From: Chiloscyllium plagiosum | Taxonomy: Eukaryota | Reading direction: 5' to 3' | Assembly (NCBI RefSeq): GCF_004010195.1 | Contig: NC_057718.1 | Location: 101,156,629-101,220,628, forward strand | DNA: 64,000 nt | Part shown: positions 1 to 64,000 of the stretch, one piece after another | Position numbering within the stretch: position 1 is the first letter of the stretch | Layout of the letters: every line of letters starts with the position of its first letter | Position numbers and translations under genes: made by a program | Notes under the pieces: model-generated | Database searches by the model: none | Told to the model about the DNA's origin: nothing | The model's input: the letters and a program-made list of their open reading frames with translations, nothing else

Positions 1-86
1 CCCCCCCCCTCTTTTACCATCTTCTCTGTTCTTACTGAAACATCTAAATCCTGGAACCTGCAACAACCATTCCTGTCCCTGCTCTA
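1..86 (-). mobile_element. CR1 LINE ORF2 fragment (APE endonuclease region), runs off window edge
   Basis: Minus strand translates EQGQEWLLQVPGFRCFSKNREDGKRGG, matching the CR1 endonuclease W...PG(Y/F)..F.RDR..K.GGG segment. Confidence 0.8.
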
Positions 87-94
87 TTCTAGAT

Positions 95-397
95 TCTTAA
101 TCCAGAGACCCAGATAATGTTGTGGGGACCTGGATTCAAATCCTATCATGGCAGATGGTGGAATTAAGAGTCTAATGAAGACCATGAAACCATTGTCAAT
201 AATCAAGAAAACCCCATCTGGTTCATTAATGTACTTTAGGGAAGCAAACTGCCTTCCTTCCCTGCTTTGGCGTACATGTGACTTCAGGCCTACAACCAAT
301 GTAGTTGACTCTTATCTTCCCTCTCAGGAATTAAGGAAACCCAATAAATGTTGGACTAGCCAGTGACACCCACATCCCATGAATGAATAAAAAATAA
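95..397 (+). mobile_element. tRNA-derived SINE family B (tail GGGCAATAAATGCTGGCC...CCCATGAATGAATAAAAA)
   Basis: B-box-like GGATTCAAATCC; same body recurs at 26062, 33510, 39560, 47340, 53265 and 57780; A-rich end. Confidence 0.8.
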
Positions 398-769
398 ATG
401 TAGGATCCATTTCATCAGACACATCAATACATGAGGAAGATTGAAGTTCATTGGATTCCATGATCAATATTTTGCTTTAGTTCAATCAGTAATGAACAAG
501 CCATTGTTACATGGCTATTGGTAATATTTTGGGGTACTCTCTCTATTTCATGCCTTCTGAAAGCCAGATAAAGGAATTGATTGTGGTCTGGGAGCCAGCG
601 GTCTGCCAACCTTTTCTGTTGGCAGTTCACCTGATCCATTTGGCTCCATAAGACAAAAAGAAGGGAGCCAGTTTGGTTAGACTGTGGTATAAATAGCTCC
701 AGGAAGGAGAGAATAAAAATCCAGAGCATTGAAGATAGTTTAGAGAAGTTTGTACTGTATCTGTAAAGA

Positions 770-995
770 GAGGAGATTTGATGGAGATGTTCAAAATTGC
801 AAGTGACCTGGACAGAGACGTTAAGGAGGAAGTTTTCTCATCCGCGAAAGGATTTCAAGTAATTAGCCAAAGACATCAAAGTGACATGAGTATAAAAAAG
901 GTGTTTTCACACAGTGACTGCTTAACGTCTGTAATGCACTGCCATATAGTGTGGTGGAGGCAAGTTTAGTAGAATCATTCAAAAGGGAATTTGAC
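770..995 (+). mobile_element. old CR1 3' fragment
   Basis: Degenerate GDLMEMFKI...FSHS...NALP..VVEA..ESFKREFD, the CR1 ORF2 C-terminus. Confidence 0.65.
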
Positions 996-2115
996 TGCAC
1001 AGTTACAGGAGAATGGCACTTAATGAGATGTTCACAAAAAATTCAAGTTGGAAATGAAAAGCAGCAAACGTATTCCTTCAGTCAAGTGCAGCAAATAGCA
1101 CCGATGATTATGGGTAGTATTACAGGTGAAGAAATACCTATATTTATGGAATTTTGCGAAACCAAGCTGAATGACACTTGGAATTTGTTCTTCTGTATTT
1201 GGAGTCTGAATGAAGAGTTCAATCCTTCACTGTTCATGTTGCCTTGTAAATATTTGAGTACTCAATCTAGTGTGTCTTCAAAGTGTGAGAGGAGGATGGG
1301 TTGCGTGGGAAGGGGAGGTGGAGGAGTGGGGTAAAACAATGTAAACTTTTCATAAAGTTAAATTGTGCACGATTGTTTGGTGAGCTTGGTTTATTAGTGT
1401 GTATATTCTGGTTAAAGATAGACAGGTTGAATTCAAGGTTTTTTGCAGATTGTTCTTCAAAAAATGGGAAATTAAGTTCAGCTGCTTGATTCACATGGCC
1501 TGTTCCATATTCTTTATCGTATTAAAAAGTGCAAACAAGTTCTGTGAAGCTGCAGCCAGTCGTTACTTTGTGGAATTTGATCGCTGACATAAAAAGAGAG
1601 GAATTTAAACACAACTTTATCCACCGTTTGACACCATGAAGAGAAAGAAAACATTGAAGTGTTTGATGGCGACTTATTTCCTGCATTATTTTGTTATGTT
1701 AGCAGCGGATTAGCTCTGACTTGCTGGGCGCAGGGTGGCAAGTCCTTTGATGAGGATTCGTCTGAAATGTGGAAACTGTAAATAACCCTTGTCAATGTTT
1801 TTGTCCCTGACAAAAATGGAAAACCTTAAGATGAGGGTAGTTTATCTTCATGTGACTGAGCAGGTTGAAAGGACTGCAAAGACTTTACCTTGTTACAGGG
1901 GGGGATAAAAAAAAGTGTTGAAAAGATTTGAGTCAAATGATTACACCTGGCTGCAGTTCAGGACTGAAACAATCAATAATGATATTTGTATAGTGTCTCG
2001 CGTTTTAAGAAAATCCATGTGAAGTGACTTTATGTTGAAAACCCTCACATCAATATGTAGTGACAACTTCTGAAAGGACAACATTGCTTAGTCAGGCAGA
2101 GTAGTTATTTAATCT

Positions 2116-2347
2116 TTGAGGGGAAAGTGAGGTCTGCAGATGCTGGAGATCAGAGATGGAAATGTGTTGCTGGAAAAGCGCAGCAGGTCAGGCAGCATCT
2201 AGGGAACAGGAGAATCGACGTTTCGAGCATTAGCCCTTCTTCAGGAAGGGAGATTCCTGAAGAAGGGCTAATGCCCGAAACGTCGATTCTCCTGTTCCCT
2301 AGATGCTGCCTGACCTGCTGCGCTTTTCCAGCAACACATTTCCATCA
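2116..2347. mobile_element. palindromic Penelope pLTR-derived insert (family A) with two antiparallel hammerhead cores
   Basis: Inverted arms around ~2250; 14-bp TSD TAGTTATTTAATCT at 2102-2115 and 2348-2361; arm matches the pLTR attached to the GIY-YIG fragment at 42143-42600. Confidence 0.85.
2249..2292 (+). ncRNA. minimal type-I hammerhead ribozyme motif
   Basis: GGAGATTC-CTGAAGA-A-GGGC-TAAT-GCCC-GAAA-CGTC-GATTCTCC; stem I 7/8 paired, stem II 4 bp. Confidence 0.75.
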
Positions 2348-2473
2348 TAGTTATTTAATCTCTTTGCTTTAGCTTTAAAAATCCCGTAACATTTTCCATT
2401 CTGTCGGTGTGTTTTTTTGTATCTCCCTTTAAGAAAGAATGCAAGATCACACCTTTGCAGCACTACAAAATGA

Positions 2474-2650
2474 GTTTGAGTTTGATTTATTGCTGTCACA
2501 TGTACCGAGATACAGTGAAAAGTGTTGTTTTGCGTGCTCTACAGGCAGATCATACTATACAAAGGGCATCAGGGTAGCAGAGCATAGTACAGTGTTCCAG
2601 CCACAGAGAAGGTGCAGAGAGAGAGAGAGATCAGCATTAACAATGTTGAA
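2474..2650 (-). mobile_element. Rex1/Babar LINE 3' tail
   Basis: Same tail as the coding Rex copy at 40615-41200 (TGATTTATT..GTCACATGTACC.AG.TACAGTGAAAAG). Confidence 0.7.
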
Positions 2651-2797
2651 GCAAGGGTGATGAAATACGCTTAGACACAGTGAGTAGTTAGGTTCTGGAA
2701 TGTGCTGCCTGGAAATGTGCTGGAGGCAACTCAGGTTCAACTGAGTCATTCAAGAGGAGCTTTGGATGATTATTTGGAGAGTCATGCTGAGTAGGGA

Positions 2798-2962
2798 TGT
2801 AGAGTCAGAGATGTACAGCATGGAAACAGACCCCTTCAGTCCAACTCGTCCATGCCGATCAGATATCCTAAATTAATCTCGTCCCATTTGCCAGCACTTG
2901 GCCCAAATCTGTTGAAATCCTTTCTATTCATGTACCCACCCAGGTGCCTTTTAAATGTTGTA
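2798..2962 (-). mobile_element. CR1/HER1 LINE 3' end
   Basis: Minus translation ITTFKRHLGGYMNRK...GPSAGKWD plus conserved 3' UTR. Confidence 0.85.
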
Positions 2963-3049
2963 ATGGGTGGAAAGGCAGGAGATTGGAACTCGGTTGTGGA
3001 GCCAGTGCAGGAATGATAGGCTGAGTGGCCTCCTTCTGAACCATAATAA

Positions 3050-3272
3050 ATCATATGGAGTTATACAGCATAGAAATAGACACATCAGTTCAACTCAAAC
3101 CTACCGATCAGACATCCCAATCTGACCTAGTCCTATTTGCCAGCATTTGGCCCATTTCCCTTATACCCTTCCTATTCATGTATCCCTCCAGATTCCATTT
3201 AAACAGTGTAATTTTACCAGCCTCCACCACTTGCCCTGGCAGCTCATTCCATACATGCACCACCCTCTGCAT
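3050..3272 (-). mobile_element. CR1/HER1 LINE 3' end
   Basis: MQRVVHVWNELPGQVVEAG...YMNRKG in ORF 3108..3404. Confidence 0.85.
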
Positions 3273-3284
3273 GACTCTGTGACT

Positions 3285-3672
3285 ACTTATGTCTGACAGT
3301 GCGTTACAGGCTAGTGAAGACCATTTTAAAATGTAGTCACCATTGTAAGTAATATAACAAACACAGCTGTTGCTTAGTGCAGAGCAACCTCCCAGAAACA
3401 ACAATGTGATAGTTCCCAGATAAGCTCTTTGTTAGGATGTTAAGTGAGGCATAAACCATGTCGAGGGCATTGGGGGAAATCTCCCCTCCTCTTCTTTGTA
3501 ATAGGGGATCGTTCATACCCACCCGAGATAGCCGCTGGGCCATGGATTTGCTCCTCAGCTCAGCACTGAATGCCCGTCAGCTCAGGGTTTACCCTGAAGT
3601 GCTGAGAGTGGCAGTGGAACCCAGATCCTTGCCGTTCAGATACAAGAGTGCTATACACTCATCCACAGCTGA
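3285..3672 (-). mobile_element. DeuSINE (SacSINE1/AmnSINE1-like), decayed
   Basis: Minus strand has a tRNA-like head, a Deu-domain-like core (..AACATCCTAACAAAGAGCTTATCTGGGAACTATCACATTGTTGTTTCTGGGAGGTTGC..) and an L2-like tail; recognised from memory. Confidence 0.6.
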
Positions 3673-3729
3673 TGCAACCCCTGACTTTTCATCCTCAAGT
3701 TTTAATTTGTCTGATTTAATTTTCCTGGA

Positions 3730-4068
3730 ATCATAGTAGCCCTACAATCTCAAAGCAGGCCATTCAGCCCATCAAGTCCACACCGACTCTCCAAAGAGCA
3801 TCCCGCCCAGATCCATCCCCTGTCCCTGTAACCTTGCATTTCCCATGGCTAACCCACCTACCCTGCACATCTCTGAATACTGTGATCAATTTAGCATGGC
3901 CCATCGACACCGACCTGCACATCTTTGGACTCTGGGAAGAAACCGGAGCACCTGGAGGAAACCCACGCAGAAGAATATGCAAACTCCATACAGTCGCCAA
4001 GGGTAGAATTGAACCTGGGTCCCTATCACCATGAGGCAGCAGTGCTAACCACGGAGCTACTGTGCCAC
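3730..4068 (-). mobile_element. HE1-type V-SINE
   Basis: tRNA head GGCACAGTAGCTCCGTGGTTAGCACTGCTGCCTCA, V-domain GGAGTTTGCATATTCT..GGGTTTCCTCC.GGTGCTCCGGTTTC, CR1-like tail. Confidence 0.85.
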
Positions 4069-5839
4069 ACCTAAATATTGTTCAAGTTAATATTATCCTG
4101 TACTCAATTGCAGAAGGGTTATGGCGCAGAAGGAGTCCATTCGGCCCATCAGTTTGATAAGTGAGCATCGTTACCTGGTGCCAGTCTCCCTCCCCCATCC
4201 CACCCCAATACCCTAACACATTATATCTATCTAAATAACTATCCATGCCCCTCTTATTTGTCTCAATTGAACCCACCTCCACCACATTTACAGTCAGTGC
4301 CTTACAGGCCCTAACCACTCCTTTAAAACCTCCCGAGTTTTAATCTCTCTCACTAAAGAATTCTATTTTATTGATCTTTTTTCCTTTCGCTGTCCCCAGT
4401 TTATTCCTGTTATTACTCTACTCATCTCATTACAACAAGATTTCCCTCAACTAATTTTGCGAATCATCTGCTCATTTAACTTGGAGCAGCACTCATCGTA
4501 ACTCAATGAGCTTTGCTTGTTTTTGATCTAGTATCCTTAGATTTCTTTCTGTCGTCTAACATTAAACACTTGTCACAGGAAAGTGAAGTAACAATTGGAA
4601 AATGGGTGATTATCAGTTATTTGTTCAATTAATTTTCCAAAACGGTATCAAACAATGGGCAGAGGCCTGTACACTCCCATCTGGTGAGTGTGGAGGGGGA
4701 TAAGGATGAAAGCATCAAAGAACCTTGTCTCATTTCTGTTGGTATTAACCCACGGGTGGGTTGCGGGATGCGGTGGGCAGGTGGAGGGTGTAACATGTAT
4801 CCATGCATTGTGGATTGGGAATTGGGAAGGCAAGAGTTGGAGTAGCATTAGATCTCACGTTTGTAAGGTCTGGGGGTCCTGGCACCAGAAAGGAGGTAAT
4901 CCACTGAGAGCCACCAACTGTAGAGCTGACCCCTTTCCCGGCCATGTCCCCCCCCCCCCACCTCTTGATCCAAGGCATCAGATGGGTGTTAGAATGGCAG
5001 CAGGCACTGGGAGCCTCCCTGTGTCATTGCTGAGCATAGAGAGGCTCCGCTGATCGGCATCTCTCTGCCAGGGGGATTTCTGCATGCCATTCCGAGCGAT
5101 ATCATTAAGTATATTCTAGGCTGAGTCGGACAGATTTTCCATCAGGAAGGGAATAAAGGTCATGGGGAGAAAGACAGGAAAGTGGAGTTATGAATTATCA
5201 GATTGGCCCCAATCTCATTGAATGGCGAGCAGGCTCGAAGGGCTGAATGGCCTACTTGTGCAGCTGCTTCTTATGGTCTTCCTGTTTTTATTCCTTGCCT
5301 TCTAGTGCTGTCATAGAATTTCTTATGAGCTCCAGCCACTGCTTTTCCCCTTCTCAGTCCCTGGGGAAAATGGTGTGTTTGTGTATGTGTGTGTGTGTTG
5401 GGGGTGGGGGGGATGGGTGTCTGTCTGTGAGTGTGTGTGATGATTTTCTAAATGTTTTTGAAGTGGAGTACCCTGTGTCAGCTTTTAGTCATTGTGAGAA
5501 ACACCATGAGAGATCTGATGCATTTACAGTTGCCATCATCAAAATAGAAGCATTTTGAGATATTTTCTACCTGAGACTCATACGAGTGGCATGTTTGCTG
5601 GTAGCTATTGCGTGAAGATGGTGTTGGAAGGGTTTCCTCACTTGTGAAACCTTTGCTACATGCCCTGGCACCCCATTCTTTATCATCCCCTCATCTAAAT
5701 TCCATCTGTGTATTCAGCCACTTTCCTCCTTTTGATTTCTACCTTATCGTGGGATGCTGTTCATAACCACGGACTGATCTCTCTGCATCAGCAGCAGGAT
5801 GTCTGACTGATTTAACTTTGCTTCTATTCTTGCTCACTG

Positions 5840-6070
5840 TTTTTAACTCGTTCATTTGATGTGGGTGTTGCTGGCTAGGCCTGCATTTATTCCCCATCTG
5901 GTAACTGGTAATGAGTGATCCACTGCACTTCATTTGATGTAGGGATGTTCACAGTGTGTGAGGGATGAAATTCCATCATCTCAATCCAGCGACAGCAATG
6001 TAATGGCAGCGATACCTTTCCAAGTCAGGATGCTGTGTGGCTGGGAGGGCAACTTGCAAGTGATGGTGTC
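5840..6070 (-). mobile_element. 3' end of the LINE that shares its tail with SINE family B
   Basis: Reverse complement of 36695-36925 (CCATCCTGACTTGGAA...AATAAATGC.GGCC). Confidence 0.6.
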
Positions 6071-6175
6071 ATTGGATGAATATATCCACAATGATGGACT
6101 GTTGGAGAGCTGGAGGTTATTGAACAGTTTAGCCTGTTTCTAGAAGCAAAAGTTTTAATTGCCCTTAATTGCTAG

Positions 6176-6380
6176 TCAGAAGTCACACAACACCAGGTTA
6201 TAGTCCAACAGGTTTATTTGAAATCACAAGCTTTTGAAACGCTGCTCCTTCATCAGGTGAACGTGTCAAAGGGGCAGCGCTCCGAAAGCTTGTGATTTCA
6301 AATAAACCTGTTGGACTATAACGTGGTGTCATGTGACTTCTGACTTTGTCCACTCCAGGCCATCACCAGCACCTTCACAT
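6176..6380. mobile_element. palindromic pLTR-type insert (family B), hammerhead cores decayed
   Basis: Arms CACACAACACCAGGTTATAGTCCAACAGG / CCTGTTGGACTATAAC; degenerate TSD CTTAATTGCTAG (6164) / CTTAATAGTTAG (6381). Confidence 0.8.
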
Positions 6381-6419
6381 CTTAATAGTTAGAACATCTT
6401 CCTCCGTATGGGGAGTGGA

Positions 6420-7530
6420 AACCTCATGGGATTAGACAAAGCCAGCATAAGTTCATGAAAGACAAGTCATGCTCAACAAATCAACCTGGGTTTTTGAGGG
6501 TGTAACCAGTAGACTAGGTAAGGGGGTTGACCAGTGCATGTGGGGAACCTCGGTTAACTAAAGGGCACAGGCGGGGAGTATATTGTTCGGCTTATCGAAT
6601 TCCAGATAATTGAATGCCGGATAACATAGTTTAGCCAAGCATCGGGACCTTGCGATCTTGCCGGATAATCCAAAATTCAGATAATCGAATGCTGGATAAT
6701 TGAGGTTCCTCTATACTTGGATTTCAGGGGGATGATTTTTGATATGGTCCCTCATTTATGTCATGGGACAAATTTAAAGCACACGGGAATATGTTGGCAC
6801 ATGGATCATGAATTGGTTGACAGAGAGGAGGAATGAATGTTTCTTTTTTTCTGAGTGGCAGGCAGTGATCTGACCAGTTACTGTCAATGTCAATGTATAG
6901 AAATGAGCTGGACCAGGGGAATCAAATGTAACGCTTCCAGGTTTGGGAGCGACACAAAACTGGGTGAAGCTGAGAGTTGTGAGGAGAGTGTAAGGAGGCT
7001 TCAAGATGACTTAGACAATTTGACTGAGTGGGCAAATGCTTCGCAGATATACATAATTTTATATACATTGGTATGAAAAACTGAAAGGAAGAGTGTTACG
7101 GTGATATACTGGGAACTGTGGATGGACAAAGGGATCTGGATGTCCTTGTGCACCATTCAATGTAAGTAGCCAGGCAGGTGCAACAAGCAGTTAGGATGAC
7201 AAATGATATCTTGGTCTTCATTGCAGGAGGGTTTGAGTTCAGAAGTAGGGATGGCTGACTGCAATTATCCATAGTCTTGCTGAGCATTGCATGCAGTTTT
7301 GGTCTCCCTGTCTAAGAATGGATATACGGAGTGCATCGGAGGTTCACTAGGCAGGACGGCAGGACTGGGTCATGCCAGGAGAGATTGGTTCAACTGAGGC
7401 TGTATTCATTGGAGTTTAGAAGGATGACAGGGGATCTGACAACAGGGCTTGTCTGAATGGATGCAAGGAGGGTGTTTCCCCTGCATGACGAGTCTAGAAC
7501 CAGGTGTCACTGTCTCTGGATGTGGAATAT
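6420..7530 (+). mobile_element. CR1 ORF2 RT region, decayed
   Basis: KSCSTN..FFEGVTSRLG, YLDF, ASRFGSDTKLG..LQDDLDNLTEWA (FADDTK-like) with frameshifts. Confidence 0.8.
6541..6714. mobile_element. Tigger/pogo-like MITE nested in CR1
   Basis: Imperfect TIRs GGAACCTCGGTTA / TAATTGAGGTTCC followed by TATA; internal GGATAATCGAA subrepeats; interrupts CR1 just before YLDF. Confidence 0.6.
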
Positions 7531-7599
7531 AGGAATGAGATTTTGTCAACAAGAAGCTCAGTGGCCTATGAGAAGTAAACAACCTCTGTCTTTATGAGC

Positions 7600-8037
7600 A
7601 AAAGCTCAACAGGTTGGGACTCTACTCCCTGTAGTTTAGAAGATTGGGAGGTGATCTCATCGAGACATACAGGATTCTGAAGGGGCTTGACAGGGTCAAT
7701 GCTGAGAGGATGTTTCCCCTCATGGAAGAGTCTGGGACCAGAGGATAGAGTCTCAGAATAAAGGGGCACCAATTTCAGACTGAGATGAGGAAGAATTTCT
7801 TCTCTCAGAGGGTTGTGAGTCTTTGGAACTACTTGCCGTAGAAATCTGTGGTCTTTGTGTATATTTAAGGCTGAGATAGATAGATTCTTGATTAGTCGGG
7901 GAATCGAGATTTACAGGGAAAGGGCAGGGAAATAGCTGTGAGGAGTATTGAATCAGCCGCCATCCTTTTGAGTGGCATAGAAGGTTCAAGGTGCCAAAAG
8001 GCCTGTTCCTGCTCCTATTTTTGATGGTCTTATGCTC
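7600..8037 (+). mobile_element. CR1 3' end (second subfamily)
   Basis: LNRLGLYSL*FRRLGGDLIETYRILKGLDRVNAERMFP...FSQRVVSLWN plus 3' UTR. Confidence 0.85.
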
Positions 8038-8189
8038 TTGACATCTATAGTCTATCCTCTGTCTTACAAACCATTGGTGAATGAGGGTGTTTTTCCCATT
8101 TTTGTGAAACATCATGTCTGCAGGGTCATTGTTATCCTCTGCATGTGTTAGTTTGTTTGGGATTAAAATGAAATAGAGATGGGTGGTGA

Positions 8190-8790
8190 CAAAGAAGGTT
8201 TTGTGAGTTGCTGTAGTGCTTTCTGTACGTGGTACATACTGTTGCCCCTGTGTGTTGAGAGGGATTGGGTCTTGGTCAAGCAGACTGCTTTGTCATAGAG
8301 CATAGGGGTGTAAAACACTGAAACAGACCCTTTGATCCAACCCGTCCATGCCGACCAGATATCCCAACCCAATCTCGTCCCATTTGCCGGCATTTGGCCC
8401 ATATCCATCTATACCCTTCCTATTCATGCACCCATCCAGATGCCTTTTAAATGTTGTAATTGTACCAGCCTTCACCACTTCCTCTGGCAGCTCATTCCAG
8501 ATGCACACCACCCTCTGTGTGAAAAAACTCCTCCTCAGGTCCGTTTTAAATCTTTCCCCTCTCACCTTAAACTTATGCCCTATAGTTTTGGATTCTCCTA
8601 CCCAGGGGAAAAGACCCTGTCTATTTACCCTATCCATGCCCCTCATGATTTTATAAGCCTCTATAACTCTGGAGCTTCGTGAGTGTTGTTGAGGCTGCCT
8701 TTATTCAGACAAGTGGGGAATATTCCATCACACTCCTGACTTGCACCTTGTAGATGGTGGATAGGTTTCTGGGAGTCAGTAGCTAAGCTT
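8190..8790 (-). mobile_element. decayed CR1/Crack-like LINE, split by a younger CR1 at 8293-8667
   Basis: Minus translation LTPRNLSTIYKVQVRSVMEYSPLV; continues as DKAVCL on the other side of the insertion. Confidence 0.55.
8293..8667 (-). mobile_element. CR1/HER1 3' end
   Basis: ORF 8293..8646 MRGMDRVNRQGLFP...FFTQRVVCIWNELPEEVV. Confidence 0.9.
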
Positions 8791-8876
8791 GAATAATGTC
8801 GGATCCTCCTGTTTTTATGGAAGTAGCAGTATTTTCACTGATTAGATTCTCCTGCTGGTCCTATTTACAGGAGCAG

Positions 8877-9490
8877 CTTGCATTTTCACACAGCACCTTC
8901 AACATCATGAGTATCCCATATCACTTCACAGGAATGTTTTAACACTGTATTTGACACTGAGCCACATTACGAGATATTAATACAGATGACCAAAGATTTG
9001 GTGTAAAGAGGAAGAGAGAGAGAGAGAGAGAAATTATTCCAGAACCTGGGCCCTTAGCATCTGAATGCATGGAGGAGCAATTTAAAGTCAAGGATGTGCA
9101 AGAGGTCTGAAGTAGAGGAGAGCAGATAGTTTGTACGGTTGTGGCATAATCATGGAGGGAGTTGAAAAGAACTATAAAAATGAGGAATTGCTCAGGTTAG
9201 AGCCAGCGAGCACAAGGGGCTTGATGGTTGGTGCCTGTAGGATATGACTAACAGAAGTTTGGATGATCTTAACTTAAGAAAGGCCAAGCAGTAGCGAGTT
9301 GGAGCAGTCAGCTCGAAATTCAACAATCATAGGCATGAGGGTTTTAGTTGCCAATGAGCTGAGGCAGGGGCAGGTGGTTTTACATCAGTGGAAATCAGTT
9401 CTTTTAATGAGAGTTTTGTATATGTGGTTGGAGACACATTTCAGAGACTAAACCTGCACCCAAGTTGGAAACAGTCTGTTTCAGTTGCTT
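8877..9490 (-). mobile_element. L2-type LINE 3' region, decayed
   Basis: CTTGCATT..CAGCACCTT..TTTGACACTGAGCCACAT..GATGACCAAAG tail, shared with 13570, 19740, 32060, 43340 and 56980. Confidence 0.6.
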
Positions 9491-9704
9491 TGAAGATGGT
9501 CCAAGTGTGTAAGGAACAAAGAATGCCAATATTGACTTCATCTTGTCCCTTTATAGTAGGTTAAGTAGATCATTCCTGCACCCAGCCATCCTGTTTATTT
9601 TTTCTGTTGTCATAGAATCAGATCCTATTTCAATGTTTCATGACCAAAGGAAAGGATATTGCTTGTCTTTGTTTAAAAAAGATTGGAAGTGTTCAGATCT
9701 TTGC

Positions 9705-10255
9705 GTATACAAGTTGGGACGTCATATTGAGGTTGTACAGGATGTTGGTGAGGCCTCTTCTGGGATACTGTGTGCAGTTCTGGTCACCCCGTTATAGGAA
9801 GGGTATTATTAAACTGGAGGGGGTTCAGAAAAGATTTACCAGTAAGTTGCTGGGGACGGAGGGCTTGAGTTATAAGGAAAGGCTGGATAAGCTGAGCTTT
9901 CATTCACTGGAGCATAGGAGATTGGAGGGTGACCTTAATGAGATTCATACAATCACGAGGGTTATAGATAAGGTAAGTGGTAGGTGTCTTTTCCCTAGGG
10001 TGGGAGGAATTCAAGACTAGGGGCCATATTTTTAAGGTGAGAGGAGAGATATTTAAAAACACAGAGTGGTTTGTGTGTGGAATGAATTTCCAGAGGATGC
10101 GGCACAGTTACATTTGAAATACATCTGGATAAGTTTGTGAATAAGAAACGTTTGGAGGGATATGGGTGCAGGCAGTGGGACTAGTTTAGTTTGGGATTCT
10201 GGTTGGCATGGACTGGTTGGACCGAAGGGTCTGTTTCCGTGCTGTATGACTCTAT
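9705..10255 (+). mobile_element. CR1/HER1 3' end
   Basis: SWDVILRLYRMLVRPLLGYCVQFWSPRYRK in ORF 9640..10020; tail ...GCTGTATGACTCTAT. Confidence 0.9.
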
Positions 10256-11529
10256 CACATCGAACAGAAAGTTGAGATGCCTATCAGAAGTGGGTCGGCA
10301 GCGCCTTGCAGATGTTGTTGCACAAATGTTATCCCAATAAAGTATCTGTTTTAATTGAGAGCTTGGGACTGCCTTTTTTCTCTCTCTGCTGAATGTGGGA
10401 AGTGTTAACAGCTGCTACCTCTTGGGTTACTGACACTTCTGAAGTCTTACTTTGAACGCAACCTCTCACTCTCCACTCCCTGAGTCGGGTGCTCTGTCTG
10501 CTGTCACATTCTTTGTAAGAACTCTTCTTCTGACAAAAAATACTCCTGGGTTAAAATAAATGAAAGGCCAGCGCGACAGCGAATTTGAGCTGGGGGAACA
10601 TGATCGGAAATGCATCAAATGGCTATGTGGACCGTCTGCCTTGGAATGAAAGTATTGGGTAACATTGCATGGGACCAGGAAACCATCCCGTGTAATTGCG
10701 AAGACCTCACTCCTAATGTTACCGATTGTGTTGGATATCTGGCGGTGTCCCTGTTTGTTCATCTGGACAGAGTGGTGGGGGGTTAAGGGGAGACATTAGC
10801 TGCAGGGAGCAAAAGGTTAATGCAGAAAACAGTTTGTTTGCCATTACCACATTAAGGCAGACAGCTCCGAAGCTGAGACAATCTGAAATCCATCTGGCAC
10901 TTTTTTAAAGTGTGGCTACATCTGACCTAACCCACAAATGCAAATGTATGACAGAGTGAGTGTGATTATCTGCAAATGAGATCCGGGTTGGCCATTTATT
11001 TAAACAAAACCTACATTATTTCCAAAAGATAAAGGATGATCAGACTCCGGTATTATTTCTCAAGTGGTGTTGGTACAAGGCTGTTGTTCTTTCTAAGATG
11101 TACGCACAGAGCATCAATCTTCCACATAGTTCCCATTAAATTCAACCCAGATTAAAGCACGGGCCTACAGGGCTCAGAGCTGTGAAGCCTCTGGAAAGAT
11201 ATAGGTGATCCCTATCGGATCCTGTACGAATATAGTAACCTCGCCAAAATCAAACAGGCATTTCATCGGGACATATCACAGCACTATTATTAATGCAGTG
11301 CTTACACTTTCTGTGGACCAACCTCTCAGGGCATATTAATGGAGCAGTGGGAGCTATTTGGAAGGGTTCCTAGGGCTGATACTGCCCAGGCTACTGAGAC
11401 TTGCTGAAGCTGATGTACTGAGTTCAGATGCTGCCTGTGGAACACTCTGGTTCTTCTGATCAGGAAGGACGAGTCCAGGGCTGGCTTCGAAATAGGCACT
11501 GTGATATGTTTCACTGGACTCTGAAACTC

Positions 11530-13492
11530 TGGATTCAAGATGGCGGCAGAGTAGCAGCGCACTGGACAGGTTCCTTAGCCCGGAGCTCATCCACTCCATT
11601 CGCTGCTTTTTTTCTTTCTTTGCCTTTTTTAATGTCTCCAGTGATCATCAAAATTAATCTTTTCACGGCTTCAGCAGAAGGCTTCTCCTGCCCCAGCGAC
11701 CAGGTGGCTTCCAGTGGCCCAGTGTGGTAGTCTTGTCCCGGTGTGGTGCTCTAGTCCTGGTGTGGTGGTCTTGTCCCAGTGCGGTAGTCTTGTCCCGGTG
11801 TGGTGCTCTTGTCCTGGTGTGGTGGTCTTGTCCTGGTGTGGTGGTCTTGTCCCGGTGTGGTGGTCTTGTCCCGGTGTGGTGGTCTTGTCCCGGTGCGGTG
11901 CTCTTGTCCCGGTGTGGTGGTCTTGTCCCGGTGTGGTGGTCTTGTCCCGGTGTGGTGCTCTTGTCCCGGTGTGGTGGTNNNNNNNNNNNNNNNNNNNNNN
12001 NNNNNNNNNNNNNNNNNNNNNNNNNNNNNNNNNNNNNNNNNNNNNNNNNNNNNNNNNNNNNNNNNNNNNNNNNNNNNNNNNNNNNNNNNNNNNNNNNNNN
12101 NNNNNNNNNNNNNNNNNNNNNNNNNNNNNNNNNNNNNNNNNNNNNNNNNNNNNNNNNNNNNNNNNNNNNNNNNNNNNNNNNNNNNNNNNNNNNNNNNNNN
12201 NNNNNNNNNNNNNNNNNNNNNNNNNNNNNNNNNNNNNNNNNNNNNNNNNNNNNNNNNNNNNNNNNNNNNNNNNNNNNNNNNNNNNNNNNNNNNNNNNNNN
12301 NNNNNNNNNNNNNNNNNNNNNNNNNNNNNNNNNNNNNNNNNNNNNNNNNNNNNNNNNNNNNNNNNNNNNNNNNNNNNNNNNNNNNNNNNNNNNNNNNNNN
12401 NNNNNNNNNNNNNNNNNNNNNNNNNNNNNNNNNNNNNNNNNNNNNNNNNNNNNNNNNNNNNNNNNNNNNNNNNNNNNNNNNNNNNNNNNNNNNNNNNNNN
12501 NNNNNNNNNNNNNNNNNNNNNNNNNNNNNNNNNNNNNNNNNNNNNNNNNNNNNNNNNNNNNNNNNNNNNNNNNNNNNNNNNNNNNNNNNNNNNNNNNNNN
12601 NNNNNNNNNNNNNNNNNNNNNNNNNNNNNNNNNNNNNNNNNNNNNNNNNNNNNNNNNNNNNNNNNNNNNNNNNNNNNNNNNNNNNNNNNNNNNNNNNNNN
12701 NNNNNNNNNNNNNNNNNNNNNNNNNNNNNNNNTCCCGGTGCGGTGCTCTTGTCCCGGTGCGGTGCTCTTGTCCCGGTGCGGTGGTCTTGTCCTGGTGTGG
12801 TGCTCTTGTCCCGGTGTGGTGCTCTTGTCCCGGTGTGGAGGTCTTGTCCCGGTGTGGAGGCCTTGTCCCGGTGTGGAGGCCTTGTCCCGGTGTGGTGGTC
12901 TTGTCCCGGTGTGGTGCTCTTGTCCCAGTGCGGTGGTCTTGTCCCGGTGCGGTGCTCTTGTCCCGGTGCGGTGGTCTTGTCCTGGTGCGGTGGTCTTGTC
13001 CTGGTGTGGTGCTCTTGTCCCGGTGTGGAGGTCTTGAACCGGTGTGGTTGTTTTGTTCCGGTGTGGTGCTTTTATCCCTATTGTGGTGGTCTCGTCCTGA
13101 TGTGGAGGTCTCAACCCTTTGTGGAGGTCTTCTTCGCTTTTGGCTTCCAGTTATTCCAGCAGCCCAGCAGGTGATCTTGACCAGGAGTGGCGGTCTCAGC
13201 CTGGCATGGCTGCCTACTTCAGTGGAGGCTTCTGGCCTAGGATTCCGGCAATCCGTCTTGTCCTGGCTGCATTTTCCAGGTATTGCGTTGTTCCTTAAAG
13301 TGCTTTCCCCAAGCCCAGGGGCCAATGACTGATCTGTGATGAACTTTGTCTTAATTTTACTTTTTTTAGTTATCATGTATGACTTCTGTCATTAATATAG
13401 GCGCTGTGGTGTGGCGATTTAAAACTTTTCAGTATTTTTCATGGAGGAATACACATGATAATAAATCTCTATTCTGTTTCTATTCTATTCTA
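11530..13492 (+). mobile_element. putative non-autonomous retroelement with Rex/Babar-like tail, containing a minisatellite
   Basis: CAAGATGGCGG head at ~11537; tail AAAACTTTTCA...GATAATAAATC followed by (ATTCT)n. Confidence 0.45.
11718..13130. repeat. 19-bp GC-rich minisatellite (TCTTGTCCCGGTGTGGTGG) spanning N gap 11979-12731
   Basis: Direct tandem units on both sides of the gap; 19-aa periodicity in translated ORFs; degenerates toward 13130. Confidence 0.95.
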
Positions 13493-13569
13493 AATATTAA
13501 CTGGGCAGCAACAAAGCGGTTTACTGGATGGGAGCCATGACTGCATGTTTCTCCACTTGAACCACTAAT

Positions 13570-13975
13570 CCTAGTTTCTTGCTTGCTCCCATCTTCTTAC
13601 ATTACCATTTGAAAATTCACAGCGTTGCAAAATCCTTCTCCCGACCTGTGGAATCTCCTTCAGCCTCACATCCCTTTGGTTTCCCTGCCCTTCCTAATCT
13701 GGCTTCATGCATATTCCAGACTTTAATTACTCCAGCAGTGATGGCCATGCCCTCAATTACCCCATCGCTCTGAATTCCCTTCTTAAACCACGTTGTCTTT
13801 ATCATCCTTCTCTTAGACCCTCCTTATAATCTGACTTCTTAACCAAGCTGTTGGTCATCAGTCCTTGTATCTCCTTATATGACTTAGTGTCAAGTTGTGT
13901 TGCTTAATACTCCAGTGAAGCTCTTTTCGACTTTATATATTGTTAAAGAAGCAAAATATATATGCAAGTTGTTAT
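13570..13975 (+). mobile_element. L2-type LINE 3' end
   Basis: TTAACCAAGCTGTTGGTCATC...ATATATGCAAGTTGTT tail. Confidence 0.6.
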
Positions 13976-14187
13976 TTTTCCAAGAATTTGCCAAATGCGC
14001 TTTTTAAAATGAGTCATGGACTGGATTTGAACAATTGTTTATCTTCAATAATGTCAGACTGTAGCCCATCGTTATGCAAAACCAATCTCTCCACCCTCCT
14101 GTTTATTTCAAATCCATCTTGTTCTTGAGCTGTATTAAGACTTTCGATAATTGTGAAGGCCTCAATCGTGTTGTACCTCAAACCTTC

Positions 14188-14322
14188 CTGTGGAAGAGTC
14201 ACACCAGACTCAAAATGTTAAGGCTGTTTCTCTCTCCACTGATACAGCCAGAACTGCTGTGTTTCTCCAGTATTCTCAGTGTTTATTTCAGATTTCCAGC
14301 ATCCACAGTATTTTGCTTTTAT
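14188..14322 (+). mobile_element. single-arm pLTR-type insert (family D), decayed hammerhead
   Basis: CTGTGGAAGAGTCACACCAGACTCAAAATGTT...CCAGCATCCACAGT; related to 46638-46860. Confidence 0.6.
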
Positions 14323-15289
14323 CCATGTGACCGCATTCCTCGTCTCCTACTGAAATACCCGGTGTTAAGCTTTATCAAACCACCGTCCCAGCCAGCCTTC
14401 CAGTTGCCTCTTGTTTCCTCAGTAGCACATGCTGAGCTTCCAATTAAAACAAAAGTGGTGACTCCAGCACAAAATGATGGCACCGTTTCCCATTGTAAGT
14501 TGGAGTTAAGGTGATGTGGCATCGCGTGCTTGGAACGATCCTATTATCGTGACGTTTGAGCACAGATTTTAAACTAACAGTACACAAGCAGGAATGTAAA
14601 TATCGTGCGTCGGTGGTGTCAGTTTGAGGCACAAAATTGTCCCTACTACACCACACCGGAACAAACTTTCTGGTTGTGAGTACGGCAGATCACTGTGATT
14701 TCATCCTGATTGTCTGGATGTAGCAATGAAGATCCTGAAACCTGTGCTCCGATCTGAGAAAACGATGGGGATTTTAGAGAGAAAAACTTCCATTGTCTTG
14801 GCATGTGACTTGTGAATATTGTCAAATGTGAGATTTGGGCTTTTCAGTTTTTTTCTGTTGCTGAGTGAGTTCAGGCTGTGCACCAAATGAGATGGTTGTA
14901 ATTGATAGTCAAGATGTGTCGAGTGATTATACTGCTTTGTTTTGAAGCAGTGGTGATTCTGTTTGATTCACCAAAGATTTAAATCCCTATAAGGAGTGAA
15001 ATCTCATGGATGTCATCTGTGCCGCTGTTGTTTTTCACTGCATTGACTATGTGTGGAAATTGATCTATCAATGATTATCTCTTTTTGTGTAAAAGTGCCA
15101 AGTATTAAGATGCCAAATCTAAAATAAATGGCCTTCATCACAGTAACAGCGCTTCCCTCCCACCTTGACATGACAGATTGTACTGGATGCTTTTGTTGGC
15201 GCATGTGTTCCAAGGATTTGACAGCTCAGACCCTTCTGGAAACGGGGATTCACTGCTTCAGGACTTACAGTGAGCAGTGCTTGACCATA

Positions 15290-15970
15290 AAAACATGAGT
15301 ATAAATAATAGGAACAGGAGTTAGGCACCTCAACCTCTTCCACCCTTCAATAGGATCATGGTTGATCCAACATTCTTAGAACGATAGAAACCCTACAGTG
15401 TGGAAGCAGGCCATTTGGCCTATCAAGTCCATACTGACCCTCCAAAGAGCATCCCAACCAGATCTGCCCCAACCTTGCATTTCTCATGGCCAATCCACCT
15501 AACCTGCACATCTTCAGACTGTGGGAGGAAACTGGAGCACCTGGAGGAAACCCAAGCAGACACAGGGAGAATGTGCAAACTCCACATAGACAATTGCCCG
15601 AGGCTGGAATCGAACCCGGGTCCCTGGCGCTGTGAGACAGCAGTGCTAACCACTGAGCCATTGTGCTGCCATTCCTCATGTCCACTTTCCTGCCCCTTCT
15701 TCATAACCCCCCGACTGATCAAGAATCTATCTCAGCCTTAAATATACACAAGGACTCTGTCCCCATGTCTCTCTGTGCACAAAGGGTTGCAAAGATCTAC
15801 AACCCTCTCAGAGAAGTAATTTCTCCCCATCTCAGTCTTAAATTGCCCTTTTATTCTGAGATTATCCCCTCTGGTCCTGGACTGTCCCATGAGGGGAAAC
15901 ATTCTCTCAGCGTTTACCCTGTCAAGCCCCTCTAAGTTTCAATGACATAATCTCTCATTCTTCTAAACGC
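15290..15970 (-). mobile_element. CR1 3' end interrupted by HE1 SINE
   Basis: Reverse complement of the 7600-8037 family; HE1 inserted at 15378-15670. Confidence 0.75.
15378..15670 (-). mobile_element. HE1-type V-SINE
   Basis: Full head GGCAGCACAATGGCTCAGTGGTTAGCACTGCTG, V-domain and tail. Confidence 0.9.
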
Positions 15971-16374
15971 CATTGAGATCATGGCGCTACTGCTTCTAGT
16001 CTTCGAAGCAATAAACATTGTGTGGTCACGTCCTTGGATCAGGCAGCTTTTGTTTTGGTAACTATCTTTGCACTGTTGGTGCTAATTAATCTGGTAAAAT
16101 GTCTGTCAAAGGACTTTTCCCACTAATTGTGCAATTGTCATGCTGGATTTTCAAATTCTAATCGCCACCTAGTAATTCTGGGTGCCAACAGTTGACAAAC
16201 TGGCTCTATTTGTGGTATTTAAATGGGTCGTCGATGGATTTCAGGTCTGGTTCGACCTTATTCCAACTGAGTTAGGAGAGGTGAACTGATTCTTGCCCTT
16301 GTCCCATTCCACTAGTCAAACCAAAGTTTAGGTTTAAAAAGAGAGGTGCCATCAGCAATTCTCAGAATGCTCAG

Positions 16375-16730
16375 TGTCAGGAAAAAAGTTGTCCAGGTTC
16401 CTTAAGTAACAGCTAAAGAACAATTTATTGCAAACAATACTTACTCAAGCAACTCTGTACAAATTAGTAATGAAAGGTCTGAACAGTGTAAATATATTCA
16501 ACTAGCCTTCTTGTAAACTAAAGTGTTCAGACACACACACACACACACCTCTTCAAATCTTCCTCTTCAAGATTTAAATAAAAGAAAACTCTGCAGTGTT
16601 ATCTTAGAAGTTCTTTGCCAAGTGATCATTAAAATCAGAAAAAATGAAGCTTCCCAGATAATCCAATGTCAGTCTGTTGCCAATGTCACTTTACATATAA
16701 GGTAACGACACCAGGATATCTTCTTGGATT
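16375..16730. mobile_element. possible LTR remnant
   Basis: Starts TGTCAG; AATAAA on minus strand; resembles 54838-55451 in composition; no TSD found. Confidence 0.3.
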
Positions 16731-16794
16731 GGTTCTGTTTGGCTTATCTCTTTATCTGAAGACAGATCTATTTTCAGCATTGCTTCGCCTGAGG

Positions 16795-16836
16795 TCCACT
16801 GAAGATGTTACCAGGTAAGGTAACGAAACGTCTGGA
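16795..16836 (+). ncRNA. minimal type-I hammerhead ribozyme motif (family H)
   Basis: TCCA-CTGAAGA-T-GTTACC-AGGTAA-GGTAAC-GAAA-CGTC-TGGA; perfect 4-bp stem I and 6-bp stem II. Confidence 0.8.
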
Positions 16837-16997
16837 AATGACCCTTTTAGCTCAGCGAGCAAACCTACATCCATGGATCTGTCAATTGGGGATTCTTGGG
16901 CTGTTGCAATGTAGCCTTCTCCATTTCCGATCCTCCTTTTAGGATGGTGAGTTTTATGCAGAAAGTCTCTGAATCTCAAATAGCTACTTTTCCTTTT

Positions 16998-17123
16998 GCT
17001 ATAAATTCTGAGAGTTACAATTGTATCCCCCACAACCACCTGATGAAGGAGGGGCGCTCCGAAAGCTCGTGCTTCCAATTAAACCTGTTGGACTATAACC
17101 TAGTGTTGTGTGATTTTTAACTT
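16998..17123 (+). mobile_element. single-arm family B insert with hammerhead at 17037-17071
   Basis: CAC-CTGATGA-A-GGAG..CTCC-GAAA-GCTC-GTG followed by CTGTTGGACTATAACCT. Confidence 0.8.
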
Positions 17124-17689
17124 TTCTAAGGCAGGTTATCTAGTCTGCTACTGCTCTTGTTTGCCATATCCTTATGTTCCTCTCTCATACAAATCCAAAA
17201 TCTTTTATATGTACAAATTGGGTCGGGTGGCCTTTCCCTGAATGTGTTGCTGGCTTGGTGTCTCCAGTAAAGCAACTTACGTTCTTTGCATTGTCCCCTA
17301 CTGTAGGCATTCTCCTTTCTTTGCAATGCAGTCCATCCAAAATGGTCAACATATAAACGTTTGGCCAGTCAATAATTAATATTTTGGATAACATTGTTGT
17401 AAGACTTTTTTTTGGGTTGCAAGTGGTCCTGTAGAACCCTTGGCAATTGCAGCTGCTCTGTCAGTGTTGCCAAAGCCAAGAGATTTTCAACTGTGTCTTC
17501 TGTGCAGGATATTTAGTTGGGAGTGAGTAAAAGTGGACTATTTCCTAGCACTGCCCTTGGGAAGGGGAAGGAACCAGCAGCAGCTGGTTGCAAAGGACAA
17601 AAGAGGTGAGGGTATAGGATGCCTTATTGTGGGTCTTCCACAAGGGAAGGTCCAGCCACAGTCTGTGGTTACTGGCCCTCTGCCACCAG

Positions 17690-17950
17690 GGAGTCTCTGC
17701 ACCAAATGCTGCTGTTGTACTGTCAGCATCAGGTCCAACACACCATCACTGCCTGTGGTATAAAGGTCCGTGTGGCCCTCTATTTCTTGGTCTCCAGGTC
17801 ATCCAGGCTTCACCGAGTGACAGTCAGTTTTGTCTGTACTGCTGCTGTCCAACAAGCCCATTTCCAGCTGCGTTACCAGTTCGTCACCTTTCTGACGGAT
17901 GTGACTGACAAGGAGAGCACTCTGAGCTTTGACCACAGTCACAGCCCGTC
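17690..17950 (+). mobile_element. PIF/Harbinger transposase remnant
   Basis: Frameshifted SLPVV / KVRVALYFLVSRSS...QFVTF resembles the Harbinger LPV.VKV..AL.F.ATGS...FI.F segment. Confidence 0.4.
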
Positions 17951-18029
17951 TTTGTAACCTCATACGGTACAAAGTGCATCACAATAGAGTGCACAGTGGA
18001 AGCAAATCACTGCAGCTGCTGGTGGAAAC

Positions 18030-18165
18030 AGCACTGAAAACAAAAAGTGCTGGAGGTCACACCAGGCCAGGCAGCATCAGAATCATCTAGACTCGAAAAG
18101 TTGGCTTGGTTCCTCTCCACGGATGCTGCCTCATCCACTGTGATCTCCAGGTTTTTTTGCTTTCA
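18030..18165. mobile_element. degenerate family D palindrome
   Basis: CTGAAAACAAAAAGTGCTGGAGGTCAC...GACTCGAAAAGTT...GTGATCTCCAGG. Confidence 0.6.
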
Positions 18166-18273
18166 GAGTGCAGAATACAGTGTTACAGCCGTAGAGAAGG
18201 TGCAGAGAGAGAGCAACATTGATGTTTGAGAGTCCGTTCAAAAGTCTGATAACAGCACATGAGATGATTAGTG

Positions 18274-18349
18274 CTTAAAAATGTGTTGCTGGAAAAGCGC
18301 AGCAGGTCAGGCAGCATCCAAGAAGAAGGAGAATCAACGTTTCGGGCAT
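18274..18349 (-). mobile_element. truncated family A arm
   Basis: AAAATGTGTTGCTGGAAAAGCGCAGCAGG...ACGTTTCGGGCAT; short TSD ATTAGTG. Confidence 0.75.
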
Positions 18350-19019
18350 ATTAGTGGCCACTAGTTCAGTATGTACAGCTGCCAACTAAAGTACAGGAAG
18401 ATCCCACACACAATCAACAGACTGATGTGCTTTCGGTTTCCCTGATGCACTTTGTAGGGTACGATCTACCTGTAGAGCACACAAAACAATACTTCTCACT
18501 GTGTCTCGGTACAATAGTAAATCAAGAAGTGTATCTGAGAATGCAAAGTGTGAAACATGTCTTAAGGTACGATAAATCCAAGTCTTCATTTGTTGTTGAA
18601 CATTTTACTAGAACTCAGTTCATAAGCTTAAGAATTTTAAAAGTGTCCAATGTTTTGCCTTCTGCTATCCTGGTTAAACATTTATACTCAGCTTATCTGC
18701 CCCTCTGAGCTCAGGTTGCTATTTTGTGGTGTCAGTGAAGGTCACAATACACTAGAATCTGATATCACAAACAGTGCAGTGATCGCTGGTTTTGACGTTG
18801 CTGTTGTAGAAAGCCAGGTGTCTTTGGAACCTCCATTTCCACGGTCTCTGCCTTAATATAACACAGTCGCCCATTGTGTAAGGGTTGCACTTTAATTAAA
18901 TCATTGTTTGAACGGCCACAAATTTAGAAAAAGGAAACAGTGTTTTCAGAAGGTATTTACAAAGTGTGACTGCAGTATATGGCACCACATAGGGTAATTT
19001 TGAAATCAGTTCTTTCTCG

Positions 19020-19680
19020 CTCTGTAAAATAACCACACAGAGGTCGGTCAGTCACCCTTTATTTCATTGTGCACAATACACTGGCTGTGACCAATCATTT
19101 TGGAGTCAGTTCCTAAAGTCAGGAGCCTCCTGTTTTTTATTCTTTTTTTTTTCTTGTCTTTTCAAAAATTTTCCTCCACACTACCGCCTGACAGCGGTAG
19201 TGCTTATTTTTCCCTCGCACCCATATTGTGTGTGCAGATGTCGGACACAGTGAAAAACAGCAAGTGTGTAGATTCTCCTGTTTATTTTTCTTTTACAGAT
19301 GCCAGTATATTCTCCTGTTTATTTTATTTTTTTTATTTTATTAAACAAATTACAAAAACAGTTTACAACAAACAGTTACATTTACAGCTACATACAAGAG
19401 ACAGCAATTTTACAAGGGAGAGGAGCAGCAAAGCCAGGCCCCAAACCCTACCATTCAAACAGTTTACAGGGACATGAGGACAAACCTCAAATCCCAGTTT
19501 CACAAAGATATAAGGAGACAACAGCAGTGAGAGTTGTACATTAGACAGTACTGCTACATACAAAAGTGCAGACAATACATTCTCCTGTTTATATGTGTCA
19601 GCCAGGGCGCCTTGATTGGCTGAGATGAACAACCCCGATCAACGGTCAATAAGGACCACCTGGTTCCAATCACTATTCAC
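19020..19680 (-). mobile_element. LTR-like element hosting three stacked poly(A)-tailed insertions
   Basis: Minus strand has a CCAATCA box, then TATAAACAGGAG, then AATAAA; motif CTCCTGTTT occurs four times, three followed by T-tracts. Confidence 0.5.
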
Positions 19681-19739
19681 TGCTTTTCAGATTCTTTTTG
19701 GACTGCCTTTTGATGTTTGCAGGAATTGCAGTAATGGCT

Positions 19740-20150
19740 GCTGCATGTATATAATGCCACAGAATGTCTTGAGGCACTTAACAGGAGTAAAAACTCAATC
19801 CCAGTTCAACATCAGAGCACATATAAAGGAGGTGACCAAAAGCCTTTTGTTACAGAGGTACGTTCTAAGGGTCATCCTCGAGGAGGAAAGAGAGGTTTAG
19901 GGAGGAGAATTCTCGAAATTGGGACCTCGACAGCTGAAGGCACGTCTGTCTTTGGTGAAGCGAGGAACAATCAAAGTTGACGAGCAAGCTAAAATTGGAG
20001 GAGTTCACAGATCTCCGGAGGGCTGGTAACGAATGCCCACCCCTAGTTGCCCTTGAGAAGGTGTTGATGAGCTACCTTCTTAAATCACTACAGTCCATGG
20101 GGAGGGAGGAGCTTGGAGGAGATCTGGAAATGATAATAAGGAGTTCATCA
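19740..20150 (-). mobile_element. L2-type LINE fragment
   Basis: GGTGACCAAAAG...GAAAGAGAGGTTTAGGGAGGAGAATTC...CAGCTGAAGGCACG. Confidence 0.55.
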
Positions 20151-20184
20151 TTTGTTGAAGCATTTTGTGAAAAAAAAATCAGCT

Positions 20185-20485
20185 TCTGGAATCCTTACAG
20201 CATGGAAGCAGGTCATTCAGCCCATACTGACCCTCCAAAGATCATCCCATCCAGACCCATACTTTCCCTGCATTTCCCATGGCCAATTCACCTAACCTGC
20301 ACATCCCTGAACTCTGTGAGTAATTCAGCATGGCCACCCACCTAACCTGCACATTTTTGGATTGTGGGAGGAAACCCACCTAGACACAGGGAGAATGTGC
20401 AAACTCTACACAGACAGTTGCCTAAGGGTGGGATCGAACCCGAGTCCCTGCCGCTGTGAGGCAGCAGTGCTAACCACTGGGCCAT
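20185..20485 (-). mobile_element. HE1-type V-SINE
   Basis: Same head, V-domain and tail as 15378-15670. Confidence 0.85.
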
Positions 20486-21574
20486 CATCTCACCTGTTCC
20501 ATGGTCATACTCCTCCTGTAAGTCAAGAACATTCTTGGTTTGGGCTGATATTCTGGTGTAATATGATAGGATCGTTTCTTTATGGAAGGTCCTGTCTTTT
20601 GGAAGGTGCATTAAACTCAGGCCCTTTTTGTGGTTATGAGGGTTGCACGCACTATCAGAAGAGCAGCAGCAAGTTCTCCTGCTCATTTTTCCAAATGTTT
20701 CCTCGTTAACCAAGTTCATAGAAAATAGATTAAACTTAACATTAATTTGTGGGATTAGTCTGAACATTAGGTGGGAGTAGATTGATTTAAAAATTATAGC
20801 CTGCTGTATATTTACCTGATCCTACAACATATATACTACAGTGTATAATTTTCAATTATCAAAAGCATTTACTCTTAAAATGGCCTCAAATGGAGGTTAA
20901 GACAATTGTATATTTCAAAACCTTTTTGTTTTCTTAATTGCATCATCAAATTTGGTAAATAAAAATTGCCAGCTTTTGTAAGCAAATTAGAAATGTTGGA
21001 CTGGACATAGACGAGTTATAGCACAAGTCTGAAGTCTTAAGATTCTAAGGTGTACAAATAATCTGAATTCATGTAAAAGCATTGAACAGAAAATGAAGAT
21101 TTGAACTTATCCTCAGACAGCTTTCTCAAACATTTCACAGTTTGTCACAGCAAGATATTTTGGGTAAAATAAAGAACAGCGATAGCCTCTTTTAGTTTAG
21201 AAAAAGTGTATAAACTGCAAATGAAAGCTAACAGGACTTTCAGACAGTGTTTTTAACATTTCTTCATTAAATACCATGACCTTTCCTTGTTCTTCTCTTG
21301 CGACAGGTTTATTGCTTTTGGGTCAAGTTATGTTTTACTGCTTAGAATGGCTCAGGAAATTTTCCCATCCTACCAGACTCTCAAAGATTTTTTGCAATGC
21401 TGTAGGTTGAATGAAAGGGTAATAAAAAAATATTGTGCTAGTGCATGCGAGGAAAGAAAGAAATATTAGGTGAGCCAAAAACAACAAGTTCTGTTTAAAA
21501 ACAGAATATATTATGTTCAGACCATGTTGGTACCTTGGCATCACATCACTTTATGCCAAAATGACACGGATGGC

Positions 21575-22200
21575 TTTGATTTGATTTGATTTACACGTGC
21601 AGTCACACGTACCTAAGTACAGTGAAAAGATTTGTTTTGCAAACAGTACAGGCAGATTATAGCAAACAAGGGCAAACAAATCATAGAGTGCTCAGAGGCA
21701 TCTAAGTTACTCCACAGCAAGTGCACAAAGCAAGATCAATACGATTTGAAGTTTGATTAGATTCCTTATTGTGCGAAAATAGGCCCTTTGGCCCAACCAG
21801 TCCACACCGACCCTCCGAAGAGTAACCCATCCAGACCCATTTCCCTCTGACTAATGCACCTAACATTGTGGGCAATTTAGCATGGCCAATTCACCTGCAC
21901 ATCTTTGGACTGTGGGAGGAAACTGGAGCACCCGGAGGAAAGCCACGCAGACACGGGGAGAATGTGCAAACTCCACATAGACAATTGCCTGAGGCTGGGA
22001 TTGAACCTGGGACTCTGGTGCTGTGAGGCAGCAGTGCTAACTACTGAGCCACCGTGCCGCCTGGTGTTAGAGAGGTTCATTCAGCAGCCTAATAATGGCA
22101 GGGAAAAAACTGTTCTTGAATCTGTTGGTGTGTGTGTGTTCAAGCCTCTGTATCTTCTGTTATCGGAAGTGGTTGTAGGAGAGTATTACTGGGGTGGGTA
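21575..22200 (-). mobile_element. Rex1/Babar 3' end interrupted by HE1
   Basis: (TTTGA)n tail and AAAACTGTTCTTGAATCTGTTGG match 40615-40900. Confidence 0.7.
21753..22061 (-). mobile_element. HE1-type V-SINE, well preserved
   Basis: GGCGGCACGGTGGCTCAGTAGTTAGCACTGCTGCCTCACAGC...GGAATCTAATC. Confidence 0.92.
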
Positions 22201-22385
22201 CAAATTGTTGCGAATTCCAAGGCCAAAATACATGCCAAATGCCGAGAATGAACAATCAGGGTCAGCATGACTGCATAAAGGAGAAATCATGCTGGATAAA
22301 TTTGCTAGAATTCTTTGAGGAGGTAACAAGCAGGATAGATAATGGGGCTGCAGTGGATGTGATATATTTGGATTTTCAGAAGGCA
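22200..22385 (+). mobile_element. CR1 RT fragment
   Basis: KSCWINLLEFFEEVTSRIDNGAAVDVIYLDFQKA in ORF 22194..22400. Confidence 0.85.
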
Positions 22386-23059
22386 GGAGTTTTCAGCTGA
22401 TGTGTCTGTTGAAATTTTGTACAAAGATAATGAAAATCAATTTAAAACAAACATTGTTTCATCAGTGTTCTATTCAAGCAAAATTATAACCCTTAAAAAG
22501 TTGCAAAAATGAATCATCAAAAATTAAAAGCAAGTCTTTTGATTCTAGAACGGGAACATTCTAAATGCAGGTGGCCAAAGGGCAAAATTGAGATGACATG
22601 ATACTTCTTACTGCTATGCACCAGCAGGCAAATCTGCAAAAGACCCATCTCTGCATCCTCTCTGATTTCCGCCAGACAGCCAATCCTCAATCAATGCTAA
22701 TACCTTACCCCCTACACTATGAGCTCCGACTTTGCACAATAACCTTTGATGTGAAACCTTGTCAAAGGCTTTCTGGAAATACAAGTATCTGAACTCAAGA
22801 CCTGAGATGCAGAGTAGTCAGTAAACAATTCAATTGGGAATTCATGACAAACCACATTACTTTGTGATCCTTGAGAATGTGAAGTCACAACCACTAGAAA
22901 TGTTTAACGTGAATAATGTAGGTGCCTTTTGAGGACTGCTGGTTAATTACATCAGAGAGAAAGAGTGAAACTGAGAGGGTGAGACAAGTAAAAAATCAGG
23001 GAGTCCTGCATCAACCATAAGATTTAGTACAAAACTGTTGGCCAACTTTCATATTGTAA

Positions 23060-23190
23060 TAATTTGGAGATGCCGGTGTTGGACTCGGGTGGACAAAGTT
23101 AAAAATCACACAACACCAGGTTATAGTCCAACAGGTTTAATTGGAAGCACCCACTAGCTTTCGGAGCCATTTTTGTGTGATTTTTAACTT
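23060..23190. mobile_element. family B palindrome with deleted centre
   Basis: 12-bp TSD TTCATATTGTAA at 23048-23059 and 23189-23200. Confidence 0.8.
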
Positions 23191-23199
23191 CATATTGTA

Positions 23200-23390
23200 A
23201 AGTCACCATAATCCCATTGTACTATGCTCTCATTAGAGGGAGATGACTGGTGGTGGTTGAACCTGAAGGTCACCACACCTCAGGCAAGGTTGAGAAGGAC
23301 AGACTTTCATTCCTTCAGCCAGCATGGGAATCGATCCCACTCTGTTGGTGTCACAAACAAGCCATCCAGTCCACTGAACTAACTAACCCC
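23200..23390 (-). mobile_element. tRNA-derived SINE family E
   Basis: Head GGTTAGTTAGTTCAGTGGACTGGATGGC; core CTGAGGTGTGGTGACCTTCAGGTT; related copies at 25765, 40265, 42645 and 54640. Confidence 0.65.
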
Positions 23391-24069
23391 ACTGAATGTA
23401 GTTCTGTGCTGCACTGTGCATTTCAATGTCTATCCCAGTCCGCTTGAAAGAGAGCTTTCACAGTGTGTTAGGGTAGAGTCAGGTTTTGGAAGAGACAAAT
23501 GGTTTGGTGTTTTGGAATCTCCTTTCATTGTGATTCAGGAAGGAGCTGGCCTCTTCTGTGGCAGCAGTGGGGTGCCCTTCTCTATTTCGAGCAGTTTTCC
23601 TTTCTTGTCCTTCACACTGGCCACTTGGTGCCTCCCAGGCAAGAAGATTAGCAGCTCTGCTTAAAGCTGGCCCAGTGAGCTGCTGACATTAGGAATTTCT
23701 AACTCTCAGCACTGTCTCCCCTCTGCCACCCGTAAACCTGCGGTTGCCACCCAATAAGCAAGAAGAGTCAGTTTTCTTTCAGAAACTTAGTGAGAAACGC
23801 AATATCATAAGAGCTCTGATGCTCTTACTTAAATGCCGATAACGCTGAATGATAAGTCAGAGACACAATGAAACAATATTGTGAAGGACAATAATGGAGG
23901 GATGGTTCCTCAGAGGGAGAATGACCCACTCTCCTGAGCTGATCCTCCTGTCTCCTCGGTTGTATCCCAATGTTATTGGTCTCCCACTTTTCAGTTTCAA
24001 TTACTACACATTCATCAGGCTCTCTCCTCCTGGTGGTTCACCACCCACTCCCACAACTCTAATGGTCCC

Positions 24070-24410
24070 ACCAGCCCCACCCCATCCACCTGAACAACCC
24101 CACCCACAGCCTCACCCTCCCGCCCACAGCCCCACCACACCCAATCCCACATCCTTTCACTCCTGTTCCACATCCTCATCCTCCCACCGTCACCCCCATT
24201 CCATTCCTCACACCCCACCCACACATCCTCACNNNNNNNNNNNNNNNNNNNNNNNNNNNNNNNNNNNNNNNNCAATTCCATTCCTCATTCCACACCCCCC
24301 ACATCCTCACTAACCCCCCCCACCGCCCCCCCATTCCCATAAACACCACCCACCCCCACAGCCCCGTCCCCACTCCCACATGTCCACTCCCTCACCCTTT
24401 CACCCCCCGA
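24070..24410. repeat. C-rich low-complexity tract with N gap 24233-24272
   Basis: CCCAC/CCCCA runs. Confidence 0.7.
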
Positions 24411-24921
24411 CCACTATGAGGGAGGGTTTCACAGAGGGGTGTGGGGAGGTGGGGGTGGGTGAGACTGTGTCAAAGGCGAGAGGCTGAGAGATGTTTCCGA
24501 GCAGCAGAAGCTGTCAGCCTTCGAGGGCAGCAGGGTCCGGGTGAGGACCGTGTGGTGGGAGTTTCACAGCTACAATTTGTCGAGCTCCAACTCAGCAATA
24601 TCTTACTATCACTCTGACAGCCACCCTGAACTGAACTCATTTATATACCAGTCTGCTCCCTCACTAGTCAATGCTTTGCGTGTTGTAGCACCACAACCGT
24701 GGGTGGAGGGGGAGAGGCAGTGGGTGACATGCATTCCAAGATGGTTCTAGCTGTAGAGAGCCACTCTAAATAGAATTACTTTCTGTAGATAACTTCTACG
24801 AAGTCGGTCATAAGCTAGCTCGCTCTCTCGTTGGCATAGAGAACGTGAACCACTGGAACAGTCCCTAGGGCCCATCGTGTCTGTGCCAACAACATTGATA
24901 TTCTAAACGAATCCCATCTGC

Positions 24922-25532
24922 CTGCATGTGGTCCATATCTGTATGTGTGTGTGTGCGCATGAATGCATGTGGTCCATATCTGTATGTGTGTGTGCGTGTC
25001 TGTGTGTGTGCATGCATGTGGTCCATATCTGTGTGTGTGTGTGTATGTACGCATGCATGTGGTCCATATCTGTGTGTGTGTGTGCATGTGGTCCATATCT
25101 GTGTGTGTGTGTGCATGCATGTAGTCCATATCTGTGTGTGTACGCATGCATGTGGTCCATATCTGTGTGTGTGTGTGTGCGCGTGCATGTAGTCCATATC
25201 TGTGTGTGTGCGCATGCATGTGGTCCATCTCTGTGTGTGTGTGCATGCATGTGGTCTATATCTGTGTGCGTGCATGCATGTGGTCCATATCTGTGTGTGT
25301 GTGTGTGTGCGCGCATGCATGTGGTCCATATCTGTGTGTGTGTGTGTGTGCGTGCATGTAGTCCATATCTGTGTGTGTGTGCATGTGGTCCATGTCTGTG
25401 TGTGTGTGTGTGCGCATGCATGTGGTCCATATCTGTGTGTGTGCATGTGGTCCATATCTGTGTGTGCGCGCGCGCGCGTGCACATGCATGCATATGGTCC
25501 ATATCTGTGTGCGTGCGTGCATGTGGTCCATA

Positions 25533-25568
<36 letters not shown>

Positions 25569-25740
25569 CATGCATATCTGTATGTGTGTGTGCATGTGGT
25601 CCTTATCTGTGTGTGTGTGTGTGTGTGTACGCGTGCATGTGGTCCATATCTGTGTGTGTGAGTGTGTGTGTGTGTCTGTGCATGCATGTGGTCCATATCT
25701 GTGTGTGTGTGTGTGTGTGTATGTGTGCGCGCGCGCGCGA
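24922..25740. repeat. compound VNTR: GCATGTGGTCCATATCT core plus variable (GT)n, about 22 units
   Basis: Direct reading of the units. Confidence 0.95.
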
Positions 25741-26061
25741 CGCTTTTCATTGAATGAATAGGAGAGAAGTTGAGAAGGAGAGTAATCTCAGCCAGTGCAG
25801 GAATCAAACTAACGTCATTGGCATTATCCCATGTCACAAGTGAGCCATCCAACCAACTGAGCTCACACAGTTTTAACATGATAAGCAGAGCTCTTTTCTC
25901 ATTATATCCCCAATGGATTTTAGTGCCCGTCTTCCATTCTTCTAACCCACCAGTGTGGCATTTCAAATTCCATCCCGACCATGGACTGATAGAATGAAAC
26001 AATGCATTGCTTCAAATGTTAGTTATTAAGTAATTGGTAAAATTGTGTAATCAGAACGGGG

Positions 26062-26390
26062 AAATGGTGGCATACTGGCAATGTCATTGGATGAGTAATC
26101 CCAAGTGCCCAGGCTAATCTCAATTTAAATTCAATGAATAACAATCTGGAATTGAAAGCTCATCTCAGTCATGGTGACCATTAAATTATCATTGATTATT
26201 GTGAAGCCCTTTCTGGTTCTCCCAGTGTCTATCAGGGATGGAAATCTGTCATCCTTATATGGTCTGACGTCCATGTGACTCCAGGTCCACAGCAATGTGG
26301 TTGATTCTTAGTGGCTTGGCAAACCACTGCGTTCAGGGGCAACAAATGTTGGCCTTTTCAGTGGCACCAAATCCCATGAAAGAATTGAAT
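26062..26390 (+). mobile_element. SINE family B
   Basis: CCATGTGACTCCAGGTCCACAGCAATGTGGTTGATTCTT core. Confidence 0.7.
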
Positions 26391-26476
26391 AGAAAGATGA
26401 AGGGGGTTTTAATGGCCATGAAACTGAAGCCTCAGTTCAGGGAGTTTGCGTTACACTATTGGCATTGTGTACAGTG

Positions 26477-26607
26477 AGGAGAAAGTGAGGTCTGCAGACG
26501 CTGGAGATCAAAGCTGAAACTTTATTGCTGGAACAGCACAGCAGGTCAGGCAGCATCTAGGGAACAGAAGATTCGACGTTTCGGGCACATGCCCTTCTTC
26601 AGGAATC
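26477..26607 (-). mobile_element. single-arm family A insert
   Basis: 11-bp TSD TGTGTACAGTG at 26466-26476 and 26608-26618. Confidence 0.85.
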
Positions 26608-26608
26608 T
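26569..26608 (-). ncRNA. minimal type-I hammerhead ribozyme motif
   Basis: AGATTC-CTGAAGA-A-GGGC-ATGT-GCCC-GAAA-CGTC-GAATCT; perfect 6-bp stem I and 4-bp stem II. Confidence 0.82.
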
Positions 26609-27857
26609 GTGTACAGTGTACAGTGTACAGTGACGCAACCTGTTCTGCTTATGCTTGTAGAATCTTCACTCAAATGGCTTACATCTTCCAACTTTGGAAG
26701 AATGACCAAAAAAGCAATGATCCATCCATTGTTATTATCACTGGAAATATGGAGTGTTAATCACACTGTGTTGTACAATGATAGAGTTCACCTCATATGA
26801 GAAATAGTCAAAAACGTAGAAAGCAGGGACAGGATTGGGCCATTCGGCCCTTCTAGTCTGCTCCACCATCCAACATGATGGGTGATCATCCAGCACTATA
26901 ACCTGTTTGTGTTTTCTCCACATACCTTTTGATCCCTTTAGCCCGAAGAACGATATCTGTATCTTGAAAATGAAACGGTACTCAAGTTCCAGTACCTCAG
27001 AGCTCACATTTAAAAGGACTTTTCATGCAGCAAGCTCAGGCGTCATTGACATGTAGTCCACTTTTTGTCAAATGTTACTGTTACAAATTTTCACGCCTAG
27101 TTTGAAAAAACTGAGGGGAGGAAAAGCATTGTGAATATTTTATTTGAGCGAGGGCTTGTAATTTTATACTCTTGCAAGGTTAAAGACTTATGAGTATACA
27201 TAAGGTAATGCAATAAAGATTTGTTTAGTTAGGTGTTGACCTCAGAGCTATATTGTCACTGATGAAATAAAGTACCCTTTCATTTGTGTCAAATGAAATT
27301 AAGGAATCTTTTAGATGTGTGGACTATTGAAAACAAACTATTGCTTTGTGACCAAAAAAGTGAAAGAATGTTAATTTAGTAGTGAGTAGAATATCTTGGC
27401 TGGATTAGATTGGTGAATTTAAATAAACTGGTTGTTGACATGAAGGTTTCAGGTTACATTATACAATGGAATAATGTGGGTTTGCAGAAAGAATGTGAAG
27501 TATTCTCTGAATTGAAATGTAATCCATCATGACACATTCGTAATGAAATTCATAGAGACCTTTGGTAAATGGCATCAAAGTCAAATGCATCTTCTGGTAA
27601 CAAAGTGAAATTCTGTCAAGTTATCATCTAACACTTCGGGTCAGTTTCATTACTTGGCCTGAATGCTCAAGGCGAGATTTGGGGCTTTCCTGGCTGAGGT
27701 ACCCTTCAAACCCAAGAAATAGCTGTTTTCTCCCCCACCTCCAATCCCTCCCTGTTTACCCACAGTTGGACTCCATTGAAAAAGGGAATTTAGATTTATG
27801 ACATATGGAAGATATCTTCACTTACAAAGCAAAGATTGTCATCAGCAATGAGGAGCA

Positions 27858-28360
27858 AGTCATAGAGATGTATAGCACAGAAATTGGTCCAACTCATTCA
27901 TGCTGACCAGATATCTAAATTAATCTAATACCCATTTGCCAGCATTTGGCCCATTTCCCTATAAACCCTTCCTATTCATGTACCCATTAGATGCCTTTTA
28001 AATGTTGTACTTGTACCAGCCTCCACCACTTCCTCTGGCAGCTCGTTCCATACAGGCACCATCCTCTGCATGAAAAAGTTGCCCTTTAGGTCCCTTTTAA
28101 ATCTTTCCCCTCTCAACTCAAACCTATGCCCTCTAATTTTGGACTCCCCTACCCTGGGGAAAAGACCTTGTCTATTCACCCTATCCACTCCCCTCATGAA
28201 TTTATAAACCTTCATAAGTTCAGCCCTCAGCCTCTGATGCTTCAGAGAAAATAGCCCCAACCTATTCAGCCTCTCCCTATAGCTCAAACCCTCAAAGCTT
28301 GGCAACATCCTTGTGGTAAGTGTTTTCTGTACCTTTTCAAGTTTCATAACATCTTTCCTG
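27858..28360 (-). mobile_element. CR1/HER1 3' end
   Basis: ORF 27976..28398 YRKDVMKLEKVQK...FFMQRMVPVWNELPEEVVEAG. Confidence 0.9.
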
Positions 28361-29269
28361 TATTCTCTATGTTCTGCACCCTCCACAATTCCAACCATGC
28401 AAATATAAACTGTTTCTGTTTTTCTGTAACTTGTATACAGTGGTGCTTTTTTTTAACTTGCCTTACTTGCTAATTGCAATACATCTCTTTGTTCTGAAAT
28501 ATAACGTAATTAAAAGTTTGGCAAGTTGGATATCAGAAATTACTTTCCGTTGTCTGATCTGTATTGTTTCCTATCTTAACAGGAAATTAAGCTGCAGGTT
28601 CTCTTGCATGCTATTTTTACCTCAAAATAAACCTCTTTGTTGTTGCATGCGTTTTATCTTATATCTGTAACGTCCTACAAATCTAAGCTTCATTTTCCAG
28701 CTCCTTGAAGTGAATGATGTATACATAAGCCACTAGTTCTCAGTTAAAACGCTTATTTCTTTGAGAAATAACTGTTGCCATCTCATAGAGACTAACTTTT
28801 TTTATAAAAATAAGAAATCTGAAATCCCAGTTTGTTAGTCGAAGAATGAAGCCACAAGAGAAATTTTGCTATAGAAGAGTCAAACAACACCAACATGAAA
28901 TTCTAACTTAGTCTCCTGTTTTCTAACATCCAAAGTCAACAGTAGTTAAATATGAATTAACAGGAAAATTGTGGTCAATTATAAACTATGAATTGTGCAT
29001 TAAATTGCAGATATGGTCAAATCAGATCTTACGAATTGGCTTGGCGAACCCCTGACCAAGCATGTTATCAATATCAGTCCTTCAAAGCCATCTCCTCCTT
29101 GAGGAAGATTTTTAAACTTCTCCTCTAGAATGTTGTCTGATCCCCAGTGTTGATGAAATTTGTTGATCAAATGATCTTTTCCATTAATACTCAGGTGCTG
29201 GAGCACTAAACAGCGAAATGGTACACTTTTGAAGTTTATTTGGCTGAATGTGAAACTTAAAGCCCTCTT

Positions 29270-30058
29270 AGGCTGGGACTGTTTTCCCTGGAGGGTTTGA
29301 GGCTGAATAGGCTGGGATTATTTTCCCTGGAACATCGGAGGCTGAGGGGTGACCTTACAGAAGTTTATAAAATCATGACGGGCATGGATAGGATAAATAG
29401 CCAAGGTCTTTTCCTTGGGGTGGGAGAGTTCAGAACTAGAGGGTGTAGGTTTAAGGTGAGAGGAGAAAGATTTAAAAGGGTCCTAAATGGCAACTTTTTC
29501 ACACAGAGGGTGGTGCGTGTATGGGCTGAGCTGCCAGAGGAAGTGGTGGAGGCTGGTATAATTACAACATTTAAAAGGTTAAAAATCACACAACACCAGG
29601 TTATAGTTCAACAGGTTTAATTGGAAGCACTAGCTTTCGGAGCGACGCTCCTTCATCAGGTGGTTGTGGAGGACACAATTGTAAGGCACAGAATTGCTAT
29701 AAATTCTGATGAAGGAGCGACACTCCAAAAGCTAGTGTGCTTCCAATTAAACTTGTTGGACTATAACCTGGTGTTGTGTGATTTTTAACTTTGTACACCC
29801 CAGTCCAACACCGGCATCTCCAAATCATAACATTTAAAAGGCATGTGGATAGGTATATGAGTAGGAACGGTTTAGAGAGATAAGACCATAAGACATAGGA
29901 GTGGAAGTAAGGCCATTCGGCCCATCGAGTCCACCCATCATCTGGACTCCCTGGTCATCAGGCCAAATGCTGGCAAAAGGGACTAGATTGGTTTAGGATA
30001 TCTGGTCAGCACAGTTGAGTTGGACTGAAGAGCCTGCTGCAGTGTTGTACATCTCTAT
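29270..30058 (+). mobile_element. CR1/HER1 3' end with nested inserts at 29579-29828 and ~29882-29935
   Basis: [18 protein letters not shown]...VVEAGIITTFKR; resumes after the TSD. Confidence 0.9.
29579..29828. mobile_element. family B palindrome; intact minus-strand hammerhead at 29628-29662
   Basis: 13-bp TSD AACATTTAAAAGG (29566-29578, 29829-29841); CAC-CTGATGA-A-GGAGC-GTC-GCTCC-GAAA-GCTA-GTG on minus. Confidence 0.88.
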
Positions 30059-31396
30059 CATTCATGTCTACCCCACCCCTGCACATATTATCAAGTGATG
30101 GGCCATTGCTCTATTGGTACATCAACATCCGGTTTCAGGAGCCAGATTATGAGCTTGTATAGAAACCAGGACCCTCATGCAGCCTCTTGTAAAGATAGTC
30201 AGTGACAGACCTGCCACAGTAAACGTAAAGAAAAATAAATCTGGTGATCTATAAATCTACATTTCACCTTGGGATCCGATTTGTCCAATATTACCATCAG
30301 CTGTAATCATAATACCACCTTGAAAGTTAAACAGCACCTAAAAACATCCTCCAGGTATTCCTTAGTGACATTTGTTCAGCTTGTCATCTCCATCTAGAAG
30401 ATGTGTAGCCAGTCTCAGTAATTCTTCTGATGCTATTTACACTGACTGTTGCAATGTTACAGCAGCAGAAAGGACTTGGTATCTTGTTTCTTACACACTG
30501 AAGCATTAACATTTGTACATTCTCAATTTAACGTTGACCCTCACCCTGGCATGCATCCATTTAAGAGACTATCTCCCTATCATCATTGCAATGTTTCAGT
30601 AGCGATTATCACTATCAATCGATGACCTGCCTTCTCTGATTATGTTATTTGCAAATGTGCTGAAGGTGGGTTTCACACTCGAGTGTTTACTGTTAATATC
30701 TCAGGATTAGGCATAACAAGAGCCTAATTTTTCCTACAAATCTCAAAAAAAAATCAACTTTTCAAAGAATTAATCTCATCTCAAATAAAGTCAATATTCT
30801 GAAAGCATTGGGCTAAATCTTGAAAGCAGCATGCAATAATGGGAGCTAATTTGCAAAGCATTAAAAATGAAATAGTACTTAAAATATGTGAAAGCATTGT
30901 CTGACCTACAGAATATTTGATTGTGAATTGGAAAGCTTTATGGCTGCAGTATATTTTGGTGAGACAATGGGATTTAATTTGAAACCCGGATTATAATTAG
31001 TTGATTCAAAATAAATCAATCGGTATAACACTCGAGGGAAAACAGTTGGGATCATTTATTTAAGTTTGTCCTTCCATGTGTTCACAAATGTATAATGTAT
31101 AACTCTGTGACTAATGTAGAGCAATTCAACCTTAAATTTGCATTTACTTATTATTTAAGAAAAATCTCTGCACCTTTCTTGATTCTTTATTGTTCAAGGA
31201 TAAATGCAAGTAGACAATATCACATTACAAAATGTTATTTCCAAATCCTTTTTAATATCGTGCTATAATTTTTTCAATTTGTGTCATACAGCCTTTTCTC
31301 TCTTCTCTCAGTCGTTTCTCTCTTTCTTTCTCTCTCATCAGACCTGTCTTTCTCCCCCTCTCTCTCTTCCCTCAAGTCCTGTATCTTTCTTTTCAG

Positions 31397-31431
31397 GAAT
31401 GATATGTATTGTATATGCAAGTGTTGTGATG
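31397..31431 (+). CDS. candidate 35-nt internal micro-exon of an unidentified host gene
   Basis: ~100-nt polypyrimidine tract ending TTTTCAG; GTGAGT donor at 31432; open frames (G)MICIVYASVVM or NDMYCICKCCD. Confidence 0.45.
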
Positions 31432-31442
31432 GTGAGTTTTGG

Positions 31443-31641
31443 GAGAAAGTGAGGGCTGCAGATGCTGGAGATCAGAGTCAAGAGTGTGGTGCTGGAAAAG
31501 CACAGCAGGTCAGGCAGCATCCGAGGAGCAGGAAAGTCAATGTTTCGGGCATGAGCCCTGATGAAGGACATTCCTGATGAAGAGCTCAAGCCCGAAACAT
31601 CGATTCTCCTACTCCTCGGATGCTGCCTGACTGGCTGATTT
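31443..31641. mobile_element. family A' palindrome
   Basis: 10-bp TSD TGAGTTTTGG (31433-31442, 31642-31651); CTGATGAAGAGCTCAAGCCCGAAACATC core. Confidence 0.82.
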
Positions 31642-31724
31642 TGAGTTTTGGTCAAAAGTAATAACAGCTCGCATTGACTGGGGATGATGAGTGCCTTTAA
31701 TTTTACAACAGAGCCCAATGTTCA

Positions 31725-32006
31725 TTGTAGAATCCCTACAATGTGGAAGTTGGCCATTCAACCCATCGAGTCCATTCTGAAGAGCAGCCCACCCAGACCC
31801 AACTACGTACTCTATCCCTGAAACTCTACATTTCCCATGGGTAACCCACCCAGCCTGCCTATCCCTGGACACTATGGATGATTTAGCATGGTCAGTCCAC
31901 CCTAACCTGCACATCTTTGAACTGTGGGAGGAAACCGGAGCACCGGGAGGGAGCCCAATGCAGACACGGGGGAGAATGTGCAAACTCCACACAGTCGCCC
32001 GAGGGT
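31725..32006 (-). mobile_element. HE1-type V-SINE, 5'-truncated
   Basis: V-domain and tail present; tRNA head absent. Confidence 0.85.
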
Positions 32007-32619
32007 GTAGTAATGTCACACCACAGAATTTGTCACTGAGTCGCTTGTGGCATTGTTGAGATGGATGTGGCCAAAAGCTTGACAAAACTCTAAGTCTTAA
32101 AGATATTTTAAATAAAAGTACAGAGGCTGAGAGATTAAGGGGTGGAATTCTGGTGCCTAGGGTGCAACAGGTCAGGAGTAGAGGAGCACACCCTCTTGGA
32201 GGTTCGTGGGAGTTGGAGGAGATTGAAGAGAACCTTGAAGTGAATTTTGAAAGCAAGGATGAAAATTTTAATATTGAGCCATTGCTGGACTAGGTGCCTG
32301 TATGCATCATTGAGCATAGGGAAACAGAAAATGCTGGTGATCACAGCGGGTCAGGCAGCATCCATGGAGAACCCAGCAAACTAACAGCTCAAGTCAAGAT
32401 GGCTCGTCAGAGCAGAGGGATGAACAGAACCTGATCCGAGTAAAAACAGGGACAGCAGAGATTTTGGGTGATTTTAAGGGTTCCACGTTAATGCAGGTAG
32501 AATGTTGTAGGTCTGCCAAGGGAATGTTGAATTAAGTTATTCTTCCTCATCTACTACATCTCCAAATCCAGAGCTGCTTGGTCGTACACAATATGAGTGT
32601 TGCTAAATAAAGAGACGGG

Positions 32620-33030
32620 TTAATCAAGCATTTTCCCCTGTATTTATCAGTTTCATAGCAAGCAAAGGTTAAACAGAGCTCGACAGGATAAACACAGGAA
32701 GAATGTTCCTGATGACCAGGGAGTCCAGATCCAGGGACATGGACTAAACATACAGGGTAGGCCATTTAGGACTAAGATGAGGAGAAATTTCTTCACCTAG
32801 AAATTGGTGAGCCAGTGGAATTCCCTACCATACAAAGTAGTTTAGGTCAAAAGCATTGAATGTTTCCAAGAAGGAGTTGGAAGGATACAGTTCCTCGGGG
32901 TATAGGGGTCAAAGGGTTGAGGGAGAAAGTGGGAACAAGGAACTGAGTTGGATAATCAGCCCTGATCAGATTGCATGGTGACACTGGCTTGAAGGGCCAA
33001 TGGCCTGCACCTGCTCCTATTTTCTATGAA
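32620..33030 (+). mobile_element. CR1 3' end, decayed
   Basis: GAGGAGAAATTTCTTCACC..GTGGAATTCCCTACC plus 3' UTR. Confidence 0.75.
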
Positions 33031-33509
33031 GTTTCTAACTGTGTAAAGTGTTCCTTCTTTGAAATTTGGCATTCTTGCATCTGTACTGATGGGTGCAAGA
33101 CAAAAAGCTTCAAAAGCATGTTCTTTTTTCAGTATGGTCAAGTTAGAATCAAGGAAATATAGCAAGGAACATACGCAGAGTTGTTCTGTTCTGTGGTTTA
33201 TTGGGGTGCACACCGTGTGTGTATTTATCCCCGTCACCCCCTGACATGTTGGAATCCCCTCAAATTGACCTGTACCGGATATCTCACTTTGAATGTGTCA
33301 AAACAATATTTCGACTTGTACAGATCCTTTAGCGGAGCAAAATGACCAAAAGCTCTTTAGAGAGGATTCATAAACCGGAAGATGACACTGAGGTTAAAAT
33401 TTGGTTTGAAAGAGGGTTTTCAAGGAAGGACGTGTTGAAGCAAGTAGTTCCAGCCAAGTAATTCCAGAACATCGGATTATTTAAAGTCAGAGCTATACAG
33501 CGTCCTTGG

Positions 33510-33843
33510 GGAGATAATGGCCGAGTGGTATTATTGTTGGACTGTCAATCTCAAGACCCAGGTAATGTTCTGGAGATCTGGGTGTGAATCCTGCCATGGC
33601 AGATGGTGGAATTTGAATTCAATAGAAGTCTGTAATTAAGATTCTAATGATGACCATGAATCCATCTGGTTCCCTAATGTCCTTTAGGGAAGGAAACTGC
33701 CGCCCTTACCTGGTCTGACCTACATGTGAGTCCAGACCCACAGCAATGTGGATGACTCTTGACTGCCCTCTGGGCAATTAGGATGGGCAATAAATGCTGG
33801 CCTAGCCGGTGATGCCCACATCCCATGAACAAATAAAAATAAA
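33510..33843 (+). mobile_element. SINE family B, near full length
   Basis: A-box TGGCCGAGTGG, B-box GGTGTGAATCC, tail CCCATGAACAAATAAAAATAAA. Confidence 0.85.
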
Positions 33844-33849
33844 TCAGAA

Positions 33850-35160
33850 TCTTCGGTCCAATACATCCATGCCAACCAGGTTTCCCAAACTGAGCTAGTC
33901 CCGTTTGCCTGCGTTTGGCCCAGATCCCGCTAAACCTTTTCTATCAAGTTCTTGTACAAATGCCTTTCAAATGTTGTAATTGTACTTGCCGCTACCACTT
34001 CCTCTGCCAGCTTGTACCATACGCGTACCACCCTCTGCGTGAACAAATCGCCCCTCAGGTCCCTTTTAAATCTTTCCCCTCTCACCTTAAACCTATGCTG
34101 TCTAGTTTTGGGCACCTCTACCCTTGGGAAAGGACCTTAACTATTCACCTTATCCAGACACCTCATGACTTTATAAACCTTTATAAGGACTCTCCTCAGC
34201 CTCCAATGCTATAGGGGAAAGCAGTTCCAGCCTATTCAGCCTCTCTTTGTAACTCAAATCCTCAAGTCTCTGTAACGTCCTTGTAAATCTATTTTGATTC
34301 CTTTCAAGTTTAATAACATCCTTCCTACAGAGCACGACCAGAATTATATGCAGTGCTCCAAATTTGACCTTACCAATTTCCTGTACAGCTGTAACATGAC
34401 ATCCCAACTCCTGTACTCCATGGTCTGACTGAGAAAGCAAACATGCCAAACACCACCTTCACTACCTGTGATGCCACTTTCAGGGCACTGTGTCCCTGAT
34501 CCCTAGGTCTCTCTGTTCAACAACACTCCCCAGAGCACTACCATTAACTGTGTAAGTCCTGCCCTGGTTTGTCTTACTAAAATGCAATACCTTGCTTTTG
34601 CCTTTGTCTAAATTAAACTCCATCTGCCATTCCTCGGCCCGCTGGCCCAATTGATTAAGATTCAGTTGTACTTTTAGATAACCTTCACTGTCCACCATAC
34701 CACCAATTTTGGTGTCATCTGCAAACTTACTAACTATGCCTCCGATATTCTTATGCAAATCATTTATATAGATGACAAACAACAGTGGACCCAGCACTAA
34801 TACTTGTGGAACACCACTGGTCACAGGCCTCTAGTTTGAACAACAGTCCTCTACCACTACCTCTGTCTCCTACTGTCAATCCAATTTGCTAATTTTTCCT
34901 GGATCCCATGTGATCTAACCTTACTAACCAGATTACCATGCAGAACCTTGTTGAAAGCCTTGCTGAAGTCCATGTGGATAACATCTACAATTAATGGTAG
35001 TGTTCCGGGGGGGGGTGTTGTTGAACAGAGAGACCTAGGGATCAGGGACACAGTTCCTTGAAAGTGGCGTCACAGGTAGCCTTCATCTATCTTCTTGATC
35101 ATCTCAAAAATCAAGTTTCTGAGATACGATTTCCCTCTCACAAAAGCCATGCTGACTATC
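33850..35160 (-). mobile_element. CR1 ORF2 RT plus 3' end, with internal inverted duplication
   Basis: TSGVPQVLVLGPLLFVIYINDL...SKFADDTKIGG and VDVIHMDFSKAFNKVLHG. Confidence 0.92.
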
Positions 35161-36694
35161 TTAGTGCATATTACCAAGAGGTCAACTTCCTCCAAATTAG
35201 ATCAAGGTCTGTGCGTTGTTGCATGAGTTTCGATTGCCTAAAGTGACTGGAGAGAATTTTTGCAGATTTCTTTCCGAACTTCCTTGGGTGATAATTTTGG
35301 AATGGCCAGGCTCTAAGACCCTGCCTTGTTTCTGTAGCGTGTTCCACCAAGGTTGCCTTAAGTCCACATGAACCTTCGGGTTAAAAAGAAAAGGTCCAAA
35401 AGACTAAATGCTGCTGCATTCATTAAGAGTTGCTTTCAAACTTTGCTTGTTTGTGATGCCAGCATTTGTGAATAGGTGTTGTCGATGGATGGCAATGTCA
35501 GAAGGTTATTAGACCAAGCCTTGAGACCATTTATCTCCTCAAAGAAGTAGTTGGATCTTGAAAGCTATTTGATTCATGTGTCTGTCCATCCGCTGTTACA
35601 ACACATGCACAACTTATTCTTACCGGCAGTAGCACCAGTATTGCTCTTGATGATTCATACGAAGCCTCTTACCATATGGAAATATTTTCGGGGCATTTTT
35701 TTTCCCTGCGCTTTGTGTTTAGCAATGGAAGAATTGGCCCATAATAGTTGGCACGTGACGGATTTATTAGCACTGTGTGGATGTGCCTATACCGCAGGGA
35801 CTGCAGACACTCAATAAGGTAGCTCAGCACCACTGTTTCCAGGGCAATATATGCTGACCCAGCCATTGATGCTCACATCCCATGAAAGGATGCAAGAAAT
35901 AAATGGAAAGGAAATTTTACCCAGACGTTGGTGTAACTAATGAAACTTTTAAAAACAATTAAGGTGATTTCATCGTAAATCTTCCCCAAAGATACCAGCT
36001 GAGGCATCAGCTGTAATATATCTTGCTCCTGTGATTTATGTCTTGGCATTATTTTTCAAAAATCTGGTTTGATTTTTTATTTATTCAGACACCCGATTCC
36101 ATCTCTTATTGCAAAGCAGCGCAAATTCTTAGACATGCTGCTTGTCACATTGCTGATGAGCTCACATCGGTTCAAAGGCTCCTTGCGTAGTGAACAAAAA
36201 TTGATCATTGATGGTATAGTTACCAGACACGGCCATCAGAAACTGACATTTCTGTTTAAAAAGAAAACAGCACGTGTCTCCGTGAGCATGCGGGAAAATT
36301 GTGCACTCAAAATGAGTGGATCTCCTGTCATTTGGGAAGTCAGAAGCTGATACTGGAAGGGAAGACTTTTGTACAGGAAAGGCTGCATTGTCCCAGAGCC
36401 TACTCCGGTGTGACCATCAGATGGGCACGTTTGGGGTGATGATGAGGAACATTGTACAATACTGGTGAGGAAAGCCTAGGCACAAATTAGCCAGGTGATT
36501 CACACATGCTCCTGTAAAATGGCGTGAACTGAAATCTGTGGTTGCTGAATTTGTAGGTTCACACGATGTGACGTGTGCTTCTGTAAAGGAAGAAAAGTCT
36601 ACATTGAAGGCTGCTGCCACCATTGGCACTGCACACACATCCGCAGGGTTGGTTCACCGTAGGGCAAGAACTCCAAGTTTCTAGATTTTTAAAT

Positions 36695-36925
36695 GGGAAC
36701 ACCACCCTCTGCAAGTTCCACCCCAAGCCACTCACCATCCTGACTTGGAAATACACTGTCACTGGGTCAGAATCCTGGAAGTCCCTCCCTCAGGGCATTG
36801 TGAGTCTACATGGACTGCAGTAGTTCAAGGAGGCATGTCACCCCCCCACCTTCTTAAGGGCAATTAAGGACGGGCAATAAATGCTTGGCCCAGCCAGTGG
36901 TGCCCATGTGCTACAAGCGAATAAG
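36695..36925 (+). mobile_element. 3' end of partner LINE of SINE family B
   Basis: CCTGGAAGTCCCTCCCT..GGACTGCAG.AGTTCAAGGAGGC..CACCTTCTTAAGGGCAATTAAGGACGGGCAATAAATGC. Confidence 0.65.
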
Positions 36926-37044
36926 AGGGATGCAGCTTCCATGGATTAACCGCTCATGTGAAAACAAACCGCCACTCCCACCCACAGGCAAATGTAAACA
37001 CAAAATAGGAGCATGCCTTTCAATGCCTTGATCCTGCTACACTT

Positions 37045-38135
37045 TTCTATAGAGTCAGACAGTCATACAGCATGAAAACAGACCCTTCAATCCAACTCGG
37101 CAGGTCTGGAAGCATCTGTAAGGAGAGAAAAGAGCCGACGTTTCGAGTCTGACTGACCCTTTGTCAAAGCTTTGACAAAGGGTCAGTTAGATGCGAAACG
37201 TCAGCTCTTTTCTCTCCTTACAGATGCTGCCAGACCTGCTGAGATTTTCCAGCATTTTCTCTTTTGCCTTCAATCCAACTTGTCCACTCCAAATCATGTT
37301 TCCAAACTGAACTAGTCCCCCCTGCCTGCGTTTGGCCCGTATCCCTCCAAACATTTTTTTTTCATGTACTTATCCAAATGTCTTTTAAATGTTGTAACTG
37401 TACCTGCATTCACTCTTCCTCAAGGAGTTCATTTTACATGTGAACCACTCTCTGTAAAAAAAAATTACCCCTCATGTCCTCCTCAAAACTTTCTCCTCTC
37501 ACCTTAAAAAATATGCCCGCTTGTTTCAAACTCTTACACTCAAGGGAAAAGGGGCATGGATAATGCTATTCACATTATCCATGCCCCTCATGATTTTATA
37601 AACCTCTATAATGTCACCCCCTCAACCTCCTACGCTCCAGTGAAAAAAGTCCCACACTATCCAGCTTATTTTTATAACTCAAACCCACCATTCCTGGCAG
37701 CATCCTGGTAAATCTTTTCTGACCCTCTCCAGTTTAATAATATCCTTCCCGTAACAGGGTGATCAGAACTGGACACACAAGCGGCCTCACCAATGTCCTG
37801 TACAACCTCAACATGGCATTCCAATTGCTGTACTCAAAGGTCTGAGCAATGAAGGCAAGTGTTCTAAACACCTTCTTAACCACTCTGTCTATCTGTGATA
37901 CCAACTTCAAATAACCCCTGGGTGTCTCTGTTCTACAACAGCATCCAGGGCCCTACCATTAAATGTGTAAGTCCTGTCCTTGTTTGTTTTGCCAAAATGC
38001 AGTACATCACTTTTATGCAAATTAAACTCCATCAGCCCACGGACCCAATTGATCAAGACCCCTTTGTAATCATAGATGACCTTCTTTACTATCCACTACA
38101 GCACCAACTTTGGTGTCATCCACAAACTTACTAAC
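37045..38135 (-). mobile_element. CR1/HER1 3' region
   Basis: HER1 tail, RT C-terminus, and TTTGGTGTCATCCACAAACTTACT (SKFVDDTK on minus). Confidence 0.88.
37098..37266. mobile_element. family C palindrome with U3-A8 hammerhead variants
   Basis: 14-bp TSD CCTTCAATCCAACT (37084-37097, 37267-37280); symmetry axis at AGCT 37168-37171. Confidence 0.85.
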
Positions 38136-39559
38136 CAGGCCTCCTACAAGATCACACAAGATCAGATATCATTTGATTGTAACCTCAAATATCCATTCCT
38201 CGATAATATTTCACCCTATGGGCTTACTGTCTATGCACATGGAGAGTTGGATATGGAGAGGACTATGCTGCGCATGCAACGTATTGTACAATTGAGATTG
38301 TCAGGTACAGACTGAGGCCAGTCGAGATCCTCAGTGTTGGTTAAAGGCACTGATGTGTCACCTTCCTCCCAGCACTCTGGCAAGTGGAAGAAGGTGGTTT
38401 GAACGCGAGCTGCAAAATTGGACGATCCCGCTCCTGGAGGTGGAGAGCACCACTGGCCTCCTGGGAGGTGGGAGAGAGAATGAGACAAGACTTTTCTTGA
38501 CAATCATTGCTGCTTTCCTCTCAGTGAGTACCCCTTTAGTTCCAGAGTCACCCGCTTCTGCCATTAGACTTCCTGTCCTGGGTGTACACAGACAACATCA
38601 GTGCCACTGAATTCCTGTACCATTGCAGTGGCAGGAGATATAGTGTTTATAAAAATAAAAGAATGTAAATTTGCAAGGGCTAGCTCAATGCCTGGCTATC
38701 CAGATTGTAACAGGAGGCCTGTGCATTGAATCTGCTTCTCTCTCCCTGATTACCCTCACTCCTTTGCATCCTTCTTACTGATGAATTGTGTCTAACGAGG
38801 CAGATGACGGGAATCGGAAGATAGTACATTTCGCCTCTAACTCCAATGATTGCATCTAAGTTCAATCAGATGTAGTGGTTTTTGACAGATAAGACGTTGA
38901 CTGGAAAACCCGAGGAAGGTGCCATGGGGAACTGGGGATTTTCTTTTTGCTGATCAGCGCACAGTGTTATGTTCTTCACTCATCTCTCAACGGGGTATCT
39001 GCTGTTTTTGCCTGCCCAGGATTCTGTCTGAATCCCAATGTCATATTCATTATCGTTATACTGAAACTAATTGGCTGTTTCCTTGGAGGTATGGTCCAGT
39101 TGGGATGGATTTATTCCTGAGATTTCTGAACAACTTTGTTATAATTCTCGTGAATACGAAGGCAAACTGTGATAGCATAGCAAAACATTTTTATTGGGAT
39201 GAACATTGTACTTTGATTGAAAATTCATTCTAACGCCACAAGACCCATCTGTCTTTTGGAGTAGTCAATAAATTATTCCTGTGTAATGACTTTTACAACA
39301 GTCTTTAGATTTTCCCCTTTGCAAGTCTCCAGCATCTAATTCAACCGACTGCAGCCTCATTTGAGCAGACTGTGTCACCAATTAGACACAATTCTTGTTC
39401 AACACTTAATGGGAGCAAGGTTCGGAATCCAAAGGCTTTATTCCTACTGAGGACGATTGAATAGAGGAAAGTCACTAATGAATCCATTGGGGAATTCAGG
39501 GAAAACATTACACGCATGTAATCATTTGGATAAGGTCCCATTGGCTTTATCAGATTTTT

Positions 39560-40085
39560 TTCAAAAAATTCATTCACGGGATACGGGCATTGCTGGCTGG
39601 GCCAGCATTTATTGCCCATCCCTAATTGCCCGGAGGGCAGTTAAGAGTCAACCCACCTTGCTGTGGGTCTAAAGTCACATTTGGGCTAGACTGGGTAAAG
39701 ATGGCAGTTCCCGAAAGGACATTTGTAAACTAAATGAGTCTTTCCGATAATCAACAATGGATTCATGGTCATCGTCGGACTCTGAATTTCAGATCTCTTT
39801 CACTGAGTTCAGATCCTACCATCTGCCATGGCAATGTTTGACACCGGGACCACAGAACATTACTTGGGTCTCTGGATTAACTGCTGGAAAAACACAGCAG
39901 TTCAGGCAGGATCCTTCATTCCCGATGAAGGTCTTATGCCTGAAACATCGACTCACCTGCTCCTTGGATGCTACCTGACCTGCAGTGCTTTTCCAGTGTC
40001 ACCCTTTTCGACTTTGATCTCCAGCATCTGCAATCCTCACTTTCTCCTAGTCCAGCGGTAATACCACTAAGCCATTGCCTCCCCC
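39560..40085 (-). mobile_element. SINE family B interrupted by family A' palindrome at ~39882-40047
   Basis: GGCCAGCATTTATTGCCCATCCCTAATTGCCC...TAATACCACTAAGCCA. Confidence 0.8.
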
Positions 40086-40614
40086 AGTAATGGACATTAT
40101 TGACTGTATTTCAAAGAGCAGGAGAATGATCTCCTGTGTCCTGTCAAATGTTTGTTCCTTAATTAAGGTCAGGATAGAAGATGATCTGGTCATTGTCATA
40201 TTGATGTTTGTGGGAGCTTGTTGTATGCAAGTTGTCTGTAGTGTTTTCTACATTGCAAGAGTTGTCATAGTCTTACCAGATTGTAGGGCTATTCTCTCTT
40301 CAGAGAGAGATGACTGGTGATGGCTTAACTTGAGGCTCACACCCCTCAGGTGAGGTGAGAGATTGAGGAGAGTCCTTCATGGTAACCTCAACCAGTGACT
40401 GATGTCATGTGAAAAGTATTTTTTTTAGCAGTGAAGTGCTTGGAGAAGTCTGGTTGTCCGAGAAAGTGTTAGGTAAATGACGGTCAATTTTCTATTCCCC
40501 CAGTGTGGTGAGAATGTGGAGCTTATGACCACAGAAATGAATGACATAGAGAAATTTAAGAGGAAGCTGGATAAACGAATGGGGGAGAACAGACTAAAGG
40601 TTGTGCTGTAAGTT

Positions 40615-41200
40615 TTGATTTGATTTATTATCGTCACACGTACCTAGGTACAGTGAAAAGTTTTATTCTGCGTGCAGTACAGGCAGACCACCATAGCAAA
40701 CAAAGTGCATTAAAGTAATAGAATAGAGCGAGGAATACAATATTACAGCTTCAGAGAAGGTGCACAGAGAGCGAGATCAATATTAAATTAAAATTTGAGA
40801 GGTCCACCTAACAGTCTATTAACAGCAGGAAAGAAGCTGTTCTTGAATCTGTTGGTACGTGTGTTTGAGCTTTTGTATCTTCTGCTCGACAGAAGAGGGT
40901 GGAAGAGAGTATAATCAGGGTAGGCGGGGTCTTTAAGATGTTGGCTGCTTTTCTGAGCCTTCAGGAAGTGTAGATGGAGTCAATAGGTGGAAGGTTGGTT
41001 TGCATGGTGGACTGGGCTGTGTTCACAACTCTCTGTAGTTTCATATGGTCCTGGGCAGAGCAATTGCGGTACCAAACTGTGATGCAACGAGATAGAATGC
41101 TTTCTATGGTATATCTGTAAAGGTTGGTGAGAGTCCTTATGGATGTGCCAAATTTCCTTAGCCTCCTGAGGAGATAGAGACATTGTTGTGCTTTCTTGAC
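40615..41200 (-). mobile_element. Rex1/Babar LINE 3' coding end and tail
   Basis: Minus translation VKKAQQCLYLLRRLRKFGTSIRTLTNLYRYTIESILSRCITVWYRNC; (TCAAA)n tail. Confidence 0.85.
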
Positions 41201-42142
41201 TGTGGAGGTGAAGAGGGATGTGGAGCAAAACTAAAATCTAACCTGGATTGTTTGGGCTGAATGACCTTTGTTTATGTGGAAAGTTTTGTGTAACGGTTCA
41301 ATGGAATTTCAGATAAAGCTCAAAACAGCCAAGAGTGAGGAAATGTGAGTCAATCGATGCTGCATCCCAGGTTTGCAAACATTTCTTTGGAAGTCAACCT
41401 GATGTTGACTCATGCTGTGGAGCTGCTTGCTATGTGACAATGCTTGGGGTACAATCCACAGCGGTCCTGTGATTAAAAATAACACTGACCTGTTACGTAA
41501 GGCAGACAAGTTTATGCCCTTGAATTTTTGTGATCCAACGCAAAATAAAGATGCCCGATTGCAAAATGAACACATTAGTAATCAGTGTGTTTCTTCCATT
41601 GAAGGGTTGATGAGACAGAATGCTAGCGATAATCTGTAAAAGATTGTGATAAGTGCTTAAAGCAAATCTCCGGCTTTTTTGTTAAAAACACTGGCTGGTT
41701 AACAGCTGATCCTCACCACTTTAGGCTGTAATTTCTACTGGCATTATCCATTCACATCAGCGCCTGCTCGCATGTGCCCTACATTCTTGAAGAAGCTCCC
41801 ATTATCACAGCCATTCCCAATACTGCTGCAGCCTGCCCTTCCAGAGAGAATTGTCAGAGAAGCAACATGCTTTTGGTGATTGTTTTTGACAGCCCTCCAT
41901 ACCTGCAAACTGCAGCAGTTGAAGAATGTGTCATGTTACCAAAGTGTCTCTCTTTTGACTCAGAATCATATCTTCTTTCTAATTGTCATCATTTTTACTG
42001 CTCAGTGTAGCATTCTGTGTCAGAGGACAAAGGCAACGAAAGTAAGACTGGTACCCTTCATACATATACTGTTAAGGTAGCATTTGCTCACGATATTGTA
42101 AAGGTCCCTTGTTCAACTCAACATGATTGGGTTTTTTATGAG

Positions 42143-42600
42143 GGCTGAAAATGTGTTGCTGGAACAGCGCAGCAGGTCAGGCAGCATCCAGGGAACAGAA
42201 GAATCGACGTTTCGGGCATAAGCCCTTCTTCAGGAATGAGGAAAGTGTGTCCAGCAGGCTAAGATAAAAGGTAGGGAGGAGGGACTTGGGGGAGGGGCAT
42301 TGGAAATGCAATAGGTGGAAGGAGGTCAAGGTGAGGGTGATAGGNNNNNNNNNNNNNNNNNNNNNNNNNNNNNNNNAGTGTTGAGCCACATGGTGGTTGG
42401 GTTGGTTGGTCCGGGTGTCCCAGAGGTGTTCTCTGAAATGCTCCGCAAGTAGGCGGCCTGTCTCCCCAATATAGAGGAGGCCACATCGGGTGCAGAGGAT
42501 GCAATAGATGATGTGTGTGGAGGTGCAGGTGAATTTGTGGCAAATATGGAAGTTTCCTTTGGAGCCTTGGAGGGAGGTGAGGCGGGAGGTGTGGGGGACA
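42143..42600 (-). mobile_element. Penelope-like element 3' fragment: GIY-YIG endonuclease plus pLTR with hammerhead (42202-42237)
   Basis: Minus frame FHICHKFTCTSTHIIYCILCTRCGLLYIGETGRLLAEHFREHL; downstream ATTC-CTGAAGA-A-GGGC-TTAT-GCCC-GAAA-CGTC-GATT; N gap at 42345-42376. Confidence 0.88.
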
Positions 42601-42644
42601 AGTTGAGGTACACACTGAAGTATGCCAAAATATTACATCACAGA

Positions 42645-42852
42645 CTGGGGGTCAGATGGCTGGTTTATGATGCAGAGTGATGCTAACAGTGCAGGTTCAA
42701 TTCCTACACTGGCTGAGGTTACCGTGACAACCCCACCTTCTCAACCTCACCTGAGGTACGGCGACCCCTCAGGTTAAACCACCACCATCAGAGTCTCTCT
42801 CTGTCTGTAATGAGGGAACAGCTGTCTGGGATTATGGCAACTTTACCTTACC
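42645..42852 (+). mobile_element. SINE family E
   Basis: B-box GGTTCAATTCC; CCTCAGGTTAAACCACCACC; tail CTGGGATTATGGCAACTTTACC. Confidence 0.7.
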
Positions 42853-43814
42853 TCATAGAGGTGAGCAATTCTTCTACTGTTACAAGTCTTGTCACAAGTT
42901 CCCAATGAAAGCCGCATTTAGTAGGCAGAACTAAATACAGCAAGGCCTGTTGTCAGCAGCAATTGCTGCTTAGAAAAGACATTGTCCTGCCACATGCCTT
43001 TAGCAACCTGCTTATTGTGCCGTGTCATATTCCACTGTGGAGTGGTCCAATGCATTGGCAAACTAATGTACTGCCCCTTGGAGAGGATTTCACCTGAAAC
43101 GTTCACTTCTGCACCTCCAGATGCTGCCTGCCTTGCTGTGTTCTTCCAGCCTCCTGCCTATCTGCCTTAGGTGTATTGGGGCAGAGATGAGATTCTCATT
43201 ATGTAGTAACCAATGTGTTTTTATAAACACAGAGATTCTTGAGGGGAGAAATGTAAATTCCATCAAAGTGCAACTGAACCCCCATCGACCAACAGAAAAA
43301 TAATAGTGGAGGGAATCAGAACAAGGCATTTAGCTCTTTCGTCTCCTCAACTCTACCACCCTCTCTGATCTCTGCACTTCTTCAAATGTGATTGTGTTCA
43401 CATATTAGTTTTCATCATTCCAACATTACAAGGTACTCAGCTGCAAGCTCTGGATTGATCTCTCTAAACATCTCTACCTTTCTTTATCTATCTACCTACT
43501 CCTCTCTCTCCTTCCCTCTCTCTCTCTCTATCTCTCTCTTTTTGTGTTCTCCTGTAAGATGCTCCTGGACACTTGGATTTTCGATCCAGCTTTTGGTTGG
43601 ATCACCTGATGTGGCTCAGTCTGAAGTTGTGTTTGGTAATGGCTACACTGAGGTGCCTTGGGATTTTTTTTCAGGTTAAGAGGTACTTGATGAATGCAAG
43701 GTTTACTAGTGAACTAGTGTTCTGATAGTAAGGACTGGGAGAAGAGGGGAGAGCTGAAAGTTCACCCCTCTTTCTGCATCATTACATTGGCCAACATCCA
43801 CCCCTCAATCAACA

Positions 43815-44850
43815 CGGAAACATAGAAAAGGAACTGGAGTAAGCCGTTCAGCCCTATGAGTCTGCTATACTATTCTGGTCATCCAACTCAGACCCCTGTT
43901 TCCACTTTCTCCTCATACCCTTTGATCCCTTTATCCCCAAGAACTATATCCAACTCCTTCTTGAAAACATTCAATGGTTTGGCTTCAGCCACTATCCATG
44001 GCAAAGAATTCCAGAGGCTCACCACTCTCCTAAATGAAGAATTATTTCCTCATCTTGGTCCTAAACGGCCTACCCTGTATCCTTAGACTATGACCCCTGG
44101 TTCCGGACTCCCCAGTCATCGGGAACATACTTCCTGCATTTACCCTGTCTAGTCCTGTTCGGATTTCCCCCCCCCGCCCCCCGCCACTTGTTCTAAAGTC
44201 CAGTGAATATGGTCCTAACTGATCGATCCTGTCTTCATACATCAGTCCTGGTAAACCTTCATTGTGCACTCTCCATAGCCAGAACATCCTTCCTCAGGTA
44301 AAGTTAAAAAGCACAAAACACCAGGTTATAGTGCAACAGGTTTAATTTGAAGCACTAGCTCACTCCATAACCACCTGCTTCCAATTAAACCTGTTGGAAC
44401 TATAACCTGATGTTGTGTGATTTTTAACTTTGTCCACCCCAGTCCAACACCAGCATCTCCAAATCATTCCTCAGGTAAGGAGACCAAACTTACATACAGG
44501 ACTCCAGGTGTGGTATCACCGAGGCCCTGCCAAATTGCAGCATGATAGCCCTGCTCCTGTACTCAAATCCTCTCATTCTGAAGCCCACGTCTCCTTTGTC
44601 TTCCTCACGGCCTGCTGTCCCAGGTTGTTTATTTTGAGTGACTAGTGTACAAGATCACCACAGCCTCATTGCACTTTCCCTTTTCACAATCTACCTCCAT
44701 TCAGATCATAATCTGCCTTGGTATTTGCGCTGCCAAAGTGGATAGCCTCACATCTATTCAGCTTTTACTTCACCTGACATGAACTTTCCCAATCGCTCAT
44801 ATTGTCCAAATTACACTGTAGCATCCGCCTCACAGCTCACCCTCCCACCC
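43815..44850 (-). mobile_element. CR1 3' region with family B insert at 44302-44466
   Basis: ORF 44042..44287 GLDRVNAGSMFPMTGESGTRGHSL; 12-bp TSD TTCCTCAGGTAA (44290, 44467). Confidence 0.85.
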
Positions 44851-44859
44851 ATTGAACAT

Positions 44860-45040
44860 CTCTGAAACAATGTGCCTAGTCACGATCACATTGCTGCTTA
44901 TGGGATCTTGCTGTGCACAAACTAACTGCTGCATCTCTTTAGTTGCAATGGGGACTGTGCTGCAGAGAATTATTTCATTGGCTGTGATGTATAATGGGGA
45001 GATCCTGATGGGTTTATATGCAAATGCAAGTCTTTCTTTA
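44860..45040 (+). mobile_element. DeuSINE core and L2-like tail (5' part near 43750-43815)
   Basis: ATCACATTGCTGCTTATGGGATCTTGCTGTGCACAAAC...AAATGCAAGTCTTTCTT. Confidence 0.6.
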
Positions 45041-46637
45041 CTTTGGCTTCAAATTAGAAATTTCATAACGCAACGTTTTCTTGCAATGTCTGTCGTGTCT
45101 TGGAAGTAGCGAACAATCGCCCACACCCTTCCCAGAGCAGGAAACACAGAGGGAACTGATGGATGCTGGTACATACTGCTACACTTTACACTCACCGTAA
45201 CAACTGCAGTTCTTCTGATGTAGAATGAACATGTTTCATTGTATTCGTCACATAGCGTTACTGTGAGCAGAAGAACCCTATAAATAGCTCAACCTCTTGA
45301 AAGTCAACTTGATTTTGGATTGGCTAGTTTTACAGTTTCATCCTCCTTTCACACTCCTGAAGGCTTGCAATATAAAAGCAAATGAAGCAATGGTTAGAGA
45401 GGTGCCTTTTACTTGTGCTGTCGCACTATATCATCTCCTGACCATATATCAAATTCTCCTCAGGCAGAGAGCCCTCCACTACAGCAACACCAGCTCTGGA
45501 CACAGGGAGTCAAATTCAACTCGACACCTCAGCTTCAGTTCCTAATTGCTACACCTTGATTGACTTTGTCTAAAATTAACAGAAGCCAGGTGCTGCGGGT
45601 TGTGGCTAAAAAGCTCAGGAAATTGACAAGCTGTGTGTTTTGTTTTTTGTTACGCATCCCCTGCTGTGCTGTGCTGTGCCTGCCCGAGTAAGTTACCAGA
45701 AGAAGAAGGTGATCAGCTTTGGACTGGATGATCGATGGCAGCTCCCTGCTGCTGCGATGCCCCAGTTCCCTGCAGATGCATCACACAATGCAATATGATT
45801 TGTATTGCCGCCACAGCACCGGGAGAACCCTGACCGAGTCCTTCACCCCGACCCCTGAGCCCTTGCCACAATTAAAGATTTGTCTGGCGATTCAACAGCA
45901 TTGCCAAGGCCTGCCAACTAAATGCTGCAGGATGGAAGTATTCCTGGTTTTCCTGTGTTACACTGACTTGTTGCTTTCAAACAAGTAGGGTATTTAAAGA
46001 CACATCTTTATCAACACATGCTGTACATATTGTGGAACTGACTATTCTTAACATGGGTTCTGATGATCTATACAAAATGGCCACCAAGAGTCATGTGACT
46101 ATGGATTCAAGTAATGCTATGCCGTTTCAAAAATACAAACAGATCCATTCTAGGCTCAAGGATTCACTCCTTGTCTCCTGAATTTATCCAAAAACTTATT
46201 TTCTGTATTGACTGGGTCATTCTGAAACCATTATGGCACAATGGCATGCAGGGTAAATGTCTTTGAATATTATTCTGGGTTGTGGCTCTCTGGAAAAGGG
46301 GTCATTGATAGGCAACACTGTTGGTCTAATACTTCTGTTCTTTAAATGTTGAGTGTAACAAGAGACAACGCTGAATATGACCTCTTACAGGGTGGGGATG
46401 TTAGGTCTGGGTGGGATGCTTTTCAGAGGGTCGGTGTAGACTCAATGGGCTAAATGGCCTGCTTCTGCACTGTAGGGGTTCTATGATTCAAATTTGGTGA
46501 GTCCTTCCCAAGTCTGCTGGCATTTGACACCCCTCAAATCTGAGAGTTTAACCTTGCTTATTTCTAATAACCCAAAGACTTCCAGCCAACTTGTCCTAAT
46601 TTGAAAAGTTCTCAAACCAAATGCTTCAATCAATGTC

Positions 46638-46860
46638 AGAGCAAATTACTGCAGATGCTGGAATCTGAACTGAAAACAAAACATGCTGAAGATCACAGCG
46701 GGTCAGGCAGCATCCATGGAGAGAGAGCAAGCTAAGGTTTTGAGTCTAGATGACACTTCATCAGAGCATGAAGGGTCATCTAAGACTCGAAACCTTAGCT
46801 TGCTCTCTCTCCATCGATGCTGCCTGACCCGCTGTGATCTTCAGCATGTTTTGTCTTCTA
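46638..46860. mobile_element. family D palindrome, decayed hammerheads
   Basis: Arms GATCACAGCGGGTCAGGCAGCATC / GATGCTGCCTGACCCGCTGTGATC; centre ATGAAGGGTC..GACTCGAAAC. Confidence 0.8.
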
Positions 46861-47339
46861 CCAAGGTGATTTGTTCTCTGAACTGCCCTGAGTTCTTTCC
46901 AGTAAAGAAACTAAGCCTTCTTTTGAACTCAACCTTGGTGTTTTCTAAACTGAAAAGAATTACCTTTTGACTTCACTGTGGTGTTGTCTGAATTGATCTA
47001 AAAGCAAAACTAATGGATTTCTATGTTTGCTTCACCTGTCATAAATCCAACAGTACAAGCAATATTCCATTATCAACACAGGGCTATGCAGTCACCTGCT
47101 TTTTAATACAATTCAATCACTGTTAATGAAAATTGCTCTGATCTGTTTTCTTCAAAGAAAATCCCTCACCGATGGAATCAATACCCATCTGTTTGAAATA
47201 TCCTAAAAGTACAAATAAACACAGGTAAATTATGCACCTTTCATCTCAGCTGGCGCTTATAACCCTCTGCTTCCACCTTCAAGGTCAATCATAGAGACGA
47301 TACAGCATCCGACACCGGTGCAAAAAGCATTAGAGATGT

Positions 47340-47935
47340 GATGGCCTAGTGGTATTATCGGCAGACTGGTATTCCAGAGAGCGAAAGTGAGAACTGCAGA
47401 TGCTGGAGATCAGAGTCAAGATTAGAGTGGTGCTGGAAAAGCACAGCAGGTCTTTCAGCATCCGAGGAGCAGGAGAATTGACGTTTCGGGTAAAAGCACT
47501 TCATCAGCAATGAGCCCATCCTGATGAAGGGCTTTTTGCCCGAAACATCGATTTTCCTGCTCCTCGGATGCTGCCTGACCTGCTGTAATTTTCCTGCAAC
47601 ACTCTAATCTTGAAACTGGTAATCCAGAGATCCAGGTAATATTTTGGGGAACTCTGGTTTGAATCTCACCATGACAAATGATGGAATTTGTAATCAATGA
47701 AAATCTGGAATTATGACTCTAATGATGATCATGAAACAATTGTCAGGAAAAACCCATCTGGTTCACTGATGTCCTTTAGAGAAGGAAATTTCCATCCTCA
47801 TCCTGGTCTGGACTACATGTGACCCCAGACCCACAGCAATGTGGTTGACTCTTAACTGCCATCTGGGCAATCAGGGGTTGGCAATGCTAAATGCTGACCT
47901 AGCCAATGATGCCAATCCTGGGAGTTAAAAAAAAG
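47340..47935 (+). mobile_element. SINE family B with family A' palindrome at 47381-47614
   Basis: TSD ACTGGTA(T/A)TCCAGAGA (47365, 47615); core ATC-CTGATGA-A-GGGC-TTTTT-GCCC-GAAA-CATC-GAT. Confidence 0.85.
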
Positions 47936-49294
47936 ATTTATAGGTGGGAAAATGAAATTATGGACCAAAGGTAACGTCAGTGAATTTCTGACTTGTGTTT
48001 GTGCTGTTTTATTGGATTTATATTCAGGTACCAGACCCATTCTGCAAAACTGCAGATGTGTGATTTAGCATTGAGTAAACCCATAAAATAAGATTACCTG
48101 AGAGTTTCAGCTGCTGGAGGGGATCTTTCTGCATCTGTTTCTTTTTTTGACTCACATGTACTTGAGCTAATGGGAAGGGAGGGTTTGTACAAATGAGTTT
48201 GTATTTGTCAGGCACTGACCACAAATAGGCACTTTTGATAATAACAAACAGCACTGTTCTCTAAATTATCACAACCCTTTAAACTGTTCATTTTTCCTGG
48301 GTGAGTCAGTATTTAACTTTTCTCCCCCATATTAAATCCAACATATGAAGCAAAGTTATTACTCTTTTATTGTTATTCTCCCAGGCCAGAATTGATTTTA
48401 CCGTATAATTTTGTAAATTACACTTGAACATTCTGTGATTTGCTATTTTAGAAAGTGCCATTTGTCACTGAGTGACTTTGGGCCTGTGTGCCAAGGTTGG
48501 TTCAACTCGAGCAGCCCATTGATTCCTTAATCACTTTTAATTTTACCACTTTGGTGTGTCAATCAGGCACATAATGGCTGAGCCAGTTGCGAAAGGAGTG
48601 AGCTAAGATTGCACGGGAAAAGAAATCCGAGGCTGGAGTTTGGGTTTCTCCAGCAGTGAGTTTGAAGGTGGTTTTTGGGGGAGTGGTGGGTGCTGTTGAG
48701 TGATATGCAGGATTTAAAATCCAGTGAATATGACTTTCCCAAAAATATCTCACCCTCTCTGCTACTCCGCCTCGATTGGGCATATTGTGGCCCTTAAATA
48801 GCAAATTCATGACCTTCGGGCCTTATCCCACACTTGCTGGTATCTGCCTGTGGTGGCTAGAGGTCCGTGTCATTTGGGAAGCTCAACACCTTGGGTTACT
48901 CAGGCTGATGTTGGGTGGGTGAGGTAAACCTCTTTTGTAGTACCTCTTGGCCACCTCCATCTCCAAAATTCTACACCCCCTCCTTAATGCTTCCTCTGGC
49001 CTCTTGAACCTGGACCCTCTTAAGACTTGGACATATTCCTTTTGTTTGCAAAGAATGGGGCCCTTGGCGTGAACGTATTTTGCATATCAGAGCCACAATC
49101 ATTATTGTAAATTGGTTATTAGTATAACTGTTAGCACACTCTGGATTGTTCACCAAGTTCTGGAAAGTCATGAAATTTCATCTTCAAGCCCTGCACATTA
49201 TTTTTGATTGCACTGGTAGTTGGGAAGTTTCCATGAATTAAGCCCTTTGGCCTAATGACAAGACGCATCTAGAATCGAGCTTTTGGAGTAGATC

Positions 49295-49427
49295 TTCTAT
49301 AAGGTCACCCCTCAGCCTCCGACGGTCCAGGGAAAACAGCCCCAGCCTGTTCAGCCTCTCCCTATAGCTCAAATCCTCCAACCCTGGCAACATCCTTGTA
49401 AATCTTTTCTGAACCCTTTCACGTTTC
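49295..49427 (-). mobile_element. CR1 internal fragment
   Basis: [42 protein letters not shown]. Confidence 0.85.
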
Positions 49428-49854
49428 ACCTGGAGAAATGGGTCATTTTCAGCCAGGGTGAGGAGACTCACTCTTAACGCTTTCAATAAAAATTGGATTT
49501 GCAATTTCCCAACCGTTTTCACGTGAGAAATTTCCTTTCTGTTTCAATTAATCCACTGCTTGGTTGGATCGCAATGTGTTTGTTCGTGGAAAAACAAAAT
49601 GCTTTTGGTTTTGGAGACCTGAAATAAAAGCTGGGCAGGGTCTGTGCAGAGAGGAACAGTGTGCACCTTTGACCATACGGATGATCGGGAGTTGGGTCAC
49701 CAGGCAGAAATGTTGGACCACAGTTCAATGCGGGAGATTTTCATGGGTCAGCTGACCCCACAAGCTTTGAGATGTCAAGTGGAGCAGGATTCCCCATCCT
49801 GGCGGACCAGTTTGGACAAAGAAGGAGCCAGGAAATCCCCTCCATCTCTGTCAT

Positions 49855-50120
49855 AAACAGAAGTTGCTGGAAAAACTCAGCAGCATCTCTGAAGAGAAAT
49901 CAGATTTAACCTTCTGGGTCCACTGACCCTTCCTCATAACTGATGGTAGCCAGGGAAATGAATGGTTTTATATTGAGCATAGTGTGGGGGAGGGGTAAGG
50001 AGTAAATGATAAGTGGAGATCAACTCAAAGAGAGAGAAGAATAGTTGGACAGACAAAGGAGTGGATAATGGTCAGGCTAGGAGGGTGAATAGATATTAAT
50101 GGGGATTGTTAGTGGGTTAC
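49855..50120 (-). mobile_element. Penelope pLTR-like fragment, decayed hammerhead
   Basis: Minus ..TGAGGA-A-GGGTC-AGT-GGACCC..; AAGTTGCTGGAAAAACTCAGCAGCATC arm. Confidence 0.5.
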
Positions 50121-50261
50121 CTCTCCATCTCTACTTTATTTGCAATGCCACTTATTCACCACTTATTATTTCCTCCCTGTTCCTCTTGATTTCCTACCCG
50201 TATTTAATCTCCCTTTATTTGCCATGTGTTCTCATTGCTGAGCCTCATCACCCCATGTCAT

Positions 50262-50490
50262 CTCAGCGGGGAGTGAATCTGTGGAATTCTTTACCACAGA
50301 GGGCTGTCGAGGCTGGGTCCTTAAGTATATCCAAGGCTGAGAGAAACAGATTTTTAACCAAGAAGGGAATCGAGGGTTATGGCAAAAGGGCAAGAAAAAG
50401 GAGTTGAGGATTATCATTCCAGCCACAATCTCAATGATGGCAGAGCAGACTCAATGGACTGAATAGACTACTTCTATTTCTACGTGTTAT
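50262..50490 (+). mobile_element. CR1 3' end
   Basis: SQRGVNLWNSLPQRAVEAGSL. Confidence 0.8.
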
Positions 50491-51809
50491 GGTGCATGGA
50501 AATATTTTGTTTTTGTTTTCCCCTCTGAGTGCTCTGTGCATGGATTCCAAAGCCATGACCATTACTACGTGGGAACGACACTGCCTGCGAGTTTGTCACA
50601 TAGCGTTCTGACCTGGAACTGTGCTGTTCCTTCAGTGTTACTGGGTCAGAATTGTGGAGCTCCCTACCTAACCGCACTGTCGGTCTAGGACTGCAGTGGT
50701 ATCTGAAGGAAGCTCACCATCACCTTCTCTGGGGACAGGGAAAAGCCCTTCACCTGGACAGCTGCATCTGTGAATGAATGAAAATAATCAATTTATGTTT
50801 TTAAAAAAATTGGAAGGAAAATATCTCAAATTGATAACGTAGTAGTTTGAGCATAACAAATCTTTCCAAAGATTTGACAGCAGGAGATATTGCGCCTGAT
50901 TCTCAAATCGTCCTCGTTTTGGAACCATTTTGAAAGCTGAGATAATGATCCTGGAGGTCACTCTGATGTTTCTGGGACAGTTTGACATTTTCAAAGGGTC
51001 AGTGCGAAATGGAATACAGATCTCACATGCTGCCAGTTAATAGTGCATGGGAAGGTTGTTAGGGGCCCCACGCAGTGATGTCTTACCCTTTTTTACAGAA
51101 AACACTGGTTTACAGTAGTGTCCAGCTGCCTGCGTCTTCCAGGGATATTTCTTTTCATGGTTTGTAGAACTGGAACCCCGTGGACAAAATGTGCTAGGTC
51201 AATTGCTGTGCCTTCACATCACGTTCACGGCCACCCTCCCCCCATCTGAACTTTTTGGACTCAAAATGCTAACTCTGTTTCTCTCTCCTTCGATGCTGCC
51301 AGACTTGCTGAGCTTTTCTGTTTTTGTTTCCAACATCCAGTATTTTGCTTTAGTTTCTCCATCTCATGTTCTGCCGCTCCCTCTGAGTGGCTGCCTCCTC
51401 CTAGAGTAGTATAGAAACTGGCCCTTCGGCCCACCATGTCTAGGCTGACCAGCAAACACCAAGCTGCACGAATGCCATTTACGTAGCCCTGGCATTTTAA
51501 GTACTCATCCGGTTGTTTCTTCAATGTGAGAGTACATGCCTCTACCATCCTCTCAGGCAGCGCATTCCATATTTCTACCATTCTCTCGGTGAAAGAAATG
51601 TTTTTCACAGATCTCCTTTACACCACTCGCTCCTTGTCTGAAATATCGGCCCTCTGGTCTTAGACAAGTCTGCCATGGGGAAGAGATGCTCATGATTCTC
51701 AGCAAGGAAGTGGCAGCTCCCAACATGGCCACTGCCCACCTTTGCACTGACCTCGGGCAGGGAGCTCCCCACCTCCATGAGGCATTTGGCACCTCTGGTT
51801 GAGCACCAG

Positions 51810-52060
51810 TCTCATCCTCTGCCCGCTTGGACCATTTACGTACCAAATAAATGTCACGGTCAAGGAGCAGTGGCAAGGGGTAAACACCATCTGGGTTCCT
51901 GCCACTTCAATGCCCCACCCTGTCCCCGGCCAACATCCCTGTGTCAGGCTTGCTGCAATGCTCCAGCGAAGCAAGCTGGAAGAACAGCACCTCGTTTTCC
52001 TCTTGGGGACCCTGTAGCCTTCCCAACTCAATATTGAGTTCAACAATGTTAGGACCTGAG
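51810..52060 (+). mobile_element. Penelope ORF C-terminal remnant
   Basis: RSKLEEQHLVFLLGTL*PSQLNIEFNN, the same motif as at 61205-61710. Confidence 0.6.
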
Positions 52061-52112
52061 GCACCTCTTCTCATTGTCCTTACTCCAACCCCCACACACC
52101 AGGCCCTGTTAT

Positions 52113-52720
52113 CAATGTAAAAGCAACAGTGTGCTACTGAGACTTTATAAAGTTCTGGTTAGGCCCTATGTAGCATACTGTGTCCAGTTTTGGGCCCCAC
52201 ACCTCAGGAAGGACATAGTGGCACTGGAGCCTGTCCAGCGGAGGTTCACATGGATGATCCCTGGAATGGTAGACCTAACATACGATAATGGCTGAGGATC
52301 CTGGGATTGTCTTCATTAGAGTTTAGAAGGTTGAGGGAGATCTAATGGGAACTTTCAAGATACTGCATGGCTTAGAAAGGGCGGGCGCTGGGAATTTGTT
52401 TCCGTTAGGCAGGGATACTAGGACCCGTGGGCACAGCCTTAGAATTAGTGGGGGTCAATATTAAACGGAAATGAGGAGACATTTCTTCAGCCAGAGAGTG
52501 GTGGGCCTGTGAAATTCATTGCCACAGAGTACAGTGGAGGCTGGGTCGTTAAATGTCTTCAGGGCAGAGATTGATAAATTCTTAATCTCGCAAGGAATTA
52601 AGGGCTACGGGAGAGTGCGGGTAAGTGACATTGAAATGCCCATCAGCCATGATTGAATGGTGGAGTGGACTCGATGGGCTGGATGGCCTTACTTCCACTC
52701 CCAAGTCTTATGGTCTTATC
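52113..52720 (+). mobile_element. CR1 3' end
   Basis: VLLRLYKVLVRPYVAYCVQFWAPHLRKD; tail TCTTATGGTCTTAT. Confidence 0.9.
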
Positions 52721-53264
52721 GTCTAATGCTCATGAACTGCAATGTTAACGCACTCTGAGACAATGGTGTAACATTATTTTGAGATGCGTTGGCTTGAGCT
52801 TTGCATCTGAAGACATCTTAAATTTAATGGAAGCATTTTATTTCCAAATGTTTGCACACATTGTAGTGTGGTGTTGAGTGATTGATGCTGGTATTTTTTA
52901 ATCTGTCCTGCTTGCTGGTGTTTACAACATTCTAAAAACAACATACAAGCTGCAGATTTATGCAGAGTTTTAACTCATTTGCTTTTCCTCAGCAGCTGTC
53001 ACAGTGGAACGGCAAATTTCTGTTCTGTTCTGTTCTGTTCTGTTCTGCTCTCGTTGAAATTGTTTGTGTAATTGATTCTGCTGAACTGTGAGCCCCGTCA
53101 CAGAGTGGAGATCGGCAGGACTGAGCCTTCATTGGAGTTGGAAAGGGATATGTCAACGATGCAGAGGGCCCAGTCGCTGCCTCCTGCTTCTATCTTTCTG
53201 CGATGCTAGTTGTTGGCTCATGTGTCAGATTTTTAATTTGGTTGTGAAATGTGTGAGCCAGCTG

Positions 53265-53690
53265 TCTGGGCCCAGCTTTTATTGCCCATCTCTAATAGCC
53301 CAGAGGGCAATTAAGAGACAACCACATTGCTGAGGGACTGGAGTCACATGTAGGCTCGATTGGGTAAGGATGGCCGATTCGGTCCCCAAAGAAATATTTG
53401 TGAACTAGATAGGTTTTGATAACAATTCAATAGAAGGGTTTTTTTTAAAAGAAAAGAAAATCTCTTGTACTTCTCCGCAGGATATTTGTGAACCAGATGG
53501 ACTTTTACGACATTTAACAATAATTACACCACCACCATTAAGCAATCTTTTTAAAGCCAGAGTTTTATTTTTAAGTTGAAATCAAATGTCACCATCTGCT
53601 GTGGTGGGATTTGTACTCCTGTCCCCAGGCCATGAGTCTAAGGCTCTGGATCATTAGTGTCGCAGTACTGCCACTACACCACTGCCTTTC
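53265..53690 (-). mobile_element. SINE family B variant
   Basis: GGCCCAGCTTTTATTGCCCATCTCTAATAGCCCAGAGGGCAATTAAGAG...CCACTACACCAC. Confidence 0.7.
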
Positions 53691-53786
53691 CAGCTTGCTA
53701 AGGTGATGATTGTTGATATTTTCAAATTAATGTATTCTGAGATGGTATGGCTCACCTCTGGAGCACGTGAGGCTACCTGGTTCAGA

Positions 53787-53963
53787 TCAGAAGTTAGGGC
53801 ACCAGGTTATAGTCCAACAGCTTTATCTGAAATAACAAGCTTTGGGTAAACCTGAGGAAAGGTCAGCGCTCTGAAAGCTTGTGATTTCAAACAAACCTGT
53901 TGGACTATAACCTGGTGTGGTGTGTCTTCTGACCCCAGTCCAACACCGGGCACCTCCACATCA
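53787..53963. mobile_element. family B palindrome, decayed
   Basis: CACCAGGTTATAGTCCAACAG / CTGTTGGACTATAACCTGGTG arms. Confidence 0.75.
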
Positions 53964-54837
53964 TAGCTCAGAGGTAGGAATAACAGAATTTCACGAAGAC
54001 CTGAACATTGGGACACCTGAAAATGGGAATAGCACATTTCATTTTCCATCTAAAACATTTGCACTGATCCTTTACAACTGAATTGGAGAGTTCAGTTATT
54101 CAGTGTTTAAATGCAAGTTTAATGAATCTAAAGAGCGACATCAAAAGCACTCCAGCATCGCTTGGTCTGAAACGATGAAAGCACAGAACATTAAACATAG
54201 TGACAGAATGCTGAAACAATATGGAAGTTAATCACAGTATCAGGTCATTGGTGACTGCACAATCACATACACAGTAAAAATTACATTTCTTTCAAACAAC
54301 GATTTGAATTGCATAACGCACAGATGATATATGAGTACATTAGTGGTGCTGGAAATTGTTTTCCAATCCATGCAAGTTTGTTGCTTTGAAATAATTGTGT
54401 TTTTATTAATGCACGGGATGGGAGCATTGCTGGCTAGGCCTGCCCTTATAATTGGCCTCGAGAAGGCGATGATGTTCCACCACCTTGAACACAACAGAGT
54501 TGGTGGCAGAGCCATTGCAGAGGATGTGAAGAGTGGGCCTGGAGTCACATGGAGGCCAGAGCAGGTAAGAATGCCCGATTTCCATCTCTGAATGCCATTA
54601 CTGGACCAAATGGCCTTTTAGTTGAAAGAAAAACTCATCATAGTCCAGCTCTCTCAATGGAGTCAACTGTTGGAGGTTGAACCTGGGGGGTCAGTTTGAG
54701 AAGATGGGACTTTTCTGGTAACCTCAGTCGGTGCAGAGAAGACTTGTTGGCTTTACTCTGCATCCCAAATCAGCCATCTAGTCAACTGAGCTAACCAAAT
54801 GGGTTTTACAGCAACCTGGTGGCAGTCATATCTACAC

Positions 54838-55451
54838 TGTTATGGCCCAGACCAAACCTCCTCAAAATAGTTTAAGACATTGGCCTAGACCCTAACTATT
54901 TTTCCTAATTTTAAAGGCAAATGTAAAATGTTATGTTCCAGATACAGTTCGACTGGTCAATCACAATTTACTCAAGCACGATAGTCAAAGTGCAGCAAAA
55001 AAAAGCGGAACTTGGAGTGACTTAACTCTATGAGAAAACTAAACAGAATAATAGATACAGTAATTATTACTGATTAACTGTTCCAATATAGTAACATCCC
55101 ATAAACACACCCCTTGGCAAAAAGGCAAATTCAGAATTCAGATTTTCTCACATGCAACACCCACAGTAGGAGGGAAAACGCCAGCTTCTAGCTGTAATCA
55201 AGATAAGGGAAAACATGGCTTATACTTCGTCTAGACTCCAGCAGTCTCTGCTGAACTTAAAAGCTAAAAATAATTGAAAATCCTATTCTGTGACAGCTGA
55301 CCACACCCATCCAGGCTGCTTCTACTGTTCCAAATTTTTAAAAAACCCCACAGCCTCACAAACTATGTACATCACCACAGACTGCTCACAACTTTTGTTC
55401 TCTTAAAATAAACCAAGACAAAATGCATCTCTTAAAGCCACAGCATTGTCA
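54838..55451. mobile_element. probable solo LTR
   Basis: TGTTAT...TGTCA termini; ~610 bp block interrupting a SINE-like sequence; no clear TSD. Confidence 0.45.
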
Positions 55452-55867
55452 ATATTTATGAGTATATTTTCATTCTAGATTTTATTTAATGAGCTGAATT
55501 TAACTTCCCATGATGGGATTTGCTCCCATGATCTTCGGAGCACTAACCTGGGTTTTGAGTTATTAATCCAGTAAAAGACGCAGTATCCCATTCACAGGTC
55601 TTTACTGGCTCCATCACTGAATGTCCACTCAAATTAAGAAAGGATGTCTTTGTGCATACGCATTGTATTGCTTGGGAAGAAAATAGGATTGTGTTCTTGC
55701 AATTTTACTTCCAAGCAAGAATTGGGCAGTTATCTAAAGAGAAAAGTATTACAGAACTCTGGGGAGAAAGGGGTGGGAGGAGCAGGACAAAGTCAGTTGG
55801 TCTTGCAGAGAGCTGAATGGACTCAACGGGGTTTCTCTGTGCTGTAGCAACTTAGCTCTGTGTGTAG

Positions 55868-56780
55868 TTCATAGAGTCATAGAGTCATATAACATGGAAA
55901 CAGACTCTGTGGTCCAACCAGTCCATGCTGACCACAATCCCAAACTAAACTAGTCCCACCTGCTGGCTCCCGGCCCATATCCCTCCAAACCTTTCCTATT
56001 CATGTACTTATCCAAATGTCTTTTAAACATTATAATTGTACCCACGTCCACCATTTTCTCAGAATGTTCACTCCATATTCGAGCAAACCTCTGTGCAATA
56101 AATTCGCCCTCATGTCTTTTTTAAATCTTTCTCCTCTCACGGCTCCCGGCCCATATCCCTCCAAACCTTTCCTATTCATGTACTTATCCAAATGTCTTTT
56201 AAACATTATAATTGTACCCACATCCACCATTTTCTCAGAATGTTCACTCCATATTCGAGCAATCCTCTGTGCAATAAATTTGCCCTCATGTCTTTTTTAA
56301 ATCTTTCTCCTCTCACCTTAAAAATGTGCCCCCTAATAGTATTGTGATATGACATTGTTGTACTATCTCTATCTTTTTGTATTTTGGTATTTTTTTAATA
56401 TATAGTTGTTTTGTAAAATATTTGAAAAAGATTTAAATAAAAACATGTGTATAAAAAATAATGTGGAGAGAAGACAACTGCTACTAACTCTATCTATACC
56501 CCTCATTATTTCATAAACTTCCATCCAGTCACCTCTCAACCTTCTACGCTCCAGTCCAGCCTACCCAACCTTCCTTTATAACTCAAAGTCAAAAATCACA
56601 CAACACCAGGTTATAGTCCAACAGCTTTCGAAGCACTAGCTTTTGGAGCACTGCCCCTTCATCAGGTGGTTGTATAGTCTATGGAGAATTTATAACTCAA
56701 ACCCTCCATTCCCAGCAACATGCTGGTAAATCTCTTCTGAACTCTCTCTAGCTTAATAATATCCTTCCTATAACAGGTTC
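55868..56780 (-). mobile_element. CR1/HER1 3' end with 176-bp tandem duplication and family B arm at 56588-56688
   Basis: (ATAGAGTC)2 tail; TSD TTTATAACTCAAA at 56575 and 56689. Confidence 0.88.
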
Positions 56781-57225
56781 ATGTTCTCGCCTGACTGCGA
56801 ACCTTATTGTCCAGGCCAGTACAATTCCTGGATTAGCAGCATGAGTCCTGCTTGGGCTACCAAAGGTCACACATTTTCTGTTAATGTAGTCCCCGAGGTG
56901 TTGTTTGCTGTCTGATGATAGCCAGCCTGCTGTGTTCATGGAACACTATTTTATAACCATTTACTGAAGGTGTGATTTGCAGCGATTACAACGCATTGTC
57001 AGCACAGCTGATCAAAGGCGTGATCAAACAGATTCATTCAGGGAACAACTTAAAGGAAGAAGGAGAATTGGACCGACGTACAGAGGGTGTTCCAGAGCTC
57101 AGGATCCAGGCAGTTGATGGCATGGCTACCAGTAATGGAGTGGTTAAAGCCAGAGATGGTCAAGAGGCTAGAATTGGAGATGTGTAAATATCTCGGAAGG
57201 TGGCAAGGCTGAAGGAGGTTACAGG

Positions 57226-57428
57226 GCGAAAGTTGGGACTGGAGATCAGAGTCAGGATTAGAGTGGTGCTGGAAAAGCACGGCAGGTCAGGCAGCATCCG
57301 AGGAGCAGGAAAATCGACGTTTCGGGCAGGATTCCTGATGAAAGGCGTTTGCCTGAAACGTCGATTTTCCTGCTCCTCGGATGCTGCCTGACCTGTTGTG
57401 CTTTTCCAGCATCACTCTAATCTTGACT
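57226..57428. mobile_element. family A' palindrome inside L2 remnant; hammerhead at 57331-57366
   Basis: TSD CTGAAG(G/A)AG(G/A)TTACAGG (57209, 57429); CTGATGA-A-AGGC-GTTT-GCCT-GAAA-CGTC. Confidence 0.82.
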
Positions 57429-57779
57429 CTGAAGAAGATTACAGGATAGGGCGGGTGAAACCATGGAGGGATTTGAAAACTGTGAGATAGTGTTTAGCCT
57501 GGTACCAGTCTGAGCTGTGAATACACCAGTGATCAGTAAATGGGAGTTTGGGACTTGAGCTCAAGCTTACAAAAGGGTAGTACATGGGAGTGAGTTTGGA
57601 TAGTCAAATCTAGAGGAAGTGGCGGACTGAGTAAGGATCCTGCCAAACACGAGGCGGAGCAGGAATGAAATTGGACAGTGTTGTTACAGGAAATAAACTG
57701 GAGGTGGAAATAGGTTGTCTTAGAAGTTGATGGTCCACATGTCTGTTTAAATCTCCTTTTGGGATCAAATAAGACACCT

Positions 57780-58075
57780 TGGCATCACTGACAAGTCCAG
57801 CATTTATAACTCATCCCTAATGACCCAGAGGGCAGTTAAGAGTCAACCACATTGCTGTGGGCCTAGAGTCACTTGTAAGCCAGACCAGGAAAGGCTGGCA
57901 GTTCCCTTCCCTCATGATTATAATTTCGTCATTAGACTCTTAATTCCAGACTTTTTAAATTGAATTCCAGTTCCACCATGTGCCTTGGCATGATTTCAAC
58001 CCAGGTTCCCAGAACATTACCTGGGTCTCCGGATTAACAGTCCAGCAATAATACCACTAGGTCATCGCCTCTCCA
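57780..58075 (-). mobile_element. SINE family B
   Basis: CAGAGGGCAGTTAAGAGTCAACCACATTGCTGTGG...TAATACCACTAGGTCA. Confidence 0.8.
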
Positions 58076-59505
58076 ATGGACGCAAAGTCTAATTCAGCCT
58101 CAGTTATTTGCTAGGGAGTCACCCAAAGGATGGCATCTCTGACAGAGCAATACCCCTCCAGTGCCCCACTGCAAATGGGAACTGGATCCACAACCTTTGA
58201 ATGCAGCCCCTTCAATGACACCACGGAAGTACATCATTGCTGCCAATGATGCTGCAGCCTTGTGTGTGCAGCCAGTGAGTATAGAGTAAAGAGCTGATGA
58301 CCGTTGATTGGAATGAGGTTGTTTCATGGCCTGGCAGGAATTCAGACAGGAAAGGAAATATGGGAAGAATTAGTGATGGGATAATTTGCATCTTAATGAA
58401 GCCCGATTTTATTGTTCAAGTTATCTTTCCTGAGTAAATCTCCATTTCTGAATGCAACAGACAAACATTACTGCAGCCAACACAACAGAACTTTGCCATT
58501 CACAGGAAAGATTAATGAAGCGTTCTGTTTTGCTGAATTTCTACAGTGTCTTATCTGTTGGCTGATTCCATGATGGCAGAATTGACAGCAGCTGGATTTC
58601 CACTGCGATTCTCTTCAACTTTGTTGCGTGAGATCAGCCAGGCTTTATCACTGCCCTTGTTTCTTTCTGCTTACCTTACTTTGAGTGCACACGTATGCGC
58701 TTTTCATTGGTTTTTGGATGATCTCCCAGCTTTCAATCTTCCAGTCAGCAGGCTTCTGATGCTAGGGAGTTTAAAAGGATCCTTAAGTACTTGCAAATTA
58801 TTGTTATGTAACTAAGATTCCCTTACAATCTCGAATGTAGCAGTAACGAGTAAAACTGCATTGACAGGAAAAGATAAAATTGGGAGAAAAGTTGCTCATT
58901 AAAATGCTATCTGAATTTTGAATTAGTGCATCTTGCTCCATTAGGCCATTGAAAAGCAGAAAATGCAACTGCCAACTAAAAAGTAAAATTACTCCTGCCA
59001 AAAATATTTTGAAGTGTTATAAAGCACCGTGTAACCTTATCTTTTCCATGTTGTAGAAACTCTTCAGATGGTGCTTAAAATATGGAATATATTTTCATTT
59101 TATTGTGATTACTTGAGAATCTTAATGTTTGGGTAAATGAGCTGTCATCCTTTGTGATTTAAGTAGCAGATTTGCATTTCTTTCGATTGTCTCAGAACAT
59201 AGTGATTTATTTTAATGCATACCACAAGCAATTCTAGTTGAAGATTTCCCCATTAAAAATTCCACACTTGTGCAACTGACACAGTTCCAAAAAACATCAT
59301 CAGGAAGGCAGTTGGACACAGTGTTCAAAATGTGACCAATTGAGTTGTGATATTCTTAGGAAGGCCAGTATAACTTGGCGGTGTATGGGTGGGTTATGGA
59401 TAGTGCCTTGCACCGAAGATATTGAAGATATTCAATTGTTACTACTCATTCCAGTGTGTACATTTTCCAAGAAGATGCTGCAGTAAAGTTGTCAACAGAA
59501 TTACA

Positions 59506-59664
59506 AAGTTAAAAATCACACAACATCAGATTATAGTCCAACAGGTTTATTTGGAAGCACTAGCTTTCGGAGCGCTGCTCCTTCACCAGGTGGTTGGGGA
59601 CTATAACCTGGTGTTGTGTGATTTTTAATTCTGTCCATCCCAGTCCAACACTGACACCTTCACA
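59506..59664. mobile_element. family B palindrome with partial deletion
   Basis: TSD CAACAGAA(T/C)TACA at 59493 and 59665. Confidence 0.8.
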
Positions 59665-60261
59665 CAACAGAACTACAGTTCAACAAGATGGTCTAATGTG
59701 GGACCAAGGAAAGAGGACAATTTAAAAGGTATACACTGATTCAGTAAAGAATTCTGGGTAATCCAAGATGGAGGACTGGAAAAATTGTGGCTGGAAGAGC
59801 TGTTCCTTTTTGAGGCATTTTCTGTTTTGTAAGCTGCTGCATTGCTTTGGAACTTGGGGAAAAAATTGTTTTTCCATGTGTATTAACTATTCACACTCTG
59901 CTCCTACCTTCCAATTTTCACCTCTCCTCTCATGGTACTAGGTCCTTGCCCAAGACTGCCCCATCCAAATATCTTAATTAGTAGCTAGCAAGCCTCTCAA
60001 CTTTAAGGCAGGAGGAAAGTTTCATTTTGATTCTGGCAATGGGCCTGGACTTGTAACGAGAAACAGTGAAAAGTTGCCCCTCATTTGGGACCCATGGGTG
60101 CCTGAAGTGAGTACATACGTTGAAATATTTAAGCAATCTGTCATGACACATCGCTGGAGCTGGTGGGATAGGAACCTGTGCCACTTGGCTCAGAAGTAGG
60201 GACACCAGCACTTGCTTCACAAGAGCCCTCGGAGTGCACTGTATGTGTTGCCTTACTCACA

Positions 60262-60765
60262 CATAGAGTCATAGAGATGTACAACACGGAAACAGACACC
60301 TTGAGTCAACTCATCCATGCCGACCAGATATCCTAAATTAAACTAGTCCCATTTGCCAGCAGTTTTCTCATGTCCCTCTAAACTCGTCCTATCCATATAC
60401 CCATCCAGATGCCTTTTAAATGTTGCAATTGTACCAGCCTCCACAACATCCTCTGGCAGGTCATTCCATACACGCACCATCCTCTGCATGAAAAAGTTGC
60501 TCCTCACAACCCTTTTAAATTTTTCCTCTCTCACCCTAAACCTATGCCCTCTAGTCCTGGACTTCCCACCTCGGGGAAAAGACATTGACTATTTATCCTA
60601 TCCATGCCCCTCATGATTTTATAAACCTTTATAAGGTCACCCCTCAGCCTCCGATGCTCCAGGGAAAACAGCCCCAGCCTGTTCAATCTCTCCCTATAGC
60701 TCAAACTCTCCTACCCTGGCAACATCCATGTAAATCTTTTCTGAATCTTTTCAAGGTTCACAACC
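60262..60765 (-). mobile_element. CR1/HER1 3' end
   Basis: SRTRGHRFRVREEKFKR...WNDLPEDVVEAG. Confidence 0.9.
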
Positions 60766-61204
60766 CTTGAGTGTAAGATCTGTACTCAATTGTTTGCCTT
60801 GCATTGATGAAGAACACTGGCACTTATCTATGTGACTGCTATCACCAGAACAGTGGAGATTGTCAATGTGTGAATTAGGAACCAGAGGAGGCCATTTAAC
60901 CTCTTGAGTCGACCCCACTGTCCAACAAGATCATGGCTGATCTGACTCCGGACTCAAGTCCATAGTCCCACCTGTCCACAATAACCTTTGACTCCTTTGT
61001 TCGTCAGCAATTCATCTACCCACACCTTAAAAATATTTAAAACCTCTGCCTCCATTGCTCTCGAGAAATTCTGCTTTCACATCGATATCCAAAAGATGGC
61101 ATCTTCAACCGTGCTGCACTCCTTCAGTGTTGAACTGAAGTATCAGTCTGGTTGAACGTTTCTCATGTCTCTGGAGTAGGACTCAACCCCCTGAGCTCAG
61201 GCTG

Positions 61205-61710
61205 CCTCAGCCAGGCCTGCAGGAGCCAACCTGACCTCCAGTCACCTCCCATGTTAATTCCCCTTCCCACTCCCTCTGACATGACCATCCTTGGCCTCCT
61301 CCATCGCCGCAAAGAATCAAACTGCAAACTGGAGGAACACCTCATCTTCTGCTTGAGCAGCCTACAGCCCAGATGACTCAACATTGAGTTCTCTTATTTC
61401 AAATAACATCCCCCCCTCCGATTCCCTTCGCAGCCCCGCTCCCTCCCTTCCACTCCTCCCAGCCACCTACAGGATTCATTCCTCCCATTAACCAACCAGG
61501 TTGTACCCTCTACCTGTCTTCACCTATCCCCACTTCACCACCCTGCCCCCACTCCACCCCCTTTATCTGCAGCTCACCTTTCACCCAACCCAGTCATGAA
61601 GTTACACCCAAAACGTTGACTTCTTCGCCTCCTGATGCTGCCTGGCTTGCTGTGTTCTTCCAGCCTCCTGCTTGCCCTCCTTGGATTCCGGCATCTGCAG
61701 TTTTTTTTTG
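61205..61710 (+). mobile_element. Penelope-like 3' fragment (ORF C-terminus plus pLTR) inserted in a DeuSINE head
   Basis: SDMTILGLLHRRKESNCKLEEHLIFCLSSLQPR*LNIEF; pLTR ..AAAACGTTGAC..GATGCTGCCTGG..GCATCTGCAG. Confidence 0.7.
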
Positions 61711-62728
61711 TCTCTAACTGAGCTAAGGCTGACAAGTAGGAGGCTGGAAGAACGCAGCAAGCCAGGTAACATCAGGAGGGGCAGAAGTTTTTATTATTGC
61801 AAAGTAACTGTTCGTATCACCGCAAAGTCTCTTCAAAGGACACCCATTTTTAGGAAATTCTCTGCCTTGTCTCTAACTGAGCTAAGGCCGACAAAATTCT
61901 AGAAACAAATTGGAAAAAGTTTTTTCAATGTTGGGCAAAGTTTATTGCAAATGTGAAACCTTGGAGTGAAGAGGATAAAACAGCTCCAACATGGAGACCA
62001 GTTCAATCAACAGTGGGACAAGAGCAACGAGGAACACATTGTGGAGCTAGCAGCTTCATTTTTTCCTCATTCCATAACTTTTCGGATCACGTTCAGCTTT
62101 TCTCTCTCTGCATCATGGATGCACGTGTGCAAAGGATGGAGGTGCGTTCGTTGTATGTGGTATCAGCCTGGGAAAACTCAGCTCCACCAGCAGCAGGAAG
62201 GCAGCCGATCTAATGTGAATTCCCCAGTTTCTGTCTGCAAGCGTGCAGAAAGCTTGGAAAATAGATCCCCACTGCAACCTTTTGCTCTTTCACTGAATAT
62301 GGATGATGCTTCAGCCTGAGGGGTGTGGAAACCTGAGAAAGCTGCTGTCCAAGCTGAACAGCAGAATCTGTTCAAATAACTACACCGTATTGTTCTGTGG
62401 CAAAATCACAGGGGAGGGGAAGCGCAAGCATACCAAAATGTTTTTCATTTTTGTTCAGCTCTTTTTATAGTGACATAATTTTATTTAAAATGCTCTTTCT
62501 TGTCTCGTGAAATAACTTGATTCCACAAGGGAAGGCAGTACAATTTGAGATGGCCGTAGCTTGCCAGAATATGGTTTGTGTGGGAAATGGGACTTGCCAG
62601 AGACTTAAAGATTTGGCCGGAGCATGATGGTCTTATTCTTAAGGCTTGTTTCTACCTGGTCACGTCATGACAAACAGTCAGGTCACATGCTGCATTATTC
62701 ATGCCCAGGTCAACAGTGATGTGGAGGC

Positions 62729-62878
62729 TGAAAATGTGTTGCTGGAAAAGCGCAGCAGGTCAGGCAGCATCCAAGGAGCAGGATTCTCCTGTTCCTTGGA
62801 TGCTGCCTGACCTGCTGCGCTTTTCCAGCAACACATTTTCAGCTCTGATCGCCAGCATCTGCCGTCCTCACTTTCTCC
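62729..62878. mobile_element. family A palindrome (ribozyme centre deleted) at the end of a family B arm (62882-63005)
   Basis: 15-bp TSD CAGTGATGTGGAGGC at 62714-62728 and 62879-62893. Confidence 0.85.
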
Positions 62879-63007
62879 CAGTGATGTGGAGGCGTCCATG
62901 TTGGACTCGGGTGGACACAGTCAGAGGTCACACAACACCGGGTTATAGTCCAATGGGATTATTTGAAATCACAATTTCAGAGCGCTGTCCCTTCATCAGG
63001 TGAACCT

Positions 63008-63572
63008 GATAGGGGTGTACAAGATGATGAGAGACATAGATAGAGTGTACAAAGTTAAAAATCACGCAACACCAGATTATAGTCCAACAGGTTTATTTGG
63101 AAGCACAAGCTTTCAGAGCGCTGCTCCTTCATCAGATAACTCCACTTGATAAAGGGGCAGCGTTCCGAAAGCTAGTGTTTCCAAATAAACCTGTTGGACT
63201 ATAACCTGGTGTTGTGTGATTTTTAACTTTGTACACCCCAGTCCAACACTGGCACCTCCTCATCATAGATAGAGTGGATAGCCAGAGACTTTTTCATAAG
63301 GTGAAAATGGCTATCATGGAGGGGCATAAGTTTAAGGTGGATTGGAGGAAGGTTTGGGGGAAATGTCAGAGGTAGGTTCTTCACTCAGAGAGTGGTGGGT
63401 GCCTGGAATGCACTGCCTGCAGTGGTAGTAGAGTCAGAGACATTAGGGACATTTAAGTGATTCTTGGATAGGCACATGGAAGTTAGTACAATGGAAGGTA
63501 TGTAGGTTAGTCTGATCTTAGAATAGGATAAAAGTCGACGTAACATCAAAGACCGAACGGTCTTTACTGTTC
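63008..63572 (+). mobile_element. CR1 3' end with family B palindrome at 63048-63263
   Basis: VYKMMRDIDRV / FFTQRVVGAWNALP; TSD CATAGATAGAGTG at 63035 and 63264. Confidence 0.85.
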
Positions 63573-63867
63573 TAAAACATTATGATATTGATTTAAAACA
63601 CTCTTAAAAACCCGCAGGTCTACAATGGTATTCCCTGGAAAGAAATGTTCAGAGCAAGGAGAGCACCGAAGAATGATAAATAATGCTTTATTTCACCGGA
63701 TAAATGGCAGAGAAATGGGCCATTCAGCCCAACCCATCTGTGCTAGCCTGTACAGGCCTTCCGGTGGTTGCGAACAGGTTTGTGTTTTGGAGTTCGTTTG
63801 CAAGTCGATTTGTATACACGTACAATTAAAATAGCTGTTTGTAGCTATGGGAAACATTCTAATGCCC

Positions 63868-64000
63868 GGGGCGGCACGGTGGCTCAGTGGTTAGCACTGC
63901 TGCCTCACACCGCCAGGGACCCGGGTTCAATTCCAGCTTTGGGCAACTGTCTGTGTGGAGTTTGCACATTCTCCCCGTGTCCGTGTGGGTTTCCTCCCAC
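63868..64000 (+). mobile_element. HE1-type V-SINE 5' part, runs off window edge
   Basis: GGGGCGGCACGGTGGCTCAGTGGTTAGCACTGCTGCCTCAC..GGGTTCAATTCC. Confidence 0.92.

Follow-up and report, generated by a model that had tools for sequence, protein, structure and literature searches.

Short hammerhead-bearing inserts in the Chiloscyllium plagiosum genome are probably 3'-terminal products of Penelope-like elements

In this work we analysed a window of 64,000 nucleotides of the Chiloscyllium plagiosum genome, the whole stretch of DNA studied here, which is scattered with short inserts carrying hammerhead motifs. These inserts are very probably (probability about 0.88) dead-on-arrival retrotransposition products of three EN-bearing lineages of Penelope-like elements (PLEs), namely PLE-A, with sublineages A2 and D, PLE-B and PLE-C, all three of which have kept, within the 3' untranslated region (3'UTR), a hammerhead motif of the minimal type-I form. 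The finding is real and very abundant, though of a kind already known from PLEs; it goes beyond published work in copy number, family-A tails reaching at least 165,276 genome-wide, and in a sharp 5' end that lies at the head of the hammerhead, not at its cleavage site.

Results

Hammerhead motifs

An earlier note on this DNA had listed ten near-intact hammerhead cores, and a sequence check found all ten, each at its coordinates and on its strand. Eight of them match the strict form of our descriptor, made up of CTGANGA, at most one extra base, a helix II of 3 bp or more, GAAA, NN, T and H, while 37133-37171(-) and 63143-63177(+) match only with a relaxed one that allows U3-A8 as well as C3-G8 as the core pair. 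Three further descriptor sites beyond that list, 47521-47549(+), 53852-53880(+) and 63107-63135(-), bring the total for the window to 13, 11 of them strict; the number expected by chance, from 200 dinucleotide-preserving shuffles of the window, is a mean of 0.155 (0.055 strict), with a maximum of 2. None of the window sites was reported by the Rfam hammerhead models at E up to 10. Genome-wide, exact-pattern counts for four families gave 61,357 cores for family A, 15,599 for B, 257 for C and 1,257 for D, the reversed-pattern control giving 0 for each.

The helix II pairings described earlier (GGGC/GCCC, AGGC/GCCU, GGAGC/GCUCC, GGGUC/GACUC and GUUACC/GGUAAC) are all legible in the sequence, and direct reading also confirmed the ACGU and AGCU tetrads of helix III. 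One or other tetrad is present in 15 of 16 parsed representatives, a G10.1-C11.1 pair in 14 and the extra base after A9 in all 16; helix I is 3-6 bp long in this set and differs in sequence between lineages. The U3-A8 core variant occurs in 93 of the first 100 family-D copies among the matches listed. The extra base, the G10.1-C11.1 pair and the tetrads match those given in the accessible text of Cervera and de la Pena (2014; PMC4209133), and the earlier proposal of PLE-type minimal hammerheads of type I is supported.

Insertion loci and families in the window

Where the earlier estimate was about 30 inserts, one per 2 kb, we count 26 loci, one per ~2.5 kb, made of 39-40 arms (15 loci of A/A2/D, 10 of B and 1 of C). 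The listed spans sum to ~4.1 kb, roughly 6.5% of the window, and 14 of the 26 loci are head-to-head pairs.

2119..2334: family A head-to-head pair; left arm (-) with 3' tail, core 2217-2244; right arm (+) with short 3' end, core 2257-2284; one TSD of ~14-18 bp, TAGTTATTTAATCT..., flanks the locus, and the tail is on one arm only
6174..6371: family B head-to-head pair, cores decayed
16770..16873, +: family C 3' end, the window's sole C copy; core 16799-16832, helix II 6-7 bp, 3' end ~41 nt past the cleavage site
16994..17125, +: family B copy with 44 nt of PLE-B 3'UTR upstream of the hammerhead; core 17040-17068, short 3' end
18275..18351, -: family A fragment, 5' truncation within the hammerhead
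23062..23167, -: family B fragment, truncation within the hammerhead, long 3' end
26476..26606, -: family A solo unit with tail, 96% identical to the long reference copy; core 26575-26602; begins at ATTC, 4 nt before C3; TSD ACTGTACAC(A)
29572..29827: family B head-to-head pair; left arm with 34 nt of 3'UTR and core 29631-29659(-), right arm with long 3' end
31442..31637: family A head-to-head pair, cores decayed
32342..32368, -: family A fragment of 27 nt
37077..37254: family D (A relative) head-to-head pair; core 37137-37167(-), U3-A8 replacing C3-G8
39882..40048: family A head-to-head pair; left arm of 33 nt only, right arm from head to tail, core decayed
42146..42713, -: longer 5'-truncated PLE-A copy; GIY-YIG ORF fragment 42378-42713, N run 42345-42376, then 3'UTR; core 42206-42233, short 3' end
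43093..43153, +: family A fragment without core
44300..44466: family B head-to-head pair, both arms truncated within or after the core
46649..46859: A/D-like head-to-head pair, core decayed; long perfect hairpin with a sub-threshold miRNA-like Rfam match
47383..47613: family A2 head-to-head pair; core 47521-47549(+), ACAU replacing ACGU
51285..51318, +: family A fragment
53800..53949: family B head-to-head pair; core 53852-53880(+)
56584..56673, -: family B solo unit beginning at the hammerhead head, core decayed
57246..57427: family A2 head-to-head pair; core 57335-57362(+) with A10.1-U11.1; left arm truncated within helix II
59502..59651: family B head-to-head pair
61607..61667, +: family A fragment without core
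62727..62878: family A head-to-head pair without core; right arm begins at reference position 429, the first base past the cleavage site
62899..63003, -: family B solo unit, core decayed
63045..63265: family B head-to-head pair; cores 63107-63135(-) and 63146-63174(+), the latter with T3 and A8; right arm with long 3' end

The view that at least five families have little or no primary similarity was overstated. It stands for families A, B and C, which gave no BLAST cross-match to one another, and falls for A, A2 and D, which have a downstream GATGCTGCCTGACC-type block in common; there are therefore three unrelated lineages, with sublineages.

Link to RT/GIY-YIG open reading frames

The PLE origin of the inserts, also put forward earlier, is supported by longer copies of the A, B and C lineages, which extend upstream into an RT/GIY-YIG ORF. 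At locus L011, an ORF at 3070-3819(+) matches Pfam GIY-YIG, with its stop at 3820 and a family-A core at 3978; at locus L044, which has a 12-bp TSD, a minus-strand ORF of 893 aa matches RVT_1 and GIY-YIG and has a family-A core downstream. In tblastn this 893-aa ORF matches the window at 42378-42713(-) with 63% identity (aa 711-822), upstream of core 42206-42233, as well as family-B loci L053 and L056 (36-45%) and family-C loci L065 and L068 (36-38%), where the matches again sit upstream of same-strand cores. The PLE-A core begins 155 nt past the stop codon of the RT/GIY-YIG ORF, and the element ends ~60 nt (short) or ~97 nt (with tail) past the predicted cleavage site. For the EN region, a first look gave 186,612 candidates genome-wide (among 150 scored, all are at least 90% identical and 146 are without a stop), against 16,182 for the N-terminal 200 aa, which indicates a gradient of 5' truncation. 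A true pLTR, that is, a hammerhead-bearing repeat upstream of the ORF, was seen in no full-length copy, and seven oriented N-terminal loci (L072-L078), six of which contain N stretches, have no hammerhead repeat within 1.5 kb upstream.

Discussion

Origin of the inserts

The anatomy of the inserts (5' truncation, inverted partner, one TSD and optional tail of ~36 nt) matches the PLE insertion signatures published in the accessible parts of Craig et al. (2021; PMC8557442) and Frangieh et al. (2024; PMC11167929). The 3' ends fall into two clusters, in family A with ~49 arms at reference 475-501 and ~47 at 511-540, and in family B with 25 arms at 483-498 and 13 at 516-532. Locus L056, outside the list above, is a head-to-head pair with a single TSD and a tail on one arm only, and 3,534 family-A head-to-head junctions genome-wide keep both heads intact. 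In a mechanism modelled on the biochemistry of an Anolis PLE (PMC11167929), the PLE protein would nick the target and prime reverse transcription internally on its own RNA, at either of two close sites, hence two 3' ends ~36 nt apart. Synthesis would then proceed toward the RNA 5' end and, as most cDNAs would be short, the genome would receive the last 60-140 nt, hammerhead and tail. Priming on both target strands would let two cDNAs join head to head into a palindromic pair with a single TSD. The inserted cDNA being a short terminal piece, the hammerhead would be a passenger in these copies. In active elements, by contrast, the sequence comparison says that it is probably under selection, because it keeps the same place in lineages whose ORFs are only 36-45% identical in amino acids, and helices I and II have changed yet still pair.

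Sharp 5' ends

Plain random 5' truncation leaves one feature unaccounted for, the sharp end at the hammerhead head. Of the non-full family-A arms, 31 of 76 begin at reference 393-400 (ATTC being 397-400), and 18 of 45 family-B arms begin at 389-401; within the window, the arms that begin at the head are 7 of 16 in family A and 8 of 15 in family B. Arms beginning at the cleavage site, in contrast, number 2 of 104 in family A and 0 of 46 in family B. There are solo copies with a TSD whose very first bases are ATTC (such as window 26476-26606, L002, L007, L021 and L051), and head-to-head junctions are often at ATTC, 9 reading GGAATTCC and 8 GGAAT(G/C)ATTCC among the first 50 loci listed. A rare micro-tandem unit, starting at ATTC and reaching 5-25 nt beyond the cleavage site, resembles template jumps from an RNA 5' end. 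These observations would fit a discrete, repeatedly made retrotransposition unit of ~95 or 131 nt, headed by the hammerhead and not formed by random truncation. A short RNA, produced by a transcription start within the PLE terminal region or by processing, would begin a few nt before C3, hold the RT entry site and be copied to its very 5' end, a PLE-dependent, SINE-like behaviour; PLE promoters have indeed been reported within terminal repeats (accessible text of PMC6765202, citing Schostak 2008). We nevertheless consider such a unit rather unlikely. Identity between solo units and the 3' ends of long copies with RT and EN reaches 100%, so that the solo units form no separate lineage, which gives no support to the non-autonomous units of the earlier note, and family C shows no such 5'-end pile-up. 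The string TCATTCC, which may resemble an initiator element, has no equivalent in family B. Finally, in an X10 run, a polyA single-cell library poorly suited to the question and hence a weak test, no read ends pile up at the hammerhead head or at the cleavage site.

Other origins

It is very doubtful that the inserts are retrozyme-like, as the earlier note had it; such elements would be tandem units that are transcribed, self-cleaved, circularised and copied back into DNA. The hammerhead is of the same general type, and a 2026 preprint (Li, Clavereau and Pollet 2026; 10.64898/2026.07.22.740005) connects, in its accessible text, the terminal repeats of PLEs with the non-LTR retrozymes of vertebrates; the single chondrichthyan in its sample is reported to have retrozymes. 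There are also 135 same-strand neighbours at 55-110 nt genome-wide, some in rare arrays with a period of 38-54 nt, but these represent ~0.2% of the 61,357 intact family-A cores. Retrozymes are described as head-to-tail tandem arrays that yield circular RNA (Cervera and de la Pena 2020, PMC7229834, and the same preprint, as far as their accessible text goes), and the arrangement of the loci refutes this reading within the window, where none of the 26 is head-to-tail. In addition, hammerheads devoid of helix III are thought to need a sense-sense dimer (PMC4209133, accessible text), which neither a lone sense hammerhead nor an inverted pair can make. What the inserts share with animal non-LTR retrozymes is a hammerhead of type I whose helix III is weak, together with the proposed origin from PLE terminal repeats.

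Recombination between direct pLTRs, as in solo LTRs, could explain solo units with discrete ends and a TSD, but is highly improbable here: the analysis brought up no element in which two direct repeats bear hammerheads, tails outnumber N-terminal candidates (at least 165,276 vs 16,182), and recombination could yield neither head-to-head pairs nor the tail/no-tail asymmetry. Fold-back or MITE-type DNA transposons, or hairpin RNA genes, with a chance hammerhead-like string can practically be dismissed, for although the palindromic pairs form long hairpins with miRNA-like Rfam matches (46671-46859, 62747-62823, 37114-37225 and 2220-2280), every match is under the gathering score, the arms are unequal with a one-sided tail, TSDs range in length from ~5 to 18 bp, many copies have a single arm, and collinearity of the arms with the 3' end of RT/EN elements contradicts this reading.

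Relation to known elements

Minimal hammerheads in the terminal repeats of metazoan PLEs were described by Cervera and de la Pena (2014; PMC4209133), whose accessible text covers many metazoans, including fishes, the coelacanth and Xenopus. The suggestion that the shark families may be undescribed therefore holds in a narrow sense only: the kind has been known in metazoans since 2014, whereas our literature search found no paper treating shark PLE hammerheads, and the present host is not among the species named in that text. The motifs described there share with ours the type-I topology, conserved core, short helix I, unpaired base between A9 and 10.1, G10.1-C11.1 pair, helix III cut to a palindromic tetrad and U3-A8 core variant; they likewise form multiple sequence families per genome with compensatory changes, and are mostly lone motifs, attributed to truncated PLEs, with opposite-strand pairs.

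Our reading of the inserts as truncated PLE products also agrees with the accessible descriptions of EN+ PLEs (PMC8557442) and of PAc, the Anolis Poseidon element (PMC11167929), in the ORF with RT and C-terminal GIY-YIG, the strong 5' truncation with an adjoining inverted 5'-truncated copy, and the lack of any sign of cleaved RNA as template. The optional extension at one end is 30-40 bp in these reports and ~36 nt here; in PAc it was attributed to two adjacent internal RT starts downstream of the hammerhead. The PAc ORF begins inside the hammerhead, with RT starts 111-118 nt into the ORF; here a tail-to-N-terminus junction pattern, which would have pointed to coding sequence after the hammerhead, gave 0 matches. 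Neither paper, in its accessible text, mentions sharp 5' ends located at the head of the hammerhead. One family-A pattern gave 61,357 cores, against ~4,000 in the coelacanth and ~9,000 in Xenopus (PMC4209133, accessible text), figures obtained with different descriptors, which limits their comparison. Our families A and B have a helix II of 4-5 bp, compared with 7-8 bp in the Schistosoma families of that text.

Hammerhead-bearing inserts and the 3' ends of Penelope-like elements

The minimal type-I hammerheads (min-HHRs) dispersed over the window sit in the terminal non-coding region of Penelope-like elements (PLEs), downstream of their reverse transcriptase (RT) and GIY-YIG endonuclease ORFs, and the PLE origin proposed for these inserts in the earlier note is thus borne out. 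At one genomic locus, L011, the stop codon of an ORF matching Pfam GIY-YIG above the cut-off is followed after 155 nt by a family-A core, with a mirror copy on the opposite strand. At a second locus, L044, an 893-aa ORF upstream of a family-A core matches RVT_1 (E 6.4e-08) and GIY-YIG (E 3.5e-04, 21.2 bits, slightly below the cut-off of 22.6); this copy is 5'-truncated and has a 12-bp duplication on its flanks. When the L044 ORF was used as a tblastn query, ORF fragments were found upstream of the window core at 42206-42233 (42378-42713, reverse strand, 63% identity) and, on the same strand as the core, upstream of family-B cores at L053 and L056 (36-45% identity) and of family-C cores at L065 and L068 (36-38% identity). 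Because ORF fragments lie upstream of the cores of all three families in the same orientation, we assign families A, B and C to three distant PLE lineages, of which they are the 3' ends. That the motif is kept at the same place, though the proteins of these lineages are 36-45% identical, argues for selection in active elements; the genomic copies of the hammerhead themselves decay.

Genome-wide, the first look at the PLE C-terminal region gave 186,612 candidates, and all 150 that were scored are at least 90% identical, 146 of them open, while the N-terminal region gave 16,182 candidates; this gradient between C-terminal and N-terminal copies is that expected of 5' truncation. A whole-genome search with Pfam GIY-YIG gave one weak match among the 150 candidates scored of 14,403. 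The proline-rich N-terminal region of PLE-A contains a 72-nt unit that also forms long tandem arrays (G000:C15:4034396-4036248, C10:5888143-5888649 and C1:58549761-58550093).

In the window, BLAST with seed units and natural long copies identified 26 insertion loci, about one per 2.5 kb, somewhat below the 30 or so inserts, at about one per 2 kb, first estimated. Family A, taken broadly with its sublineages A2 and D, accounts for 15 of them, family B for ten and family C for one. The proposal of at least five unrelated families holds for A, B and C, which do not cross-match, and fails for A, A2 and D, which share a block downstream of the hammerhead. By the sum of the listed locus spans, PLE tail ends occupy about 6.5% of the window, and they are present at no fewer than 165,276 places in the genome. 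Contigs labelled as a second organism also contain PLE-A 3' ends (223 of 1,085 pieces at least 99% alike when L031:1950-2570 was compared with sequencing run X1), and the family is therefore common to at least one other species label.

Several other features of the window were recorded. Runs of N occupy 11979-12732, 24233-24272 and 42345-42376; the third lies inside the long PLE-A copy, where it separates the 3'UTR from the ORF fragment. An unrelated dispersed repeat matches the family-B seed flank (2947-2964, 3195-3252, 8443-8494, 27994-28044, 33963-34012 and 60412-60469), and another short repeat, the start of which looks like a tRNA-derived SINE head, matches the family-C reference flank (3972-4057, 15565-15672, 20389-20488 and 21951-22060 on the reverse strand, 63871-63980 on the forward strand). 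Long CA/TG-rich simple repeats at 24868-26011 produce spurious open frames and sub-threshold mir-297 and mir-3149 matches.

Structure of the hammerhead motifs

The motifs were sought with a descriptor drawn up independently of the repeat families (CTGANGA, at most one added base, a helix II of 3 bp or longer with a loop of 3-9 nt, GAAA, NN, T and lastly A, C or T). In the window it found 11 strict sites with the min-HHR core in type-I order, C3 U4 G5 A6 N7 G8 A9 followed by G12 A13 A14 and by U16.1 H17, and 13 when the U3-A8 variant was allowed. Chance is ruled out as their origin, as 200 dinucleotide-preserving shuffles of the window gave a mean of 0.155 sites and a maximum of two, and reversed-pattern controls gave no match. 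All ten cores named in the earlier note were recovered, with positions and strands correct. The descriptor is still satisfied by 13 of about 40 window arms (an arm being one copy of a unit), the remainder being decayed or truncated.

Since MAFFT mis-registered the 3' half of family B in an alignment of 14 representatives, helices were parsed by script instead. Parsing of 16 representatives upheld what had been said of the fold. An extra base past A9, A or U, is present and unpaired in all 16, and helix II (4-7 bp) differs in sequence between lineages and keeps its pairing, as does the lineage-specific helix I (3-6 bp). The closing pair of helix II is G10.1-C11.1 in 14 of the 16, the exceptions being A2_57335, with A-U, and B_53852. 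Stem III is reduced to a self-complementary tetrad in 15, ACGU in families A, C and D and AGCU in family B, the single exception being ACAU; this palindromic 15.1-16.1 tetrad, without a stable helix III, could pair between two copies. In ViennaRNA monomer folds, families A and C form both helix I and helix II; cofolds favoured helix II swapping and were uninformative on a 4-bp ACGU helix III.

Family D is a real family: with Y3 and R8 allowed, it has 1,257 exact matches genome-wide and none to the reversed pattern. Among the first 100 matches listed, 93 are U3-A8, seven are C3-A8 and none has G8. The Rfam hammerhead families had no match in the window, either at the gathering threshold or at E values up to 10; our guess is that these models expect a helix III hairpin. 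The palindromes gave miRNA-like Rfam matches, all sub-threshold.

Cervera and de la Pena include the U3-A8 core among the traits that they list for PLE min-HHRs (PMC4209133), and all the traits parsed here, U3-A8 too, are among those listed there. This kind of element is already known (PMC4209133, PMC8557442, PMC11167929), and PLEs are named among shark repeats in PMC8455134 and PMC4350176. Literature searches on hammerhead, Penelope and shark, and on Penelope and shark transposable elements, turned up no study of hammerheads in shark PLEs. The window result is a correct annotation and not a discovery; repeat maskers may list such PLE tail ends as anonymous short or fold-back repeats. One use is that the genome offers a very large set of natural hammerhead variants, including family D, suited to activity and covariation studies.

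Insertion signatures

PLE insertions as described in PMC8557442 are truncated at the 5' end, stand next to an inverted copy that is also truncated, and have a tail of 30-40 bp at one end. The insertions studied here carry these marks of truncation, inverted neighbour and one-end tail. Twenty-six long family-A copies have their 3' end at either of two places about 36 nt apart, and this optional tail recurs in deduplicated arms as two 3'-end clusters, again about 36 nt apart, in both family A (about 49 and about 47 arms) and family B (25 and 13). In an Anolis PLE, such a tail was ascribed to two adjacent internal RT start sites (PMC11167929). Our observations thus provide genomic support, from three distant PLE lineages, for the two-start-site model of PLE reverse transcription, which was worked out in vitro on a single Anolis element.

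Head-to-head pairs account for 14 of the 26 window loci, and 3,534 family-A head-to-head junctions with both heads (the 5' side of the hammerhead) intact were counted genome-wide. At L056 and at window 2119-2334, one target-site duplication (TSD) surrounds both arms and the extension is on a single arm. In the Anolis study each of the two target strands is cut and extended (PMC11167929), which offers a ready mechanism for such pairs. An origin as a MITE or fold-back DNA transposon is rejected, as the arms are unequal, the tail is on one arm only and the TSD, about 5-18 bp, is not of fixed length.

The comparison with retrozymes made in the earlier note did not survive. A 2026 preprint reports retrozymes in one chondrichthyan; in the window no locus of the 26 is head-to-tail, and genome-wide there are 135 same-strand pairs (family-A cores 55-110 nt apart) against 61,357 intact family-A cores. 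Many of the 135 pairs are either micro-tandems of 38-54 nt or partial tandems restarting into the 3'UTR. No copy with an ORF between two pseudo-LTRs was seen among the long-copy and N-terminal loci examined, and no full-length 5' end with an upstream hammerhead was present at the N-terminal loci L072-L078, six of the seven containing N stretches.

The micro-tandem arrays are rare, with a period of 38-54 nt (G000:C6:10710400-10710611, C7:77962992-77963147, C15:63676068-63676216 and C22:20964344-20964491). Their unit is approximately the family-A hammerhead alone, from ATTC to 5-25 nt beyond the cleavage site, and they are the only arrangement seen with sense hammerheads side by side.

We also considered an ORF starting in the tail, as in the Anolis element PAc. 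Read from the ATG of GATGCTGCC, the frame stays open through the tail end, and the family D differences there are mostly at third positions. The idea was rejected, the tail-to-N-terminal junction pattern having no match and L074, one of the N-terminal loci, having an in-frame stop upstream.

5' ends of the copies and the predicted cleavage site

The 5' ends of arms were placed in the window and in the flanks of the other loci, a sample biased by the selection of these loci around cores or ORFs. Among 104 deduplicated family-A arms of this biased sample, 31 start at reference positions 393-400, at the ATTC just before C3, 16 inside the motif, two at the predicted cleavage site and 14 after it; a further 28 reach the reference start, for which they were selected, and 13 end in the ORF or UTR. 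With the same bias, 18 of 46 family-B arms start at the head of the hammerhead and none at the cleavage site. Within the window, arms starting at the head number 7 of 16 in family A and 8 of 15 in family B. In neither family A nor family B of this biased arm sample are copy 5' ends in excess at the cleavage site. Solo copies with duplications begin exactly at ATTC and are up to 100% identical to long copies, from which we infer that the hammerhead was uncut in their templates. In Anolis, too, uncleaved RNA is the main substrate, and the hammerhead there needed protein for cleavage (PMC11167929).

Transcripts were sought in run X10, a polyA single-cell RNA library. It contained 1,124 reads on the 3' end of a long copy, on both strands, and run X11 gave none; in X10, depth tracks genomic copy number and 92% of the placed reads continue into unlike sequence, which fits passive co-transcription. 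Read ends did not pile up at the cleavage site or elsewhere on the copy's 3' end, this library being a weak test.

The 5' boundary of the copies at the hammerhead head is sharp and lends itself to 5'-end mapping. One reading, which we regard as unlikely (perhaps one chance in five), is that a discrete mini-retroelement has its 5' end at the hammerhead: a short RNA, running from 4 nt before C3 to the PLE RT entry site, would be copied whole. Copying would have happened over 100,000 times, in many cases from both target strands together, and an RNA or cDNA end lying 32 nt 5' of the canonical cleavage site would be set by the PLE hammerhead or by its bound protein. The hammerhead would then have a role other than self-cleavage, which could explain its retention though cleavage seems dispensable for insertion.

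A single junction coincides with the cleavage site. At L075, a PLE-A copy (331-705, forward strand) ends exactly there, after …GAAACGTC, and is joined to an inverted internal PLE fragment (706-1926, reverse strand); as a lone case it may be due to chance.

Follow-up and report, generated by a model that had tools for sequence, protein, structure and literature searches.

The hammerhead at 26569-26608 and the insert that carries it

The window (the whole 64-kb stretch of DNA that was analysed) carries on its minus strand, at 26569-26608, a minimal hammerhead of type I whose palindromic stem III has a zero loop; the letters and coordinates of the motif, as given by the initial annotation, held on re-reading. 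Along the sense direction (minus strand throughout), the motif opens with the 5' strand of stem I, which as folded has six bases including junction bases (26608-26603); the strand proper, AUUC (26603-26606), is element sequence by comparison with a long copy. The CUGAAGA catalytic box (26596-26602) follows, then a bulged A (26595, from sequence and fold), stem II with four G-C pairs and a 4-nt loop (26594-26591 with 26586-26583, also from sequence and fold), the GAAA box (26582-26579), and CGUC (26578-26575), where the palindromic stem III, ACGU, and the cleavage nucleotide C17 (26575) are located. The cut is predicted between 26575 and 26574, and the 3' strand of stem I (26569-26574) starts immediately past it.

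Regarding its class, the motif has both catalytic boxes (CUGANGA and GAAA) and a UH cleavage site, stem II has the G10.1-C11.1 pair preceded by a bulged base, and the stem I coded by the element has 4 bp, in the 4-5 bp range of min-HHRs; stem III is cut down to its palindrome (ACGU, zero loop), as in the dimer type. The metazoan PLE pseudo-LTR min-HHRs, in the portion of PMC4209133 consulted, have the same boxes, bulged base and G10.1-C11.1 pair, together with the short stem I, the lack of loop 3 and the palindromic 15.2-16.2 positions, and occur mostly as dispersed single copies, with some opposite-strand pairs 100-700 bp apart; stem II instead has 4 bp in the shark family and 7-8 bp in the schistosome families. 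The same portion reports that min-HHR cleavage is absent in monomers and low in dimers (PMC4209133). The hammerhead should be a dimer-type passenger, predicted not to cut as a monomer.

As for the support for the motif, a minimal-hammerhead descriptor found 10 motifs in the window, against none in 100 shuffled versions built from 2-base blocks, and Rfam returned zero matches at its gathering score anywhere in the 64-kb window. Stem II is paired in 90% of the cells across 11 arms, with one pair changed on both sides. The 40-mer folds into stems I and II at -12.3 kcal/mol (z -2.4); folding of the whole insert gave a stability that was not unusual (z -1.5 and -1.05).

The insert itself (26477-26607) measures 131 bp, of which 130 nt (26477-26606, minus strand) are element-derived, namely a pseudo-LTR that runs from the position defined below as +1 to the tail end and is 76-91% identical to other copies in the window. 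Its last ~36 nt (26477-26512) are an optional tail, present on one arm only in head-to-head pairs, and the 3' end of this tail is the putative site where reverse transcription starts. The 11-bp TSD proposed by the initial annotation is exact, with 26466-26476 (plus strand), at the element 3' end, repeating 26608-26618 and present as a single copy in the empty allele; however, it is not a simple one, because the target DNA at the 5' junction (26608-26632, plus strand) adds to the TSD copy two 7-bp tandem repeats, 14 extra bases in all.

Four of 24 listed sequence runs were mapped onto 26250-26850, three of contigs and one of poly(A) single-cell RNA. The empty allele was found in two of the three contig runs, one contig each, in another sample (from another study) of the same species and in a related species: the contigs join 26466 to 26623 and skip 156 bases (26467-26622), with 11 letters that fit either side. 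The third run, which may come from the same study as the window, has both filled junctions with 0 differences. The skipped length of 156 corresponds to 131 + 11 + 14, the last term being the two extra 7-bp target copies at the 5' junction. With one contig for each, the species is thus polymorphic at this site and the relative has it empty, which makes the insert young and still polymorphic. The claimed retro-insertion origin is supported and, taking PLE identity and real insertion jointly, the insert is almost certainly a real insertion of PLE type. Otherwise, a single insert of this kind is an ordinary polymorphic marker.

In all four runs, both ends of 26477-26606 rank among the six top loose-end positions. 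At the 26477 boundary, the flanks of the 3' end are AT-rich and the consensus continues the sense strand with AG in 3/3 contig runs; the tail end resembles a pyrimidine tract followed by AG, which may reflect a priming microhomology or a 3' splice site.

A family of Penelope-like elements

A search with an anchor gave 24 matches; 15 arms in nine loci were kept as family A, and nine arms from related families with other cores were left out. One copy is long (42144-42560, minus strand) and consists of a GIY-YIG fragment, an N gap, the upstream pseudo-LTR, the hammerhead and a short 3' end. The GIY-YIG fragment (42378-42560) lies directly upstream of the family pseudo-LTR, with 32 N between the ORF piece and the pseudo-LTR; it has a Pfam E-value of 0.003, below the curated cut-off, and an atlas score of 0.95, and it is 89% and 78% identical to two Chiloscyllium punctatum proteins. 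These relatives have RT motifs and, at the C terminus, a GIY-YIG domain, with Pfam matches below the curated cut-offs, and one of the two only has the CxxC linker labelled as Neptune type (PMC8557442, in the part used here). The PLE order of RT followed by GIY-YIG is found via the C. punctatum relatives, the RT itself being outside the window, and the hammerhead is in the pseudo-LTR after the ORF (42144-42560), as expected for a PLE. A tblastn search with the endonuclease fragment found no further PLE coding piece in the window.

The nine loci amount to about one per 7 kb of the window, and six of them are head-to-head pairs with the ~36-nt tail on one arm only; TSDs are 10-16 bp at five loci and 6-7 bp at two, and none was found at the remaining two. 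Head-to-head arms, one-sided tail and TSDs together constitute the PLE insertion signature, as set out in the available parts of PMC8557442 and PMC3846280: canonical insertions have an inverted 5'-truncated copy, a one-sided tail of 30-40 bp, into which the ~36-nt tail fits, and share with the present family the head-to-head arms, TSDs of 8-16 bp, palindromic junctions and promoter elements in the pseudo-LTR. The insert at 26477-26607 differs from them in that it is pseudo-LTR only, has one arm and a 5' end that is both sharp and shared, and comes with 14 additional bp of target repeats.

Similarities are also evident with PAc, the Poseidon PLE of Anolis carolinensis, for which the consulted part of PMC11167929 describes hammerhead catalytic mutants that insert normally, uncleaved RNA as the main template, and reverse transcription that begins within the RNA, at two sites that delimit the tail. 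The shark family appears to resemble it in the two start sites bounding the tail, the uncleaved main template and the dispensability of the hammerhead for insertion, and further in the AT-rich flanks (here from the loose-end consensus) and in both strands being nicked and extended. The two differ in that the present family has the Neptune-type CxxC linker, and that part of PMC11167929 reports no 5' boundary or start site at the hammerhead.

Non-LTR retrozymes, whose animal forms have been reported in one chondrichthyan genome, likewise have a type I hammerhead, are non-coding and are related to PLEs, according to the accessible text of PMC7229834 and bioRxiv 10.64898/2026.07.22.740005. Nevertheless, retrozymes are tandem hammerhead units of 150-450 bp, whereas the window copies are solo or inverted; their hammerhead is canonical, with a 6-bp stem I and loop-loop contacts, whereas the one found here is minimal, with 4 bp coded by the element; and the boundaries of the 131-bp insert are not set by the cut. 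A non-LTR retrozyme identity was ruled out by the solo 131-bp insert and the 4-bp element-coded stem I.

By all the features tested, and as judged from sequence, the family belongs to the EN+ PLE pseudo-LTR min-HHR class. The motif is of a known kind, a dimer-type hammerhead in a PLE pseudo-LTR; new here are the empty allele, the finding that the clean stem owes part of its pairing to the junction (see below), and the proposal of a start site. The portion of PMC4209133 consulted ascribes solo min-HHR motifs to truncated PLEs, with ends unmapped and sharks not named, and in the openly accessible literature searched, no mapping of solo min-HHR 5' ends to a start site was found. Pattern scans for further copies gave 0 and 0 matches in viral contigs and 0 in metagenomes; a shorter pattern then gave 48 loci, rejected by eye as chance matches with no hammerhead context.

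Other elements are present in the window. A PLE-type family with an AGCU palindrome and TATAAAT 32 nt before its proposed start has another minimal hammerhead and the same solo and inverted layouts (6150-6380, 16990-17125, 23060-23170, 29580-29830, 44300-44470, 53790-53950, 56580-56680, 59500-59630 and 62880-63250). A further minimal hammerhead at 16790-16840, with a longer stem II, has no relation to the two main families. PLE tail families that are related but older (37100-37270, 46650-46860, 61500-61720, 43090-43170, 51240-51320, 18000-18150 and 32330-32400) have the post-hammerhead anchor in common, with cores mostly decayed and several inverted pairs. The long open frames at 11645-13388 and 24815-26011 are low-complexity tandem repeats, one with a 754-N gap, and not genes; the frames at 8293-8700, 9616-10020 and 27976-28452 look like pieces from the 3' end of reverse transcriptases of, in our reading, CR1-type LINEs.

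The 5' junction and the ends of other copies

For the comparison of 5' ends, the A four bases before CUGA was numbered +1, which is 26606 in the insert and 42237 in the long copy. The boundary of the insert is located at the 5' strand of stem I, as the initial annotation had it, but the element stops at 26606: comparison with the long copy (42144-42344) assigns only 26606-26603 of this strand to the element, while 26607 is one added base (a sense-strand G) that comes neither from the target nor from the long copy, being either cap-templated or of snap-back origin, and 26608 is the first base of the TSD. This copy had been called the cleanest, and it is alone among the 10 motifs in having all six stem I pairs; two of the six, however, are owed to junction bases. 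The pairing probability of stem I is 0.75-0.99 with 26607 and 26608, 0.09-0.14 without them, and 0.0 in the context of the long copy. The clean stem I is partly a junction effect and hardly forms without these two bases.

The same holds for most family copies, in which stem I has 3 bp and a U-U mismatch and is unstable without junction bases. The mismatch occurs in the element-only stem I of seven of nine arms; a U-to-A change at 26572, unique to the 26477-26607 copy among the window arms, closes it. In organism A this variant accounts for 57-59% of the contig depth and in organism B for 5%, with mapping biased towards reference-like sequence; its frequency in organism A makes the change look like the mark of a young subfamily.

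The 5' ends of the 15 arms (nine loci of the window) fall at -3 to +3 in eight cases and inside the element, from +12 to +49, in six, and the remaining arm is long. Automated placement gave seven of 14 short arms at -3 to +2; the arm 47517-47613 was set in the +1 region by eye, as a 1-nt insertion broke the ungapped extension. The inside ends are at +12, +18, +20, +33, +40 and about +44 to +49, five of the six at inverted junctions, and zero of the 15 window arms end between -4 and -107. Against uniform ends over 156 positions, the clustering has a p of about 6e-7 per arm and 3e-4 per locus (six of nine loci). The initial annotation had proposed that copies end at the ribozyme; the map of truncation points over the 15 window arms agrees to the extent that the ends gather at the hammerhead's upstream edge and are not uniform, but the wall is on the far (5') side of the fold.

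The mapped runs also bear on this end. Position 26606 is among the six top loose-end rows in 4/4 runs, with a consensus that corresponds to the upstream pseudo-LTR; the agreement is 0.40-0.43 (50-86 contigs) versus 0.34 for pure flank, and 0.56 in 203 RNA reads. A mixture simulation places the contigs that continue upstream past 26606 at about 25-35% and the RNA reads at up to 50-60%, with the caveats that contigs collapse and under-count long copies and that the reference itself ends at 26606. Taken from the top rows of a list with 674 further rows, these loose ends support a population in which long copies coexist with others that end at +1, but do not amount to a histogram.

The latter figures weigh on the idea of a distinct non-autonomous family of SINE-like type, in which the 130-nt unit would be transcribed and mobilised anew on its own. 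The fixed 5' and 3' ends, the density of about one locus per 7 kb and the young subfamily with shared variants would fit it; yet the same sequence passes seamlessly into the upstream pseudo-LTR and endonuclease ORF, a quarter to half of the molecules clipped at 26606 continue into that pseudo-LTR, and tandem units are absent from the window, which leaves this explanation improbable.

The claim that the minimal mobile unit is the ribozyme plus its tail was not supported: six of the 15 inserted arms are without part or all of the core, and the TSD-flanked pair at 62727-62878 is coreless; the lizard PLE catalytic mutants that insert normally, in the consulted part of PMC11167929, also oppose it.

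The pair at 62727-62878, head-to-head with a 15-bp TSD and no hammerhead core, includes a plus arm (62779-62878) that begins at the predicted cut (+33), at a 2-nt microhomology; this arm is a candidate cDNA of self-cleaved RNA, and cleaved templates may exist. The same arm is what speaks for the insert at 26477-26607 being a copy of a ribozyme-cleaved retrozyme monomer or circle, an origin with next to no probability: the insert spans the cut site and has 32 nt upstream of it, whereas a cleaved monomer would begin at 26574, a position not among the top loose-end rows listed, and no tandem units are present. As the origin of 26477-26607, the cleaved monomer is contradicted by the insert's own sequence.

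Two further junctions deserve mention. The head-to-head pair at 2117-2346 has a 14-bp TSD, and both its arms end at +1/+2, with four of five junction bases matching a stem I snap-back. In 3/3 contig runs, at depths of 27-119, there are joints that link 26607 or 26608 to 26573 and include one extra A.

Origin of the shared 5' end

The insert probably ends where the element RNA begins, and not where the ribozyme blocks copying. The RT-endonuclease of a GIY-YIG PLE would nick the target with an 11-nt stagger, as the TSD suggests, and reverse transcription would begin inside the RNA, at the pseudo-LTR tail end; such an internal start is suggested by the two 3' ends 36 nt apart and by the part of PMC11167929 consulted. 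The RT would then run off the 5' end of an uncleaved transcript at +1, and a start at the tail of the first pseudo-LTR combined with a template end at +1 gives a cDNA of exactly 130 nt. Finally, one base would be added and the cDNA joined to the target with 7-bp slippage, in an order of events that is presumed while their products are visible in the sequence. We give this whole account, including the step at the transcript end (an uncleaved transcript starting at +1), about an even chance. The insert lacks the -31 box, so it is probably a dead-end copy.

This box belongs to a putative core promoter in the long copy (42235-42268, minus strand), composed of TTTATCT at -31 and a pyrimidine-A motif at +1, around 42237, which we take to be initiator-like from its consensus. 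A second family has the TTTATCT 7-mer at -30, with +1 set there by analogy, and the third family, that with the AGCU palindrome, has TATAAAT at -32 in its long copies. PLE start sites map within the pseudo-LTR in the text available from PMC2377424 and PMC8557442, and a TATA box and an initiator have been proposed for a rotifer pLTR in that from PMC3846280. Several points stand against a start at +1: TTTATCT is not a canonical TATA box; in the third family (TATAAAT), several copies extend 29-36 nt beyond the proposed start on its upstream side, and no more than two or three stop close to it, at junctions that are ambiguous; and the junction bases of two of eight wall arms fit snap-back (2 and 4 nt). 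In D. virilis Penelope, moreover, the start is at 371 and the intron end at 491, about 120 nt upstream of the hammerhead (PMC2377424 and PMC4209133, in part), so a layout with the start at the hammerhead is not general.

Regarding RNA, no pile-up of starts or ends was seen at the locus in the one fragmented poly(A) run, read at 2% and of low power; its 1368 reads on the locus come from both strands and 97% of them continue unlike the locus, as expected from other copies. A cap-templated G was not enriched past 26606 either in these reads (at most ~52 read letters, versus a depth of ~370 inside) or in the contigs, where depth past 26606 is ~15% or less.

The initial annotation had reverse transcription stopping at the ribozyme fold. 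An RT that copies 3' to 5' runs into a fold at the 3' foot, here about +33 to +38; the wall is instead at the 5' foot, where both stems are already copied, and the stem I coded by the element is weak, so a plain RT stop is weak as an explanation. What survives of the claim is its snap-back version. In this form of fold-dependent termination the RNA is longer and, after the 5' strand of stem I is copied, either the cDNA end snaps back on its own copy of the 3' strand or the RT leaves a protein-held ribozyme; synthesis would then stop at the 5' foot of stem I. The first base of stem I and the wall fall at one and the same position, the stems are often used by head-to-head junctions, and the added bases match snap-back for 4 nt in the arm 2251-2346 and for 2 nt in the 26477-26607 insert; the stem I-closing variant at 26572, common in organism A and rare in organism B on reference-biased mapping, points the same way. 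Conversely, six of eight wall arms are without snap-back bases, and in the arm 57330-57428 the added base is a G instead of the A predicted by snap-back, a G that may nonetheless derive from the partner arm. The element-only stem I has 4 bp, with U-U in 7/9 arms and a pairing probability of 0.0-0.14, the far stronger stem II takes just three of 15 ends, and a plain RT pause is expected at the 3' foot. On balance, termination of this kind is a serious contender but an unlikely one.

As for processing, the template 5' end could arise by 5'-3' exonuclease trimming down to a protein-bound ribozyme or by cleavage at -1/+1; either would likewise put the ends at the 5' foot of the fold and would account for the missing cap G. 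Hammerhead cleavage at -1/+1 is excluded by pairing, since there is no stem III or stem I partner, and the stem alone is too weak to stop a nuclease, which makes such an origin quite improbable. For the long copy, a 3' splice site ~22 nt upstream of +1 was also considered and rejected: it is missing from the RNA loose-end consensus and would not yield ends at +1.

Returning to a template that begins at +1, many solo minimal hammerheads may be complete cDNAs of the PLE 5' leader, made by an RT that goes from the tail of the first pseudo-LTR off a start four bases before the core, and not random 5' truncations; this generalisation is plausible, and we hold it a little less probable than its opposite. 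If the start is indeed there, it explains the abundance of solo hammerheads. The hammerhead would be the very first structure of the mRNA, a cut would remove a 32-nt capped leader, and the ribozyme could be a decapping switch on the element's own mRNA; the genome would then record PLE start sites as fossils and, for a minority class, cleavage events in vivo. The role of PLE hammerheads is described as an open question in the parts of PMC8557442 and PMC11167929 consulted. The family is still inserting in a living vertebrate at about one locus per 7 kb, which makes the 5' junctions of very many copies countable by class, namely +1 for a template start, +33 for self-cleavage and the stems for snap-back.

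Lastly, at 42144-42220 (minus strand), an ATG in loop II opens a frame of 26 codons that ends in the tail in consensus-like copies; the lizard PLE ORF likewise starts inside its hammerhead, according to the part of PMC11167929 used here.
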